This document shows, piece after piece, positions 1 through 59,671 of a stretch of 59,671 bases of DNA. The notes beneath the pieces were generated by a model. The model was not told where the DNA came from. It ran no database searches and saw only the letters and a list, made by a program, of their open reading frames with translations. Numbering within the stretch: position 1 is the first letter of the stretch; every line of letters begins with the position of its first letter. The stretch covers positions 1-59,671 of the forward strand of contig JAVEBF010000010.1 of the NCBI GenBank assembly GCA_051941275.1, read 5' to 3'. This stretch comes from Dirinaria sp. TL-2023a (taxonomy: Eukaryota). Both the position numbers and the translations under genes were made by a program.

Positions 1-137
1 TCTGAATACATTCGTCGAAGCCAAAAGTCCTCATTGATGAGGGCATCGTCTCTTGCAACTCGCTACTGACAGTAGCGAGTTGCAAGAGACGATGACCTCA
101 TCAATGAGGACTTTTGGCTTCGACGAATGTATTCAGA
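1..137. repeat. Near-perfect palindrome (68-bp arms, 1-nt spacer at 69, one mismatch)
   Basis: 1-68 is the reverse complement of 70-137 (…CGCTACTG A CAGTAGCG…); the single mismatch is g43/a95. Confidence 0.95.
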
Positions 138-1389
138 ACCCCAGCTTTAATCGTTAGAATAATGTCTGATCATGAAATTTAAACGAAGAACAGACCGTGT
201 CTATATAGCGGCTTCAAAAGATATTTCTCCCTGCATCAACCTCTCGAGTATGCAGGAGAAGAAAAACGGCCAGAGTCACTACTACTCACATGCGCCGTTC
301 TCTCTTTTCCATCAAAGCTTGAACGCCTTTTAAAGTCTTTCTATTCAGGTCGATCATGTTTAATTCTAGTAGGTGGCCTAATTGATTCTGTATCATCCGA
401 GGCACGGGTTTAATATCGTACCATGCGGAGTCTCGATCTTCGATAGCTGTCATTCCTAGACTTTCATCTCCAGAAAATTGCCACTTAATCCTCATAAGCC
501 GGAGGGTTGTATACATTTCTAGACATTGTCGAATGATCGGAGTCTTAATGAATTAGCTCGGGACTTACAAATCGAGAGATTGCTCACGTCTTTGTAAAAC
601 TGTGCGAGACGGAAGAAGAAGGCAACAGGATGTCGAGGCGCACACGCTTCACGCAGAGCAAATTTAACGCAGCTCTGTACGTATGACGATATGTCGACTC
701 TGGCATTTGTTAGGCAGTAGGCAGTGGTGTCCGCAGGGTGCCAACCCGATGAGTTCTGCTGAAGAACGCGAGTCTGGTTTTGGTGGATTGCGAGGAATTC
801 GTAGCATTCGACGTTTAGAGTTGAACCGTCGGGGTATTGCCGCAAATCTACTGTAGCCCGAGAACCCGACCCACTCGACCGCACGGTTGTAAACAGGATT
901 TCATATGTTTGATTCATCCCTGCGAAATCATTAGTCTATTATGATAGCAAGTCAAGAGTAATGCACATTTTTCGAAGGGTTTGTGCTGAATAAGTCGTTC
1001 TCGACTGCAGATTTGAATTGAAAGCCCGAATTTGACACATTGTGAACAGCGAGATTCCTCGTCGTCCATTTTGCACTAATACGAAGTCAGTTTTCAATTG
1101 AGATGCTATTAAGTAAACAGAATTACCGGTTTGCTAATAGCCCAACACCTTACACATCGTCCAGAATTTTTGCGAGGATAAGATTGGGGTTCTCCAAGGT
1201 GTTGTGTAGCCAGAGCATCGCCGACAGTGAGCGCTTGTTCGAAGCCTGATGATGATTCATAGTTGGCGTCGTCACGACGAATCGAAATAGGATTGAGTTC
1301 AGCAGTTGATTTAGGCTGTGGTCAGGGCAAGAGATTTTGTTGAAAGTCATGGTCGTTGGCTGAAAATTGACATTGTGCATCAACTGCAC
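70..1389 (-). pseudogene. Degenerate multi-exon gene of unknown function (resembles the C-terminal region of some fungal Zn2Cys6-type regulators)
   Basis: ORF pieces 917-519 and 516-286 continue through TGA (M*VVVTLAVFLLLHTREVDAGR, GF*IHSSKPKVLIDEVIVSCNSLL). The reading is cut at the palindrome centre. The 5' end is uncertain. Confidence 0.4.
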
Positions 1390-1821
1390 TCAGTGACAGG
1401 TCGACACCTGACGACTGTCCGAAATTTGAGGATGCTGCATATCCTGCGCATCAATAACCAGCCAGGTCGGAGTGAGTCTCTGAATTGGAATAAGGCTGTG
1501 AATTGAATAGAGATACCGCCTGATTGGGAACGTTTGGGGCAATCTGACTACATCCCATGTAGTTCCATTCATAGTCGCATCAGTCTGCGGAAGTGAGACT
1601 TAAGTTCTCCGAGTCATCGTCATGTTGAGCCACTAGATGATTCTGCTGATCAGATAGGGGCACTGAATAGCCCCAAGCTTGCTGAAAGATTGACTGATTC
1701 ATTTTTTTGACATAAGATTGGTTGCGGCAACTTCGCTGCGACGAAGTTTGGTCCAGGCGCGTGCACGTGCGCGGAATCTCGCCGGAAACTAAAAAGTTGC
1801 GATATCTGCAAGGCCTTGGCA

Positions 1822-4800
1822 ATGGAAGACGCTACTGCGGAACATCTGTGCATGCTTCTCACCATCGCCTATCAAAGGATGGCGGTAGATGATGCCTGGG
1901 TGACAGTCAAGAAAAGTCAGTTTGATTGTCTACGCCAGCACTGCGAACATTGTTCTAACTTCCGTGAGCAATTGCAAGATTTATCGGACGGACGTGCGGT
2001 TGTCATCCTCTCTCAGAGTCCATCTGAGGAGCCTTTTAAGAAACGGAAAACTGTGTACGAATCAGGATCTCAAGAAGCGTCGCAGTCATCGCACTCGTCA
2101 CAGCAGCCCGAACCACAACGATCATTGCAGCTATCACAGGAGCCTGAATCGCAATTTTCATCACGATCTTCACACATTGCCCAATGTAAAATACCTAAAA
2201 GACCACGTGCAAAAGGACCACAAAAGAGATCACAACAGAAACCACGAAAGATTGAGGCTGTGGAGTGATTTCTACGAAATGCTCTCAAGGTCACTGAGTG
2301 GCGCAAGAGACAGACCGAACTTGACTTGAATACTGTAGAGCAGTACGAGCAAACTATTCGAGCTTTCATCGACCGCACCAATGTCATAGCTGAAAGAGAA
2401 ATATATCAGAGAGAGGAACATTTAGAGCACGAGTTTATCGAGTTGGCGGAAAGATTCGCCTTGCTCACTAAAGCTTTCTTTACGAACGCCAAACGTCAGA
2501 GATCGTTTGCCACGTTTCAAGCTCTTATCTTGCTGTCATATTGCGAGGTTCTCAGGAAAAGGGACGTTTCTTACGAAACTGTTGATCGAATAATTGAGCA
2601 TATTGCTGAGGAGCGTGATCGTCGAAGACTACTTAGCAGCGCCCGGTGGATAAATGACGTTATTGTTGACCTGGTCAGCCATGATTGAACAATTTATCGG
2701 GTCACAGAACTGTTCTTTATTGATGTGTTCTTTGAACTCTCCACTTGCGAAGTTGAACTCATTCCTTAGACGCGCTATCTCTTACCAACCTTACCCATAT
2801 CCACAATAACGAAAATTTAAAATCAATTCTCAAACGTCTCAAAGCAGATGAGTTCGTGAAACATGATTACAGCGATTGTCTAAGATCTGAGTACATCATT
2901 CCCGGTCTTATTGCATCTCTACTTAATGCATGCAAAGTAACGGCTAACAGACTGTCGTATGGATTTCGGTCCGATTGCAAAAGCAATACTGACGAGAAAG
3001 GAATAGAACTGATGAAATTTGCGCCTCTCTTGATTACAATTCGGATTGCGTGCCGAAGTCCGTCGAGAGCACATACAGAGTTCATGCTCCTTCTAGAAGC
3101 ACCCCGGTCACTCCGCGTGAGCTTGATTTCGAGGTCTTGGTGCCAAGTTCCTTTCAAAGCAATGACGGGTCTCTGACTTCAGATGAGATCAACAAAATCT
3201 AATTAAGGTCCAAACTGATACCTGAATCTAGCATCAAATTTCTATCCCACGATCAGGGCATCCAATCCGCGCCGCTTATATACTGAAGGGAGCAGTCAAC
3301 AAAGCATGACTTTTGCATGTGCTGCCACGGATGAACGCGCCATTACTGATCATCTGTCGTCCGCTTTTGAGCGCTCGATCGATGATCCTAGATATTTAGG
3401 AATGCATCGCCAGGAAATTTGCAGTTCATCATCTGCATTGGCCCCCAGCAGTCATTTACGGAACCCTCTTCACGACGCTTCACTGAACACATTGAACATC
3501 CCGTCAAGAATCCGGACCTTCTCGGATGATGAAAAGCGTTGTTCCGCTACTATAACTCACTGCGTCCAATCGTCGTACGCGTCGCCGATATCAAACGTTA
3601 CGCCGGTATCTGCGTCGCATCTGTCGGCGTCTTGGGATGAACGACTTCTGAAGTTGGAACAGACTTCATCAGACGCAACTACACTTCTGAAATTTTTACA
3701 CTTATTACAATCAGATGAGATCCCTGAGATTATATTTTGTCGCATGTGGACCACACGTGAATGTTGGAGTTGCGATGGCGAAATCGAACACGTGAACGTT
3801 TTGCTGAATGGCCCGCTTGTCGACCTTCTAACAAGCCAATCCCAATTTCACGAAAATATTCAACTTCTTGAATCTCTTGAGTTTATCAAATCAGAATCTG
3901 GCCGTTTAGGCAAGCGGAAATTCTCAACCAAGCTAGAATTACAAGACCGCATAATAGACATGACACAAAATCTACAAGAGCTAGAATGGTTACGCCTGAT
4001 CCTTGTCTGCCATTCATTTCCTGAGAGACTTGAGGAGATTGAGTCAGTATCCAACACACTTAACTCGACAGATTTGCTAATTATTTACTGAATAGCTTTG
4101 GGGATACAGAAAGGACACTGCTACCCCAACTCCGACATGCTTTTACACACTGTCAAGGCCTCAGGAACAGGATACTTACACACCCCTCAGCTGGACATAG
4201 CATACTACTAGCTCTTTTGCTGTCCTCGAAACTTCATGACCGAGATTGAAAATATCGTGCTGTCGAGTTGACCGAGGAGATCTTGTCGGATCTTCCGCTT
4301 TTTGATCATGGAGCATTATATCTTCGGATGTTCGCAAGACAACGAAGGAGAGATCTTTCGCGCAGAATTCCAAATTCATTGATAGAAAGTGCTTACGAGG
4401 AGCTGTTGCTCATTGACCCTAGAATTAACGCTCTCTATGGCGAACATCTTCGATCAAATGCACAGGACCGAATTATGGAAGGTTCTGATGACCTGAACGA
4501 TGCACTCGAGGAATTGAGAAAATTTGAGATTTTCCGTGTCTTTCGAACTACGATCGAGGAGCAAGAAAAGAATCACCATCTCTTTATTAAGGAGAAAATC
4601 CATCGTTGAAAAGCCTCCTTCTTCGAAGCAAGCGAGATATTCTACCGATTACTGAAGTCGAGACCAAGTCTATCGAATGAGATGGGTTGCAATCTCACTG
4701 ATCATTATATTGCAACTCTTTGTGAACAACGCCGTCTAGCTTTCGCAGAGAAGAGCGCACGCCAGGCGATTACGAGCTGTAAAGACTTCGATAACCAGGG

Positions 4801-5359
4801 TCTAAAGCGACAAGGCCTGAAGATGTTCAGATCTTTACAACTCTCGTTAGCAGAGACGCTGATCTGCCATATGCTAGTCGAAACAGTCGACGATGGAAGA
4901 GACAATGAAAGGATGAACCAGTGACTGATGGAATCCGAACGCATGTACGACGGGATGAAAGAAGAATGTGAATTTATCAAAAGAGGCGAGGAAGGCACTT
5001 GGGGCTCAGAATTCGACTATTTGAGGATCTGCATCGGGAGAGCTTTAGTCTCACATCTGGCGAACCGCTTGACTGAAGCTCACAATCGCTGACAGGATGC
5101 GCGGAAGTCTGCTGAGATTTGTAAGAACAAAGTTACAAGATTCATCCTCATGCTCATCGACTATTGCGATTGTGATATGAATATGAAGCTCGGTAGATTG
5201 GAAGAAGCGGAGAAACTTCGAAAACGGGCGAACAGCTGCTTCAGTGAAGTGGGGCGTGAATACTGATGGACAGGCTGAGGAACCTTTTTGCTCGATTGGC
5301 TCAAGGTTTCGATTCCGAATAGTGACATAGATGCTGGAAGAGACATCACGCCTAATTGA
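1822..5359 (+). pseudogene. Large degenerate multi-exon gene (possibly two); C-terminal part helical/TPR-like
   Basis: Consecutive plus-strand ORFs (1816-2268, 2326-2688, 3306-4091, 4268-4609, 4682-4924) are linked by in-frame TGA stops and intron-like gaps. The IPEIIFCRMW…W segment and Ala/Leu-rich helical repeats resemble the C-terminal parts of fungal NLR-like proteins; no P-loop seen. Confidence 0.45.
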
Positions 5360-5579
5360 AATTTTTGCTTTCTCGCCCCCTGCTTCTACTCGTTAATTGA
5401 ATGTCGCGTTCATCACAGGTCCGCTTGGAGGGGTTTGTGTTTGAGTTTGCCGTACGTCATCTTTCAAATGCTGCGCGTATTGCCGAGTCTCCTCCCCACC
5501 CACCTCCTTGCTGCAACATCATTGCAACATGTCATTATCAATACCCTTGCGATTCGCGAGGAGCTTTAGTCTTGCTCGG

Positions 5580-6760
5580 ATGCGTCCAACTGTTCCGTCT
5601 ATCGACTTCAAACCCTTTCTTTATGGCTCTGCTGGCGACCGCCAGCGGATTGCCTCTGAAATCGACGAAGCCCTAGGCTCCGTAGGCTTTATTCAGCTTC
5701 TCAACCATGGTATTGAGCAGCACAAGATAGACGAATGTTTCCAATGGGTGAGTCCAATCACTCCCAGCTGTAATACCTCCGCGTCAGTAGCTCTAAATGC
5801 TGATTCGACCGCGAATTGCAGAGCAAACGTCTTTTCGCCCTTTCAGAGTCCGGGAAGCGGTCAATCCGTCCATCTTCTCCATCACATAACCGCGGGTACT
5901 CGAGTATAGAAAACGAGAAGGTCCGCGACCGAATGTGTATGAAAGAGAATTTCGATTGTGGCAATTCAGAGAATCATGAGCGACATAACAGCTGGTCGAC
6001 GAAGGAGCTGCTACCAGGCTTTCGCCACTTTACGAAGGACTTCTTTCAGGTACGAAGTCCTCCTATAAAGTACTACATAAGTACTTGGAGGTCTGACCGC
6101 TCTGTAAAAAAAATTTAGAACTGCGCTCAGCTTATACATCAACTGCTTCAGTGCCTATCCCTAGCGCTAAATCTATCCCCCAAAGACTCGCTCGACCAAT
6201 ACCACGCCAGTTCCCTTTTCGATTTAAGCCTCATTCATTATTCTACCGTATCCCTCTCATCTAGCGGACTCGCCCGTAACCCAGCGCACTCTGACTTCGG
6301 CACCCTGACGCTTCTCTTTCAGGACGAGGTTGGCGGCCTCGAAATAGCAGATACGAGCTCCACGAATAGTGAGATAAATGCTACGGTCGAAAGAAGCGAG
6401 AGTTTCGTACATATTGATCCGAAATCAGGCACGATTCTAGTCAACGTGAGATATTTGCTTATGAGGTGAAGTAATGACCGCTGAAGAAATACCGTTCATA
6501 GAGTTTCAGAGCCTCCTCATTGAAAGGACCAGATCTTACAGGGTTCGAAATGCAGCGATAATGCTGAAAGAACCAATGATAGCGTGAATGTGATACTCGA
6601 AAGATACAGTATTGCTTATTTTAACGCTCCTGACTCTGCGACGGTCGTTGAAGCTCTTCCGTGCTGCTGCGAAGACCAGGCACCGAAAAGATGGAAGTCT
6701 GTTAATGCAGACGATTATCTTCGTAGGAAAAGAGCGACGATGTACGCTCAAGAAGCTTAA
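5580..6760 (+). pseudogene. 2-oxoglutarate/Fe(II)-dependent dioxygenase (IPNS/DIOX family), inactivated
   Basis: N-terminal VPSIDFKPFL…GFIQLLNHGI; HSDFGTLTLLFQDEVGGLE (HxD); MR*SNDR*RNTVHRV with TGA at 6467 and 6482 where Trp is expected; two introns (~5748-5821, ~6049-6118). Confidence 0.9.
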
Positions 6761-6920
6761 ATGAGTACACTGAAGAAGCATGAACAATTAACATTGTTGA
6801 CTCCACTATGCAGTTTTCCCTTTCCATTCTTAACACGAAACTGTATTCAGCAAAGCACATAAGTTTTGGGTGAGAAAGCTTTCGAAGGCTCGCACAACAA
6901 AAATGAGACCCGAAATGGAT

Positions 6921-7207
6921 TACACCATCAGCAGTGACGTGCACCCAAAGTGACCTACAACACGAGGCGTGATTCACACCATCAGCAGTGATGCACACCC
7001 AAAGTGGCCTACACCACGAGGCGTGATCCACATCATCAGCAGTGGCGTACACCCAAAGTGATCTACACCATCAGCAGTGACGTGCACCCAAAGTGGCCTA
7101 CAACACGAGGCGTGGTTCACATCATCAGCAGTGATGCACACCCAAAGTGGTCTACACCACGAGGCGTGGTCCACACCATCAGCAGTGACGTACACCCAAA
7201 GTGGTCT
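6921..7207. repeat. Tandem repeat: 54-bp unit organised as a 143-bp higher-order unit (54+54+35) duplicated twice
   Basis: ACAYCATCAGCAGTG starts at 6922, 6976, 7030, 7065, 7119 and 7173; 6922-7064 aligns ungapped with 7065-7207 with 8 substitutions. Confidence 0.95.
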
Positions 7208-7360
7208 GTCCATACCACGAGTCACAAAAAGATTGTTCCGTCCAGCAATACACCGATTGCGGCAGCAGTGAATTCATTGACCGTCCAAAACATCTTGCGT
7301 AGAAGGAAACCCTGTGGGTGGAATACTTTGAATTTATCTACCCGGAGACTAACGCAAATT

Positions 7361-9228
7361 TCATTGATTTGATTGATAATTCATTTCCAACAAACTCAAT
7401 CCGACATGTAAATAGCCTCGCACAAGCCTTCGCAAATCATCTCGAATTTTCTGAGATTCAGACACTTCGGTGTCCATCAGTAAATTATCATGATCGATCG
7501 AACAAGGAGCCTTACTCATGACAAGCATTTCACCGCCCTTCTTTCTTTCCTTTGGCCCGCTCAGCATTTTTTTCACAGATGTCAGCTTCACATCTCTAGG
7601 CCCAGGAGCTGCGTCCACGAGCGTGTCTTCATCCCGATCTTCTTTTCCCTTTTTCATCGCATCTGACTTATTCGATTTATATTCTCTTAATACTTCCCCT
7701 CGCAATACATCATCCAGATTCATCGTCCCCTTATGAGTAGAGATCCGCCGATGTTGGCCCTCGTTTAAGAAGCCATGCTCATTACGTTCGGACGCGAAGT
7801 AGATGGAAATACGTAAGATCTAGACGGGTTAATGATGCCAATCTCGGGATGAAATTTGTATTTCACGTACGTAGCTGTCATCCAGTGCATCGTCCTTCAA
7901 GACTTGATTCAAAATCTCTTGCGTCGATGCCTCATCCTCTGTCATCGTTAGCGACTAATCCATCAATGACGACCTGCGCACTTATCGATGTTTTCTAATT
8001 GCCAGACCAAGCGAATTCGCCGTGTGCGGGTCGTGAAGTCGTTGTAGTCTCGAATCAGTTGTCGAAGATATGGCAACTGGGCGGTTATTCCAAATCCCGA
8101 AGCGACCATAAGAACCCGTTCATATTCCCCCAGAGGAGCGCTGGCCTCATGCGGACCAGTGAACAATGCTACACGGAAATCGTTCCAATCAGACCCGCTT
8201 TCGTATCTGGCCAGCCGCTGAAGTTTGGACGTGAACCCTTTCTGAGAATCGATCAGTAATTCCAGTTTCGTCTGCTCGTCTTCCTCGCAAGACGCTACTA
8301 TGAACGGATGACTTTGCAGAAAGAACCAAAAACTGACCGATGGTATCCATAGATTGATATACTGTCCTGGGTTGACCTTCAATTTGCCATGAACGGTGAG
8401 GCTTATCATGAAGCCGCCGTCAGTCTTGATGATCACTGCTCGTGGGAGTCGTCTCCGAAATACGCCGTTCCGATAGAAGCTGGCAAAGAGCTGAATCACG
8501 AATGTGAAGCCGAAGATCCCAGCCGAAACATAGAGACAGATCTGATTGACGAGTGATTTAGAACTCAGATGACGCCAGAGCACGTACTCAATCAGGAACG
8601 CCAACGCTTGGTGGCTACGAAGGAAGAATTCGTACGAAAGCTTGCGAATGAAGCGTAATGAGAGTACCATTAAGAAGCTGAGAGTAGATATACCCTGTCA
8701 GTCTATAAGTGAAGTGTCGATGGAAGTGATCATGTGACTTACGATGAGCAAATAAAGGTTCCCGAGCACGCGTAAAGAGTACGTAGGGTCGTGATGAACG
8801 GCAGCGAATGTGTGTAGCGCGACGAGTGCGAAAGACATTATCCCTACGGAGCGATGAATCCGTCGATAGTTGAAAAGTGACAGACCCAACAAATCGACTA
8901 AGAAGCTCAGATGAAGATCAAAGAAAAGCGGCGCCATGTTGATTATCGAAAGAGTTCCTGCCCTGTCTCCCGCTTCGTTGAAGGAAGTCATGCGAAAGAT
9001 GACGCAGAAGACGTTGAGTGAGATATACAAGAGCTGAAGCAGAACGTCGGCGGGACTTCACGGCCTCAAAAGACGATGACGTCGCACGATCAATGGATAG
9101 ATGAGATACCTGAATATGATAATGTTAAGCGATCGGAGAACTTGCTGAATGAATGGAAAATCTTTCATGAACATCAGAAGAAGGAAGAAGCCGCCTGCGA
9201 CGATAGCATAGATTTGAGCAATCTTCAT
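7361..9228 (-). pseudogene. Ferric reductase / NADPH-oxidase-like flavocytochrome (Starship-type FRE), probably inactivated
   Basis: TM His motifs (RRIHRSVG, LHTFAA, RSHQALA), FAD-binding QSHPF, GPHE (GPHG expected), NAD-binding VLMVASGFGITAQLPY; C-terminal exon ends …RDDLRRLVRGYL…NYQ. A donor near 7985 reads GATAAGT instead of GGTAAGT. Confidence 0.85.
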
Positions 9229-9336
9229 GATGAACCGATAATATGATGAGAACGTGCAAGGAAAGTTGGAGCGAAGATCGTGAGGAAGAGATGAAGCAAC
9301 GAGGGTTGACTATATATTGAAGGGCACTAGGAGATA

Positions 9337-9450
9337 TCAGATGTGGCAACAGAATCTGAGTCCAAATTTGACTGGGAGGAGGGAGCGGGGTTGAGAAATG
9401 GCTCCACAGCATCCAGAATTGACTGCGGAGCATCCAGAACTGACTGCGGA
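9337..9450. promoter_or_regulatory. Cluster of CArG-like dyads upstream of the ferric reductase
   Basis: CCAAATTTGA 9362, CCAGAATTGA 9413, CCAGAACTGA 9434 (CC-N6-GG once the local GG->GA change is reversed); TATA-like TATATAT at ~9311. Confidence 0.5.
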
Positions 9451-9635
9451 ATGAAGTGCTATGACATACACAGTTGCTGCTGTGACTTTCGGAAAGACAG
9501 ACTCCGAACTATATTTCGGACAATGGCTCATTTGCGCTATGGAATTGGCGTGACCTAACAAGTCGAAGATAGGATACAAAGTATGGAGTCGCATAGGAAG
9601 TCAATGAACCACACTGGAAGTAGGAACATTGCGGC

Positions 9636-10853
9636 TTACCACTCCATCGTATAAAATCTGCGCGATGAGACTTGGGTGATTGACACCAACAAGCCGAGGT
9701 CATCCTTCTTCCAATCATGGAGAAAGGCATGCTTCAAAGATTAGGGTTATCGTCATCTGAAGAGGGCAAATTCACTGACCTGCAAAAGCTCTTCTGCGGA
9801 AGCAGACATAATCTTCGATGAGAACTCTTCAGCCGTAGAAGACCAACGACGTAGATCGTTTGCTGCGGCCCCCTCACGCTTTCCCAACAATTGTCTCATA
9901 ATATCTTCGACAGCCTGAACGTCCGAATGCCCCCTTTTGATTTCTTTCGACATGATCGTACAGCGCTCCTGCATACTGATTTTGACCTCACCGTCATCGT
10001 TCAAGAGGACAGATGAGCAGGTGATATCGTCATGAACCAGATCCTTGGACTCGAGGAACTTGATACCGCTCAGCATCTGGGCTCGTCAATGCCGGCGTTT
10101 GGGTGAAATAGACTGAAATTCTATCTGACCGACTATCGATGTCACGTGAGTCTCTTTCGGGTGAACGGGGGCCGCGACGACTTGAATCAGGGAAATTGAC
10201 ATATGTTCAAGAACAACGTAGAGTTCGGCTTCGAATTCGTAAGCATTCGTGCATCTGACGAAATACTCCCCTTGGACCCGAAGGAGCATAGAGAGACTGA
10301 TATTCCTGCTTGAGTCTGAGAGCTTTTTTACCGCGACCACTTCCGAAGCTGAATGACGTTTTGCCACTCCAGAATTCGAACGTTTCTTCTTCGCTACGGT
10401 GACAAGTTCACTGACCCTGAGGTTATAGCCTTCGTCGTACGACCGCCAAGAAGATTCTTTCTTCGTCTTGAAAGATGCCTTTTCGTTCAACTTCTCAGTA
10501 GCGCCGTTTTTTCTAGACGTCCTCTCGGCAGAAGCAGATTGACTGAAAGAATGAAGACCGCTCGGCGGAGATGACTCCGCCTTTCCAGTGTCCTGTTCAA
10601 CGGCAGGTCTTTTAGAAGTTAAACGTTTTCGGTCCGCAGAACTGACGATACGTTCATCACCTTCTTTATCGGGGTATGTTCTATTCCTTTTTGATTTGAC
10701 AGCAATATCGTTATGAGTATTCGACGAGTCTCGGGTGTTTTTAGATGATGAGGGATTGCCACTGACTGATGACACATCATTCGAAACGAGTGAAGGGGCT
10801 TGAGAATGTTTCAAATTAACTTGTGTAAATCGCTTGGTGAAGTGAGAATCCAT
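9636..10853 (-). pseudogene. Degenerate protein kinase-like gene, head-to-head with DUF3723
   Basis: VVAVKKL (subdomain II), LYVVLEHMSISL (V), LSGIKFLESKDLVHDDITCSSVLLNDDGEVKI (VI-VII; no canonical HRD/DFG); Ser-rich N-terminus; the donor near 10124 reads AG|ATAG. Confidence 0.75.
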
Positions 10854-11233
10854 TCTAGATATCGCGCGACGAAGCGTCGTCAGTGACCAACGAAGAATGA
10901 ACAGGAAGGTCGTAAAGCACAGGGACGGAAAGTACGTAGAAAAAGGTGTAGAGAGAATCATTTGAGATACGGCGGAAGATCGATGAACATACTTTTCTAT
11001 TTACAGAGTAGCACAGAGCCATTTGATGATCAAGATGACATCCACTTCTGACGTCTTGGGTCGTCAGTTACGGCGATGTCCTCATCTCTCAAGATGCATT
11101 AGTCACCCCAGTTTCTGACTGACTCGATCCTTCTCAAGTCTGATCGTAAAGTCTCATTGATAATTCCTCAATGTCGAATCTTCTCTTCTGTGAACGGAGG
11201 TGATGATGCTGATCATCAAACGATGCTCTCGTG

Positions 11234-13765
11234 ATGCAACGTACTCGAGTACAAGCTCAGAAAGAAAGTCTGAAGCGAGAGAAGCAGACGAAGTATAAAG
11301 GCTCAGCACGAATCAGACTCGAACATTTTGATTTCTCGAAGAGCGAACCCGACGTGCCCGATAGATCCAATGTGAAGAATTTGATATCAATTTTCGAAAG
11401 AGAAGGTTGCTTTCAGCAAGATAGCAGGCATCACGTGACGGTCGTGATCGACCGCGAACAATTAAACCTTGCTACTCATTCCACTGGTATCTCTTCTACA
11501 GTGTTACTCGACAACACGCAGACCGAACGATCTGAACTACAATTTCCCTCAGAATTTCGGCTTGAATGTCTTCACGGTCGGTGTCGGGTTCAAGCGGGGA
11601 GGGAGATGACCCCTCCCCAGCTTTGATGAACCGTGGATCTGTACCTGGCCGATATGATCGACTGACCTGTAATTGAACAGAACATCTCTCACTCACACCT
11701 CTAGACTTGAGCGACGATCTGAGGACCTACTTGACCGAGCAATTATCTAATGAGAAGAAATCTACCGACGATGAAGCATACCGCAAGATCCGTCAACATT
11801 ACCTCAACCCGCTTACAGCGGCTCGATGATGGGCATGTCTGACAGAGAACAAGCAACAGGAGTTGAGGAGGCTGTTGCGAAGAGAAGACTACGCAGCGGC
11901 TTTCGACGCTCTGTTGCCTTTCCCGAATCTGTGGCCGGACGGAATGCGGTTCGGCGTGACGAAAGCCATGATCGGTTCGAAATGTGATGAGATAGGCCAG
12001 CCCTTCCTATGTATTGTGAGCCTACTAGACTATCAAGCCGCAGGAGATGTTTCATTATCTTGACCACGTCAGGAGATTCTGGACCGACTTAGTTCGACAC
12101 GACAAGCACGATATGCAGAAGGTGGACTATATTACGGTGAAGGCGCTAGAACTTAAAGCATCGGACACGTCGACATCTGACAGCATGACTTTATATCGTC
12201 AACTGAGAAAAGGGGAGATATTCAGCGCATTCAACTTGGACCGTCGCATGAAGATCTGAGCGAAGCTACAGGCGTGGGAGGGTCTCATCCCCACTCTTTG
12301 GACTTTCTTCGAAGACTTCAAGTACCTCCAAGCCTGCGCCTATTGAGTGAAGAGATTGATAAAGATGTCTCCTAGAGGAACTCTGTATACGGCGATGGCG
12401 CGGAGTTTCTCCGAAATGAATCAGAAAAGAGGCAAATGCATTATCCAGAAAGCGGAATCGATCTTCACTTTCAGATCCAACACTACTCAAAACCGCGTGA
12501 CTCTACACTATCGACAAGTGTTTCTCTACATCATGCGACACCTTCGTGAGCTGTCACCAGATTCCACGAAATTGAAGCCCAAACCTAGTGAGAGAAAGAT
12601 TCGAACGACGAAAGATCTCAATAGATCCGTACTGTATGAACTGATCGACTTGACGGAGCGGCTAGGGTTTAAGTCGAAGAAGATCAGCGATTTGAAGACG
12701 AAGAACTCTAGTCATGCAGACGGACGATCATCGTTCGGGCAATCGAAGCCTGCGTACGTCGTCGACGGACCTGAAGAGTGCCAGGAGAGAAGATGTGCAT
12801 GTCCCTTCGACCTGGCGTTTGAGCAGAGCAAGGACTTTCTTTTCCTCGATAACATGTATAATATCGACAAAAGCCAAGGGAGCAGTATTCAACCCGTTTT
12901 CGTGAGGAGGTCCGTTTATCTGACTTACTTTGATAGACGAGTATCTTATTCGGAGCCTGAATTAAATGATCAGAACAGAGAAAACGGCAATCAAGAGCAA
13001 GAACGAGACCTCTCGCGAGAAGACATAGATCAAATATACACACCTCAAGAGCAATCAAACGCGGAGGAAACGCGAGAGGATCGAGATATAAGCGAATGAC
13101 ATGATTATATGAAGCAGCTGAGAGACACGAGTCATCTGTTTGAAAGTTCGCCCCGTTCACAGAGTGTTCAGAGAAATCAGAAACCTCAATCGATGATCGA
13201 CGTCGAAGAGTTAGTAACGTATAATGGCGAGAGAGAACAGGGTTCGATGGCGTCTTCTATAATTTCATCAAGTTTTTATTCAGACGAGATCTTGTCCGAA
13301 GAGAGCCCGCTCGAAGAAAGGGTCTCATTTGAGGAAACTCCTCTTCGGCCAATTGCTTCAGCGCCCATGGAAGCTACGGAAAAGGACGAAACCCTTCAAG
13401 AACGGTTCAAATTCATCTTTCGCGACGGAGACAATTGAATTACAATGAAAGAATACTTTTTCGATTCATCTCTTTCCTCTTCCGTGGAGCTCACGGCAGA
13501 AAAACACGCAAGAGAGAGACGATATCTATTTGACACAGCTCTTTGGTCATTGCACCCCTCGGAATGCTTTGAAGCTGCTATGGCAAATGGCACGCACGTC
13601 ATTCTTCTACTTCCAGCAGAAAGAATTTGTATATCCCAGCAGCTCGCCGCATCTGCTTCCCAATTGGGTGATAACGTCAGATCATTCAAGAATAACACTA
13701 GAAAGAGAGTTGTCAATGATGACATCTCTACGGAAGATCAGACACGAAAGAAACAAGTTCTATAA
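11234..13765 (+). pseudogene. DUF3723-like protein (Starship auxiliary gene), copy 1, inactivated
   Basis: KYKGSARIRL, CLHGRCRVQAG, **TVDLY (WWTVDLY, TGA TGA at 11624-11629), SNEKKSTDDEAYRKIR, AFDALL, YLDHVRRFW, GEIFSAF, IPTLWTFFEDFKYL; several TGA stops and mutated donors. Confidence 0.85.
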
Positions 13766-14123
13766 CCACCGTTTATATGCCTTCACATCCTTTGCCGTGA
13801 TTTAATTTTCAACTAATATTGCTGCTGTCAACACGCACTTTTGTCTAACCAACCATATATGCGTCGGCAAGTCTATGTATAGTATGGACCCAAGGAATGA
13901 CTCTGTGGTTGCTATCTAGATGCGGCAACTCGTTCAGCGGTTTAAACCCACCGCTCCAAACATCAGATTTGAATGACTCGTCCGGCTAGAACGACGCAGT
14001 TCTCACGATCTCGCAACGTCTTGCGTCAATATTTGAATCATTCATTCGGGACGATTATCGTCACATCTAAAACCCTGATCTCCTCGTTTGACATTCCCCG
14101 AGTGCGACCCCTGATCAAGACAC

Positions 14124-14549
14124 TCAATACTGCATGAATCGTATCACTTCTTCTACCTCTTGAACTCGTTCGTCGAAGTTTGCGATCGGCGGGCCTGAGT
14201 CCTCTGCTAGTCCCTTCAGGCGATTCTCTTCGGCAGCGAGCTTTCTCAACAACATTCCCTGCACCTTCAGCATGCATTCTTTCATGTCCAATGCTTTCAA
14301 GACTTCCGAATTCAAGACAGACAGTTCGTTAAGACGTACGCGCCGCTTCGCCCAATTTTGGACGCGGAGCTCCTTCCCTTTTTGAATTTCCTCATCCTGA
14401 GCAGCCTGCCATTTTCTTCGTGAACGATTCATCTTTCTGTGTTCTGTCGCGAGTCTCGATCCTCTACTTGCGTTGAGCTCAAGATTCGGACGCAGTGGAT
14501 TACCTTGGCATGATGAATGTGATTGCGACGTGCTGATGAATTGTGCCAT
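14124..14549 (-). CDS. Hypothetical small coiled-coil protein
   Basis: 141-aa ORF, charged and heptad-like in its C-terminal half, downstream of a dyad array. Confidence 0.4.
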   Translation of the reverse strand: MAQFISTSQSHSSCQGNPLRPNLELNASRGSRLATEHRKMNRSRRKWQAAQDEEIQKGKELRVQNWAKRRVRLNELSVLNSEVLKALDMKECMLKVQGMLLRKLAAEENRLKGLAEDSGPPIANFDERVQEVEEVIRFMQY

Positions 14550-14689
14550 ATGAGACTTGTAGAAGCAAGTCGCGGATTAGATTTCTGCAGCTTTGGCTCT
14601 GAATACGTATCTCCCAGAGAATCTGTCCGGACTAATCCGTTCCTTGGTAACCTTCGCCTTTTCGTCGTATTTTTCAATCCTTCCTCTCG

Positions 14690-14845
14690 CAGAGCATCCA
14701 ATTTTGGCCCAAGAATCCACTTCTGGACCCTCATTCCATGCTTGCACTTGCGTCCACTTCTGACTCCTAGCATCCATTTCTGAAGCCTCATCCCGTCCTG
14801 ACAATGGCATCCGCTTTTGGCTCCAGCATCCCAGTTCTGATCCAA
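14690..14845. promoter_or_regulatory. Phased array of 8 CArG-like dyads (~19-bp period)
   Basis: CCAATTTTGG 14698, CCACTTCTGG 14717, CCATGCTTGC 14736, CCACTTCTGA 14754, CCATTTCTGA 14774, CCCGTCCTGA 14792, CCGCTTTTGG 14811, CCAGTTCTGA 14831; several are preceded by GCAT. Confidence 0.7.
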
Positions 14846-15176
14846 GGCTGCGGGGAGACTGACGAGGTCCGACTTTGCTTTTCATGCGTGTTTGACTAAC
14901 TTCCATGAACCAATCTCTTGCTGCGAGACGCATAACCTCGCGTAGTCTACGGCAGGGTCGTAAAATTGACTCGAGAGGATATGGATTTGTTTCTTAGGGC
15001 TTCCGGGTGTGCTATATTGTAGAGGAGGGAGAGAGCCGGAATAGAAGGGAGCCAGAATTGGATGAAGTAGGGTACTCTTAAGAGGACTCGTGGGACGACA
15101 ATGATGGAAAGATCGATGAGAGATAAAAACATCATTGACACCATCTTTCAGCCCATTCAATCAGCCTTGAATAAAA

Positions 15177-15908
15177 ATGAAGCAATCAGGCGTTGCAGGC
15201 ACAAAGCGAAAGCCTAGCATGTTGTTTCAGCAACCTCCAATGCTCAAGCCACCACCGCAAATGACTCAAGACCGTGCGAGGGATCTCCCGCGCACTCCCT
15301 ACCTCATGCCGAGTAAGGGTTGTAAACGATCTGTCTCATTCAACGAACAAGACGATTCTCCGCAGAGAGAAGAGGCAAAGAAACTCAAGATTATTGAAGA
15401 GAAAGGCATTCAGAGCATGTCACCTGATCTGATCAGCTTTCCCGCACTCGAGTCTCGGTATCCTTCTGCTAATCAGCATCGTGTCATTCCTTCAGTGGAA
15501 TTAATGAAAGCATGAGAATTGATTCTTGACCAAGTTGACTGGTCCAAAGTGGTCCAGAAGGCAGGATGAAGAGAAAACCTCAACATCTATCGAGATGTCT
15601 TTAAAACGATTGTGCATTCCCACATTAAGGATCTGCTGAAACAAGAAGAATACGGGAAAGACATGAAGATCGAATTGAATAAACGAGATGATGAGGATAC
15701 CGATACCGAGAGTGGGAATGATAGCAGTGAGGAGGGTGGCGGGGATGGCTTTCGATATTTTGAGGATAACACTTTTTTGGAGAGCGATGAGAGCGGGTGT
15801 GGGAGCGAAGATTATACGGATGACGAAACTGATGATGAGGAAGACAGCGACGATGAGGATCAAGTAGATGATGATTCTGAGGTAATTGATGATTGGGTGT
15901 CGATCTAG
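15177..15908 (+). pseudogene. Hypothetical protein with very acidic C-terminal tail, interrupted by TGA
   Basis: ORFs 15177-15515 and 15612-15908 are in the same frame, joined through TGA stops; D/E-rich tail. Confidence 0.45.
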
Positions 15909-16149
15909 TCAGTTGAAGGACGTTAATTGTTTGGCCTTTCGAAGAATGATAACCTTAGGTTGTTTAAATAGTTGCCTCTCCACCAATGATACATATATCT
16001 ACTTGTACATGAAAATTCTCAGATTTTACACTTCACTGACCAGCTGTAGAGCCATCATCACCCATTCGGCATCAGCATTTCTGTCACGTAGTGGCCCGCG
16101 CGGGGATGGAGACTCGAGTTGGAGCACAGGTAGTTGGGATGAGCAACTC

Positions 16150-16262
16150 CCCAATCCTCTTCTAGCTCCTCCAGTTCAGTTCTGGCTCCATCGCTCCGTT
16201 TTTGGCTCCCCGCTCCAAATCTGGCTCCTCGATATCAGTAACGGCTCTGCTCCGAAAGTTAA
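16150..16262. promoter_or_regulatory. Phased array of CArG-like dyads (~20-bp period), each followed by CTCC/CTCT
   Basis: TCAGTTCTGG 16176, CCGTTTTTGG 16196, CCAAATCTGG 16215, TCAGTAACGG 16235. Confidence 0.65.
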
Positions 16263-16584
16263 TCCCCCACTCTAGTTTGAATGTCCTATACATAGTAATA
16301 AACTAGCCAAAGAGTTCACGGTGCACGTAGTTCCGTGAAACGAAGCTCAAATATAGATTTCTAATATTCACTATTCTTTTCTAGCTTGCCTAAGAATTAT
16401 TACAAATGCAGAGTTTGAAGAGGAGTATGTGAAAGATCGTGTACAAAAAAAAGTCAGTACCACATACAGAACTTGACCTCAGACGAGCCCAGCGCAAATA
16501 TACACACCTCAAAATCCATCAGTACTTTCCCAATGCGCTCTAAGAGTCTTCACACTTGGAATAAGTCATCGAATTTACATTCAG

Positions 16585-18124
16585 TCATGAAAATTCTTCA
16601 TCGAGATTTGCGATATCCGCACTGCTTATCCGCCGGGTTTCCTCACTAATCTTTCCAGGGAACTCTACCATCCAGTAGCCTTTCAATATGTTGTTGATAC
16701 TTTGAGATGAAGAGTCGACATCTTTGCTAAGCTCTGAAATCTGCTTCATCAAACCCAAACCCTTCACCCCTTCGTAAGCGCTTAGGTGAGAGGTCTCATT
16801 CTTAATCCTTTCTACCCCATACTGATCCGTCAATCCGTCGAAAGGCTTCAGGAGCGGTGGGTCTTTGTCAATTGCAACAGCGAGAATCTGAATAATAGTC
16901 TCATATTCATCACCAAAAGTAGTAAAGACCCGTAGAAACGAAAAACCCGTTCTTTCGAAGACCGTTCGTTGGTTGCTCAAAGATTTGCCACTCAATAGAA
17001 CATCTAGATCGGCTAGGTAGCAACCGTTGATGAGTTGAGCGGTATCGTCCGAAGTGTAAGGAAGAAGTCGTCCATGGCAGAGCAAGACAGCTAGGATCAA
17101 TGCGAGCTGCTCCGATGCTTGAGAGTTCTGAAAATCTTCTACTAGTCGTTGACACAGGTTCAAAGTATCTTCTGAGCTTGCTCATTCACTAAGGACTCGG
17201 AGAGGCCGACCGTGAGTTATTGAACTCCAAGTGAGGAGCAACAGTGTATTGTTCTGTGGCTTCCGAAGGGATGGACATCGGTGGTAAGTGTGCTCGCTAG
17301 CTCCCATTAGTGTTACCCTTTTTCATTCATAGTAGGGAGGATTACAAGTATATGCTAACGAGATTCATCTCTCCTGAGCCCAATTCACTTAGCACCTGAG
17401 ATGGAAGATCCTACTGATGTTAGCAATATTTAGGCTCGGTGCTCGTAATAAATTATCAAGTATCCCTCTGGAAAGCCGATGGATAGGAATTCCATCATTC
17501 GCATACTCCACTCAATCGTATTCAGCGTGCCGATGTCTGAGTCTTCAAACACTTTGGACTTCAATAGTGCACTATACATTTCGTTCGAATCAAATTTTTC
17601 AAACCGATTCGTATCAGTAACGCCGACTAGAATCATATACAGATTGAGATTGTCGCTGATTGTATATTCTTGATCGAGTGTATGTTGTCGACATTCTACT
17701 ATCCCGCCGGAAAGTTCAAAAAGGAGTCGAATCAAAGAAATCATTTGAAGCTCTAAGTCATGTAACGTCTTGATCGATGTCTTGCGTTCTGATAAAGTCT
17801 TGAACGAATCTGTATGACACTTTTCGAAAGGTTGAAGCAAGTCGGCTTGGTCTTTCGCAAGGAGCTCGAGCGCTTCGTAGAAGTCGTAATTCTGCTGCCG
17901 ATTCAGATCAAGGAACACAAGATATTGTGTAAAAACCTTGCGAATAGATGAATCAGATTTCTAAAGAATGTTACTGAAACTGGATAGCCGAACAGCGAGA
18001 AGCTTATCAGAATGTCGTGAATTAGCAGCGCTCTTTCAAGCGGTATCCCTAGACCGTTTGATCGAGCAAGATCACGACAACATTCCTCGTATCCTCGACT
18101 GCATTCGGAGCGAATTCTGTTCAC
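16585..18124 (-). pseudogene. Hypothetical multi-exon protein(s), probably degenerate
   Basis: Protein-like ORFs 17903-18124, 17430-17918 and 16585-17163 on the minus strand; no family recognised. Confidence 0.35.
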
Positions 18125-18900
18125 AGCGTTGCGAAGAAAGCGAGTACGACCCCTCTTCGTCGCCTCTCAAACGTCATGAATCAAGATGTCTTTCCTGATT
18201 GATGCTGTCGGATCGTAGTCAAAGCATATCTCGTACCCCAAAAAGAAGAGTCATTGGACATAGAATGCAAGTATCACAACTTCATAAGTCTTACCGTCTT
18301 CGATCTTTCCAGCAACATTGATTTTCGGCTCCGAGTTGAACCAATTGGGACAGCTCGTTTCGATCTGATTGACTGGGATGTGAATAAGCTTTCATGACTG
18401 ATTATACAGGTCCAAATCAGGAGCCGGCCCTGAGAGCTACGAAGATGTGTGAGCCGTGATTTACTGACAAGATCAGGGCATCTTACATCGACATCGGCTT
18501 GTGGTGAAGTCTTCGAATCCTCTGTCACGCGTGTGACTCGAACATGCCTGAATTCTAACCATGCGGCTCCAGGCTCAGGCGTGGAAGGAGGCGTCGGAGT
18601 CGATGTTGCATGCATTTCGGGCTGTTAGACAAGGCAAACTCTTTAGAAAAGAAGGCAATCAATTCTTCTGAATCTATATAAGCAAACGCAGATATCATTA
18701 GATCACTGACGGAGAACAGAGGAGCTCTTCTTCATCGAGGATTTGCTTCCATCTACATTGAGAATGATCTACTGGTTTTAGAGCACACGGGACATCATGA
18801 CTTCACAACTCTAGCTATAATAGACTCGCCCTATAGCTCCATTATCCAAAGCCTAAGGACCGAATAGGATTCCATGACTTCATCGCGCCAAGGGTCGCAG

Positions 18901-19027
18901 AGGCGCCGCATACTAAAAGTCGCGAATCTGCAGACCCTTATCAAAGGGAGGCGCCACATTGAACTAAAAGTCGCGAGTCTGCAGACTCTTGTCAAAGACA
19001 GGCGTCACATTGAACTAAAAGTCGCGA
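18901..19027. repeat. Tandem repeat, ~48-51-bp unit, 2.5 copies
   Basis: AGGCGYCRCAT…ACTAAAAGTCGCGA at 18901, 18949 and 19000. Confidence 0.9.
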
Positions 19028-19316
19028 TTCGATAACAAAGTACAACCTAACTCGCGAATCGAACCGAGAAAGGCTATTAGTAGGAATCTCTTCATTGCCT
19101 CTGTAATCCTTTATCCTCAGGGCTGAACGGGGGCACTGAATATGATCGAGCGTTCGTCTTCAAACATACTGACTTCAGATGGAAGACAAGATGCGTTTGA
19201 GTAGAACGAGGTTCAAGACCTTCATTTATACTGGTTGCTATAATTGGCCACTATGACCGGGCATCTATCTCCCCACGCTAGACTAGAAGGTCATCCTGTC
19301 AACACCGTCTTGTCAA

Positions 19317-20111
19317 TCAACTTAGTTGACCTTGCTTCTTAATGTCTGAGACGCCTTCAGCGGACGAAGCAGCTTCACTGTTCGTTGCGATTGACAACAG
19401 CGTCACATCGCTATTAACATGTCAGATCTATGCACGATATTTAGATAGAACAAAAAGCTTCACGTTCGGTTACAAGTACTTCTATCACTTTGGCAAACAG
19501 GGATCGCGCAGAATAGGCCTTGAAAAACAAGAGACGAGTCGCACTCACAATACCAAGTCTGAATTAGGCGGAATAAGCCCAGGGAAGTCGCTGCAGGTTG
19601 GAGAAGGTAGATTAGCAACCTATTCATTCAGATAACAGTTGATATCGAAAGAGCGTATCGATCATCATATGCATAATCACTGTTGAAAGATGTCAGCATG
19701 CTTCAATGCAAGATGAGCATGCCTTAAGATATCTATCTCGAGATTGTCAAGATGCTCCTCTCATCGACACTCATCTCCAAAACATCAACGTCTCAACCTT
19801 TGCAGTCGCTTAGCCTCTTCCTTCAAATATAATACTTGATATCAAGTATCTTTGATAATCTTCCCAACGCCAATGACAGTTTCAAAGACTTCATCTCCAC
19901 GGCTTTTAGAAGTATCAAATCTACAGAGTATCAGTAGTTCATTCTGTTTATTTGTTGGCGCAATTCTCACGACGTACTGTTTCCTCTGATGATAGTTGGT
20001 AATTTTGGACTCTTCATAGAGATAGCCAGTATATTCAAGTCTAACAATATCTCCCTTCTTCGATTTAACAGTATCATTGCCTTGGTTTAGAACAGTTCGA
20101 TCGACACCCAT
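19317..20111 (-). pseudogene. FKBP12-type peptidyl-prolyl isomerase, inactivated
   Basis: MGVDRTVLNQGN…GDIVRLEYTGYL…FDTSKSRG…IGVGKIIK, G*DVDVLEMSVDERSILTIS (GWD; TGA at 19793-19795), DYAYDDR, FPGLIPPNSDLV…DVTLL over several exons. Confidence 0.88.
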
Positions 20112-20483
20112 AATTATTGACGCGGTATCAATCAAAGATTCTGAAGAAGTTTGAAACAAGATGTAAATCGATAAGAGGCCTGTCTCTGGGGACAGAGCGG
20201 ACGGGCTTGCATATAAATGCAAAGTGAAGTCTTACACGATGTGGGGTCCAGGATAGTATAGATACACTTTTCAAATCAGTTTGTAGTACACATGGGTAAG
20301 ACAACATTGATTTGTCTGCAGATGCAGACATTGTCGATAGGATTGAGGTTGGGTCCCTGACAGGGGTTGAGCATCGTCAAGTAACTCATTTGGCCCGCAA
20401 TTAGCTTTAACGGGGCTCTGCTTCTAAGGGAAAACGAAATCGTACTACCCTTAGCGTGGTTTGTAAAGAGCGGCCGGAGTTTC

Positions 20484-20544
20484 CGAGCGCGCTATTCCAT
20501 ATTTGCGACTTCGTTGTAGTCGCAAATATGGAATAGCGCGCTCG
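20484..20544. repeat. Perfect 27-bp inverted repeat with 7-nt loop
   Basis: CGAGCGCGCTATTCCATATTTGCGACT (20484-20510) / AGTCGCAAATATGGAATAGCGCGCTCG (20518-20544). Confidence 0.95.
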
Positions 20545-21345
20545 AACCAACTCTCACATAGCGTAGAAGCTAAAGGATAATGCTGCAGCATGTCGGCGCC
20601 GAGTCATATTTCTTTCCGAACTAGGGCTGCAAGCCTCATCAGGACAATAATATCGAATCACACTTAATCACTGCTGCAGGTTCTCTCAGCGGGTTTATTA
20701 GTGGGCTCGAATGCCCCAGCAGCGACCGGCCTAATGCGGTAAGGCTAGCCTTTCGAACGTATGTACAAGTAAAGAATCGCTTGCATCTTCAACACGAGCA
20801 CATAGAGATGTCGAACATAGTGGTTCTATCTATCTAGCGCGTGATATCTTCTCATTTCGTCAGTCACCGTTGTTTTACGTGGAATCAAACAGGGGGAGTA
20901 AAAGGATTTCGAGTCAATGCTGTGTAGACAATACGCCACCTGAAAGATCAGCGTCGTTCGTCTCTGATTCAACTGATATCTACCCTCTCGTAAGTTCGAC
21001 TTACAAATAAGAAGAAGAGAGAATGCTGCTATGTTCCTGCAGAGCTACTATAAAGAATCTGTTCATCTTGCAGCCTTGTCTTAGGGAATTGCTAACATAT
21101 TGCTGTTTCTGACTTTCTCCCCTTGTTTATCACGCTCAGTCTGTACCTTCTGCAGTCTCATCTATACACTTACGTTGCCTTCCTTTCTAATTATGGAATG
21201 AGTCCATCAATAGCTCACATACCCGACCTCCCTTCTGCATTGGCGGTGCATCCGCGGGATTTGTTTCCTAGATGATCACACATGGATATTCAACAGCAGA
21301 GATGAAGTCACGAATCACCCTTTCGCTCAAAGCTAGACCTCCACT

Positions 21346-22707
21346 ATGGATTGTACGAAGGGCGGGCCAAAATCAAAGAACGAAACCCCTACAGCGCATA
21401 AGCCCACCAAGAAACGATCATCGTCCCAGTCTTCACCACTAGACCAGAAAGCTACTCTTATTCCATTTAGAAACTTACCGTCGATCCAGCCAGACAACCC
21501 ATCAGCGGCTCCCCAAAGTGTACCTCAACAAGCTCCCTCCGCGCACAGTGCGATTATACGGCCGACGCCTGTGTCATCGTCTACACCACAGAAGCAAAGT
21601 CACTCAAGGCCCAATGAAGTCGAGTATCTACTCAATCCTACAGTCGGGGACACCACCAGTGCAGGCGGTCTTCAACACAATGGCCACGGAACGGATTCCC
21701 CATGAATTGCACCAATAGCAGCAACGTCTCGGCCAGCAACGCTACCTCCAACTTCTATGAAAAGGCGTCCCTCAGAAGATATTACTCTGCCATCTATTAC
21801 ACCCGCTTTGACGAATCTACATCATCCATTATCACGGCCTACGTCGCGTACAAGTCATGAGCCATATCTCATCACGTCTAGTTCATCAATCGCAACCATT
21901 GACGCGCAGCAACCACCCGCCGTGTTTCCCCAAGATCAGGCGTCTGCGTTGACTGAATCGGGTCCGCTGCTGCCTTCAGAGATCGTGATGACTCCAAGAA
22001 TGCTTTGTGCTGCGCATCTACCTCCAGTTCCTTCGCCTCGACCATCTACTCGCGTGCAAACTCAGCTCCGTCGAACCGGAAATCCTGCGTCACGGAACTC
22101 TAGCCCACCTTCTGCCCCTTTTCAGCTTACCTCTACCAGAAAGCCTCAGTCCCACTTTTCCACACCCTTCACCTCAACGGGTCCCACTTCCACGATGCCG
22201 CAACTAGCACTCAACATGGAAGCCTTCGACGCGCCAACATCAGAGATTGAGGGCCAGAGCCAATGCCAAATGATGGTATTCGAAACGGAGCAAGGTCCCG
22301 TTCGGGTGCCCCTTGACGTCCAAGCTGCGTCTAAAGTCGCTGATGAAAAACGCAAGCGCAATGCCACTGCCTTCTGCCGCTTCCGACAACGACGCAAAGA
22401 GAAGGAGCAAGAGACTTCAAACAAAATTTCAAATTTAGAAGCACAACTACGGGAAATGACCGAGGAGAAAGCATACTATCAGCAGGAGCGAGACTTCCTG
22501 CAGGATATTGTCCTACGAAACCGCATCCCCTTATCACCTCGGCCTCTATCGCCGAGACGGAGAAGACATGCTTTGGTTGATGAACCGCCAACTCCAGACA
22601 CTGAAACGTCTACTCAAAACGGAGGCAGAAACACTCGAAGACGCACTGATGCTTACGTACCAGAAGGGCTACCTCCACATAGGATCGCCGCCCATGTTCC
22701 CTTTTGA
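21346..22707 (+). pseudogene. bZIP transcription factor (in-frame TGA at ~21703; downstream 316-aa ORF retains the bZIP)
   Basis: VPLDVQAASKVADEKRKRNATAFCRFRQRRKEKE basic region followed by leucine zipper ISNLEAQLREMTEEKAYYQQERDFLQ; Pro/Ser-rich N-terminus. Confidence 0.85.
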
Positions 22708-23807
22708 GCGCAAGAAACACGTGCTACAACAGAGGACGCGACTACAAGTGCTTCTTCATCCTCACGCAGAGTCATTCCCTGCGACAGCACCGCATTAAAT
22801 GCAATCCAATCCACAACGGCATTTTGTTTGAGTAATAATGTATATATAGCATGCACACGCAGCACGTAGATCATCAAGTGCATGGGCGAGCAATCATTCT
22901 CGTCATATATTTGTTTTCTTTGAGGAGATACCCCATGGTTGGCATATTCGTCAGCGTATCGAGCGTGTACGTAGTATCATTAGGCTCTTGAAATACGCAG
23001 GTCGCCGCGAGCATATCTAGCATTTTAATCGCTTCTGACGTCTTTAACTAAACGTTCATCGTCCAACGAAAATAAAATCATGAGTGATGTCTCGAGCTGT
23101 AATTCAAGAATTGATTCTTGTATCAATGAAACCGTCGTCGACCATGTTTGATCTTTTTTCGAGGACGGAAGTCCTTGAACTTGATTGAATTCAAGTCGAT
23201 GAATGAAGCTTGATGACTTCGCGTCTCTCTACTGACAATTTTGATTCTCGAGTCAAAAGCGCTCAAGTCTCATTCATCATCGTCATTTCTCTTAATTCAT
23301 GAGGCGCTCAACGAAGAAACGTTTTGTCACCGTTTCAACAACTTTTTGCTTTCGCTCGTCTCCGCTGCAGCAGCAAATCATCCTTCTCTTTCATGCTTCC
23401 AAAATAACAGTCAATTCAGAGTGCGTACAAGCACTGAACACTTCAGAGAGAATATTTACGTTGGCAAGTTCCCAATGGAAATGTCCGAACTTCAAGTTCT
23501 CTTAAAACAAACTCGCAAACGACGCAGTATAGGAGCAATGAGGGAAAGCGAAGGAGCTCGAAAGAAGAACGCATTTGAACCTCAACGGCATTCCACACGC
23601 TTCGTTGCTTTTCGACATGCGGATGATGGGATGAGAGAGCATCAGAATGACTCTGCGTCGTCAACTTCTTTAGCTGTCTGCTCGTCAGCCCCGTCATTCG
23701 CTCAACACTTCATCGAGATCGACAGTTCTGGGATTTGAAATATTGAAGCAGAGATAGATTGTGTTCGCAAGAAATTAAATGAACTTAAAACAGAACAGAG
23801 ACACAAA

Positions 23808-24017
23808 ATGAAGGCACTTGAGACGCAGACCTTGAGTGACGCAATGAATCGCAACTTAATTTGGTGTTGTCGGTGTCGATCCTTTGCTGCGACTGATATC
23901 GAAGACTTATGCGCTGACTGCTTTCATACGCGATGTTTCGAATGTAAACATTCAGGCGATTTGGAGACAGATAGATACGATTTGGCAGATGCAGAAAAGG
24001 CAAAAGCACGGGAATAA
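23808..24017 (+). CDS. Small Cys-rich zinc-ribbon-like protein or gene fragment
   Basis: WCCRCR…LCADCFHTRCFECK spacing. Confidence 0.4.
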   Translation: MKALETQTLSDAMNRNLIWCCRCRSFAATDIEDLCADCFHTRCFECKHSGDLETDRYDLADAEKAKARE

Positions 24018-25169
24018 GTGGAAGAACACGCTTCACTCTGGCGCCGGCTGTGCGGGCGGAGAAGGGGATCCATTGCTTATTTTCGAAACTAGAATGTGAC
24101 GTTTAGACTGCTGAGGGAATTGAGACGGAGGCAAAGATGGGTGGACATGACGAGTTGTATTTCTTGCTGTAATGATTGCTTGTCCATCTCAGCTGCTTAT
24201 ATGGTCAAATTTCAATCGATTCGCTTCTTCTTTGACTAGTGTCTGTAACTTCGTCGTCTTTACTGCAAGTATCATTTGACTTGTTCAGCTCAGTGATCAA
24301 TTCGAGATTATTCAATTTTCATTTTTCGATCACTGTGCTAAAGCAGCTCTCGGGACTAGAGAAATTCTGCTTAGTCCATCAGTCAAGACTGAGCAATGAA
24401 AAGTACATTTTATTATAGCTCCTCGTCTTTCCTTGAGCAGTTCCCCCTTGGCGGCGTTGCTTGATTCAGGTGCCAGGGCTGCTTCAAATGATATACCAAC
24501 TTCTCGAAACAATTCTCTGTAAGCCCGGATGGAATGCTTGATAAGGAGTTAATGTTTCTCTAGAAATATCTGCCAAGTATACGGATCATCAGTATTTGTG
24601 ATCAGATATCTCTGCTGGAGATTCCCAGCCTGGTTAATTCAAGAATTCATTAACAGTTGGCATTCTCCGCCGAATAGCTAAATCGTATAGATGTGCCCGG
24701 ACAACTGCCGGCGGCACTTCTTCCTGTAAATCGCACGAATTGAGTTATTCGATCGAAGTGTGGCCATTTGGCTAGCGCTTCACATACGCAGAAAAGATAT
24801 ACGGATCATAACGCAGGCAAATTAAGATAGCAGATCCGACACTCGATCTGAATGCCCAGATGAAGCCTATTTGTACCAAAAGAACTTACCAGCTCCAGGA
24901 ATGACATCCGCTCCAACTCTGACTCCTTGCTCCAATTCCGGCACCTTTGTCGCCTTACAGAGCGCTTGCGTGAACGAAGCTTAGATAAGGGAGTCAGAAG
25001 TGAATGCTGAGAGTAAGAACTGAATGCTAATGCGGAAGAATGAGGCGTAGCAACAAGATTCAAGAACAAGAACTTTTCATCACATGACTAGACAAGAGAG
25101 AAGTACTGATACGTGATATACACTATCAGCCGTGGTGCTTATGCGTAGAGTCTTCGAAGTGCTAAAGGG

Positions 25170-26197
25170 TATCAGGACCGAACGTCTGTGAGCAGAACGA
25201 AGCTGACGCGTCGATGACCACGATTCTGTGATTTGCATATCTGTTCGTAGGTGCTGGACGTGTGGAATGGGGTGTCACGATGACTTTGGGGCCCGTTTCG
25301 GTTCAAGCTCCTAGGGAGTTGAATATCTGCGTGCTTTGCGATAGCTCATTCGACGTGTTCACGAATTCCCCGCTCTTCATGTTGAGGGAACAGTCGCCGA
25401 GAGATGTCCTTTGAAAATCTTTTCTTTTTGTCTGGATTGCTGATGAGCATATTCAGAACGGCATTTCGAAGCCTTCCGTACTCTTCCTCGGGATGAGCTT
25501 GGATGAGAAGCGTCATTCATCTCTCAAAGTCGACGGAGGTGAGGCCTGAAATGTCTGATTTCTGATTGTTTCGTTCTTGAACGAGGTGATGCTGACATCT
25601 AAGGTCTCTATACATTTGGGAAATTGACGAATGCTCGTCGAAAACAGCTGAGCATCATGTTAGTGGTGTAGTATATTTTCCAGCATGTGGGAACGCACTT
25701 GACCAAGGGTATAATTCGTTCTTCAGCTTGACAGTTTCGTAGTATTTTACCATCTTTACTGGTGTGATGATAATGCTATGACGGGGTTCGTAGTCTTCGA
25801 TCTGCAGTGTATCGTCAACCATGCCTCACCAATGTAGCCCTCATGAACCTAGACGTACAATATGCATTGCTAATCCCCGTAAGAGCTGACCAAGTCTGGT
25901 TGTGGGTTGACCATCTTCGTCGAACAAGGATCTCCATATCTTTTCCAATGTAGTTGTCTCCTCGCTCATCGAAAGCCTCGACGTACATCTCAGTGTACTA
26001 GAGCACTCATTGTTTGATTTGCTCGACGGGCCTTGAGATGAAGTAGATGTGTCAAACAGTCTCAAGGGAGTCAAAGCATGCTTTCGCTTGCTTTCTGACC
26101 TGTACAGTGAACTTGTTGATAGGTTCTGGGTCGGAATGTGTTTAAAGAAGCGTTTGTGTTCTTGAGATGGAGGTGAGGAATATGTTCGATGCAGCAT
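25170..26197 (-). pseudogene. DUF7514-like fungal protein, inactivated (3' end approximate)
   Basis: ETTTLEKIWRSLFDEDGQPTTRLGQLLRGLAMHI | IEDYEPRHSIIITPVKM…YPW, and DFER*MTLLIQAHPEEEY…SNPDKKRK in downstream exons; recognised from memory of a conserved Pezizomycotina family. Confidence 0.7.
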
Positions 26198-26976
26198 GTT
26201 AGATAAGATCGCTGAGACAGTGAATGAGTGAAAGAGAGACAGCTTGTTGTACGGCAGAAGAAGGCAGAAGAAGATAAAAGAGGAGGGAGCAGCGGTTTTG
26301 AGGGGCACTGAGCTCGCATATTCAAATGCTCCGCCTGATTAGAGCCGTGATTAGGCATTGTAGACGCTGCAATCGTCTCCCTGTAGGGATGCTATCAATC
26401 AGGCCGAAAAACAGCATCCACTTTCGTGAATGAAAGGGAATCGGGGCGTAGTCAAGCATCTCTAACTTCATTTGAACTAGAGCAGATCTTTGCTTGCTTG
26501 CGAGCTTTCAGACCACGACCACTCGAGCATCTACAGCTTGAAGTCCAGTACCCACAATGCTCTTTTTCGATGCTTGTAGGCGCTCCGAAGTTGCCTCGAG
26601 CGTCTCGGACGAACCAAGGTTGTAGTCGATGAGAATATCTAGAGAACTCGACGTTGAAGGTTGACTGTCATGTGTATTCATTGCTCCTGGTGATGACATT
26701 GTGCTTTGATGAGTCATGGCTCTGCCGAGAAGTTTGTTGCTTTAAAGATCGCCTCGCCCATGTAGCCCTACAAGGGAAACAGGGCGTAGTCAAGAATTAG
26801 TAACTCCATTGAGAGTAGGGCTATTCTTGCTCGCGGAGCTTCCACTCTCAACGAGCGCCAACTGCTCTACTCCAAGTGCCACAGTGTTACCGTGAGCGCC
26901 AGCTTTCTCGTTCCGATTTCGGCTCCTCATAACATCAATCAATTCCGTATCTTAGCGACTTTTGTGAACTGTAGCA

Positions 26977-27276
26977 TGATCGGTAGCTTTATATTTTGTC
27001 TGTGAATTACGTTGATTACAGAGAATTTACTGACAGTCTTTCTCATCGACCAGGATACTCAAAGATCAATGACGTCATTAGATGAAGTTGAAAAGGCTTT
27101 CCCTTCACGTCGCTCGTTATGCTTGCATCGACTTGTCAAGCGCGCAAACTTTATTTGCAGTCGCTGCAACATCGAAGCTCGTCGCTTACGCTAAGGACAA
27201 ATGGGACGAATCTTTGTGCAATGACTGCTACGATAATCTTCTGTCCACCTCAGAGAAGCAAGACGGAGCACAGTAA
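26977..27276 (+). pseudogene. Small double zinc-ribbon-like protein, frameshifted
   Basis: LHRLVKRANFICSRCNIE (one frame) then KLVAYAKDKWDESLCNDCYDNLLS (next frame): two CxxC pairs. Confidence 0.55.
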
Positions 27277-27413
27277 TGATTGTGCTGGATTTTGGTTGGG
27301 AAAATCACGTATTGAAATAATCATATTGAGGTACGTTAGGGTTTGGACCTGCTTGCATCGTTATTCATGTTGATTGTATGTCTTTGCTTCTTACGATATA
27401 ACGGCACCCATTG

Positions 27414-30400
27414 CTAGCACAGTCGAGGCTTCTTGACCGAAATGTATCGGCCTTCGTTATGAGGGGTCTGTCTTTTCAGCTCACGATCCGCGGCAGCCAC
27501 ACACGACTTACATGAGCGGTTCAGACTGCTATGATAGGCCGTGTCAAACGGAGCGTCAAGATGTTGCTGATCGATAAACCACTGCATTGTCTGCGGAAAA
27601 GCGCTGATCTTTCGTCGAGACCTTTTTGCACTCGTCGCATATATACTGGTCAGCTGACTCAGATCCCGAACGATGAATTCCACTGATTTCCGATATCGTC
27701 GGCACGACGGACAGAGGTCGCGTTTACCGAAGTAATACCCCAAGGCCCTGCTATGCGTTACGAAGGATAGGCGAGAAGAATGAATTCGTTCGAGCAATTT
27801 CATCATGACTTCACCTGAAAGACGACATCGTATCGTCCTCAGACAGCGTATTCGATTTTCTGGCAATGGGCTCGGGATGCAGCTTAGTTCAAAGTAGAAA
27901 GATGCTATAAGCAAAGCGTATATCGTCTCCTTGCACTCCTGGATCATCTGTGGATTCAGATGGACAAGTTGACGCAACTCGTCCATCCGGCTGATGTTGT
28001 CCATCGCCGGCTCGTTCCTCGGTAAAATAACGTTAAGCCGCTTATAGTCTTCACGATTTTCGCGGTTCAAGCCATTCACAACGTCTCTGAAATTGCTTTC
28101 GCCGTCGAAAGATGACATATATGCCCGCCACAGTCGAGGAATGAAGCCGTCAAATAGCACGTGACGAAAAGAAGTAGCTCGCGGCGAATTGGCCTTTCTG
28201 CTGATACCTGTCCCCACGGATACGACAAGATCAGGTCTAGAGAGCGAAGAATCGATGCGCAGGCTTTTCCAAAGTGCAAGCTTGATAGGATTGTTGTGTC
28301 CACTCATACCCCCGTCCTGGATTGAGCCGATGACACTGATATATGCGGGTGGATAGAGGCTACAGAGATCAGTCACAGACGGCAACAGAAGCATCTAGAG
28401 ACGCTTACACCGGGGCTGCAGAAGTCATTCGGCCCCTAGATAATTTAAGCTAACGTAATCATACAGCAAGAGAGACTTACGCTTGTCAAAGATACGGTTC
28501 GTCTTTCATATCCGTCGGACGGATGATTTTATAGCCTCACTTATGGTCAGCACGAAATTGGAAAGAAACATTCTCCGTCCATACCGCACTTCTCGTCCCA
28601 CTTGCCTGAGCCATTATAATTCGTCAGCAAGACCGGGACGCCTTTATCAATGATAGCTGCCGTGACGCCAACTTTCGTGGAGATGGGGCTCTGGACGTGG
28701 TCGAACAACCGGCCTTGAGAGCCTAGATTTTCCTGCAAATGGGACTCCAACGTTTCCGCATTGTGGCATCCGTCACGGTACCACGACTTAATCAGACGCC
28801 GGAGACGACCGAGAACACTCGTTCCATCGAAAGAGGGAGGAAATAGCTGCTTGGCCAGGATATCGAACATCTTCACACACTGCGAAACTGATATCTGGCG
28901 CAGAAAGAGGATTAACACGATAAGGCCCCCTATTCCCGTGTCAGTCAGGCCAAAGAGTCAATGTTGAATCGTCAAATTCACCAACGCTGGTGTCATATGC
29001 AACGTCGAATAAGTTCTGAATTCTTCAGATGTTTTCTAGAATATTTTGCAGAACATTCATAAATTCTACCGCTATCACCCCGAGAGTTCCCCCACCGTCT
29101 ATGCTCAACAGCCGTAATTCGACAGTGAGCGGCCTTAATTCAACCAGAAGCTTTCTCATTCGACAAAGCGTACAAGCGTCAACTCGATATTGAGAGTCAA
29201 AGATCGAGATTTCATCATCGATATTTCGAACGCAAATCTCACATATGGCGTGTTCACAAGACAGAGTAATCTCAGACATTCGTCGAATACAACAAAAGCA
29301 GGTTTCATTGCTCTTCATCTGCACTCAGTCAATATCGAGAGAAGCCGTCTTCTCGCAGTGCATCTGAAGGGTGGGCTTCCCGGATGCGATCATGAAGGCA
29401 TGGAGTTGAACCAACTGGCTGCGAATGAAAGTGTTCTGATGCTGAACGAAATCGCGGTCATCATATGTCTCAGTAAGGGACTGAAGACAAAGATGCCGAT
29501 ATTGGACGTCATAAAGCATCCCCGAATCGAAGTCTACGAATTTTGATCAGATGTTGAACATTCGTGTTCGCCAGGGTCAGAATTGTCTTACCATGCATCT
29601 TTGAGGGATATGCGTCTAACATGACACTTGAAGCTACGAAAGTCATCAGCGCGTCGCGAGAAACCTGATGGTTCTCTCCGAACCGCATGAATCTGAACAA
29701 GTGATGAACGAAATCTGATTCGACGTCGTTGCCCTTCCGACTCGCCAATATGAAATCGAATGATCGACTCATTGAGACTGCTGTATGAGCCACAGCCATG
29801 CGGAAAAACCGAGTGATGTGCTCGGCAGAGTACAGACAGCCGAGAATCTGTCGAGTCTGACGCATCTCGTTCATCTCCCTTCAAAGAAGCTCCTTGAGCC
29901 GACGAAAACGTGCCAGGGGAGATAGCTGCTCAGCAGTCAGATGAAGCACTTTGATCGAAGAAAAAAATTCTTTCAGAGATCTATTGTGAAGGCCCTGCTG
30001 AAGATCGTCTATTCTGAGAAGATCATAGATGGGACTGAAGCTAGCTGCGTCTCCACGTCGGACGATGACAACTCTCGATCGAATCTTGTTGAAATGAACG
30101 GAAGCGCTATCGACAGCGGCCCATGATTTAAGCAGCTGAACGGCATGATCGAAGTCAACAAAGTCATCGGCAAACACGCAGACGACATCGATGAAGAGAC
30201 AGAAGAGACGAGCGTGCAAAACGTTGTAGAGATGTTGCACAGTCGTATCCTCGGCCCACTGAATGGGAAATGACTCGGTCTCATCGACGCGAGGATCCTC
30301 GACCGCCAAGGGTATGACTTGACTTGAACTACTCTCCGCAAAAAAGATAGGATGATCGAAGTAAATGCTTGCGTTGTCAATTCTCAAGATTGCCACGCCG

Positions 30401-30612
30401 TCGCAAAAGTGTTTCTTGAAGTTGTTGTCGAGGAAAAGTTCCCGAAGAGCAAGATCCTTGACTTGTCGTCCCACGAACAATAGAGAAGAAGGTCGTTGAT
30501 TCGAGGAATTTCTCAGTTCCCTTACCAACTGACTCATGCGCCCAGGGTCGAGAAGCCTGAGATCGTTTATGCCAACTACCTGCAACCACGTCAGGTGTTC
30601 GCAAGAAGTCAT
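27414..30612 (-). pseudogene. Patatin-like phospholipase with long N-terminal region and RING-like Cys cluster (Starship-type PLP), inactivated
   Basis: LRLLSIDGGG; nucleophile motif reads YDTSVG|GL (GTSxG with Gly->Asp at 28992-28994); QDGGMSGHNNP; VVSVGTG; CFCCIRR…CEHAICEIC; several TGA stops. Confidence 0.88.
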
Positions 30613-30954
30613 ACGCACGATCGACAAAGCGTTACTGAAAGCAAGCCGGATTGGATGAATGGAATGACGAAATGTCGATCGAAAGAAGAAGGGGACGCCA
30701 TACGGGATTTAATAGTACGGACAGTCATCCACAATTCGATGCTTTTGATGGATCTACTTTTGGCGACGGAAGGACGGCTTCTGTCGCCACCACTTCAAAC
30801 ATAAGGAACACTCTCCACAGCAGAATATTTGCAGTCAAGGAGCTGGCGATGACAAGATTTCATACAGATGAAACTATCTAAGTACGCAGAAAAATAACTC
30901 AGTGTGAAGTTGACTCAGAATCAAGTACAAGAACGATATCCGCCGCTTCATTCC

Positions 30955-31736
30955 TCAACTACGCACTCGTTTTCGCTGCTCACCGAGTTCAGACAGTAGC
31001 ATCATTTGCTCATTCTCTTCTTCACTGCTCTCAGAAATTGATGTCATGAACGTGCTTTCGAGCGCAATCTCGAAGTTGCGTGATAGCTCTTTCAGCAAAA
31101 GTCGCTTGTGCTGAAGATCATCTCTGATGTTATAGAGCTTCTGCTCTAGGCTTTTTGTCTTCGCCTCTAGATTTTCGAGTGCCGCTTTCATGTCATTCCC
31201 TTCGAGCCAAATTGTGCCAATGCTTGCGTTGTCGTTGAGATCCGCTCTTCTCGGAATCTCAAGAGTATTCAGAAATCCAATGAAGTCCCGAACATGAGCA
31301 CGCTCTTGCTCCAGCGACCGCTCGGTTGCTTTGTGACAACTGAACTCGTGGTTCAGGGATTGTGTTACAAGAGCGCGCTCCCTTTTCTCCAACTCCAGTG
31401 CCTCCTGCTGAGTTGCAAATGCTTTTTGATAGTTGCTCACGATCTCTTTCAATTTTGCGACTTCTTCGCTTTGGGCATTGAAGAATCTCATGCGGACCTC
31501 GTTGAACTGATTGGCTTGACCGGCTTCGAAAAGCCGCTGGTGCAGTATGACATTCTGATTTTCGAGCGCACTCTTCTTCCAGCGGAGTTTTTCGTGAGAG
31601 ACTAGCTCAACACCGCACGTGTGACAGATGACTTGGCCAGGCTGTTGCTAATGTCAATATTCGTCCGTTCAAGCCGTGGGACTTCGTATACCACTCGGGA
31701 AAATTGAAACAGTGCACTTTCACCTTGCGTTGCCAT
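30955..31736 (-). CDS. Coiled-coil protein upstream of PLP (possibly disrupted)
   Basis: 178-aa heptad-rich ORF 30955-31491 plus an upstream segment starting MATQGESALF. Confidence 0.5.
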
Positions 31737-34255
31737 GATGATCAAAGCGAATGTTATAACGGGGAGATGAGGATGTGATGACGAGAATGTGAGAATGTGA
31801 TGACTGCTATGAATGATTCGAGTGACTGAATCGTTTGAGACAAGCGATCGAAGAAGCTGTACTTTATACATTGTTCGAACTCTGAAACAATGTTACTAGA
31901 CCAGTCCATCGCTGGGCCACCCCCCACCGATACCCAGTGCTACTTTCGCTGACCCTTGTACAATCCTTCAGGTACCCCGGGATTACATTTCCATTCAGTC
32001 GATTTATGAATGAATGAGCGCAAAGAGCAAGAATGCACTGAAGTCATCCACACGCTCGGACCGCCGTCAAGTACACTCAAGTCACGCTTGCGACGGGACT
32101 TTTCACAGCAAAAGAATGAGGCTATACGAATGGATTTCAATTCATGTTCTCATCCTGCACTGTCTTGATATCGCTCTTTGCTTTCACCATAAAGAATCAT
32201 GACTAGAATCATAGAGACTGCTCGAGCAGAATGATTGGCTACCCTAAAATCAATGAACTTTAGCGCTCGGCAATTCTGCGTGACTTATGCAAGTCATCAC
32301 CCCTGCCAGAAGGATTCGCGGCACAATTGCTGATGTGCATAGGGCTTATGCGTGCTCAGTCAGCTTGTGGGGTAAATCCTTCGAGCCGAGCTCCAGCGAT
32401 ATGACTGATGCACATCCAATGCTCCATTAATGGCACCCTTTTGCGTCAGAATTGGATACACTGTTGTATCGGGATTTAAAAAGAAACAGCGATGCGTGAA
32501 TGTCGGTGCATCATACTTGCACGCATTTCTCGCCATGGCTAGATTCTTCGATGAACAGTACCTCGAAAATGGATGAAACGATTTCATTAACAGCAATTAC
32601 GCGACTGGCTGTGAAGACCCGACATTGTTCTCGTCTTTGGATTATTTCGTTAGTCATGGCATGTTGGAACCCAATCCTCGACTGACGACCTTCTTTCAGG
32701 ATCTTTCAGCCGGAAATTCGCATGCAGATCGAATCTCTACCCCGGCGTGCATCGACCATGCCAACCTGCAGGGTTCGCTCGGAGGTCAAGATTCCAGCGT
32801 TAGAACAGGGGAGACGAAATTGGAATACAAAGAGATCAAGGCCTTGTATGAAAAGAATAATGTGATCTCAACATTGCTAATGTCTGTTTAGGATCGAGGT
32901 AAATTCAAGGTATTTCGATAAAGCAAATCAACGAAAAGTATTAACATTGACGAAAGACAGATAAACCAACTGGGTCAACACGTCGAAGCGTTGCATCTCT
33001 ATTTCGAAGCAATGAGATCGACACTGAAAGATTTGACAGAGCAAGTCAATCGACAGTGAGTGATAAAAACACCCATAACTTCTTTCCTAAAGAGAGAGAA
33101 CGGTCCGAGCCAGAGAGTCAATTCAGGTAAAGCGAACAAGGGCGAGATCGCCAGCGATGAGCGAAGAGAAAGTTAGAGAACTTTGAAATTTACGGCCTTC
33201 AGGCACTTGAGACAGACTTCACGAGTTCTTGTAATGCTATTAGTCGTACTTCGCTGGAGTTTTCTTTAACGGAAACTGTAACAGCTCTTAAGCGTTTGTG
33301 CCCCGATCTAATAAAGACGAGGCGAAGAGCGGATCCTTGCTCAATAGAAATCCTCATTTTATTCACCTTGCTTAAAAGCTCACGAACGCATCGAACATAT
33401 TGTTGGCGATGTTCGATAGTCAGTCAATGAGACAAAACCTGTCACCGAAGGAGATTAACACGTCAAGAAAATTTGACAAGAGAGACGATGGCAAGTTCCG
33501 ACATAGATGCGGCAACATCTCATGTAACCATAAAGGCAGTTCTGTCAAGAATTGATAACATCTATTCCTACGTCACGAGCCGCCCTCTGTAGCGAGCCAA
33601 ACTGTAGACACTTTGCACCTAGAGTAATCTCAACTTTCGATGTACTTTTTCATTTCTTTAATCCTTTACTAATCCTGTGCTTTAGCTACCCGTGACCCTC
33701 AGAAATGACTCCCAACTAAAAATTACGATAGCATTATCTAGTTTGCAGGGTCTCCTTTTAGTGGTTTTCGGGACACCTCCATTACAGCTTTATCACTAGC
33801 TCTCATCACTCTTAATAGTTATGATACAAGCCTAAGAGCCTTACTAGAACGCTGATAAGTTATTATTAGCCCTATGGCTGCCATGCAATGTCGTCACGTC
33901 GATCGATACTTCCAATCAAAGCGATACGATCCTGGTATATTACTAAACTCCCGCACGCCCCACATGATAAGTAATAGATAACGTACAAGATGACGTAACT
34001 TAACGTTACATAAGTTAATCAATTCCTTGTCTAAAGACTGTGACTGCTCCTTTTGCCTGTAGCTTGCTTAATTCAAACGACATGAGTCATCGCATGTCTC
34101 ACTTTCCTACTCCCCCGCTTATATGCTTAGGACTCCAATTATTCTCTTCCTTATCTACGATGAACGTGTACAGCTAGCGTTCGGTTTCGCAGCTGGCAGG
34201 CGCGCAATATAGCCCTGCACCTTTTCATATTGCTTCTTTCCTCATCAAGCGTAGC

Positions 34256-36004
34256 ATGTATCCATATCCGACAATCGATGTGCTTCACTGAAATGCACAA
34301 AGCGTGTCTGTTAAATGCCCATACTGCGAGGAGATACATCGACACGACGTTGCGCTCCCGAGTAGACGCAGTTCTCATTGTCACCCAGATGGTCAATACG
34401 AGTTCATGCTTCCTATCGATGAAAACAGCGAACTTGTCGACTATGAAATTGACAAGAGAAAGGCTTGTTTCGTGAATGTTAGCTTTCAAACAGATCAAGA
34501 AGATGAGGATTCACATTTTTCAAGAGAAGATGAGGGCGACTTGACCGATTTTTTTGACTCCGCAATGAACATCTCTATCGCAAATCCAAAGTCAGAGCGA
34601 CTTTTGAATTTTGACAATGACTCAAGAGAGATTGAAACTATCACTCTTCCAGACGATGACACTTTTGAGCAAAAGAGAATTCATTTCGCTATTTCAGAAT
34701 GCATTTTTGGCAACTTGCATGCAATAACGCAGTATCTCAGCACTTCAACCGAAACGAAAGTCTTTTTGCACGGGAGGAACAAGACCGAAAACACTAATCT
34801 GATAACGGTTGCAGCGGAGTGAAATCATGAGATGATATCGCTCCTCTTGCAACACGATACAGATGTAAACGCTACCAACAACGACGGACGAAGCGCGCTC
34901 ATGAAGGCGGCACTCTGAGGCCGAATTGAGAGCGTGAGGGCGCTTCTCAAGATCAATGCCGACAAATGTCTTCGAGATCGTGAGGGTCGCCGTGCGATAG
35001 ATCTAGCGCAGTCTGCTCGAAGAAATGAAAAAGAGAGATACCAGCGCTCTTCCATCGCGGCTGCAGAAAAGGTTCCAGAGCGTGATAGAGACAGACGGCA
35101 TATCGTCCTCTTACTTGACGACTTGGCTACTAAGAAGCAGCATATATACACTGATCCGCTTTCAGAGAGCGAACGAAACAAGTATGACTTCAGAAAATCT
35201 CAATCTGAAAAGTCAATAACGCTTCATGAACCTATTCGAAGCTACCGCGTGCCACATATCGCCAAAACAGCCGCCGTTCTCGACAGAGAAGTCCAGTTCG
35301 ATCCTATAGGGGCAATCAGTGATTGGGGCATCGATGCTCTGCCTCCGAACAAGAAGACTGAGTCATACTGGATCAAGCAAGTCTTCTATATCGCTTTCAT
35401 AATCGATCATGCGTTCCAAGATGCATCAGATCCGAGTTGTGATCAAGATATACCTGAGCAGTATTTTGCTTCTCATGCGGAGAAGAAGCTGATCGCCTAC
35501 TTCATGAATAGGCACGTATTTCTGTCTCAAGACAAAGAGTCTGATCAGAATTTGAAAGATTCAATCCTTGAAGTAGAAGACTCTCTTATAGAGGGAAAGC
35601 GCTCGTCCTCAGCCTGGGCAAAGGTGTGTGATCTAGGAGACAGAAGAGCAGAATTGAACCTCCAGCTCTTCGAAGCAGATGATCGACTATTAGATGAATA
35701 TTATGATGAGCAAGAAGTCAAAAGATTAAAACAAGAGATTCATGCGATCGATGAAGAACTATTTCGCCTTCGGCCAAACGCTGACGTGATTAGAATGAGA
35801 GCTCAAGAGAAGAAGAAGCGCATGTTGTTGAAGAGAGAGAAAACTCAAGAAGACTTGATAAAGCTGAGTAGCAATGAGCCTCACATCGCATTGAGACGAG
35901 CAGTCATTTTAAGCAGCAACAAGATCTGCGGAGACTGTACTATGTTTAATCAAAGGGTGAATCACTTTTTCAAGCTCAGTATCGAAATGAATTGATGTAC
36001 CTAG
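34256..36004 (+). pseudogene. Zn-ribbon + ankyrin-repeat + zinc-dependent deaminase-fold (HAE…CxxC) protein, inactivated
   Basis: CPYCEEIHRH; ankyrin LLLQHDTDVNATNNDGRSALMKAAL*GRIESVRALL; ASHAEKKLIAYF (35474) and ILSSNKICGDC (35927-35938); TGA at 34289, 34820, 34916 and 35993. Confidence 0.7.
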
Positions 36005-36254
36005 TCTAGTTTCGTATAATGCATCCCTTAGCTTACGAAACACTTGAATATGAAGCGATCTCAACGCTTTGTCTAGCAGACTCATGACAAGTGCAGTAAA
36101 TGGACCAAAGACCAGCCTTCATCTCCATTTACATGTCTATACAACCGTTGGCGCCAGAAGTCATATTTCGCACCCTATATTATCACATTCGCGCCACTGG
36201 GGCTCTTCATGATTCTGGTGCAATTTCATACTTCATGTCCTGTCTTTCGCACAT

Positions 36255-36596
36255 CTACGCCACTTGCGCACTTGCTTCTGACTCATTTTCCGTAGCTTGC
36301 ATTGCGCTTATCCGCGTCAGTTTGACTTTTCGCTCTAGCCCATTTGTCCCTGATGTAGGACTTTTCCGCTTCCGATCATCATTTTTCTTGCCTGCAGTGA
36401 TTTCTTCTGCTTCTGGCGTAGCATTCGCGACCTTCTTGATTTCTTTCGCAGCCTTCTTGACTTCTTTCGCGGCTTCTTTCGCAGCACGTTCCGCTCGTGT
36501 CTTCTCGAGGTCCTCGTAGCTTACCACTCTTGCGATCCCTAGTATTTCTGATCTGATCGGTCGACGAACTTTGACTTCGTTATTTATCTCAGTCAA
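36255..36596 (-). mobile_element. C-terminal fragment of a pogo/Fot1-like DDE transposase
   Basis: INNEVKVRRPIRSEILGIARVVSYEDLEKTRAERAAKEA matches, from memory, the C-terminal tail of fungal pogo-type transposases; the catalytic domain is absent. Confidence 0.65.
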
Positions 36597-36799
36597 GCAC
36601 TCCTGGTACTTCTTCTAGTGTACGAGGATCTCACTTCATGCGAAGAGAAGATAAGAGGATTGCGGGCACAGATATCTCTTTTTACTAGTCTTAAGAATTG
36701 GTCGAGACGATTACAAGTCTCGAAAGTTGAGAGAATGAATGATGCATCGATATGAGTCATAATTTTGTCTGCTAATCCACCAAGTATTCAAGAACTAAA

Positions 36800-37472
36800 C
36801 GATATCTCGAGCGTACCACACTCAATACTGCTGTAGATTGAATAACTTGTTAACAAAATTTCACAGACCAATTGCGCTTCCTTCAACGGTCCTGCGACAA
36901 GAATCACCCCTTCACTCAAAGGCCAGGATTGATCCAAAATCTCACGCAGCCAATGTTTCCCCAATTGTTGCAAGAGGTAGAGGTGCCCGCGAAATAACTG
37001 TCAATGAAATCGCCGCACCGGTCTCCGTTGCTGGAATCCTTGGTGGAAATGTCAAGCTGCTCTTGGCCCTGGAGGCCCCGGTAGAGTAACTCAAAACTGT
37101 ACGCCGTGCCATCCTCCGTGGGAAGCCACGTTTCCCCGGGAGATTGCGTGAGATCGTCCACCGTTGCTATAAACCCGTTGCAGTCCCTTTCGCTATAAAA
37201 GGAGACTCCGATCTTTGAAGACTTGTCCTGCCATACTTAGCCATGTTTTCAAAGGGCTGGCGGGTTCATACCTGTCGTTTCTCCAATTGCTCGTCAATCT
37301 CGTCTTTGACTTGGGTTTCCGAACCTTTAGCTTCATTAGCAAAAGGATCTTTGCTCTTCGGACTGCTTTTGCCCTCCGCATCGTGTGGGGGATTTGCCAT
37401 ACTGGGAGCTGCCAGAGCTGTGAACATTTGAGCAACGAAGATAGTACCGCAGAGCAGTGCTTTTGAGGAGTG
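36800..37472 (-). pseudogene. Secreted protein (signal peptide, Kex2-like KR site), degenerate; coordinates approximate
   Basis: MHSSKALLCGTIFVAQMFTALAAP…LEKRQ, then an intron and a downstream exon with frameshift and TGA stops. Confidence 0.45.
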
Positions 37473-37987
37473 CATTTTCAAATTTTTGGGGAAGTAAACG
37501 TTGAACTTCGTACAGAAATGGAGCAAACCCGTTGCCTTAATATACTCACGGTCCAGACGACTCCTGGCTTCCATAGATCCACAATTGGCTCCCCAAAGGC
37601 GGTAGGTGGTTTTTGGATGCTCAATGAGGGAGTCAGAGTAGGATCCCTCGTTAGCGAGTCTCCAGTTTTTGCAATTTCACGCGGAATAGACTTTGCAATG
37701 CAAGACGGGTTTCTGGTCAAAAGTTCCAAGGGTGGTGTAATAACACTATGACCGCGTGATACTCGTGTAACAGGCTCATGTTTTGTAAAGGAAATATGGA
37801 TCCGATTTCCAAGTGCTTTCGATATATAATGTATTGAATTGAAGCTCTATCTAAGCCAGATGGCGACTATATATTGCCGTCGGTCATAAAACCCAGATGT
37901 ACCTCGCTATGATACGGTTCGTAATAGAGGCGTATGTCGCTCAAGTTGATAGGAGCAGCTACAATACTCTGCATGAAAATGATTTGC

Positions 37988-38872
37988 CTAGTGAACCTTT
38001 CTATGGACTCGAGATCGGGGCAAGTGATAGTGGTGACCAAGTTTATGTGCCAGCGGAAGCGTCAACGGTGGGGAGTCATGTGTATTTCCTGCACGTGATT
38101 CATCATTCCTGATCTGTATGTCCATGGAATTTCCTCCTTTAACTAATTGCCTTGAGGGTGCTTGGCAAGACGTCCCGATGCAACAAGAAACAAGGTTACT
38201 CTTGAGGTTGCTTACGTTGGCATTATTATCATTAGGATATGTGTAGGCGGCCCCTGCGCAAGCTTTGAAAAAAGGCGGAGCGGGTCCATCCGCGATATTT
38301 TGAGCAGGGTTGAGGCAGACAGGGCCGTCGACTTGATTGTTGCACGTGATGCCTGGCTGTTTGAATAGATCGATGTTGCAACCAGAGACTGCTGTGCCCT
38401 CAGAAGAGCATGTGATGGGCACAGAGTAGCCATCGACATAGCTGACGTCGATATCAGGTGGACCTGTAAGGCTGCCTTCGATCTTACTGCTCCGATAGTC
38501 GGTGTTGGACCCAACATATATCCTTCCTGCCCATCCAGTTGGGAAAGCGTATTGGGTAGGCGAGTTGTCAGGGAGGACGGTCGCTGACGGATTTCCTACC
38601 GGGGCGGGGCCGCCAGCATTGGAAAGAAAGGACAGAGATAATTGACTTCCGTACACGTTCGTGATCGAAATCGTCATGTAATCGGCTGAGCCATCGGTAT
38701 CCGTGGTGCTCACAGGGTGTGGGGCACTTGTGACTGGAACGGAACTTGAAGCTGGGGTGGAATGTCCGTCCCCAAGAGTCACAGTCACAGTTGCGGCCGG
38801 CGGGCAGTTGAACGGACTTGCAGCTACCAGAGCCGCAAGGGCCAAAACAGCAATCTGACAGGATTTCTTCAT
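37988..38872 (-). CDS. Secreted thaumatin/osmotin-like protein
   Basis: Signal peptide MKKSCQIAVLALAALVAA; FPTGWAGRI, DVSYVDGYSVPITC, CAGAAYTYPND; multiple Cys; intact 294-aa ORF. Confidence 0.9.
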   Translation of the reverse strand: MKKSCQIAVLALAALVAASPFNCPPAATVTVTLGDGHSTPASSSVPVTSAPHPVSTTDTDGSADYMTISITNVYGSQLSLSFLSNAGGPAPVGNPSATVLPDNSPTQYAFPTGWAGRIYVGSNTDYRSSKIEGSLTGPPDIDVSYVDGYSVPITCSSEGTAVSGCNIDLFKQPGITCNNQVDGPVCLNPAQNIADGPAPPFFKACAGAAYTYPNDNNANVSNLKSNLVSCCIGTSCQAPSRQLVKGGNSMDIQIRNDESRAGNTHDSPPLTLPLAHKLGHHYHLPRSRVHRKVH

Positions 38873-39227
38873 CTTGTGGCTGAAGGGTCAAAAGAATCGT
38901 CTGTGTCAAAGAATTCCGGGACCGTCGTTGCCTTTTGTGGTGCCTTAACCAGTGTATCAGTCTTTGGATGCTTGTGGAAGCATCCATAAACGGACCTCCT
39001 TGTGAGATGTCTTCGAACGGGCAAGCACACAGCTGTACTTCCTTACGTCTCATGTTCTGTGCCCTCTTTGGCGTTTGCAGTACCCTGTGAAGGAGACATC
39101 GCGGTTGAATCGATCTCTCGCCAGGAGAAATTGAGATCAGGGATGCGGGCGGGGAAGAAAATCCGCGGAAGGCGTAGTCTGTAGGGGAAACCGCATCGCG
39201 GAATCATGTTTCACACCCCATAGTCGT

Positions 39228-40089
39228 TCAAGGGACGCTGACGCTGACGTGGACGTAATTCGTCTCAACGGTATCAACCGTGGATGAGAACGCGTAGCCG
39301 GACGTTGTCATCCCAAAACAGTCGTTTCCGAGAAGCATTGATACCCGCTTCCCAAAGTAATTGGTACACATCTTCATGCTTTCCAATCGCAGCATAATGT
39401 AGTGCGGTCCTTTTGTGACAGGTTGTAGCCGAAATGTCCACGCCAGCGTTGGGAAGGATTTTGAAGATAATTCTGGGCCCTTCCAGCCTGCAAGATACAG
39501 CGATTTCTTGAATTCTTCCCCCATATTTCCTCACATTGTAAGCGCGTCTAATGTAGATTTCTCCAGCTCTTCTACGGCTTTGCAGTTCTGTTGTGACAAC
39601 TCGAGTTGTCGACGGGCCTCAGATGCAGGTCCAGCAGTAGACGAAGCGAAAAGGTCTGCACCGGCTTGTAGAAGCTGGTCCACAGCCTCTTCGTTTCCTA
39701 CCTGGACGGCGCATAGCAACAGTGTCTCGCCGTTGTTGTTCCGAATGTCGACATCATGAGGGTGTCGGAGCTGCCGAGTTAAAAGATGTAGATTTTCTTT
39801 CCTAGCTAGATAATGTAGCACTGTGTCTCTGTTCTTATTATGGATTGACGTATCCGCTCCTCTTTCTAGTAATGATTTGAAAGTAGTCTCGCGGTTGTGT
39901 ATGACTGCCTATAAGGAGACATTTTCTCCAGTTATGCGGGTATATGGGAGGGCGGTGTCGTAGAAGAACTTGGCTGATATGACCGTGTTGAAGCGACGAG
40001 CCATTCGTAAAAAGCAGGCTCATGTCCGTCGGCCCAAGGTTATCAGTTGTGACAAAGATAATGTTGTTTTGGAGACTGTTGAAAGCCAT
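39228..40089 (-). pseudogene. Ankyrin-repeat gene remnant (frameshifted)
   Basis: VLHYLARKENLHLL…VDIRNNNGETLLLCAVQVGNEEAVDQLLQAGAD and …TALHYAAIGKHEDVYQLLWEAG in different frames. Confidence 0.65.
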
Positions 40090-40819
40090 GATGAGCGGTT
40101 AGACCCACAGTCCGTACAGGTTCTGTACTAAGGTTCGCGATTTTCGCTTCAGATGGCGTTTGTGGTTGATTCTTGGCAAGAAGGCTGAGGCGGTGCAGTC
40201 CGGCGTATCCACCATCCAAATCCATGATGACAATTATAGATTGGGCTTAGCAGGCTGCGCCCTGGGATGCCGCCTTGGGGGTGCTCTGCACTCTAGGGCT
40301 GTGCAAACTCCATGCGGCGCAAAATCATGGCGGCCACAACCCACGTGTCGCTGGAGAGCATTATAATTGTCTTTCTGGTGATGTCGTTGGGGTCGCTGAT
40401 CTTTGAGCTTCCGGCGGAACTGGGAAGCCATATCTCGCGATTCCTGACATTACCTCGCGCTGGCCGCTCCACAATCGAACCACACTTCCCTTTGTTTATC
40501 GGCAGATCCACAACGAGGTCCCGGGATTTGTATGCAAAGAAATTACCTTTATGGCCTCGTCCTCGGTCTTCCAGGACTGTTTCAAAGTTCATTTCAGCAG
40601 CATTATTGGAGAATTTGGCGAGAAGTGTCCCATGTATCCGGCAACGCCGTTTAATCTCGGCCATGACGTGGGAGCAAGGTCTCTCGGTTGTGGATGGGAG
40701 GCTTACAGGCCCTGAAAAGCTTTGGATAGGCGTCCATCGACCATAAGACTCGTGGCTGATTCAGAATGGCGACTGATTGGGACCCATGGTTGACAGTGTT
40801 AAAATTTATAATACTGAGT

Positions 40820-40910
40820 ACGGAGCATGCAGCAAAAGTGGAGCAGAAGGGAGCCAAGATTGGATGCAGAGGAAGCTGGAGCTCGAGGGAACAACAACCG
40901 GAGCTCAATA
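40820..40910. promoter_or_regulatory. CArG-like dyad cluster upstream of the OSCA gene
   Basis: GGAGCCAAGATTGGATGC at 40850-40867, plus several GGAGC half-sites. Confidence 0.5.
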
Positions 40911-41024
40911 TGAAAGCCTCAAAATTGGTTTTCCTCCACCGAACACTGCGCGAACAAGACCTGGAAAGAAAACTCAAACCGCTGGTCTAACGGAATATCT
41001 CGTCCAGTTCGCATATCAACGACA

Positions 41025-43738
41025 ATGACATCCCCACTTGACAGTGCTGGCACTGCGCTCTACGCTTCACCAGAAGTAGCACGACACGCCCAAGGGCTCT
41101 CGCTCCGAAATTTCCTGGCGTCACTCGCCACGTCGGCGGTCGTGTTTGCCACCGAAGTCTGCGTGTTTGTCCTTCTGAAGGATAGATTCAAACAAATCTA
41201 GTAAGTCCTGATCATCCTTCAAGCGCGAAGATACTGAGTGGGCGTGCCAGTCAACCTCGAACTTATCTCGTGCCTGAAGGACAACGCACCATTCAACATC
41301 CTTCCGGCACCGTATCCTGGATCCCATATATGTTCCAGCTTCCCGATAAGATCATCTTACAACATTCTGGCTTAGACGCTTTTTTCTTCCTTCGATATAT
41401 TCGCACTCTCCTCACCATCTTCACCAGCCTATCGGTCGTCGTTATACCTTGCCTTGTTCCCCTGAACCTACTCGGTGGTAATGACGCTGCAGATGGAACC
41501 CACGGTCTCGATAGATACAGCTGGGCAAATATCGGGCTCGATCACACAGCATTCTACTGGGCCCATTTGGCGATAGCTCTGCTTGTGATCGTATTCATAT
41601 GTTACACTGTTTACGTAGAACTACTTTTTTACGTTCACGTCCGTAATTCTTACCTAGCGTCACCTGCGCATCGTCTCTTGGAGTCTGCCAACACGATTCT
41701 GGTGACCGATATTCCCGAGAAAGACCTTCTGGTATTGGAGGATGTGTACGGTATATTCCCTGGTGGAGTCCATTCCGTCTGGATCAATCGAGATCTCTCG
41801 GCGTTGTTGAAGAAGATTCAAGAGCGAAAAACCCTCGCCACCACGCTAGAAGCCGCGGAGACCAGCCTTATAACATCGGCAACAAAGTCGTTCCGTCAAC
41901 GTAAGAGCCACGAGCTTCCACCACCGAGTGGGGCGGATACCGAGAAGGAAGGACCATTGTGGAAGCGCTACCTGAAGGAGAAGGACCGTGACCACATGTA
42001 CATTCCACGACAAGGATGCAGCTGGATACCAGGAATGCCTTTCATCGGAAAAAGGGTTGATACCATCCACCACTGCTTAGGCGAGCTGGCACGAATGAAC
42101 AAAGATATCAGGGCAGAACTAACGGAGCTGGCTGAGCTCGAGTCGAATGGAAGAGAATCAAGCAAGTATCCACGAATGAGATCCGCCTTTGTACGATTCA
42201 ACGCTCAATCTGCCGCGTATATGGCCTGTCAAACCCTCCTGAACGCCAATCCTCTGCACTCATCCGCCCGACACATCAACGTTTCCGTGCGGGAAATAAG
42301 ATGGAGCACTCTAAATCAACGATGGTGGAATCGATATATACGGAGTGGATTGGTGTGGATCGCCATCGTTTCTCTCCTCATAACGTGGGCGATACCCGTC
42401 GCATTTACGGGTTTTCTGTCCCAAATTACTACCCTCGGAGACTCCGTATCGTGGCTTCACTGGATATCTGGCGCTCCGGCGTGGCTGGGTGGGATTATTC
42501 AAGGTGTGCTGCCGCAGTTGATGTTGGTAGCATTGAACGTATTGCTGCCGTTGGTCCTGCGTATTATCACGGGGTGGCAAGGTCTGTCAACGGAGACGAC
42601 AGTCGAGCTGTCCCTGCAGAATTACTATTTCATCTTTCTCTTCGCACAAAATTTTCTCACGGTGTCGCTTTCATCCAGTATTACGGCCATCGCTCAAGAC
42701 CTCCTCCGTGGCCCGAGCTCTGCACCCGCATTGCTGGCCAGAAACCTTCCCAAGGCGAGCAACTATTTTTTCTCCTACCTCACTTTACAAGGGCTTTCGG
42801 TAAGTGCAGGTGCCTTCCTGCAAGCCGGAGGTTTAATTAACTGGCTTATTCTCGCCCCGTGGACGGATCGCACACCGAGACAGAAGTGGGAGAGACAGAC
42901 GGGTTTACCGGAGATTCGATGGGGTACATTCTACCCTCTTTACACGAACCTCGCATGTATTGGTAAGACGCTCGCATCTTTGCCGACGCCTTTGCTGAAC
43001 AATTTAGGTCTGACGTACTCCATCATCGCTCCCCTGATACTCCCGTTTAGCGTCGCCACTTTCAGCTTGTTTTGGTTCGTATTCCGCTACAACCTGCTCT
43101 ACGTGTCGGCTTTTCCGTACGATACCGGAGGTCAACTTTATCCGACTGCTTTGAAGCAACTCTTTACAGGCGTGTATATGATGGAATTATGCCTGATAGG
43201 CCTTTTCCTGTCTATTCGCGATGATCAGGGTGTCTTTACCGGCATTGGTCAGGCCGTGGTTATGATGATTGCCACAACATTGACGGTCATTTACCAACTG
43301 CTTCTAGGAACAACCTTCTCCTCAATCCTCAAATATCTGCCTGCCTTCCCGAAAGACAGGGAGGATGAAGGAGGAGAATCGAATTGGAATCACTCCTTAG
43401 CACCTGCGCTCGATCATTTACGACACCTAGGGCACACCTGCTATAGCTGGATGGGACCTTCCAAGGAAGTCCCCCAAGATCTCCAAGAAAGTGTTGACGA
43501 GCTCGCACGCAACGAACTCGACGAAACAGATTGGCGTGGGTATAAACATGAGGCTGCTGACTATCGCAGCCCTGTCGTCTGGATTCCAAAGGACGACCTT
43601 GGAATCAGCGAAGATGAGATCGCCCACGCCAAAAACTACGCTTCAGATATCAGAATCAGCAATGAGTTTGCAGAGCTTAATATCAAAGGGCGCTTGACGA
43701 TTTCGCAGAATATTTCTGACACTGATATCATGCAATAG
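41025..43738 (+). CDS. CSC1/OSCA/TMEM63 (DUF221, RSN1-like) calcium-permeable stress-gated channel
   Basis: N-terminal TM, intron 41201-41250, QPRTYL, GLDAFFFLRY, SAFVRF, LPKASNYFFSY, YDTGGQLYP, PVVWIPKDDLGISEDE; many TM helices; intact. Confidence 0.95.
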
Positions 43739-44301
43739 ATCAGGTCTGAAGCTGTTTTGCTTTTCTCGGCCAGCGTTTACGGCTGGCCTATGGAGCACCT
43801 TGAGAGCCACGTCTATGGTTGAATCTCTGAACAGCGTGGGTGTAGAGTGTTGGGTTAGCGATTATGCATTTCACAGCCTTGCTTACACCGGCTTTACGGT
43901 GAAAATAGCAACCCTTGGCCACCTCTGACATTCTGCTTGTATTTTAATTTCAGCCTCTATTTTGAACAACCGGTCAACCTGATTACCATTTCTCATTGGC
44001 GGTTCATGTAGTCCGGACCGTTTCGCCTTCTTCACTTTCCCCTAGGCTTCTCGCTGCAGGATGAGCAAATCGATAGTGTCAAATTACGCTAACGACAAGT
44101 ACAGGACAAGGGTTCGTTTTTGGATGCTGCTATTCGAAAGAGGCCCCTGTTATGGATGCTCATGTCTGGAGCCGATTGTGGATGCTACCGCACATTTAGA
44201 TCATAAATCGACATGGCATAGACTCTTGGTCTGCCGAAATTGTTTGGAGACGTTCGGATTCTCTCAGGAAAGGACCATTTACAGACATCTCAACATCTAC
44301 A

Positions 44302-47300
44302 ATGGATGCTCGAACTCTCAAGGTGAGGCTGTCCGGCATATACTTCGAAAGACTGCTGAGTTTCTTTCTAGTTTGAACGCTCTCTCAGGATTTTGCTGGA
44401 GGAATCAAATCCTGAAAAGGACGATAATATGAACCGCAAGATCATTGACGTCCTCCAGACGCAGATTCGGCGACTCTCTGGGAAAGGGCGAGAAACCGAA
44501 AAGGTCCTACAGCCTCCAGCGGCTCGTCCACAGCCAAACACTACGCTTAACACGACTCCATCAAACAACAAAGCAGGGCTGGTCTCTACTCGAACCGTGC
44601 ATCCGCACAATGAAATTGACATCATTACGACTGCCAGTAATCAAGCAAACCCAGATGGTAATAATTCGTCGACGGTAGGCCCTACAGCATCCACTCAAGA
44701 AGATTCACAAGATGCCTCATCACATATGTCGATGGACGAGCCCGAAACAGGCTGCACCGAATCCTCTCCAGTGGTAACCCCGCCAGGTATTTCCCCTCAA
44801 CCCATTCACTCTGGCAATACCTACTAACACCGGAAGACATCTCAAACGATGTTGAGCAGGAGCTGCAGGAGATCGCCAGTGTTATAAACGAGGCTTGTCG
44901 AATCATCGTGTTCGTAGGCGCCGGGATTAGTACTAATTGCGGTATACCGGTGAGTATTGATCTCTACCTTTGACCATCTTTAGATAACAATTATCCAGGA
45001 CTTTCGGTCTAAGACTGGCCTTCACAAGACGAATCGAGGTCTTTTCGAGAGGGAAGTGCTCGATGACGAAGAAAGAAGGAAAGAATTGTATAAATGCTTG
45101 ATCGAAATAAGGAACAAAGCGATATCCGAAGACCTGGTTCAGACGGATACGCATCGATTTCTCCGAATTCTTCAAAGATCCGGAAAGCTCCAAAGATGCT
45201 ATTCCCAGAATCTGGATGGACTGGAGGCAAGGGCTGGTTTAAATGCTGATATCAAGTCCAAAGACTGCAACGTGGTCCAGCTGCATGGCAACCTTGACTC
45301 CTTCAGGTGCTCTTATTGCAGCCATTCCACAAGCTGGGATAGCGTGCGCGAGACCGCCCTTGCTTCCGGAGAGATCGTGTTATGTCCTGAATGCGCATCG
45401 AGGGTAGAAGAACGGCGGAGAAGGGGAGGGAGAACGAACATTCACGTTGGACATTTGCGACCCAATATTGTTCTCTACCACGATATTGACGATCCATTGA
45501 GCGAGACAAAAGCAAGGGTCATCGATAAAGACGCGGACTCAACGCCTGATGTCCTCCTAGTCATTGGTACATCATTGGCCATCGACGGCCCGAGGTATGA
45601 GCTCAAGAACAAACTGATTCCCGCGGTACGTCGGAATGGTGGGAAGGTGATATACGTCAACAACAATCCTCCCCCAAGGGCGTTTTCCAAGCCCGTGGTT
45701 GATTACATATTCGAAATGGACTGCGACTACTGGGTGCGAGAGCTTGCCGCACGCGAACCTTCCTTGCGGGAAGACGAGGCGGGACACAGTTCCCAGCGAC
45801 TCTCCTGTGGCTTCGACTTTCAGCCAAAAGCGGAGACTGTTGATGAAGTGATCAAAGAGGCTGAGCTTAAACTGATCTCCATTGGTGATTATTCCGATGT
45901 GCAGTTCAGGGCCAGAACGAAAGAAGAAGTGAGAGAAGACTTGAGTCCTTTCCTACCTTCGAATTGGCTTTCGACGTCCCCGCTCATGTGTGTTTTATCG
46001 CTTTTCGGATGGGGCGAATCTACGACAGTTCTACACAGTAAGCATACGGAATTCGATATGAATGACGTCGAAAAGAGAAAGGAGATGCTGGACGGGCCTG
46101 TATGGCCAATCGGACGGAAACATACTCGCATAATCATTCCGCATAACCCCAGCGATCATTGGATCCTGCTCGTGGTGGATATTCCGCTCCGAACTATAAG
46201 CTACTACAGCTCACTGCCTGGGTACCACCTGGGCGATTGTTGTGAATTTGTGGAGGCGCAAATGAAGCGGGTCGGTGAGAAACTCGGTCAAGAGTATTCC
46301 GGTTGGAATCCTCCCCTTGAAGGCGTAAATACACTTTCCCCTTCCACAAGTCCAGTTAGCTTATGGCTTTATAGAGCTCATATCAACAGACGAATGGCTC
46401 GGACTGTGGGATATACCTTTTGGAGAATGCGAGACGCCTCAGCCAAGGCGAGGTCGTCAACGGAGCGCCAATCGAGGCGGATAGCTTAAGGGTTTTTTAT
46501 GCCGAATTATTACTAGCGAGGTCTCTTCACGAAGCTAGCGAGCAGACCATGCTGAAGAGCGTGCTATATCCGGAAACCTCAAGGTCATGGCAGGTTGGTA
46601 CTGCGCCTCGCTCCTACGTATTCAATCTCGACTCTACACGAGCGAAACGGAGGAAATTGCAGATTGAAGAGGTCGAAGCTCAAACTACTCGCGTTGATGA
46701 AAGCGACTCTGATGGGGATGAAGGTAGCGCTCGGCGACTGGATCTCGCGACCATAAAGGCCCACATCTCAACCCTCTTCAAGTCGTCCCCTGTGTGCCCA
46801 TGGATGAAATACCTAGAGCGCTTCGCCAACTGCCATCTCCAAAGAAGCAAAGCCCCAGTGGGATATACGCGGGCTTCTCGTCTCCTCGAAATGGTGGCGG
46901 CGTTCGCTTGTCCCGAACATTTTGTCGCCTTAAAGGGCGCTGTCGCTCACTACCGCGTGCTAGCACCAGAAGAAGTTATCCAGGCACCACTTAACCTATC
47001 AAGCCATCTGTACACGGTAGGCGTTTGGACAGAACGTCTCGGACTAATCAACGTCATCCTCCAACGCTTCGTGCGCGCTTATTTTACCTCATTAATCGAT
47101 GAAGGGACGCACTTTTTCCAAGACCGAGCTGGGCACATGGTGGTCCAGAACGGCTGCGCAGTAACCAAATCTGTCAAAGCTACGGTGGTCAAAATATATC
47201 CAAAGATGAAAGGATGGGACTCATCCACCGATCCTGCCGAAAAATCCGCGTTTTCGGAAGTTCAGCGCAATCTGAGAAGGTGGAGACAGGAGGGGGCTAT

Positions 47301-47721
47301 TTGGTCTTCAATCCAAAATCGATTCTCCTCTCTCGCTCTCCTCGCTCTGGTGCCGCATCATGTTCGAATACTGCCTGCTTCTCAGAGCATTTCGGGATCT
47401 TCGTAAGTGTTGACGATGATGTTTGATCGGCATCAACTGATCTACGGTAGCTTCCAAACGGAAATTCCACGTGACGCTCGGGATCTCTTCGTTGAAGCTC
47501 TCGCTGAGCTTCGCCCACACCTATGGAGCTATGTACCTAAGCTGGCACACCTCTTCGATATCCTATCCAGCCCAAATAAGCTGAAGACCCGCCAGTTCAA
47601 GATAGAACTGGCCACCGACGATGACATTCGGAATGCCGCTCCGGATTCAACACTGCTGGTAAATGCTTTCGACTACGTGGACGAAGGAAAGAACGAACTG
47701 CTCTCTATGTCAGTGGAATAA
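44302..47721 (+). CDS. Sirtuin (Hst3/Hst4-like NAD-dependent deacylase) fused to Ulp1/C48-type cysteine protease and an unknown C-terminal domain; start uncertain
   Basis: GAGISTNCGIP|DFRS, YSQNLDGLE, QLHG, CSYC…CPEC, LRPNIVLY, VIGTSL, then in the same ORF WLS…HWILLVVD…YYSSL and, after the ~46325-46373 intron, QQTNGSDCG. Confidence 0.8.
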
Positions 47722-48120
47722 CCCTCTCTATTGATAGCAATCTTAGCAGTCAGATTCCCTGCATCCAGAGAGAAAGATCAATGTGGCCAAGCTTCCCGTG
47801 AGCGATTTGCAAGAGCCAAACCACCTAGTCCCGGAGAAGAAGGATTTTGCGACTAAGACCTAGATGTTCCAAGAGCAAGCGATTCTCAAGTCATTTAGGA
47901 TAGAAGCCCTGCCACGTTGAAGGAATCGCATCCGAATTTGGCTCCCGTCCAGATGTGGCTCTTGACTCTGATTTCAAAAGCCCCATCTCTTCCTGTTTCA
48001 ATGTGTCATTAGGTTGTTTATTGAAATTTTGTAATGAATCACGGAGATCTTATATCTAATTTTTAAGTTTTCAGAATCAGTGTCTAATGTTGATACATAC
48101 ACTGGAGTGGAAACGTAGGC

Positions 48121-48987
48121 ATGACTGTGGAGTTGTCCAAGTTCAGGAGGGTGTTCCAGGACATACCTGAATGTCGAACCATACTCATACGCTGCCTCTC
48201 GGGCGCCAATTTGTTCGCACTGCGGAGGGCGGTCGGCTTCTGGCTATCGGAAAGGGAAAAGAGAGCACATCTGAGCTTGCTATGGGACGTGTTCGAGCAC
48301 ATGAAATGGAGTGAGGGCATGGGAGGAGTCACCATGATGGGACGAGGCCTTGATTTCCGCCGAGTTGAAGCACTCATGCGAGAATCTGCTACCATGCACT
48401 GGAAAAAGGTGGTCCCTTTCATAATCATGATTCGGCCACCTTTCGATTATGAGAATCTCGTCCCCTGGACCAAGCAGGCCTTGTTGAGTATAACGCGTTC
48501 TACTAGAATGACGGTCACGGAAGCGGCTGAACGTCCAAACTTTTGGGATACGACGCCCATTGCCACCATTCAAGGGCTCGCAGCTGGTGTTGAGATATCC
48601 ATTCCAATTACGACTTTGGCACAAGAGGCACCTCAAAGCCAGCTAGGTCATGCTACCATCGACAGAGCTGCTGCCATATCTATTTTTCAGCCTGTGCTTA
48701 ACGATGCTACTCGGATCGCAATCGTGAAAGTAGAATTGGACTCTGTTAGATACGAGACGGGTAATGTCGCCGCCTACAAGACTAACGATACTTTCAGCAT
48801 ATGCATGTTTGGACCTCAGTACATGACCAATGTCTCACTTATACACAAAACACCTTCAGAAGGACCAAGATGCGATTGGCCTGATAGCCCTCAGGTTGTC
48901 ACACGAGTGATCAATATCTACTCACCTGCAGAGCCAGATTCGATTCATGCTGCTTGGCAAAGGAGGAATGCACTTCAAGGGTGGTAA
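48121..48987 (+). CDS. Hypothetical protein (288 aa)
   Basis: Intact ORF preceded by dyads CCGAATTTGG (47932) and CCAGATGTGG (47949). Confidence 0.6.
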   Translation: MTVELSKFRRVFQDIPECRTILIRCLSGANLFALRRAVGFWLSEREKRAHLSLLWDVFEHMKWSEGMGGVTMMGRGLDFRRVEALMRESATMHWKKVVPFIIMIRPPFDYENLVPWTKQALLSITRSTRMTVTEAAERPNFWDTTPIATIQGLAAGVEISIPITTLAQEAPQSQLGHATIDRAAAISIFQPVLNDATRIAIVKVELDSVRYETGNVAAYKTNDTFSICMFGPQYMTNVSLIHKTPSEGPRCDWPDSPQVVTRVINIYSPAEPDSIHAAWQRRNALQGW

Positions 48988-49189
48988 GCATCTTTTCTGA
49001 TATCGCATCATTTGCGAAAGGGTGTATGGCAAAGGTGTTTTGCCATTTCCCTGTGAAAAGATGGGTGACGACGCCTAGCCGTTTGGGTAGCTCTTTAGCT
49101 GTGCTTGACTTAGAATTATATCTTCTCTATTTCTTTGCTGGTTGGCAATATCGCCATCTCCTGCGGTCCTACTTCTCCACCTACTGTCA

Positions 49190-49520
49190 CCCTGCTCCAA
49201 TTCTGACGCCCTGCTCCAGTCCTGGCTCCCCTGCTTCAACTCAGGAACCTTGCTCTTCAATTTTGGCACAGCGCATTGGAGCGGTTCACTGCCTGATTCC
49301 GCCTGTCCTAGGAAGTTTGTCCTAGGAAATTTCTCCTGGGCCGAAGAGGCATTCAGGATGAGCCGGTATTGGGTCAGCGGTGTTAATGGTCCTGGGAGGA
49401 TCGGCTCAGGACAGATCCCCTAGGACAAATGGCGCTCCAACCAGCCAATTCTGGCACCTAGCTCCAATTCTGACCCCCTTATGAATGAGCCAGTATTGGA
49501 TCAGTTGATTCAATGGTATT
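49190..49520. promoter_or_regulatory. Two groups of CArG-like dyads upstream of DUF3723 copy 2
   Basis: CCAATTCTGA 49197, CCAGTCCTGG 49216, TCAACTCAGG 49236, TCAATTTTGG 49257, CCGGTATTGG 49363, CCAATTCTGG 49445, CCAATTCTGA 49464, CCAGTATTGG 49490. Confidence 0.65.
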
Positions 49521-49619
49521 TAAAGCTCTTGGAACAATGGACTTAGGAGACATTCCCCAGGGAACACGGTGGCAGAGTCCCTTCTACTCTGATCCTTAAT
49601 CGCATCGAATTATTTCGGC

Positions 49620-52600
49620 ATGGAAGAGTACGCCAACGAAGGGAAACCCTCTGACGGTGAGGTCTATAGGAAGATACGCAACTATCGGTCCCAGAAGCAG
49701 TCCAGTTTGGAAATGCGATGGTGGACTCTTCTCTCTGCACATAGAGCCAGAAATTTAAAACAACTGTTCCGGCACAGGGAGTTCACCCTTGCCTTTGATG
49801 CTTTCTTGGAGATACCTGCGCTCTTAACTGGGATGAGAATTAGTACCTTACATAAAATTTTCGCGCTTAGATGCGATGAGGTAAACGCTCCGTCGCCGAC
49901 CATATGAATGCGCTCATCGATTGCTAGGAAATCATACATTACCTTCAATACACCAAGCAATTCTGGTCTGACCTGCTTCAGCAAGATAAGACCGCGATGG
50001 CCAAGGTAGACCAAGCCACCGTGGAAGCGTTACAGTTCACCGCGCCATGGGCATCAACACTAGATGCCCAAAATCTACGTGGTAAAATGTTGGGCGGGGA
50101 AATCTTTGGCAATTTTAGTCAACATGAACGCGAGGGGATCTGGATTAGGCTACAGTCCTTTAAAGGCCTGGTTCCTTCTCTGTTCGAGTTCTTTGAGAAC
50201 GCTAAATGCCTTGAGGCATGGGCCGACTGTGTAAAATGGCTGGTATGCCTAGGTCCTCGGGAAACGCTGTCCACGGCAATGAAGAAGATCTATACTGGTA
50301 TAAATCAGAGCGTAGACTCGGCTCTGGTGCAGGAAAATGAGACCACGTTCGAGTCTATGCCAGCAAACTCCACTCGTCGAATTGACCTAGGATATCGACA
50401 ACTACACGCCTTTGCTATGCGTTACCACTGCGAAATCCCCAAAAAGCCCAGCGGGAAGGATCTTTTGGCAAAGCCAAGGGCCAGGTTAAACACAATCAGG
50501 TTGCGCCAGATGGCTGATCTTGCCAATCGTTTGGGGTTCGAGTCGTCCGAGATCACTGCCTTAACGCAGTTTCCAAAGTCAACAGACCCAATGATAGTAA
50601 GAGGAAATGAAAAGCCTGCGATAGTCACGGATGGTCCAGGGGAGATTAGAAAAGACAGATGTGGAATGCCACATACTCAAAATTACGAAGAGGACCGCAA
50701 ATTTCTGTTCATCACACATTTACATGACGGTAGGGATGAACAATCCGAGGGGATCACGTCCTACTTCAGGCTAAGATCCACGTACTTAAAGTTCTATGGG
50801 ATGCCGGACGGCTCCAATCCACAACAGAATCTCACTACAGCGACAGGAGAATTATTACCCCCAGCTTTCCGTCTGACTCGGTCGACTGATTCGCCAAGAG
50901 AAGATCAGGCTGAGCATATGGAGGTTGACGAGGAACCAACAGAAGACACAGTGATGCAGGATGGAGAGGGAGAAGGAGAGGGAGAGGAACAAAGACCTCC
51001 ATTCCAAGCAGAAGGTGCTTTTGCACAAGAACCAACGATACAGCGACAAAAGCTCTTGTCTGAAGCAGGCGTGCTTGGAAAAAAGGAGTATGAGCAAGAG
51101 CAATATCGGCAGAAGCTTGTGGAGGACGCGAATTCTCTCGTGGAAGAGGATCAAAGGCTGGAACAAAAACGACAAAAGCTCTTGTCCGACGCAAGCACAC
51201 TTGAAAAACAGGAGCAAGAGCAAGAACTTCATCGGCAGCAACTCGTACGGGATGCAAGTACAATCAGAGAACAAGAGCAGGAGCAAGGGCAGCGACGACA
51301 AAAGCTCTTGTCTTATACAAACATACTTGAAAAGCAAGGACAAGAACAAGAGCAGTACCTGCAGAAGCTTTTAAGAGATACAAGCGCGTTCGGAGAACAG
51401 GATCAGGAAAAGGAACAACAACGACAAAAACTCTTGTCCGATGTAAGCACGCTTGAAAAGCAAGAGCAAGAGCAAGAGCAATACCAGCAGAGGCTTATAA
51501 GGGACGCAATCGCACTCAAAGAACAAGAGCAAGAACAAGAGCGACGAAGACAAAAGCTCATCTTAGACGAAAGCGCGCTAAAAGAAGGCGATCAAGAGCA
51601 AGAACAGATGTGTCAAAAGCTTACGAGGGACGCCAGTGCCCTTAGAGAGCAAGAGCAAAAGCGAGAGGAACAACGTCAAACTCTTGCGAGGGAAGAAAAA
51701 GAGCTATTGAATCGAAAACAAAGGCAGGAGGAACAACAAGAAACACTTGAAGCGGACGCAAGCAAGCTAATTTTACAAGAGGAAAAGCAGGAGGAACGAA
51801 GAAACACTCTCGCAGCCGTGGCGGATGAGCTCGTGAACCAAGAGCAAAGGCAAAAAGAACAGCGACAAAAGCTTGCGGAGTACGCAAGCGATCTTCAGAA
51901 ACAAGAACTGAGGCAAAAAGAACAACGAAAAATGCTTACGACAGACACTAGCGAGCTGCACAAACAAGAGAAACGCCTTAAGAAGTTAAAGAAGGATAAA
52001 TTAAAGCAGAAACGAGAGCAAAAGAGCGTAGAGCCAAAGATATTAGGGAGTAAGCTAGATGAGTCAGGGACAATTCAGGAGCGAGATGAGCGAGACGTGG
52101 CGGAGCTACAAAGACAAGGTCAAGAAGAACTGGCAGATCTTGAACTGCCCTCTCCCTTAAAGCTCGAGTATGGAGGAATAGATGCCGGTCGAAGTGTACC
52201 TGAAGTACGAGCGCAGAACTATTCAATGGACGCAGTCCAGAAAGGTGGCACTAAAGTGAGTGTTTCAGCACCCAAAGGTCAAAACAGTCCGGCACAAGAG
52301 CACGGACTACAACGAAATAGAGCACAAGTGAAGGGCCAAGAGGAGAGGCTAACAGAGGAAGCCCATGAGCCTGAGGCTCAAGAGAGGGGCCAAACGCAAG
52401 AGAACGAGCAAGAAGATAGAGCCCACGAGGATGAAGCATATGAGGATACAGCACACAATGATAAGGTCCAACGCGGTAGGCAAGCGGACGAAGCCCAAGA
52501 GGTTATGCAGGAGGATAAGGCACATGGGAAAGGGCAAGATGGTGGTGCGCAAGAGGATGAAGTACGAGAGTATCGACAAAGGAAGCGCCGAGTGATGACT

Positions 52601-52747
52601 GAAGAGAGTGACGATGGTGCAGTACTTCGAGCACAACAGGTACGGGAAGGGCGAAAACCTGTGGAAAAGGGCAAGTATCAACGGCTTAATAGATTTGGGT
52701 TATCGAACTATAATACGAACGAGGAAGATGGAGTGTCAACGGGATAA
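49620..52747 (+). CDS. DUF3723-like protein copy 2 with long repetitive coiled-coil C-terminus
   Basis: EEYANEGKPSDGEVYRKIR, MRWW, AFDAFL, intron 49881-49927, HYLQYTKQFW, GEIFGNF, VPSLFEFFEN, DLGYRQL, RCGMP; uninterrupted frame. Confidence 0.88.
51040..51960 (+). repeat. Coding tandem repeat, ~60-bp (~20-aa) units
   Basis: Recurrent QRQKLLSDASTLEKQEQEQE-type units (cgacaaaagctcttgtc repeated), about 15 degenerate copies. Confidence 0.85.
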
Positions 52748-53316
52748 CACTGAAGAGAGGGTGTCTACTATCATACCAAGGAAGAGGCAGCCAAGGCAGG
52801 GTCTGCAGGCACAGAAAAGGGCTGGAGCAATATCGGCCCAAAACACGGACGGTTCAACGGGGCTTACTTCTGAGTTTACTTATAAAGCCCCACAAGCGCC
52901 ATCTCGCACTACATAATTTGCAATCTCAAATGGGATGGGACATGTTGTGAATCTTCTTAATATCTATACCGCAAATACCTCGCGATCACGCCTTTGATGA
53001 CTGTCTATTCTCAGCTGTAAATGAGCAGACTGCAATACCCGATCAACTCTCCAGCTACTCCGAAAAAGCAAAGGGACATGCTCAACATATCCGGGTATAG
53101 CCAAAATCGTGCAATTTGTAGTAAACAAGGAGGCTTATTGTATTGATTTCAAATGTTATTCGCTTGAACTGAAATATATCGATTGCGAAAGACGACTATC
53201 TAGATGCAAGAGATGGCATGAACATACTAACTCTTTCTTCGGACGTTTCAACGCTGCTGCCCCGCAGCTCGCCGATTTTCTCCTTCCGCGTAGTTTCAAC
53301 CCTTTGATCCTTTTCG

Positions 53317-53813
53317 CTACTGCGGCTGCATATACACCATCGGTGGCTGCTGCTCCGGAGCAACGTGATTCCCGTCTTTCTCTTCCGCCTTCACCTCCTT
53401 ATCCTCCTGTACTAGGGCGCAGCAACCACAAAACCCGGAAATAAGGCAGTCGGTGCAGCCGTTACCCTTGATGCCATATTGGTGACGCAACTTGCTCCGG
53501 CTGATCATTTGGCTTATCCATTGAAATTGGCAAAGTGAGAGGGTGCACCAGCCCATACACTTAAAGCAGGAGTTAGAAGGGTATGATTCGTAAAGTGTAA
53601 GAAAATGAAACATACACTGCCGTTACAACACGAGGCTTCGGGGTCGCCATCCCTACGAGCCTGTGTTTTACCATAAAGAATACACGGGCACCAGGTAGCG
53701 AGGCAGCCTAATGTTTCCATGTTAGAGTACTATATTTTCGATAAAGTTAGGGTCTCACATATGCCGATAGGATCGAAGCAGCCAAATAGCTTAAAGTTCC
53801 ATGACCTCGACAT
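53317..53813 (-). CDS. PLAC8-family Cys-rich protein
   Basis: MSRSWNFKLFGCFD | CLATWCPCILYGKT | RSKLRHQYGIKGNGCTDCLISGFCGCCALVQEDKE; three exons. Confidence 0.9.
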
Positions 53814-53939
53814 TGCTAATACTTCGATAGATATTGCTTTAATATTCACGGAAAACAAAACACTTAAAATATTTAGAGATTCAAAAGCCAAATACAGTCA
53901 AACGAGAGAGCGGTCAGATATATAGATCCAGCATATGTC

Positions 53940-54075
53940 TCAATTTTCTAGCTTCCACTCTCCAGTTCTGGCTTCTCGCTCCAATTCTGGCTCCCGTGCT
54001 TCAGAAATGGCTCCTTTATTCGAGAACCGGCTCCATGGTGTTCAACAGGGCTCTCTGCTCCAAAACTTGATCCCT
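53940..54075. promoter_or_regulatory. Phased array of CArG-like dyads (~20-bp period) upstream of PLAC8
   Basis: CCAGTTCTGG 53962, CCAATTCTGG 53981, TCAGAAATGG 54001, CGAGAACCGG 54021, TTCAACAGGG 54041, each followed by CT(C/T)(C/T); TATATA at ~53919. Confidence 0.7.
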
Positions 54076-54317
54076 TGCTCTAAGCCCCACACTTGGTTAC
54101 GTACCGGTCATTGAGCCCCGGTGCACCCAGACCAAGTCTAATTGGAATCTCTGACATTCCGTGCAACTGGCTGGCTATAATATTGCGTACCAGAGATATA
54201 TGTAGAAGTCATGAGCCAACGACGACATCGAAGATAATACTTAGGTTAGCCAAATCTTTACTTTCACCTAGCGTCAACGATTTGGCTTCTAGTTCGTTAA
54301 GTCCTTTCAATTGTAGT

Positions 54318-55055
54318 TTAAGCCGTTCTGATAGCTTGTTGACTTAAATCATCGGCGTATGCTGGAGGAGGATCGTAGATCCTGTGCTCTATTGCAAGGC
54401 AGTAAGCCATGGCAATCCAGTGATAGCCGGTAGGTTTTAATTTTTTCAAAAATTTGAGGGCATTGAGCCGGTGGAATGGACTTTCGTGGTCGTAAGTCAC
54501 GAATGGAAGATCTAGCGGCATGACGTTTGCCAACCCGACAATCATTTTTATGATCTCGGAGCGACAGTGTTCGCGGCGCGATATCTTCTCTCGTAACGCA
54601 GCCAACCGAAGACAGCCCTCATTTGAAGCAGCATCCAGAGGGGAGGTTGCTCGACTAAGATAAAAGGTAATCTCTGACATAATTTCGGTCTGTCTCCCTA
54701 TGTACGCAGCGCGGCTGTCACGCATCCAGGCAAAATCTGATGTGGTGATGGAGTAAAGGACGAAGACCTCCAGAACGGTGCGAATATATGAAAACTCATC
54801 CTCGCTTTCGGCAACGCATATCTTCGTTGTAAGGAGCGTAATGGTGGAGGCGAAGGTCTCCCGACCGGAGATAGAAAGCTCTTGCAACATGCTTTGCAGT
54901 TAATTAACATTCTTGTCTTGCTGGTGCAGTAACATTGCAATCGATGGATCGGTCAATATGGAGCGCCATTTGTCCACGCTTTTGTCCTTACGCAGGAAAG
55001 AAGGCCAAATCTGTCGGAATGCAGACATGGTCCGAGCTGTCTTTTTTGACTTCAT
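54318..55055 (-). pseudogene. Hypothetical protein with an in-frame TAA
   Basis: MKSKKTARTM…QDKNVN*LQSMLQELS… continues into the 190-aa ORF; dyads TCATTTCTGG (55187) and TCATTTTTGG (55213) lie upstream. Confidence 0.4.
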
Positions 55056-56040
55056 TGTAAGAGTGCTCTTATACCTGAAGATTGGTCAGTATATAACTAA
55101 TTCTAGCACTATTCGTACAGTGATCTTTTGGTGATGTCTCTTTCATATATTGATCCCTATATAAGAACTCCAACTTTCTGAGAGGGTCATTTCTGGAGCA
55201 CTCGTGTAAAAGTCATTTTTGGAGCACTGTCGAGAGTCGTGCGTACGTCGTTGATCGAGGTTGCCTTGGCAGATGATTTGCTGAAAAAAGCCAGAACTGG
55301 ATGCTCGATGGTGTTGCTCTCGCTTTCATATTATGCCCTGATTTTCTCTCACTTCGTCTTTCTCAAGTCCTTAAGAATTGCAACAGATTTCCGCCTCCAC
55401 CTCTCCTGCCCCTCCTTTGTCAAATATATGCGTTAATTCCACAGAACGGGTTAAAATATACTATTGGGGTGACTCAGGACACACAATAAGACATGAACTG
55501 ATTCCATTGCTATAGACGTGTGCGTAAACAAGAATGATCTCTACCAATACAACCCCATACCTCAGCCGTCAAAAAATCCAAACCCCAACCCTCATGCCGA
55601 TACCGTGACAATCAAATGACCGATCAAAACCCCAGTCCAATCGAATGCTAATCTGACTTATGGAAGGATCTCTCTGAAGTATATGGAGGAGCTCTTTCGT
55701 TTATTTGGGCAGCCACATTGAAAATTGCTTCCTCACTTCCCCGAATAGGCAGATCCGTAGGAGCGACATCGAGTGGCGATGGTTGAGACGGCTTATCGGA
55801 AAGCATGTCGTAGTCGTCACAAAGGTGTGGGAATTTGCGGCGCAGCCATCTGCTCAACGGACTTTTGAAAGGCTGGGGAGGGCGTCGGTTGTAAGGCCTT
55901 GGTCGAAAAATAATAAGGCACATGTTTCTTGAGTCAGCTTCACTATTATCTCAATCAACAGCTGTGACACCATTGCTATTATGAGCGAGACTTGCTAAAA
56001 TATATACCGAATCTCCCAGTCCTCATGTACTAATCATGGG

Positions 56041-56135
56041 TGCCGCCATTTCTGGATGCCGCTAGTTGTGGATGCCTCAAGCTGTGGATGTTGCCAATTC
56101 TGGATGCCGCCAGTTGTGGATGCCGCCATCTGGTT
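56041..56135. promoter_or_regulatory. 16-bp tandem array of CArG-like dyads immediately upstream of the MADS-box gene
   Basis: CCATTTCTGG 56046, CTAGTTGTGG 56062, CAAGCTGTGG 56078, CCAATTCTGG 56094, CCAGTTGTGG 56110, each followed by ATG(C/T). Confidence 0.75.
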
Positions 56136-56267
56136 CACCTTTTAATAATGCAGCCAATTCCGAAGTGCTTGACAATAGTCCTTAACTATTGCATATCAAA
56201 CCATCCTAGAGACATTGCACGAGTTTATCGACTTCCTTACCAGAAAGAGCAACAGTATTCAACAAGC

Positions 56268-56786
56268 ATGGCGATAGTGAAGAGTGAACGGCTTCTTCGA
56301 GAAAAGCTTCGCAAGCGGAGGACAAATCTGTTCAAGAAAGCGAACGAGTTAGCGCGGATGACCAACTCGAAAATATACGTAGTCGTTCAGCATGACGACA
56401 AATATTATACATATAAATCAACGGAAGAATTGAACTGGCCACCTCCCGAAAGAGAAATTGTGAGTACGTCTGATCTATTACAGTCAGACCATTACTAAGG
56501 ATGACAGGGGATACACGACCACAAGTACCATAGACGTCCTGCAGATTTTCACGGTCTTAAACCACAGGAGACTCAGAGGATGCGAAAAGCCAGTCAGCAT
56601 GATAAAGGCCAAGTCGGCTTCAAGTTTCCGAAGGAGGCGGAACACAATGGAGATCGCGCCCTTGCTAGCAGACGTACCTTGACTGCAGCCCAGAATAAGT
56701 CCGTACTACGAGGAGGGTTGGAAGGTATGAAATTCCCAATGATAATGTGGCTGGGCTATATAATAGGCTTGCAACGGGGAGGTTGA
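56268..56786 (+). CDS. Small MADS-box (SRF-type domain) transcription factor
   Basis: REKLRKRRTNLFKKANELARMTNSKIYVVVQHDDKYYTY…WPP matches the MADS consensus KRxxxLFKKAxEL; intron 56460-56507 joins in frame to ORF 56580-56786. Confidence 0.88.
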
Positions 56787-56799
56787 AAGAAGTCTTGGT

Positions 56800-59671
56800 G
56801 TGGCGGTAGATATCTAGGAATTATACTAGAATTACCTTAAAACGTCGATTATAGAACCCTTAATCTCCCTAACTTTATAGTTAAGGCCGTCTTAAGAGGG
56901 ACTTATAAAGATATACTCCCTCGTTTCCCTAATAATATAATTACTTCTTACCTCTCCCCTTTAGTTTCTTAAATATAGGTTTAGAGGTTTAAGATAACGG
57001 TAGTTCCGGCTCTATCTCCTATAAGTACGAAGTGGTTAATTAGCTATCGTTCTATTCGAAGGACTCTAGGTTTAATTACTAGGAGAAGGACTCTATAGCG
57101 AAGTCTTCTAGGTCGGGTAGCTAGTTAGTAGTACTACAGATTCTTTCGAGGTAGATTAGAACGAAAGTGTCGTATATATTTCTCGTGAACTTATAGGCAG
57201 TCTACTTATCTTTACCGTCCTAATCGGTAATACTAAAGTCTCGAAGTAAATAGCGGTAGAAAGAGGTATCCTTCCTATTAATTAGAACGTAATGGCTATA
57301 GATCCTTATAGCCCGATAATTATACGAGACTAAGAAGGTAAGGATTTTCCGGTTAAGCTCTTCTTAACGAGACACTAGTCTATATAATTCGTCGATAGTA
57401 TTTACCGTAACGGCGGCGCTATAAGCGTTCTGCCGATCCGTAATATTAAGTGCTTCGTTACTATATTTTACTTCCGCCGTTAAGAATAAGAAAAATATCT
57501 CGTCCGTAGCTACTAAACGAGATATCGTCTGCTAATTACTAATAGAGGGTTATAATTTCTTAAGTTATTTAGTAGTGAATATAGATAATCTAAGTCCGAC
57601 GGTAAAATTAGGCTATAGGCGAGGACCTTTAACGAGAGGAATAGATTTAATCTAACCTTTATTAACGGTTTCGATTAGATATTCGAGGTTTATAGCTCCG
57701 CGAAGGTAGAGGATTTCGGCGGAAGGAACGAGGAGAGGTAAGAGATCACGGATAACCCTAGCTTCGTTTTTATTACGGATCCTTTAGTAAAACCTTTTGA
57801 ATAAGTTATCGTTGAAGAGAGAATTATAAGGCACTGCCTAGTCCGTATTAAGTAGGGTCTGGCATAGAGCCTTGCATTCTTTCGTAGCGGCTACCTTATC
57901 GTTATTATCTATATAAATGCTAGTAGCTATAAGTATTTACTCGTAGCGCCGGCTCTTAACGAGAGGGTTCTTTCCCTCTCTTAAAGAAACGCCAGTTATA
58001 TCCGATTTATGTTTACTAAGAGACGGAGTTAACCTCTTCCGGGTAAGTAAATAAGCTATATTATTATCTTAGTTAAAATTTCCTCTAGACTAGCTTCCTT
58101 CTTCGATCTAACGCTAGATAGGGTTAACTTCGCGGTTCTCGGTGTTACTATAAAGGCCTATACGTATTACAAGAGCACGTTTTATAGGTAAGGTTCGTTA
58201 ACGTTTTCGAGTATAGCTTTCCCGGCGTTAGGAAGGTATATAGGTAGCTCCTTTAGCCTTAGGTATATAATTCTATCTAAGCTCTTCACTTCGTTTCCGC
58301 TTTCGATCTAGATTAGAAGTGTTGGCTGATTTCTATAAATACTTTAGCCTAAGTTAGCGGTCGTAGTTATACGCCTAGGTAATATAGAATATACCTCTCT
58401 ATTAGTAGTAATACTAGTTAGAGAAGGAAGTTAAAATTATTACTCTTAAATCTCCGGTTATTAATAAAGACCTTTTTTCTTTTATAGACGTGTACTCTTA
58501 CGAATAGGCGTAGCCGATATTTTTCGTTTTAATAGGTCTAGTAAGAGTTACCGCCCGTATCTCTTACTACCTAACTTTACTCGTGATAGGGATATAATAA
58601 TCGGGAATAAGAGGATAGGAGGTATTCGTCTTTATTATCGCTTAGTATACTAAGGATAGTATTACGAATAATACCGATAGAAGGTATAGTAGTTAGTAGG
58701 TAACGAAGCCTTAGTAGCGGTATAATTTTAGCGCTCCGACGGTAACCTAATTAGTCTATAAGTTATCGGATTATTCGGCCCGTCCGCCTAAAATATATCG
58801 TTCTATATAGCTAAATATAGTGTTCACAGATTTAATATAGCTATTTACAGCCACTGCGACAGCCGCTAATAGCGGGCCGGGATTTCCGCTACGCTATAAG
58901 ATACCATCTTATATATAATTTACTAACTTCGATATAGTAGCCTACGCTATTAGCTAATATAAGCTAAATATAGAAGGCTAGTACGGGAATAATTGTTGCT
59001 CTAGTAATTTATGTATAAGAACACTACTAAATACCTACTTTTTATTACCTTAACGCATTCTAATCTTAGTTATAGGTATCCCTCTACAATATCTACCTAC
59101 TATGAAAAATCCCATTTTATAAACCTATCTATAGTACCTTTCCCGGATAAAATATGGCCAGTAACCGAATTATTAATAAAGTGGTTCTAGCTACGATTTA
59201 AAAGGCTTCTTAGCGATTTATACTTAAAGTAGCGATAGAGATATAAACGTTTTAACGAACCGAGGAGTATATTAATACCGCTAAAGCTAGAATAATCGGT
59301 ATTATCTAGAGCAGTAATAAGATATTACCTATAAATACGGCGAAAGCGGTTATACGGTAAGTACTTAGCTAAGATACCGGATATAGATATAGCTTTAAAC
59401 TTAGACGAAGCGAATTTAAATATAGAGCCGATAACTATATCGACGTGGTCTGCCTTAATAAGGATAGTAAATATATTAAGACCGAGCATATTATACTAAA
59501 GAAATAAGACTCGACGAGTTAACTATTATAGGCGGGCATAAATCGTAGGTATATTAGGGCTACCTTAATCTTAATTTGTAAATTAGGTTAGACGAAGAGC
59601 AAGCTTTAACTCTAGAGCTAGACGGGAGGTATTTAGATATAATTAGAAAAGTGTTAGACATCGATATAGGT
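56800..59671. other. Heavily RIP-mutated (CpA->TpA) AT-rich block
   Basis: Abrupt excess of TpA, near absence of CpA/TpG, CpG and CC/GG retained, no ORF of 60 aa or more. Confidence 0.92.
56850..58420 (-). pseudogene. RIP-destroyed DUF7924-like gene (coordinates approximate)
   Basis: Minus-strand relics PRL*PNFTVGL (PQPD motif), FLTAEVKYSNEALNITDRQNAYS, DGKDK*TAYKFTRNIYD (Trp->TAG at 57202-57204). Confidence 0.7.

Follow-up and report, generated by a model that had tools for sequence, protein, structure and literature searches.

The window analysed here is the whole of a 59,671-nucleotide stretch of DNA from the lichen fungus Dirinaria sp. TL-2023a (GCA_051941275.1, contig JAVEBF010000010.1, positions 1-59,671, forward strand). 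Composition, polarised context tables and codon inference delimit within it a hypermutated tract (1-36,738), marked by CpC>TpC or, equivalently, GpG>GpA changes and cut on its left by the contig start, where a 68-nt fold-back is also seen. The right-hand boundary lies at 36,739-36,777, the last mutated CpC-type site being at 36,738 and the sequence being unmutated from 36,777 with few exceptions. Beyond it, a flank without the signature (36,778-56,999) carries the intact genes RSN1 (41,186-43,738), SIR2 (44,984-46,489) and DUF3723 (49,928-52,747), and the last part of the window (57,001-59,671, at 1-kb resolution and reaching the contig end) has the dinucleotide composition of a canonical CpA>TpA RIP block. 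None of these regions is assigned to a strand, and the genes past 37 kb are open under the standard code. Related loci are collinear across the right edge of the tract, and the structural breakpoints of relatives lie close to its boundary, at 36,597-36,654.

About one quarter of the CC dinucleotides have become TC over ~37 kb of the contig, and the CC+GG deficit gives an estimate of ~1,200 transitions in the tract. An earlier note on this DNA had claimed CpC>TpC hypermutation of this extent and had called for sliding dinucleotide ratios; the claim is confirmed, with the end of the tract refined from 37,000 to 36,738-36,777, and the ratios step up at that end. Calculated per 3 kb, (CC+GG)/(TC+GA) is 0.35-0.56 in 1-36 kb and 0.66-0.86 in 36-57 kb, and at 1-kb resolution it rises from 0.44 (36,001-37,000) to 0.92 (37,001-38,000). 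Relative to positions 37,501-56,500, positions 1-36,500 contain CC/GG at 0.70x, CCA/TGG at 0.60x and TCA/TGA at 1.49x. The usual RIP indices, TpA/ApT and (CpA+TpG)/(ApC+GpT), are normal in the tract, and the product, with a GC content of 0.44-0.48 compared to 0.47-0.51, is not AT-rich isochore-like. Pairwise directional counts gave a CpC rate of 24-34% in each tested segment from 6.9 to 26.5 kb, codon-level inference located the signature also at 4.1-5.6 kb and 34.3-36.0 kb, and 1-4 kb was assigned to the tract by composition only. The CC index by itself can mislead, as at 51,001-52,000, where it is 0.40 yet the sequence lies within an intact 939-aa frame of Glu/Lys/Gln-rich repeats. In the terminal block, CA is present at 8-10 and TG at 8-14 per kb, where most of the contig has about 50-100; TA reaches 120-170 per kb, and CC and GG are not depleted. 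Two distinct signatures, the CpC tract and CpA RIP, are present on one contig.

The genes checked in the tract, among them an ankyrin/SsdA-like deaminase gene, are inactivated by stops at Trp codons (Trp>TGA) and by Gly>Asp/Glu replacements, and codon comparison with homologues found conserved Gly, Pro and Trp codons struck. The leftmost pseudogene (4,064-5,569, plus strand), to which no family was assigned, has five Trp>TGA changes, and 23 of its 28 GC>AT steps relative to 9 homologues are CpC-type. It is followed by a 2OG-Fe(II) oxygenase pseudogene (6,119-6,760, plus strand; Pfam PF03171, matched when 3 in-frame TGA are read through), a ferric reductase (FRE) pseudogene (7,948-9,309, minus strand; PF01794, PF08022 and PF08030) with GPHE at 8,146-8,157(-), a protein-kinase-like pseudogene (9,747-11,000, minus strand; PF00069) and a pseudogene of DUF3723, a Starship-type accessory gene (11,425-13,765, plus strand), in which PF12520 is matched in two frames with in-frame TGA. 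An FKBP-like pseudogene (19,620-20,231, minus strand), which keeps the name given in the earlier note and had no Pfam match at E<=0.001, has YAYD at 19,664-19,675(-) and four CpC-type differences from public runs at 19,736-19,849. Further along are a DUF7514 pseudogene (25,139-26,338, minus strand; PF24355), an open 326-aa frame with no family assigned (27,414-28,394, minus strand), which served as bait for related loci, and a patatin-like phospholipase pseudogene with an upstream domain (28,930-30,708, minus strand). The long frame of the last contains 19 TGA, and DTSVG replaces GxSxG at 28,980-28,994(-), adjoining a GGGxxG-type stretch. All eight positions proposed as former Trp codons (6467, 6482, 11624, 11627, 11827, 19793, 34289 and 34916) are indeed TGA, 19793 as TCA that reads TGA on the minus strand, and the three proposed Gly-replacement motifs, DTSVG, GPHE and YAYD, are all present in their respective genes.

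An internal control is provided by two 143-bp tandem copies (6,922-7,207, plus strand), where all 8 differences, as had been claimed, are GG/GA or CC/TC and lie within identical flanks. Different changes in identical repeat copies point to a stochastic outcome and speak for real mutation rather than a read-out artefact. If TGA is taken as Trp, open frames appear in all phases of the tract (130 frames vs 33), but this is expected since TGA/TCA is enriched, and it is no evidence of recoding. The recoding hypothesis is otherwise unsupported, as conserved Gly is also replaced and the genes past 37 kb use the standard code.

CC depletion within the tract is strongest at 34-36 kb, with an index of 0.36 and 0.26, and there lies an ankyrin + SsdA_C (DYW-like) deaminase pseudogene (34,256-36,004, plus strand; PF12796 and PF24120, E=3e-10). 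It is 90% identical to an intact relative, P0001, and has four Trp>TGA in-frame stops, and 42 of its 46 GC>AT steps are CpC-type; aligning the pseudogenes to intact homologues, a check that had been suggested for this DNA, returned the same type of step here and at 4,064-5,569. The family has the H-x-E and C-x-x-C motifs expected of SsdA_C, and relatives keep the zinc motifs as H-A-E and C-x-x-C, with H433/E435 and C584/C587 invariant in 9 sequences; the window copy is broken by stops. The source annotation gives a 426-aa protein from this broken gene. A 3-kb segment containing it (33,555-36,596) is missing from 5 related loci, and the family is widespread in Pezizomycotina, including Trichoderma, Fusarium and Bipolaris. 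A PDB sequence search with P0001 returned mostly ankyrin-repeat matches and none informative on the deaminase part.

To establish direction and context, window-specific changes were polarised against 36 related metagenome loci, with a strict consensus covering 6,712 positions in the tract and 2,166 in the flank; the DUF3723 paralogue of the window (49,928-52,747) was rejected as an ancestor proxy, being only 37% identical. With the strict consensus, C>T changes in the tract had occurred at 159 of 591 CpC sites (26.9%) as compared to 17/514 CpA, 29/697 CpG and 49/729 CpT sites, or 3.3-6.7% in the non-CpC contexts, of which CpT was the highest at 6.7%. Sorted by 5′ neighbour, the rate was 9.3-10.6% for all four bases, indicating no -1 effect, and none was detected within CpC sites of the window (p = 0.15, looser consensus). 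The +2 base had a marked effect, with 45% of CCA, 31% of CCT, 24% of CCG and 11% of CCC sites changed (p = 5.5e-11, from the looser consensus). That looser consensus gave 225/835 CpC vs 143/2877 non-CpC sites in the tract (odds ratio 7.05, p = 1e-64) and 12/252 vs 37/801 in the flank (odds ratio 1.03, p = 0.87), and under the strict consensus CpC in the flank (9/174) was likewise not above other contexts. G>A or C>T accounts for 254 of the 373 window-specific changes in the tract, the other 119 being at flank level, and lineage-specific changes other than C>T are no more common in the tract (110/4,246 positions) than in the flank (36/867). Hits on the two strands are interleaved (209 runs vs 216.7 expected, z = -0.76; runs test, window). 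These results bear out the claims that the process targets the 5′ C of CpC, with C required at +1 and no influence of -1, and that both strands are affected, and the context table of transitions, which had been set as the test, shows the predicted CpC enrichment. The C>T counts rest on sequence and are compatible with a primary lesion on either base of the C:G pair.

Public runs differ from the window at 4,691 places. Among the 40 places listed, 18 have T/A in the window and C/G in the runs, 14 of them CpC-type, and a further 18 differ the other way round and fall into several contexts (6 CpA, 6 CpC, 5 CpT and 1 CpG). Positions 34.1-36.1 kb, which had no cover in run X6 and were partly uncovered in X2, were left out of this reading. 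In run X1, about 50 contigs match 20 kb of the window, and the related segment is found in several genomic arrangements, with several homologous loci per assembly.

Two of these loci, L006 and L008, are nearly identical and give the cleanest view of the process. They differ at 114 of 20,942 bases; 111 of these differences are C:G>T:A transitions and 108 are CpC>TpC in L006. Within positions 847-5,823 of L006, 100 of 611 CpC sites were changed and none of 655 CpA, 574 CpG or 643 CpT sites (0/1,872 for the other C's together). The limits of this patch at 847 and 5,823 are sharp, and the adjoining 15 kb is spared. Again there was no -1 effect within CpC sites (p = 0.39), and strand clustering was weak (z = -2.1). 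A double-strand-break resection model was considered for L006 and rejected, the strand bias (31 plus and 17 minus in the left patch, 20 plus and 28 minus in the right) being far too weak for single-strand deamination. No internal repeat of L008 matches the patch mutated in L006. Because just 6 differences are not CpC>TpC, the CpC changes in L006 are a recent burst with strict specificity and not slow decay.

Other lineages carry variants of the signature. L009 has a CNG-type signature, and its mutated sites overlap with those of the window at chance level (29 observed, 27.3 expected), indicating that the two were mutated independently. One block of L016 is entirely without CC, GG and CG, and no Pfam families were found in it in six frames with stops read as X. 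The +2 preference depends on lineage, being A>T>G>C in the window, A>G>T>C in L006 and mainly CCG and CNG in L009, so more than one process may be lumped together here. Recent events of CpA type only, clustered in 5-10 kb stretches, are found in L003, L023, L010 and L014, and of the 86 sites that distinguish L011 from L013, 71 are CpA-type changes in L011. The presence of CpA RIP on the same contig as the CpC tract means either that two specificities exist in one genome or that the tract acquired its changes in a separate period or while in a different host.

RIP, as known from Neurospora crassa and from further Pezizomycotina, is premeiotic, depends on RID and DIM-2, has duplication as its defining trigger and mutates both copies of a duplicated sequence; variants target CpG in Aspergillus/Penicillium and TpCpG in Microbotryum and other Pucciniomycotina. 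The changes described here resemble Neurospora RIP in being C:G>T:A transitions on both strands with a decisive 3′ neighbour, in occupying kilobase-scale tracts with sharp limits, in inactivating mobile or accessory DNA, and in sharing an element family with canonical CpA events. They differ from it in targeting CpC without a preference for CpA, which is spared in L006, in the +2 effect, and in a product that is not AT-rich isochore-like and leaves the usual RIP indices normal. The RIP variants are precedents for lineage-specific change of context, though none of them is known to target CpC. APOBEC3G, which deaminates the 3′ C of CC on single strands under the guidance of the 5′ neighbour and produces TGG>TAG, shares with the tract C>T change within CC and the conversion of Trp codons to stops, but in the tract the 5′ C is struck without a -1 effect, the strands are interleaved and TGG becomes TGA. 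The context tables thus match the earlier note's contention that the pattern is neither that of Neurospora RIP nor that of APOBEC3G. AID/APOBEC kataegis more generally does not fit, as there is neither 5′-neighbour specificity nor strand-coordinated clustering in the window, and in L006 clustering is weak. UV light turns C into T when it is the second base of a dipyrimidine, which requires a pyrimidine on its 5′ side; no -1 effect was found here, and the unchanged non-CpC C's of L006 include many after T or C.

A Starship has defined ends, a target site and, at one end, a tyrosine-recombinase captain (DUF3435). No captain was found among 25 long frames scanned with Pfam, the left part being cut by the contig start, with no element ends assigned to the tract, and relatives are collinear across its right edge. 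The tract does resemble the Starships of lichen fungi (e.g. Tangerine), for which the available text of bioRxiv 10.1101/2025.11.25.690456 names accessory genes and reports degradation by RIP, in carrying DUF3723, a patatin-like phospholipase and, here, FRE. As for context, the available text of bioRxiv 10.1101/344036 gives CpC as the least-favoured context of Neurospora RIP, with RID and DIM-2 both preferring CpA, and CpC is mentioned merely as a minor or theoretical class in the available parts of PMC2621366 and PMC5737583. No report of a CpC-specific process was found in the literature searched.

The responsible agent might be a polynucleotide cytosine deaminase of bacterial-toxin-derived kind (DYW/SsdA-like, such as the ankyrin-deaminase family of the tract, or fungal AID/APOBEC-like) instead of a RIP-type methyltransferase homologue, perhaps one that protects against mobile elements or that such elements themselves use as a weapon. 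The location of such a gene where CC depletion is strongest, the zinc motifs retained in its relatives and its wide occurrence in Pezizomycotina all speak for this, and there is precedent in bacterial toxin deaminases, which can read the 3′ neighbour (e.g. CpG-specific) and some of which act on double-stranded DNA, according to the available text of bioRxiv 10.1101/2023.06.29.547047. However, the candidate gene is itself hypermutated, with its 4 stops, and is missing at the same place in L009, which is itself mutated, and the strand-coordinated clusters that single-strand deaminases would leave are absent. The family is also present in Trichoderma, Fusarium and Bipolaris, where to our knowledge only CpA-type RIP has been described, and we consider this explanation unlikely. 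A primary lesion on guanine is a good deal less probable still. If an SN1-type agent alkylated the 3′ G of GG at O6, the outcome would be G>A, and damage to the DNA before integration or recombination would account for the confinement to a segment; temozolomide produces C>T at NpCpC and NpCpT via O6-methylguanine on double-stranded templates only (PMC12556801, available part), a signature (SBS11) that the tract shares at NpCpC, and CpT is the second-highest context in the window. Yet SBS11 is strong at NpCpT and genome-wide, whereas here CpT is weak in the tract and untouched in L006 and the changes are confined to regions. Action by a diffusible agent would not be expected to end within 40 bp or to spare 15 kb beside a 5-kb patch, and the pattern is found repeatedly, in several lineages, within one element family.

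Slow decay of 5-methylcytosine deposited at CpC in heterochromatin that was dead beforehand, which we rate marginally below alkylation, would be consistent with regional confinement, the involvement of both strands and the stochastic nature of the changes, but not with the burst in L006 or with changes other than C>T being no more common in the tract than in the flank. We also know of no eukaryotic methyltransferase that prefers CpC. In place of any mutation process one could propose foreign DNA with a composition of its own, a code in which TGA means Trp, or errors of base calling or assembly at modified bases, given that the contig is from a metagenome-assembled genome and begins with a fold-back and that no independent read set matches the window tract at >=99%. 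This proposal, the least probable of all, is largely refuted by polarised changes that are window-specific and directional, by damage to conserved codons, by identical repeat copies that differ, by relatives collinear across the boundary, by the same type of change between two other assemblies (L006 and L008) and by flank genes that use the standard code.

We favour a region-targeted, RIP-like process with a new CpC specificity, to which we assign a probability of roughly 0.55, building on the observed spectrum, context, strand symmetry and boundary and on changes that came in bursts and recurred in independent lineages. Such a process would convert C to T on both strands where the next base is C, with preference CCA > CCT > CCG >> CCC, and its target here would be a segment of at least 36.7 kb with Starship-type accessory genes (DUF3723, FRE, patatin-like), the examined genes of which it would have inactivated. 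It would be separate from the canonical CpA RIP of the same genome and its relatives, and its bursts would strike sharply delimited regions of kilobase scale. We infer that it may be an enzymatic genome defence on double-stranded DNA, triggered, as in RIP, by duplication or heterochromatin and carried out by a cytosine-modifying enzyme with a CpC-reading pocket, either a RID/DIM-2-like methyltransferase homologue or a deaminase. Spatial behaviour like that of canonical RIP in the same element family counts for the RIP-like reading, as do the several arrangements and loci per assembly in which the segment occurs and its Starship-type accessory genes. Counting against it are the lack of an internal repeat in L008 matching the L006 patch, the position of CpC as the least-favoured Neurospora RIP context, a specificity in L006 of more than 100-fold, stricter than described for RIP, and the CpA RIP on the same contig, and the differing +2 preferences count against a single process of this kind.

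RIP scanners that use TpA/ApT and CpA-based indices miss DNA inactivated in this way, the indices being normal in the tract, and gene models within such tracts are pseudogenes with near-normal GC content. The near-identical pair L006/L008 provides a clean spectrum for scoring candidate enzymes, and an enzyme reading CC on double-stranded DNA, if real, would be of interest for base editing and methylome mapping. RIP, which serves as the model for homology-directed mutation among eukaryotes, avoids CpC. A CpC process that is strict, recurrent and burst-like and runs beside normal RIP means that RIP enzymes can shift specificity far more than thought or that a new cytosine modifier exists. The chances seem to us evenly balanced that the lichen formers of the Lecanoromycetes have a second RIP-like defence pathway with its own enzyme, a new CC-reading modifier of double-stranded DNA that would read 3′ bases and, with over 100-fold specificity, mutate the first C of CpC. 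Its preference would have diverged between lineages, to CCH in the window and L006, to CCG/CNG in L009 and, in L016, to every CpC as well as CpG until saturation, and CpA/TpA-based RIP detection would be blind to it.

A sliding dinucleotide ratio, (CC+GG)/(TC+GA), is lowered throughout the hypermutated tract (from 1 to ~36.7 kb), lying at 0.35-0.56 at 1-36 kb compared to 0.66-0.86 at 36-57 kb, and it steps at the right edge from 0.44 at 36-37 kb to 0.92 at 37-38 kb. Relative to the flank, the part of the window to the right of the tract without the signature, CCA/TGG is reduced to 0.60x and TCA/TGA raised to 1.49x, and the CC+GG deficit leads to an estimate of ~1,200 transitions, while the classical RIP indices are normal within the tract. 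The individual sites from which the earlier note had proposed CpC to TpC hypermutation were found as described, with TGA at all eight Trp codons (6467, 6482, 11624, 11627, 11827, 34289, 34916 and, on the minus strand, 19793), GG/GA or CC/TC at each of the 8 positions where the two 143-bp tandem repeats of 6922-7207 disagree, and the altered motifs DTSVG (patatin GxSxG), GPHE (FRE) and YAYD all present.

To polarise the changes, the open frame at 27414-28394 (minus strand) was used as bait in a protein-guided scan of metagenome contigs, yielding 36 related loci, many of which are 80-90% identical to the window over 5-18 kb, and their consensus projected on the window, with one representative per near-identical group, was taken as the ancestor. 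Over 6,712 tract positions, the window-specific changes were 151 G>A, 103 C>T, 62 A:T>G:C transitions, and 57 transversions. The C>T rate was 159/591 (26.9%) with a 3′ neighbour C, compared to 17/514, 29/697, and 49/729 for A, G, and T, respectively; the corresponding flank counts (2,166 positions) were 9/174, 5/180, 8/153, and 11/213. With a looser consensus, the tract had a CpC odds ratio of 7.05 (p = 1e-64), compared to 1.03 (p = 0.87) for the flank. The rate varied only from 9.3 to 10.6% with the 5′ neighbour, and positions -3 to -1, +3, and +4 around the target C had no effect on it in the tract, while the +2 base did (p = 5.5e-11; CCA 81/180, CCT 72/232, CCG 41/170, CCC 17/158). Pairwise directional counts gave a CpC rate of 24-34% in each segment from 6.9 to 26.5 kb, and C>T changes of the two strands are interleaved (209 runs, 216.7 expected), bearing out the claim that both strands are affected. 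Two genes had no DNA-level counterpart in these loci, so that a codon-level test against intact homologues was used instead; 23 of 28 inferred GC>AT steps in the pseudogene at 4064-5569 (five Trp>TGA) and 42 of 46 in the ankyrin plus SsdA_C (DYW-like) deaminase pseudogene at 34256-36004 (four Trp>TGA) were CpC-type. Among the 40 differences listed between the window and contigs of public runs, 18 have T or A in the window against C or G in the run, 14 of them CpC-type; most of the runs that contain the flank come from lichen and rock metagenomes. The CpC observation is thus real and highly significant, and these comparisons support the earlier interpretation that the 5′ C of CpC is the target, with a 3′-neighbour preference unlike that of CpA RIP.

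CpC specificity also appears in a pair of near-identical loci from separate assemblies, L006 and L008, which differ at 114 of 20,942 aligned bases, 108 of these being CpC>TpC changes in which L006 has the T/A allele. One hundred of the 108 fall in two patches within L006 847-5823 and the other 8 at 14597-18350. Within 847-5823, changes were found at 100/611 CpC, 0/655 CpA, 0/574 CpG, and 0/643 CpT sites (none at 1,872 non-CpC C's), with a +2 effect (CCA 27%, CCG 19%, CCT 11%, CCC 8%; p = 3.5e-5) and no effect of the -1 base. This pattern indicates a recent burst of strict specificity in L006. Since the L006 patch covers sequence homologous to the flank that is unmutated in the window, the CpC process is not bound to one sequence, and no internal repeat was found in L008 at the region matching the patch.

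Other relatives carry variant signatures. L009, the closest relative of the window in the flank (aligned to window 7072-12732, 25137-26522, 27029-33554, and 36597-40256), has its own lineage-specific CpC excess in the tract region (74/443), and it shares 29 mutated sites with the window where 27.3 are expected, indicating independent mutation. Its contexts (CCG 43%, CTG 16%, CAG 14%, CCT 13%, CGG 11%, the rest 1-7%) form a CNG-type pattern, above all CCG, that is weaker in its flank homologue (+2 G, 28/250). The more distant locus L016 and its twin L031 contain a block, 8.8 kb or longer, with 25-31% GC (L016 11501-20311; L031 1-2500 and 11501-20948), with no detectable Pfam families in the L016 block. 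Each 500 bp of the L016 block retains 0-2 CC or GG and no CG, while CA, TG, CT, and AG remain, as if C>T had gone to saturation at CpC and CpG and left most CpA intact. An inverted repeat of 2.7 kb inside it (14825-20309) has arms 84.7% identical, their differences being nearly all transitions at CpA and CpT. Among the differences listed for public run X2, contigs at window 25680, 29078, 29144, 29571, and 31906 have T opposite the window's C of CC, mostly CCA, which hints at a further copy mutated at other sites by the same process.

Canonical RIP is also present on the contig and in this element family. Positions 57001-59671, to the contig end, form a textbook CpA>TpA block with CA and TG at 8-14 each and TA at 120-170 per kb and with CC and GG undepleted. 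Among relatives, 71 of the 86 differences between L011 and L013 are CpA>TpA in L011; recent, light CpA-only events cluster over 5-10 kb in L003 (15-21 kb), L023 (6-11 and 15-21 kb), and L010 and L014 (2-12 kb); and heavy CpA RIP has converted 80-95% of CpA sites in L019, L026, L027, and L033. The canonical events resemble the CpC events in spatial pattern, and the recent, light ones, including those between L011 and L013, serve as a side-by-side control.

The final mutated CpC-type site is 36738, sites from 36777 onward being unmutated with few exceptions, and structural breakpoints of relatives lie close to this boundary. In L009, L004, L010, L014, and L020, 33554 is joined to 36597 via ~470 unrelated bases, a similar junction occurs in L026 at 33557 and 36599, the match of L006 and L008 to the window starts at 36646 in a different arrangement, and one X2 contig diverges at 36654. 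The 3 kb missing from the first five loci (33555-36596) is the segment with the deaminase pseudogene, of which run X4 and protein P0001 indicate intact or near-intact versions elsewhere. The other tract pseudogenes encode a 2OG-Fe(II) oxygenase, ferric reductase, kinase, DUF3723, DUF7514, and patatin-like phospholipase. An intact DUF3723 gene of 939 aa lies outside the tract at 49928-52747, and its 63- and 126-bp Glu/Lys/Gln-rich repeats give a CC index of 0.40 though unmutated, a caveat for index-only scans. The accessible text of bioRxiv 10.1101/2025.11.25.690456 names DUF3723, patatin-like, and NLR genes as typical accessory genes of lichen-fungus Starships; a scan of 25 frames revealed no Starship captain. 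Homologues of 4064-5569 (P0093 and P0094, 76-78% identity; shorter ones to 84%) come from genomes named Teloschistes flavicans and Circinaria calcarea, and their presence in distant lichen fungi may reflect horizontal spread of the element. At the left end of the window, arms 1-68 and 70-137 form a 68-nt fold-back with a single G/T mismatch. It is probably an artefact of assembly at the contig end; alternatively, it could mark the midpoint of a large inverted duplication.

The preferred reading is a RIP-like process on double-stranded DNA that would have converted C to T at CpC on both strands over kilobase-scale regions. Such a process fits the restriction to transitions, the deciding 3′ bases and the interleaved strands, as well as the sharp-ended kilobase tracts, the bursts over a near-zero background, and the recurrence in one accessory-DNA family also under ordinary RIP. 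Spontaneous decay, UV, and single-strand deaminases of the APOBEC kind do not match this set of features. The deaminase encoded in the tract is an obvious suspect for having made the changes, but the evidence for this is weak, as its gene is itself destroyed by the mutations, is absent at the corresponding place in L009, and belongs to a family common in fungi for which, to our knowledge, only CpA-type RIP has been described. SsdA is described, in the part of the source available, as a single-strand enzyme without strong context dependence, although bacterial deaminase relatives with 3′-neighbour specificity and double-strand activity exist according to the available part of bioRxiv 10.1101/2023.06.29.547047. 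A primary lesion on guanine is compatible with the sequence because GG>GA mirrors CC>TC, and alkylation of the temozolomide type causes C>T in NpCpC and NpCpT contexts (PMC12556801, accessible sections), but two observations argue against it: CpT was not hit in L006, and the changes are confined to a region. For the RIP-like process, both Neurospora routes, RID and DIM-2, favour CpA (bioRxiv 10.1101/344036, accessible portion), and a CpC route would therefore need a retuned or different enzyme.

No report of a CpC-dominant process was found in the literature on RIP contexts, lichens and fungi, largely outside subscription journals, and in the accessible parts of PMC2621366 and PMC5737583 CpC figures as no more than a theoretical or minor class. 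Judged from sequence, the CpC signature is best filed as a new form of RIP-like hypermutation with a putative enzyme and trigger.

Follow-up and report, generated by a model that had tools for sequence, protein, structure and literature searches.

The window, by which we mean the whole stretch of DNA analysed here (59 671 nucleotides of contig JAVEBF010000010.1 from Dirinaria sp. TL-2023a), carries the following genes and open reading frames.

7966–9228, minus strand: ferric reductase gene (FRE) with the Pfam domains Ferric_reduct, FAD_binding_8 and NAD_binding_6; ATG at 9228–9226; the lower bound marks the Pfam-supported part only
14124–14549, minus strand: ORF14124, 141 residues, without family; a homologue in locus L030 has 66% amino acid identity
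41026–43738, plus strand: OSCA/RSN1-type channel (OSCA), Pfam RSN1_7TM with E = 4.6e-83 and other domains; ATG at 41026, first intron at about 41202–41250
48121–48987, plus strand: ORF48121, 288 residues, without family, conserved across related loci
49621–52747, plus strand: DUF3723 copy 2, an intact long reading frame, Pfam DUF3723 with E = 4.7e-70
53320–53813, minus strand: PLAC8-family gene by Pfam, ATG at 53813–53811, two introns
54321–54890, minus strand: ORF54321, 190 residues, without family, conserved across related loci
56268–56786, plus strand: MADS-like gene by Pfam (SRF-TF), exon 1 at 56268–56459, 142 residues in model P0007
56900–58500, minus strand: decayed DUF7924 gene, convergent with the MADS-like gene; the conserved block extends about 0.5 kb past it

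For ORF54321, ORF48121 and ORF14124, no Pfam family was found at E ≤ 1 beyond chance-level rows, and a protein atlas search gave no usable match for ORF54321. The DUF7924 gene is intact (about 470 residues) in the related loci L001, L005, L014 and L031; no sequence relative was found in the PDB, and the one paper brought up by a literature search is an unrelated pangenome study. Contigs of four runs, one of them guessed to be RNA, give unspliced cover over intergenic DNA and an intron, and are therefore uninformative on transcription or start sites. No RNA run was found to contain the locus.

Starship auxiliary genes comprise DUF3723, FRE, PLP and NLR genes according to one source (PMC13486527). 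Two DUF3723 copies and one FRE gene are present in the window, while PLP and NLR genes were not seen there. A further likeness to Starships is that many diverged, hypermutated copies occur per assembly and have a common boundary. Unlike Starships, neither the 429 six-frame reading frames of the window (at least 55 residues) nor 128 reading frames of at least 130 residues from nine related loci include a captain (DUF3435 tyrosine recombinase, the first gene at one end of a Starship), and the block is known by one homology boundary; the contig may simply stop short of any captain gene. From its gene content, the conserved block appears to belong to a Starship-like element, with a putative Starship identity for this contig.

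Phased dyad arrays and their position

An unbiased k-mer count ranked (A)GCATCCA as the top word of the window, with 15 occurrences against 2.8 expected. It is one arm of an 18-bp dyad, G[GC][AC][TG]CCA-RTTY-TGG[AC]T[CG]C. The core CCARTTYTGG occurs eight times against 0.38 expected, a count reached in none of 100 shuffles, and for CCARWWYTGGMTSC with at most one mismatch, 27 occurrences compare with 0.74 expected and a maximum of 4 among shuffles. For scans with a position weight matrix (PWM), the same self-training pipeline was run over 60 dinucleotide shuffles as null model. The window holds 55 dyads of at least 9 bits (24.5 ± 5.6 in shuffles, maximum 40) and 26 strong dyads of at least 15 bits (1.35 ± 1.3, maximum 5). 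The 43 dyads of at least 12 bits agree with the roughly 40 copies counted by eye in the initial annotation, and all ten clusters named there were recovered. That list was incomplete, as four further clusters emerged (24909–25007, 32420–32459, 37575–37646 and 44110–44185). The arrays and sites, given without strand, are as follows.

9358–9447: FRE array of four dyads, spaced 30, 21 and 21 bp, 41–130 bp distal to TATATA (about 9317–9311)
14694–14824: ORF14124 array of five dyads, spaced 19, 37, 20 and 37 bp, 154–267 bp upstream of the ORF14124 start
15048–15065: lone strong dyad (20.2 bits), downstream of TATATT, target gene uncertain
16172–16228: three-dyad array, spaced 20 and 19 bp; target uncertain, with minus-strand reading frames at 15504–15954 as candidates
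24909–25007: three-site array, 3' of a minus-strand DUF7514 gene, assignable to no promoter
32420–32459: weak cluster from the PWM scan, tied to no promoter
37575–37646: two sites (18.4 and 12.2 bits) without known target
40828–40930: OSCA array, a strong dyad at 40850–40867 (17.5 bits) with degenerate neighbours picked by eye, 96–198 bp upstream of the ATG
44110–44185: three sites, spaced 32 and 26 bp, upstream of a SIR2-domain region
47928–47962: ORF48121 array, two overlapping dyads (17 bp), 167–184 bp upstream of ORF48121
49193–49503: DUF3723 copy 2 array, a distal 19-bp array (49193–49229) and proximal sites (49359–49503), six sites in all by PWM scan, upstream of TATTTAAAG (49518) and the ATG at 49621
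53958–54073: PLAC8 array of four to six dyads, spaced 19, 20 and 59 bp, 33–150 bp distal to TATATAT (about 53925–53918)
55183–55304: three sites, at 55183, 55209 (the weak one) and 55287 (16.3 bits), in the stretch from which ORF54321 and the MADS-like gene diverge
56042–56167: MADS array with 16-bp phase and unit GCCGCCANTTNTGGAT, five sites by PWM scan and 5.8 copies by TRF, 101–226 bp upstream of the MADS ATG, followed by TAATAAT (56141)

Spacing within the arrays is regular, as had been proposed: 15 neighbouring pairs lie 14–23 bp apart compared with 0.15 in shuffles (maximum 1), and the distances are 16, 17, 19, 20 and 21 bp and sums of these. The dyads are found in both orientations and have an asymmetric centre, with TT at positions 9–10 in 36 and 38 of the 43 oriented sites, respectively. 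Self-blastn of the window revealed no repeat or flanking homology linking the arrays. The lack of a dispersed repeat speaks against an origin from transposons or MITEs, and this possibility was dropped. Heat-shock, CreA, RFX, NFI and TEA-type sites appeared to be poor fits to the dyad, and a literature search with dyad 10-mers gave only primer lists.

None of the 43 dyads falls inside Pfam-supported coding DNA, which makes up 24.4% of the window. The initial annotation had placed clusters upstream of the start codons of FRE, OSCA, ORF48121, DUF3723, PLAC8 and the MADS-like gene. This is borne out for all six and extends to ORF14124, with dyad centres 126–267 bp upstream of the ATG. Wherever a TATA box is readable, i.e. 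at FRE, PLAC8 and DUF3723, the array lies distal to it. The genes having arrays are FRE, DUF3723 copy 2, ORF48121, PLAC8, ORF54321, the MADS-like gene, OSCA and ORF14124. Assignment of the sites at 44110–44185 to the SIR2 gene is open because they lie inside a 123-residue reading frame of doubtful reality. By PWM scan, no array was found at the kinase, DUF3723 copy 1, DUF7924 and 2OG-oxygenase genes; the divergent promoter of the kinase and DUF3723 copy 1 has one site of 11.8 bits. The region from 17 to 40 kb is nearly bare, its three small clusters (24.9, 32.4 and 37.6 kb) being assignable to no promoter and one of them lying 3' of a gene, which counts against the explanation proposed below. 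The arrays are therefore not element-wide, as the initial annotation had called them. The evidence supports the conclusion that they behave as promoter-proximal cis-elements common to unrelated genes, and they are very probably cis-regulatory.

Retention and turnover of arrays in related loci

For comparison we used 38 related metagenome loci representing about 13 insertion groups, all fetched through the MADS-like gene, so that co-occurrence of gene and arrays is biased in this set. The MADS promoter has at least two dyads in 31 of the 38 loci and relics in all 38. Because the whole MADS promoter is about as conserved as its array, the promoter alignment gives no separate footprint for the array. 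The promoters of DUF3723, PLAC8, ORF48121 and FRE keep arrays though units have been gained, lost or replaced, and the DNA between the retained dyads is not alignable. The ORF48121 dyads are kept in L010 and L029, and the PLAC8 array in L010 and L031. In diverged copies, the dyads of the FRE and PLAC8 promoters were replaced rather than lost.

The distal DUF3723 array consists of two units in the window and in L010, five to six in L007, six to seven in L003 and 12 in L029. This gain and loss of units indicates that slippage or unequal exchange forms part of the history of the arrays, and the near-identity of the inner units in L029 shows that recent tandem duplication is real. The earlier proposal that the arrays look like selected sites and not simple slippage is favoured by promoter position and the lack of flanking homology, but has to be qualified with respect to unit turnover.

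Strong sites number 63 in 147.5 kb on the block side compared with five in 94.3 kb beyond the block, an approximately eightfold difference which shows only that the dyad is not a general promoter word, since the PWM was trained on the window, the block sides are homologous and the off-block control is limited to the outer portions of these loci. Three of the five sites beyond the block adjoin a piece homologous to window position 25.5 kb; at L031 (14872–14967), a similar array lies beside a piece homologous to that near the window array at 24909–25007. In L001 and L004, no arrays were found in the 9 kb upstream of the ORF54321–MADS pair.

Loci of group L (L031–L036) have an in-frame deletion of 15 residues removing the DNA-contact helix of the MADS-like protein and yet keep array relics. 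In some copies, CpC-targeted C-to-T hypermutation has erased all CC/GG cores of the arrays. In L004, the cores are destroyed while the MADS reading frame survives.

The small MADS-like protein

The resident MADS-box gene postulated in the initial annotation is genuine. SRF-TF (PF00319) is matched at 33 bits (cut-off 26, E = 4e-8, profile positions 12–48 of 48), as it is by 48 of 50 relatives, and it is the sole transcription factor domain among the 429 reading frames of the window, in which no Zn2Cys6 pattern was found either. Mean dN is 0.031 and mean dS 0.213 over 28 pairs of eight intact copies (dN/dS 0.15), so the gene is under purifying selection. An AlphaFold2 model predicts a helix at residues 2–32 and strands at 37–42 and 45–50, with pLDDT above 90 over residues 11–60. 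Foldseek places MADS domains at all ranks from 1 to 45 (rmsd 1.2–1.4 Å over 48 residues), but with a best E value of only 0.022. The protein is modelled as a homodimer with ipSAE 0.72 compared with 0.00 for the best control (run agreement at least 92%, partner pLDDT at least 82). Among solved structures, 21 of 30 homodimers and none of 23 monomers attain this mark, but in the present case it may reflect MADS dimer structures that the predictor had memorized.

By sequence, MADS proteins of solved structure are matched only weakly (E = 0.15). The canonical amino terminal arm (MGR.KI...), at its usual length ahead of the helix, is not present in the window copy, where residue 6 aligns to residue 12 of the MEF2D chain; MEF2 has a longer segment before the contact helix. 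The window copy starts with MAIVKSE, whose A and I correspond to G and R in the MGRVKIE of the relative P0025; there, MGRVKIE stands directly before the REKFRKRR helix. With this divergent amino terminus, specificity is not readable from SRF or Mcm1. Its clade consists of very small MADS-like proteins, grouped into 297 clusters at 50% identity, and has the signature REKFRKR..KKA.EL..VYVV..YYTY.ST..WPP. In a profile search for relatives, the only species named were Lepraria finkii and two members of Botrytis.

Canonical MADS dimers of the SRF/Mcm1 type prefer CArG or P-box sites, CC(A/T)6GG. The protein resembles these factors in its helix–strand–strand core and modelled symmetric dimer, and the sites resemble theirs in that a dyad of about 16–18 bp encloses a CC-N6-GG core whose middle is rich in A/T. 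Differences are the protein's tiny size, its separate clade and its putative DNA binding, and the G or C which most dyads carry at core positions 4 or 7 (dyad positions 8 and 11, R and Y in the consensus). The CArG likeness originally noted is thus partial: the ORF14124 array includes a perfect box, CCAATTTTGG at 14698, but perfect boxes are at chance level (four found, 2.49 expected; four or more in 22 of 100 shuffles), and only those at 14352 and 14698 belong to the dyad family.

Possible readers of the arrays

We propose that upstream regulatory arrays of one to 12 phased 18-bp dyads (CC-N6-GG core, GCWYCC/GGRWGC arms) sit just distal to the core promoters of a defined gene set. This set would consist of the auxiliary block, i.e. 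FRE, DUF3723, ORF48121, PLAC8, ORF54321 and the MADS-like gene, together with OSCA, ORF14124 and perhaps the SIR2 gene as neighbours. A dimeric factor would occupy the dyads, and phasing at 16 or 19–21 bp would allow cooperative loading. Among candidate factors, the small MADS-like protein encoded in the block itself is the likeliest; it might bind the array of its own gene, thereby regulating itself, and turn the block genes on or off together. We infer this binder from three points: the dyad fits a MADS dimer in geometry, SRF-TF has no competitor among the window's transcription factor domains, and gene and arrays are always linked, though the loci were found via the gene. Against it count the contact-helix deletion of group L, block genes without arrays and the non-canonical boxes. 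The identification of the MADS-like protein as the binder is accordingly tentative, and phased promoter arrays read by that protein are, with similar reserve, the best overall explanation we can offer.

A comparable arrangement is known from fungal secondary metabolite clusters, which have cluster-specific factors such as AflR with palindromic sites. As in these, the gene for the candidate factor lies within the block that it would control, and a palindromic site is found in many block promoters including its own. The block described here, however, consists of auxiliary genes of a mobile element in many copies per genome and is not a biosynthetic pathway, its sites form phased tandem arrays, and the candidate factor is MADS-like instead of a zinc cluster protein.

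It is unlikely, though a serious alternative, that a host factor reads the arrays, be it a MADS protein of the canonical Mcm1 type or some other dimeric factor, for example a zinc cluster protein accepting TCC-N6-GGA. Block genes would then be plugged into a host programme, with the resident MADS-like protein as another target or as a modulator or competitor. All cis-element evidence fits this equally well, as do the unusual amino terminus and the relics kept by group L, and a modestly sized host regulon would likewise be missing from the 94 kb flank. Its weak points are that the dyad is near chance in those 94.3 kb, which contain ordinary genes (kinase, Na/H exchanger, AAA, IBR), that the MADS-like gene carries an array in every locus fetched (all via that gene), and that the perfect CArG boxes preferred by canonical SRF/Mcm1 are not enriched.

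Binding by another block protein of unknown fold (DUF3723, ORF54321, ORF48121 or DUF7924), serving regulation or else chromatin marking, escape from silencing or copy control, seems improbable. Plasmid iterons and the subterminal repeats of En/Spm- or Ac-type transposons do bind an element-encoded protein, the phased short direct repeats of 16–21 bp seen here resemble iterons in form, and four conserved block genes are without known function. None of the four has a DNA-binding domain in Pfam, however, and the CC-N6-GG geometry suits the one DNA-binding fold present. The arrays are spread over promoters along 47 kb instead of lying at an origin or at element ends. They are absent from 56.2 kb to the boundary at about 58.9 kb and from the matching part of the loci, whose common homology boundary lies about 2.65 kb after the MADS ATG; the iteron or mobility function offered as an alternative in the initial annotation is unsupported because these last 2.7 kb or so lack any array. 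Functionless minisatellites, spread or repeatedly arisen by slippage, are the least probable explanation: they would account for unit numbers of two to 12 between homologous copies, for the near-identical units in L029 and for a MADS array conserved no better than its surroundings, but not for the same dyad at 12 or more places without flanking homology, in both orientations, always in non-coding DNA and at a constant distance from the ATG, nor for its replacement at diverged FRE and PLAC8 promoters.

Going back to the MADS-like protein as reader of the arrays, a parallel exists in Aspergillus fumigatus A1163, where a Starship (Logos h1) carries the same set of Ser/Thr kinase, DUF3723, MADS-box factor and freB genes, whose expression increases jointly in a nutrient study (bioRxiv 10.1101/2024.06.28.601215, section 36); that section describes no sites. 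Our literature search brought up no paper on shared cis-elements of Starships or on a role for their MADS gene. It is conceivable, if rather doubtful at this breadth, that Starship-type giant transposons of Pezizomycotina have a private transcription circuit in which a small MADS-like clade binds dyad arrays at auxiliary genes (DUF3723, FRE, PLAC8 and others) and at its own gene.

To our knowledge, neither a function nor a mode of control has been established for Starship auxiliary genes such as DUF3723 and FRE. If true, a shared, portable promoter code and its resident reader would be the first scheme of gene regulation put forward for Starship elements. It would explain how auxiliary genes stay co-expressed after horizontal transfer, the element switching on its maintenance genes as one unit in any host genome, and the co-induction in Logos would be a view of this circuit at the RNA level. 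As hypermutation erases all CC/GG cores of the arrays, one mutational process would silence the whole circuit at once. The 18-bp word for genome scans and a candidate protein of 142 residues provide practical handles on such a circuit.

Dyads and their promoter setting

A prior-free k-mer count of the window ranked GCATCCA and AGCATCCA highest among 7- and 8-mers (23 occurrences versus 8.0 expected, and 15 versus 2.8), and CAATTCTG, CAGAACTG and CAGAATTGG were likewise high-ranking. Viewed in context, these words are the arms and core of a single 18-bp dyad. The consensus of 43 oriented sites, G-[GC]-[AC]-[TG]-C-C-A-[AG]-T-T-[CT]-T-G-[GA]-[CA]-T-[CG]-C, has symmetric arms and an asymmetric centre. 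The core CCARTTYTGG occurs eight times (0.38 expected), and the fixed pattern CCARWWYTGGMTSC has 27 matches with at most one mismatch (0.74 expected). A symmetric self-training PWM, applied both to the window and to 60 dinucleotide shuffles, gave 26 sites of at least 15 bits in the window (shuffles 1.35 ± 1.3, maximum 5) and 55 of at least 9 bits (24.5 ± 5.6). Adjacent pairs 14–23 bp apart numbered 15, versus 0.15 in the shuffles (maximum 1).

The initial annotation had described some 40 phased dyads in ten clusters. This observation is confirmed and sharpened: all ten clusters were recovered, four more were found (at 24.9, 32.4, 37.6 and 44.1 kb, the second weak), and the regular spacing holds, the intervals being 16–21 bp or sums of these. 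Perfect CC(A/T)6GG boxes, to which the annotation had appealed, are not enriched (4 versus 2.49 expected).

The window of 59,671 bp is the entire contig. A Pfam scan of all its 429 six-frame ORFs of at least 55 aa yielded the gene map below and, among these ORFs, no DUF3435 captain.

Genes of the window identified by Pfam, with start codons read from the sequence
5.4–6.5 kb, + strand, 2OG-oxygenase
8.0–9.2 kb, − strand, FRE (start codon 9228)
9.8–11.0 kb, − strand, kinase-like
11.2–13.1 kb, + strand, DUF3723, fragmented copy (copy 1)
25.3–26.3 kb, − strand, DUF7514
34.9–36.0 kb, + strand, SsdA_C-like deaminase domain (ORF 34919–35992, E = 1.7e-10)
39.3–39.9 kb, − strand, ankyrin
41.0–43.7 kb, + strand, OSCA/RSN1 channel (start codon 41026)
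45.0–46.5 kb, + strand, SIR2
49.6–52.7 kb, + strand, DUF3723, intact copy (start codon 49621)
53.3–53.8 kb, − strand, PLAC8 (start codon 53813)
56.27–56.79 kb, + strand, SRF-TF (MADS) (start codon 56268)
57.4–57.5 kb, − strand, DUF7924 relic (57367–57531)
Start codons of ORFs without known family: ORF14124, 14549; ORF48121, 48121

None of the 43 sites of at least 12 bits falls in Pfam-supported coding DNA, which makes up 24.4% of the window (chance of none, 6e-6). Site centres lie 126–267 bp upstream of the start codon in seven of eight genes, and 406 bp upstream in the eighth, ORF54321. FRE, PLAC8 and DUF3723 have a clear TATA box, with arrays 15–330 bp distal to it; in the MADS promoter the array is followed by TAATAAT. 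Dyad orientation relative to the target gene is mixed, as is to be expected of upstream activating or operator sequences. Since self-blastn of the window revealed no dispersed repeat linking the arrays, only the short word is common to them. The arrays are thus very probably independent promoter cis-elements.

Between its distal and proximal dyad arrays, the DUF3723 promoter carries another repeated word, (T)CCTAGGA(A) (49290–49345 and 49415–49435), in copies phased at 14 bp (TRF 49304–49337). It is kept at corresponding places in four related loci (L003, L007, L010, L029) and may be a second cis-element.

Other repeats are present in the window. Tandem 54-bp units between the 2OG-oxygenase and FRE genes (6921–7207, higher-order period 143 bp, 94% matches) have no kinship to the dyad family. 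Within the DUF3723 coding region, a 126-bp (42-codon) repeat in 3.2 copies (51160–51559), rich in AGCAAG/AAGAAC, corresponds to a Q/E/K-rich protein repeat. Positions 1–137 form a near-perfect self-hairpin (97.8% reverse-complement identity), which probably arose as an artefact of assembly at the end of the contig.

Retention and turnover in related loci

A search with the MADS protein returned close homologues of 86–95% identity, whose machine-called ORFs extend into the translated upstream array. The DNA around MADS relatives on metagenome contigs provided 38 loci, which mutual blastn placed in about 13 insertion groups, several per assembly. They are 72–90% identical to the window at 45.6–58.8 kb and have a common gene order: SIR2/C48, ORF48121, DUF3723, (PLAC8), ORF54321, MADS, DUF7924. 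One locus, L030, differs in that FRE, kinase, DUF3723 copy 1 and ORF14124 are joined to the MADS region. Homology between groups ends about 2.65 kb past the MADS ATG, just past an intact DUF7924 gene of about 470 aa. This gene (L001:10687–12114, − strand, and homologues) is convergent with MADS and the last before the conserved boundary; several loci have an intact copy, the window a decayed one. A protein atlas gave a sub-threshold lead (0.89) from DUF7924 to PD-(D/E)XK nucleases.

The MADS-promoter array retains at least two sites of at least 10 bits in 31 of the 38 loci and at least three TGRATR relics in all 38, with a varying number of units. The distal array of DUF3723 has 2 to 12 units, depending on the copy. 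Arrays are still present at the PLAC8 and FRE promoters of L010, L031 and L030, where the flanking DNA is no longer alignable and the units vary in sequence and orientation; the pattern is one of site turnover under retention. Degenerate units are also kept upstream of the ORF14124 homologue of L030 (66% amino-acid identity).

The arrays had been called element-wide. They are dense at 9.3–16.3 and 40.8–56.2 kb of the window, but only three small clusters occur at 17–40 kb, none assignable to any gene; that at 24.9 kb sits 3' of the DUF7514 gene. The divergent promoter of the kinase gene and DUF3723 copy 1 contains a single 11.8-bit site, and at the DUF7924 and 2OG-oxygenase genes the PWM scan of the window found no array. 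Arrays are likewise missing from the 9 kb upstream of the ORF54321–MADS pair in L001 and L004, a stretch of dynamin-like, DUF7587 and bZIP genes. Given this uneven coverage, the targets form a defined subset whose centre is the conserved auxiliary block (FRE, DUF3723, ORF48121, PLAC8, ORF54321 and MADS among others).

With one representative locus per insertion group, strong sites number 63 on the block side (147.5 kb; 4.3 per 10 kb) versus 5 beyond the boundary (94.3 kb; 0.53 per 10 kb). Since the window served to train the PWM and is homologous to the block sides, this contrast shows the word to be no general promoter element, but does not show it to be confined to the element. Ordinary genes are present beyond the boundary, and three of the five sites there form one array adjoining a piece homologous to the window at 25.5 kb.

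Alignment of window 55968–56270 with the homologous stretches of 12 loci revealed C-to-T hypermutation that differs between copies. The changes affect C before C in L004 (17 of 20) and L027 (22 of 38), and C before A in L014 (9 of 10, RIP-like). The CpC type converts each array TGGATG to TGAATG; the MADS exon frame of L004 stays open. An ORF with an SsdA_C domain (single-strand DNA deaminase toxin A, C-terminal; 34919–35992) is found in this genome with its CpC-hypermutated repeats, and such a putative element-borne cytosine deaminase is an obvious candidate source of the signature.

The MADS-like protein as candidate reader

The resident MADS-box gene could be verified (Pfam SRF-TF, 33 bits; cut-off 26). 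Its product P0007 is deposited as 'MAG: hypothetical protein Q9191_000237 [Dirinaria sp. TL-2023a]'. In the AlphaFold2 model, a long helix (2–32) is followed by strands 37–42 and 45–50, with pLDDT above 90. Every one of Foldseek matches 1–45 in the PDB is a MADS domain (MEF2, SRF, SEP3, Mcm1), with an rmsd of 1.2–1.4 Å over 48 residues and a best E-value of only 0.022. The homodimer model reached an ipSAE of 0.72 (best control 0.00; run agreement at least 92%, partner pLDDT at least 82), a mark that 21 of 30 known homodimers attained but none of 23 monomers; because solved MADS dimers exist, it indicates likeness only. Eight intact copies give a mean dN of 0.031 and a mean dS of 0.213 (28 non-independent pairs), and the helix SERLLREKLRKRRTNLFKKANELARM is nearly invariant.

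HMMER found 297 clusters at E ≤ 1e-3 among 1.84 billion representatives, most of them 60–200 aa long with the signature R..REKFRKR..NL.KKA.EL..VYVV..YYTY.ST..WPP..IV; SRF-TF matched 48 of 50 MADS-like relatives. Those with a named source are from Lepraria finkii and two species of Botrytis. Canonical MADS proteins such as MEF2D have a longer segment before the contact helix, residue 6 of P0007 aligning to MEF2D chain residue 12. The relative P0025 has MGRVKIE directly before REKFRKRR, where the window protein has MAIVKSE. By profile and predicted fold P0007 is a MADS superfamily member, but it belongs to a divergent clade of small proteins, for which SRF and Mcm1 are no guide to DNA specificity.

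A CC-N6-GG core with an A/T-rich middle within a 16–18-bp dyad has the footprint geometry of a MADS dimer, and this match favours the resident protein as reader of the arrays. So does the fact that the window encodes no transcription-factor domain other than SRF-TF and has no Zn2Cys6 pattern in any of its six frames. The MADS gene, moreover, always travels with the block and has an array in its own promoter; ascertainment of this co-occurrence, and of the loci, is biased, which counts against the link, as do the non-canonical sites. Further, six loci (L031–L036, group L) have a common in-frame deletion of 15 residues (RKRRTNLFKKANELA) in MADS exon 1, which takes out the centre of the DNA-contact helix; exon 1 is still stop-free in three of the six. 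That group L keeps array relics despite this loss also counts against the link, although that genome's further copies might provide the protein in trans. The resident MADS-like protein is a possible, still tentative, candidate binder. A host factor is a less likely but serious alternative reader of the arrays. The regulon proposed initially is thus supported in part: there are good grounds for a promoter code common to the conserved auxiliary block, and the resident protein as its reader is an attractive suggestion.

A full-text search of the literature on Starships, MADS-box, DUF3723 and auxiliary genes turned up no account of shared cis-elements or of any role for MADS. On the Starship Logos h1 of A. 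fumigatus A1163, a serine/threonine kinase, DUF3723, a MADS-box factor and freB, the same gene set as in the window, are reported to rise together in a nutrient study, in a preprint that offers no mechanism (10.1101/2024.06.28.601215). MADS is listed among the domains screened in A. oryzae elements in PMC13562431, and a term search of a lichen Starship paper found neither 'MADS' nor 'motif' (PMC13486527). Among known systems, cluster-specific fungal regulators and MADS/CArG systems come closest; joining the two on a giant mobile element, together with phased arrays and small MADS proteins of a dedicated clade, would be a novel variation on them.
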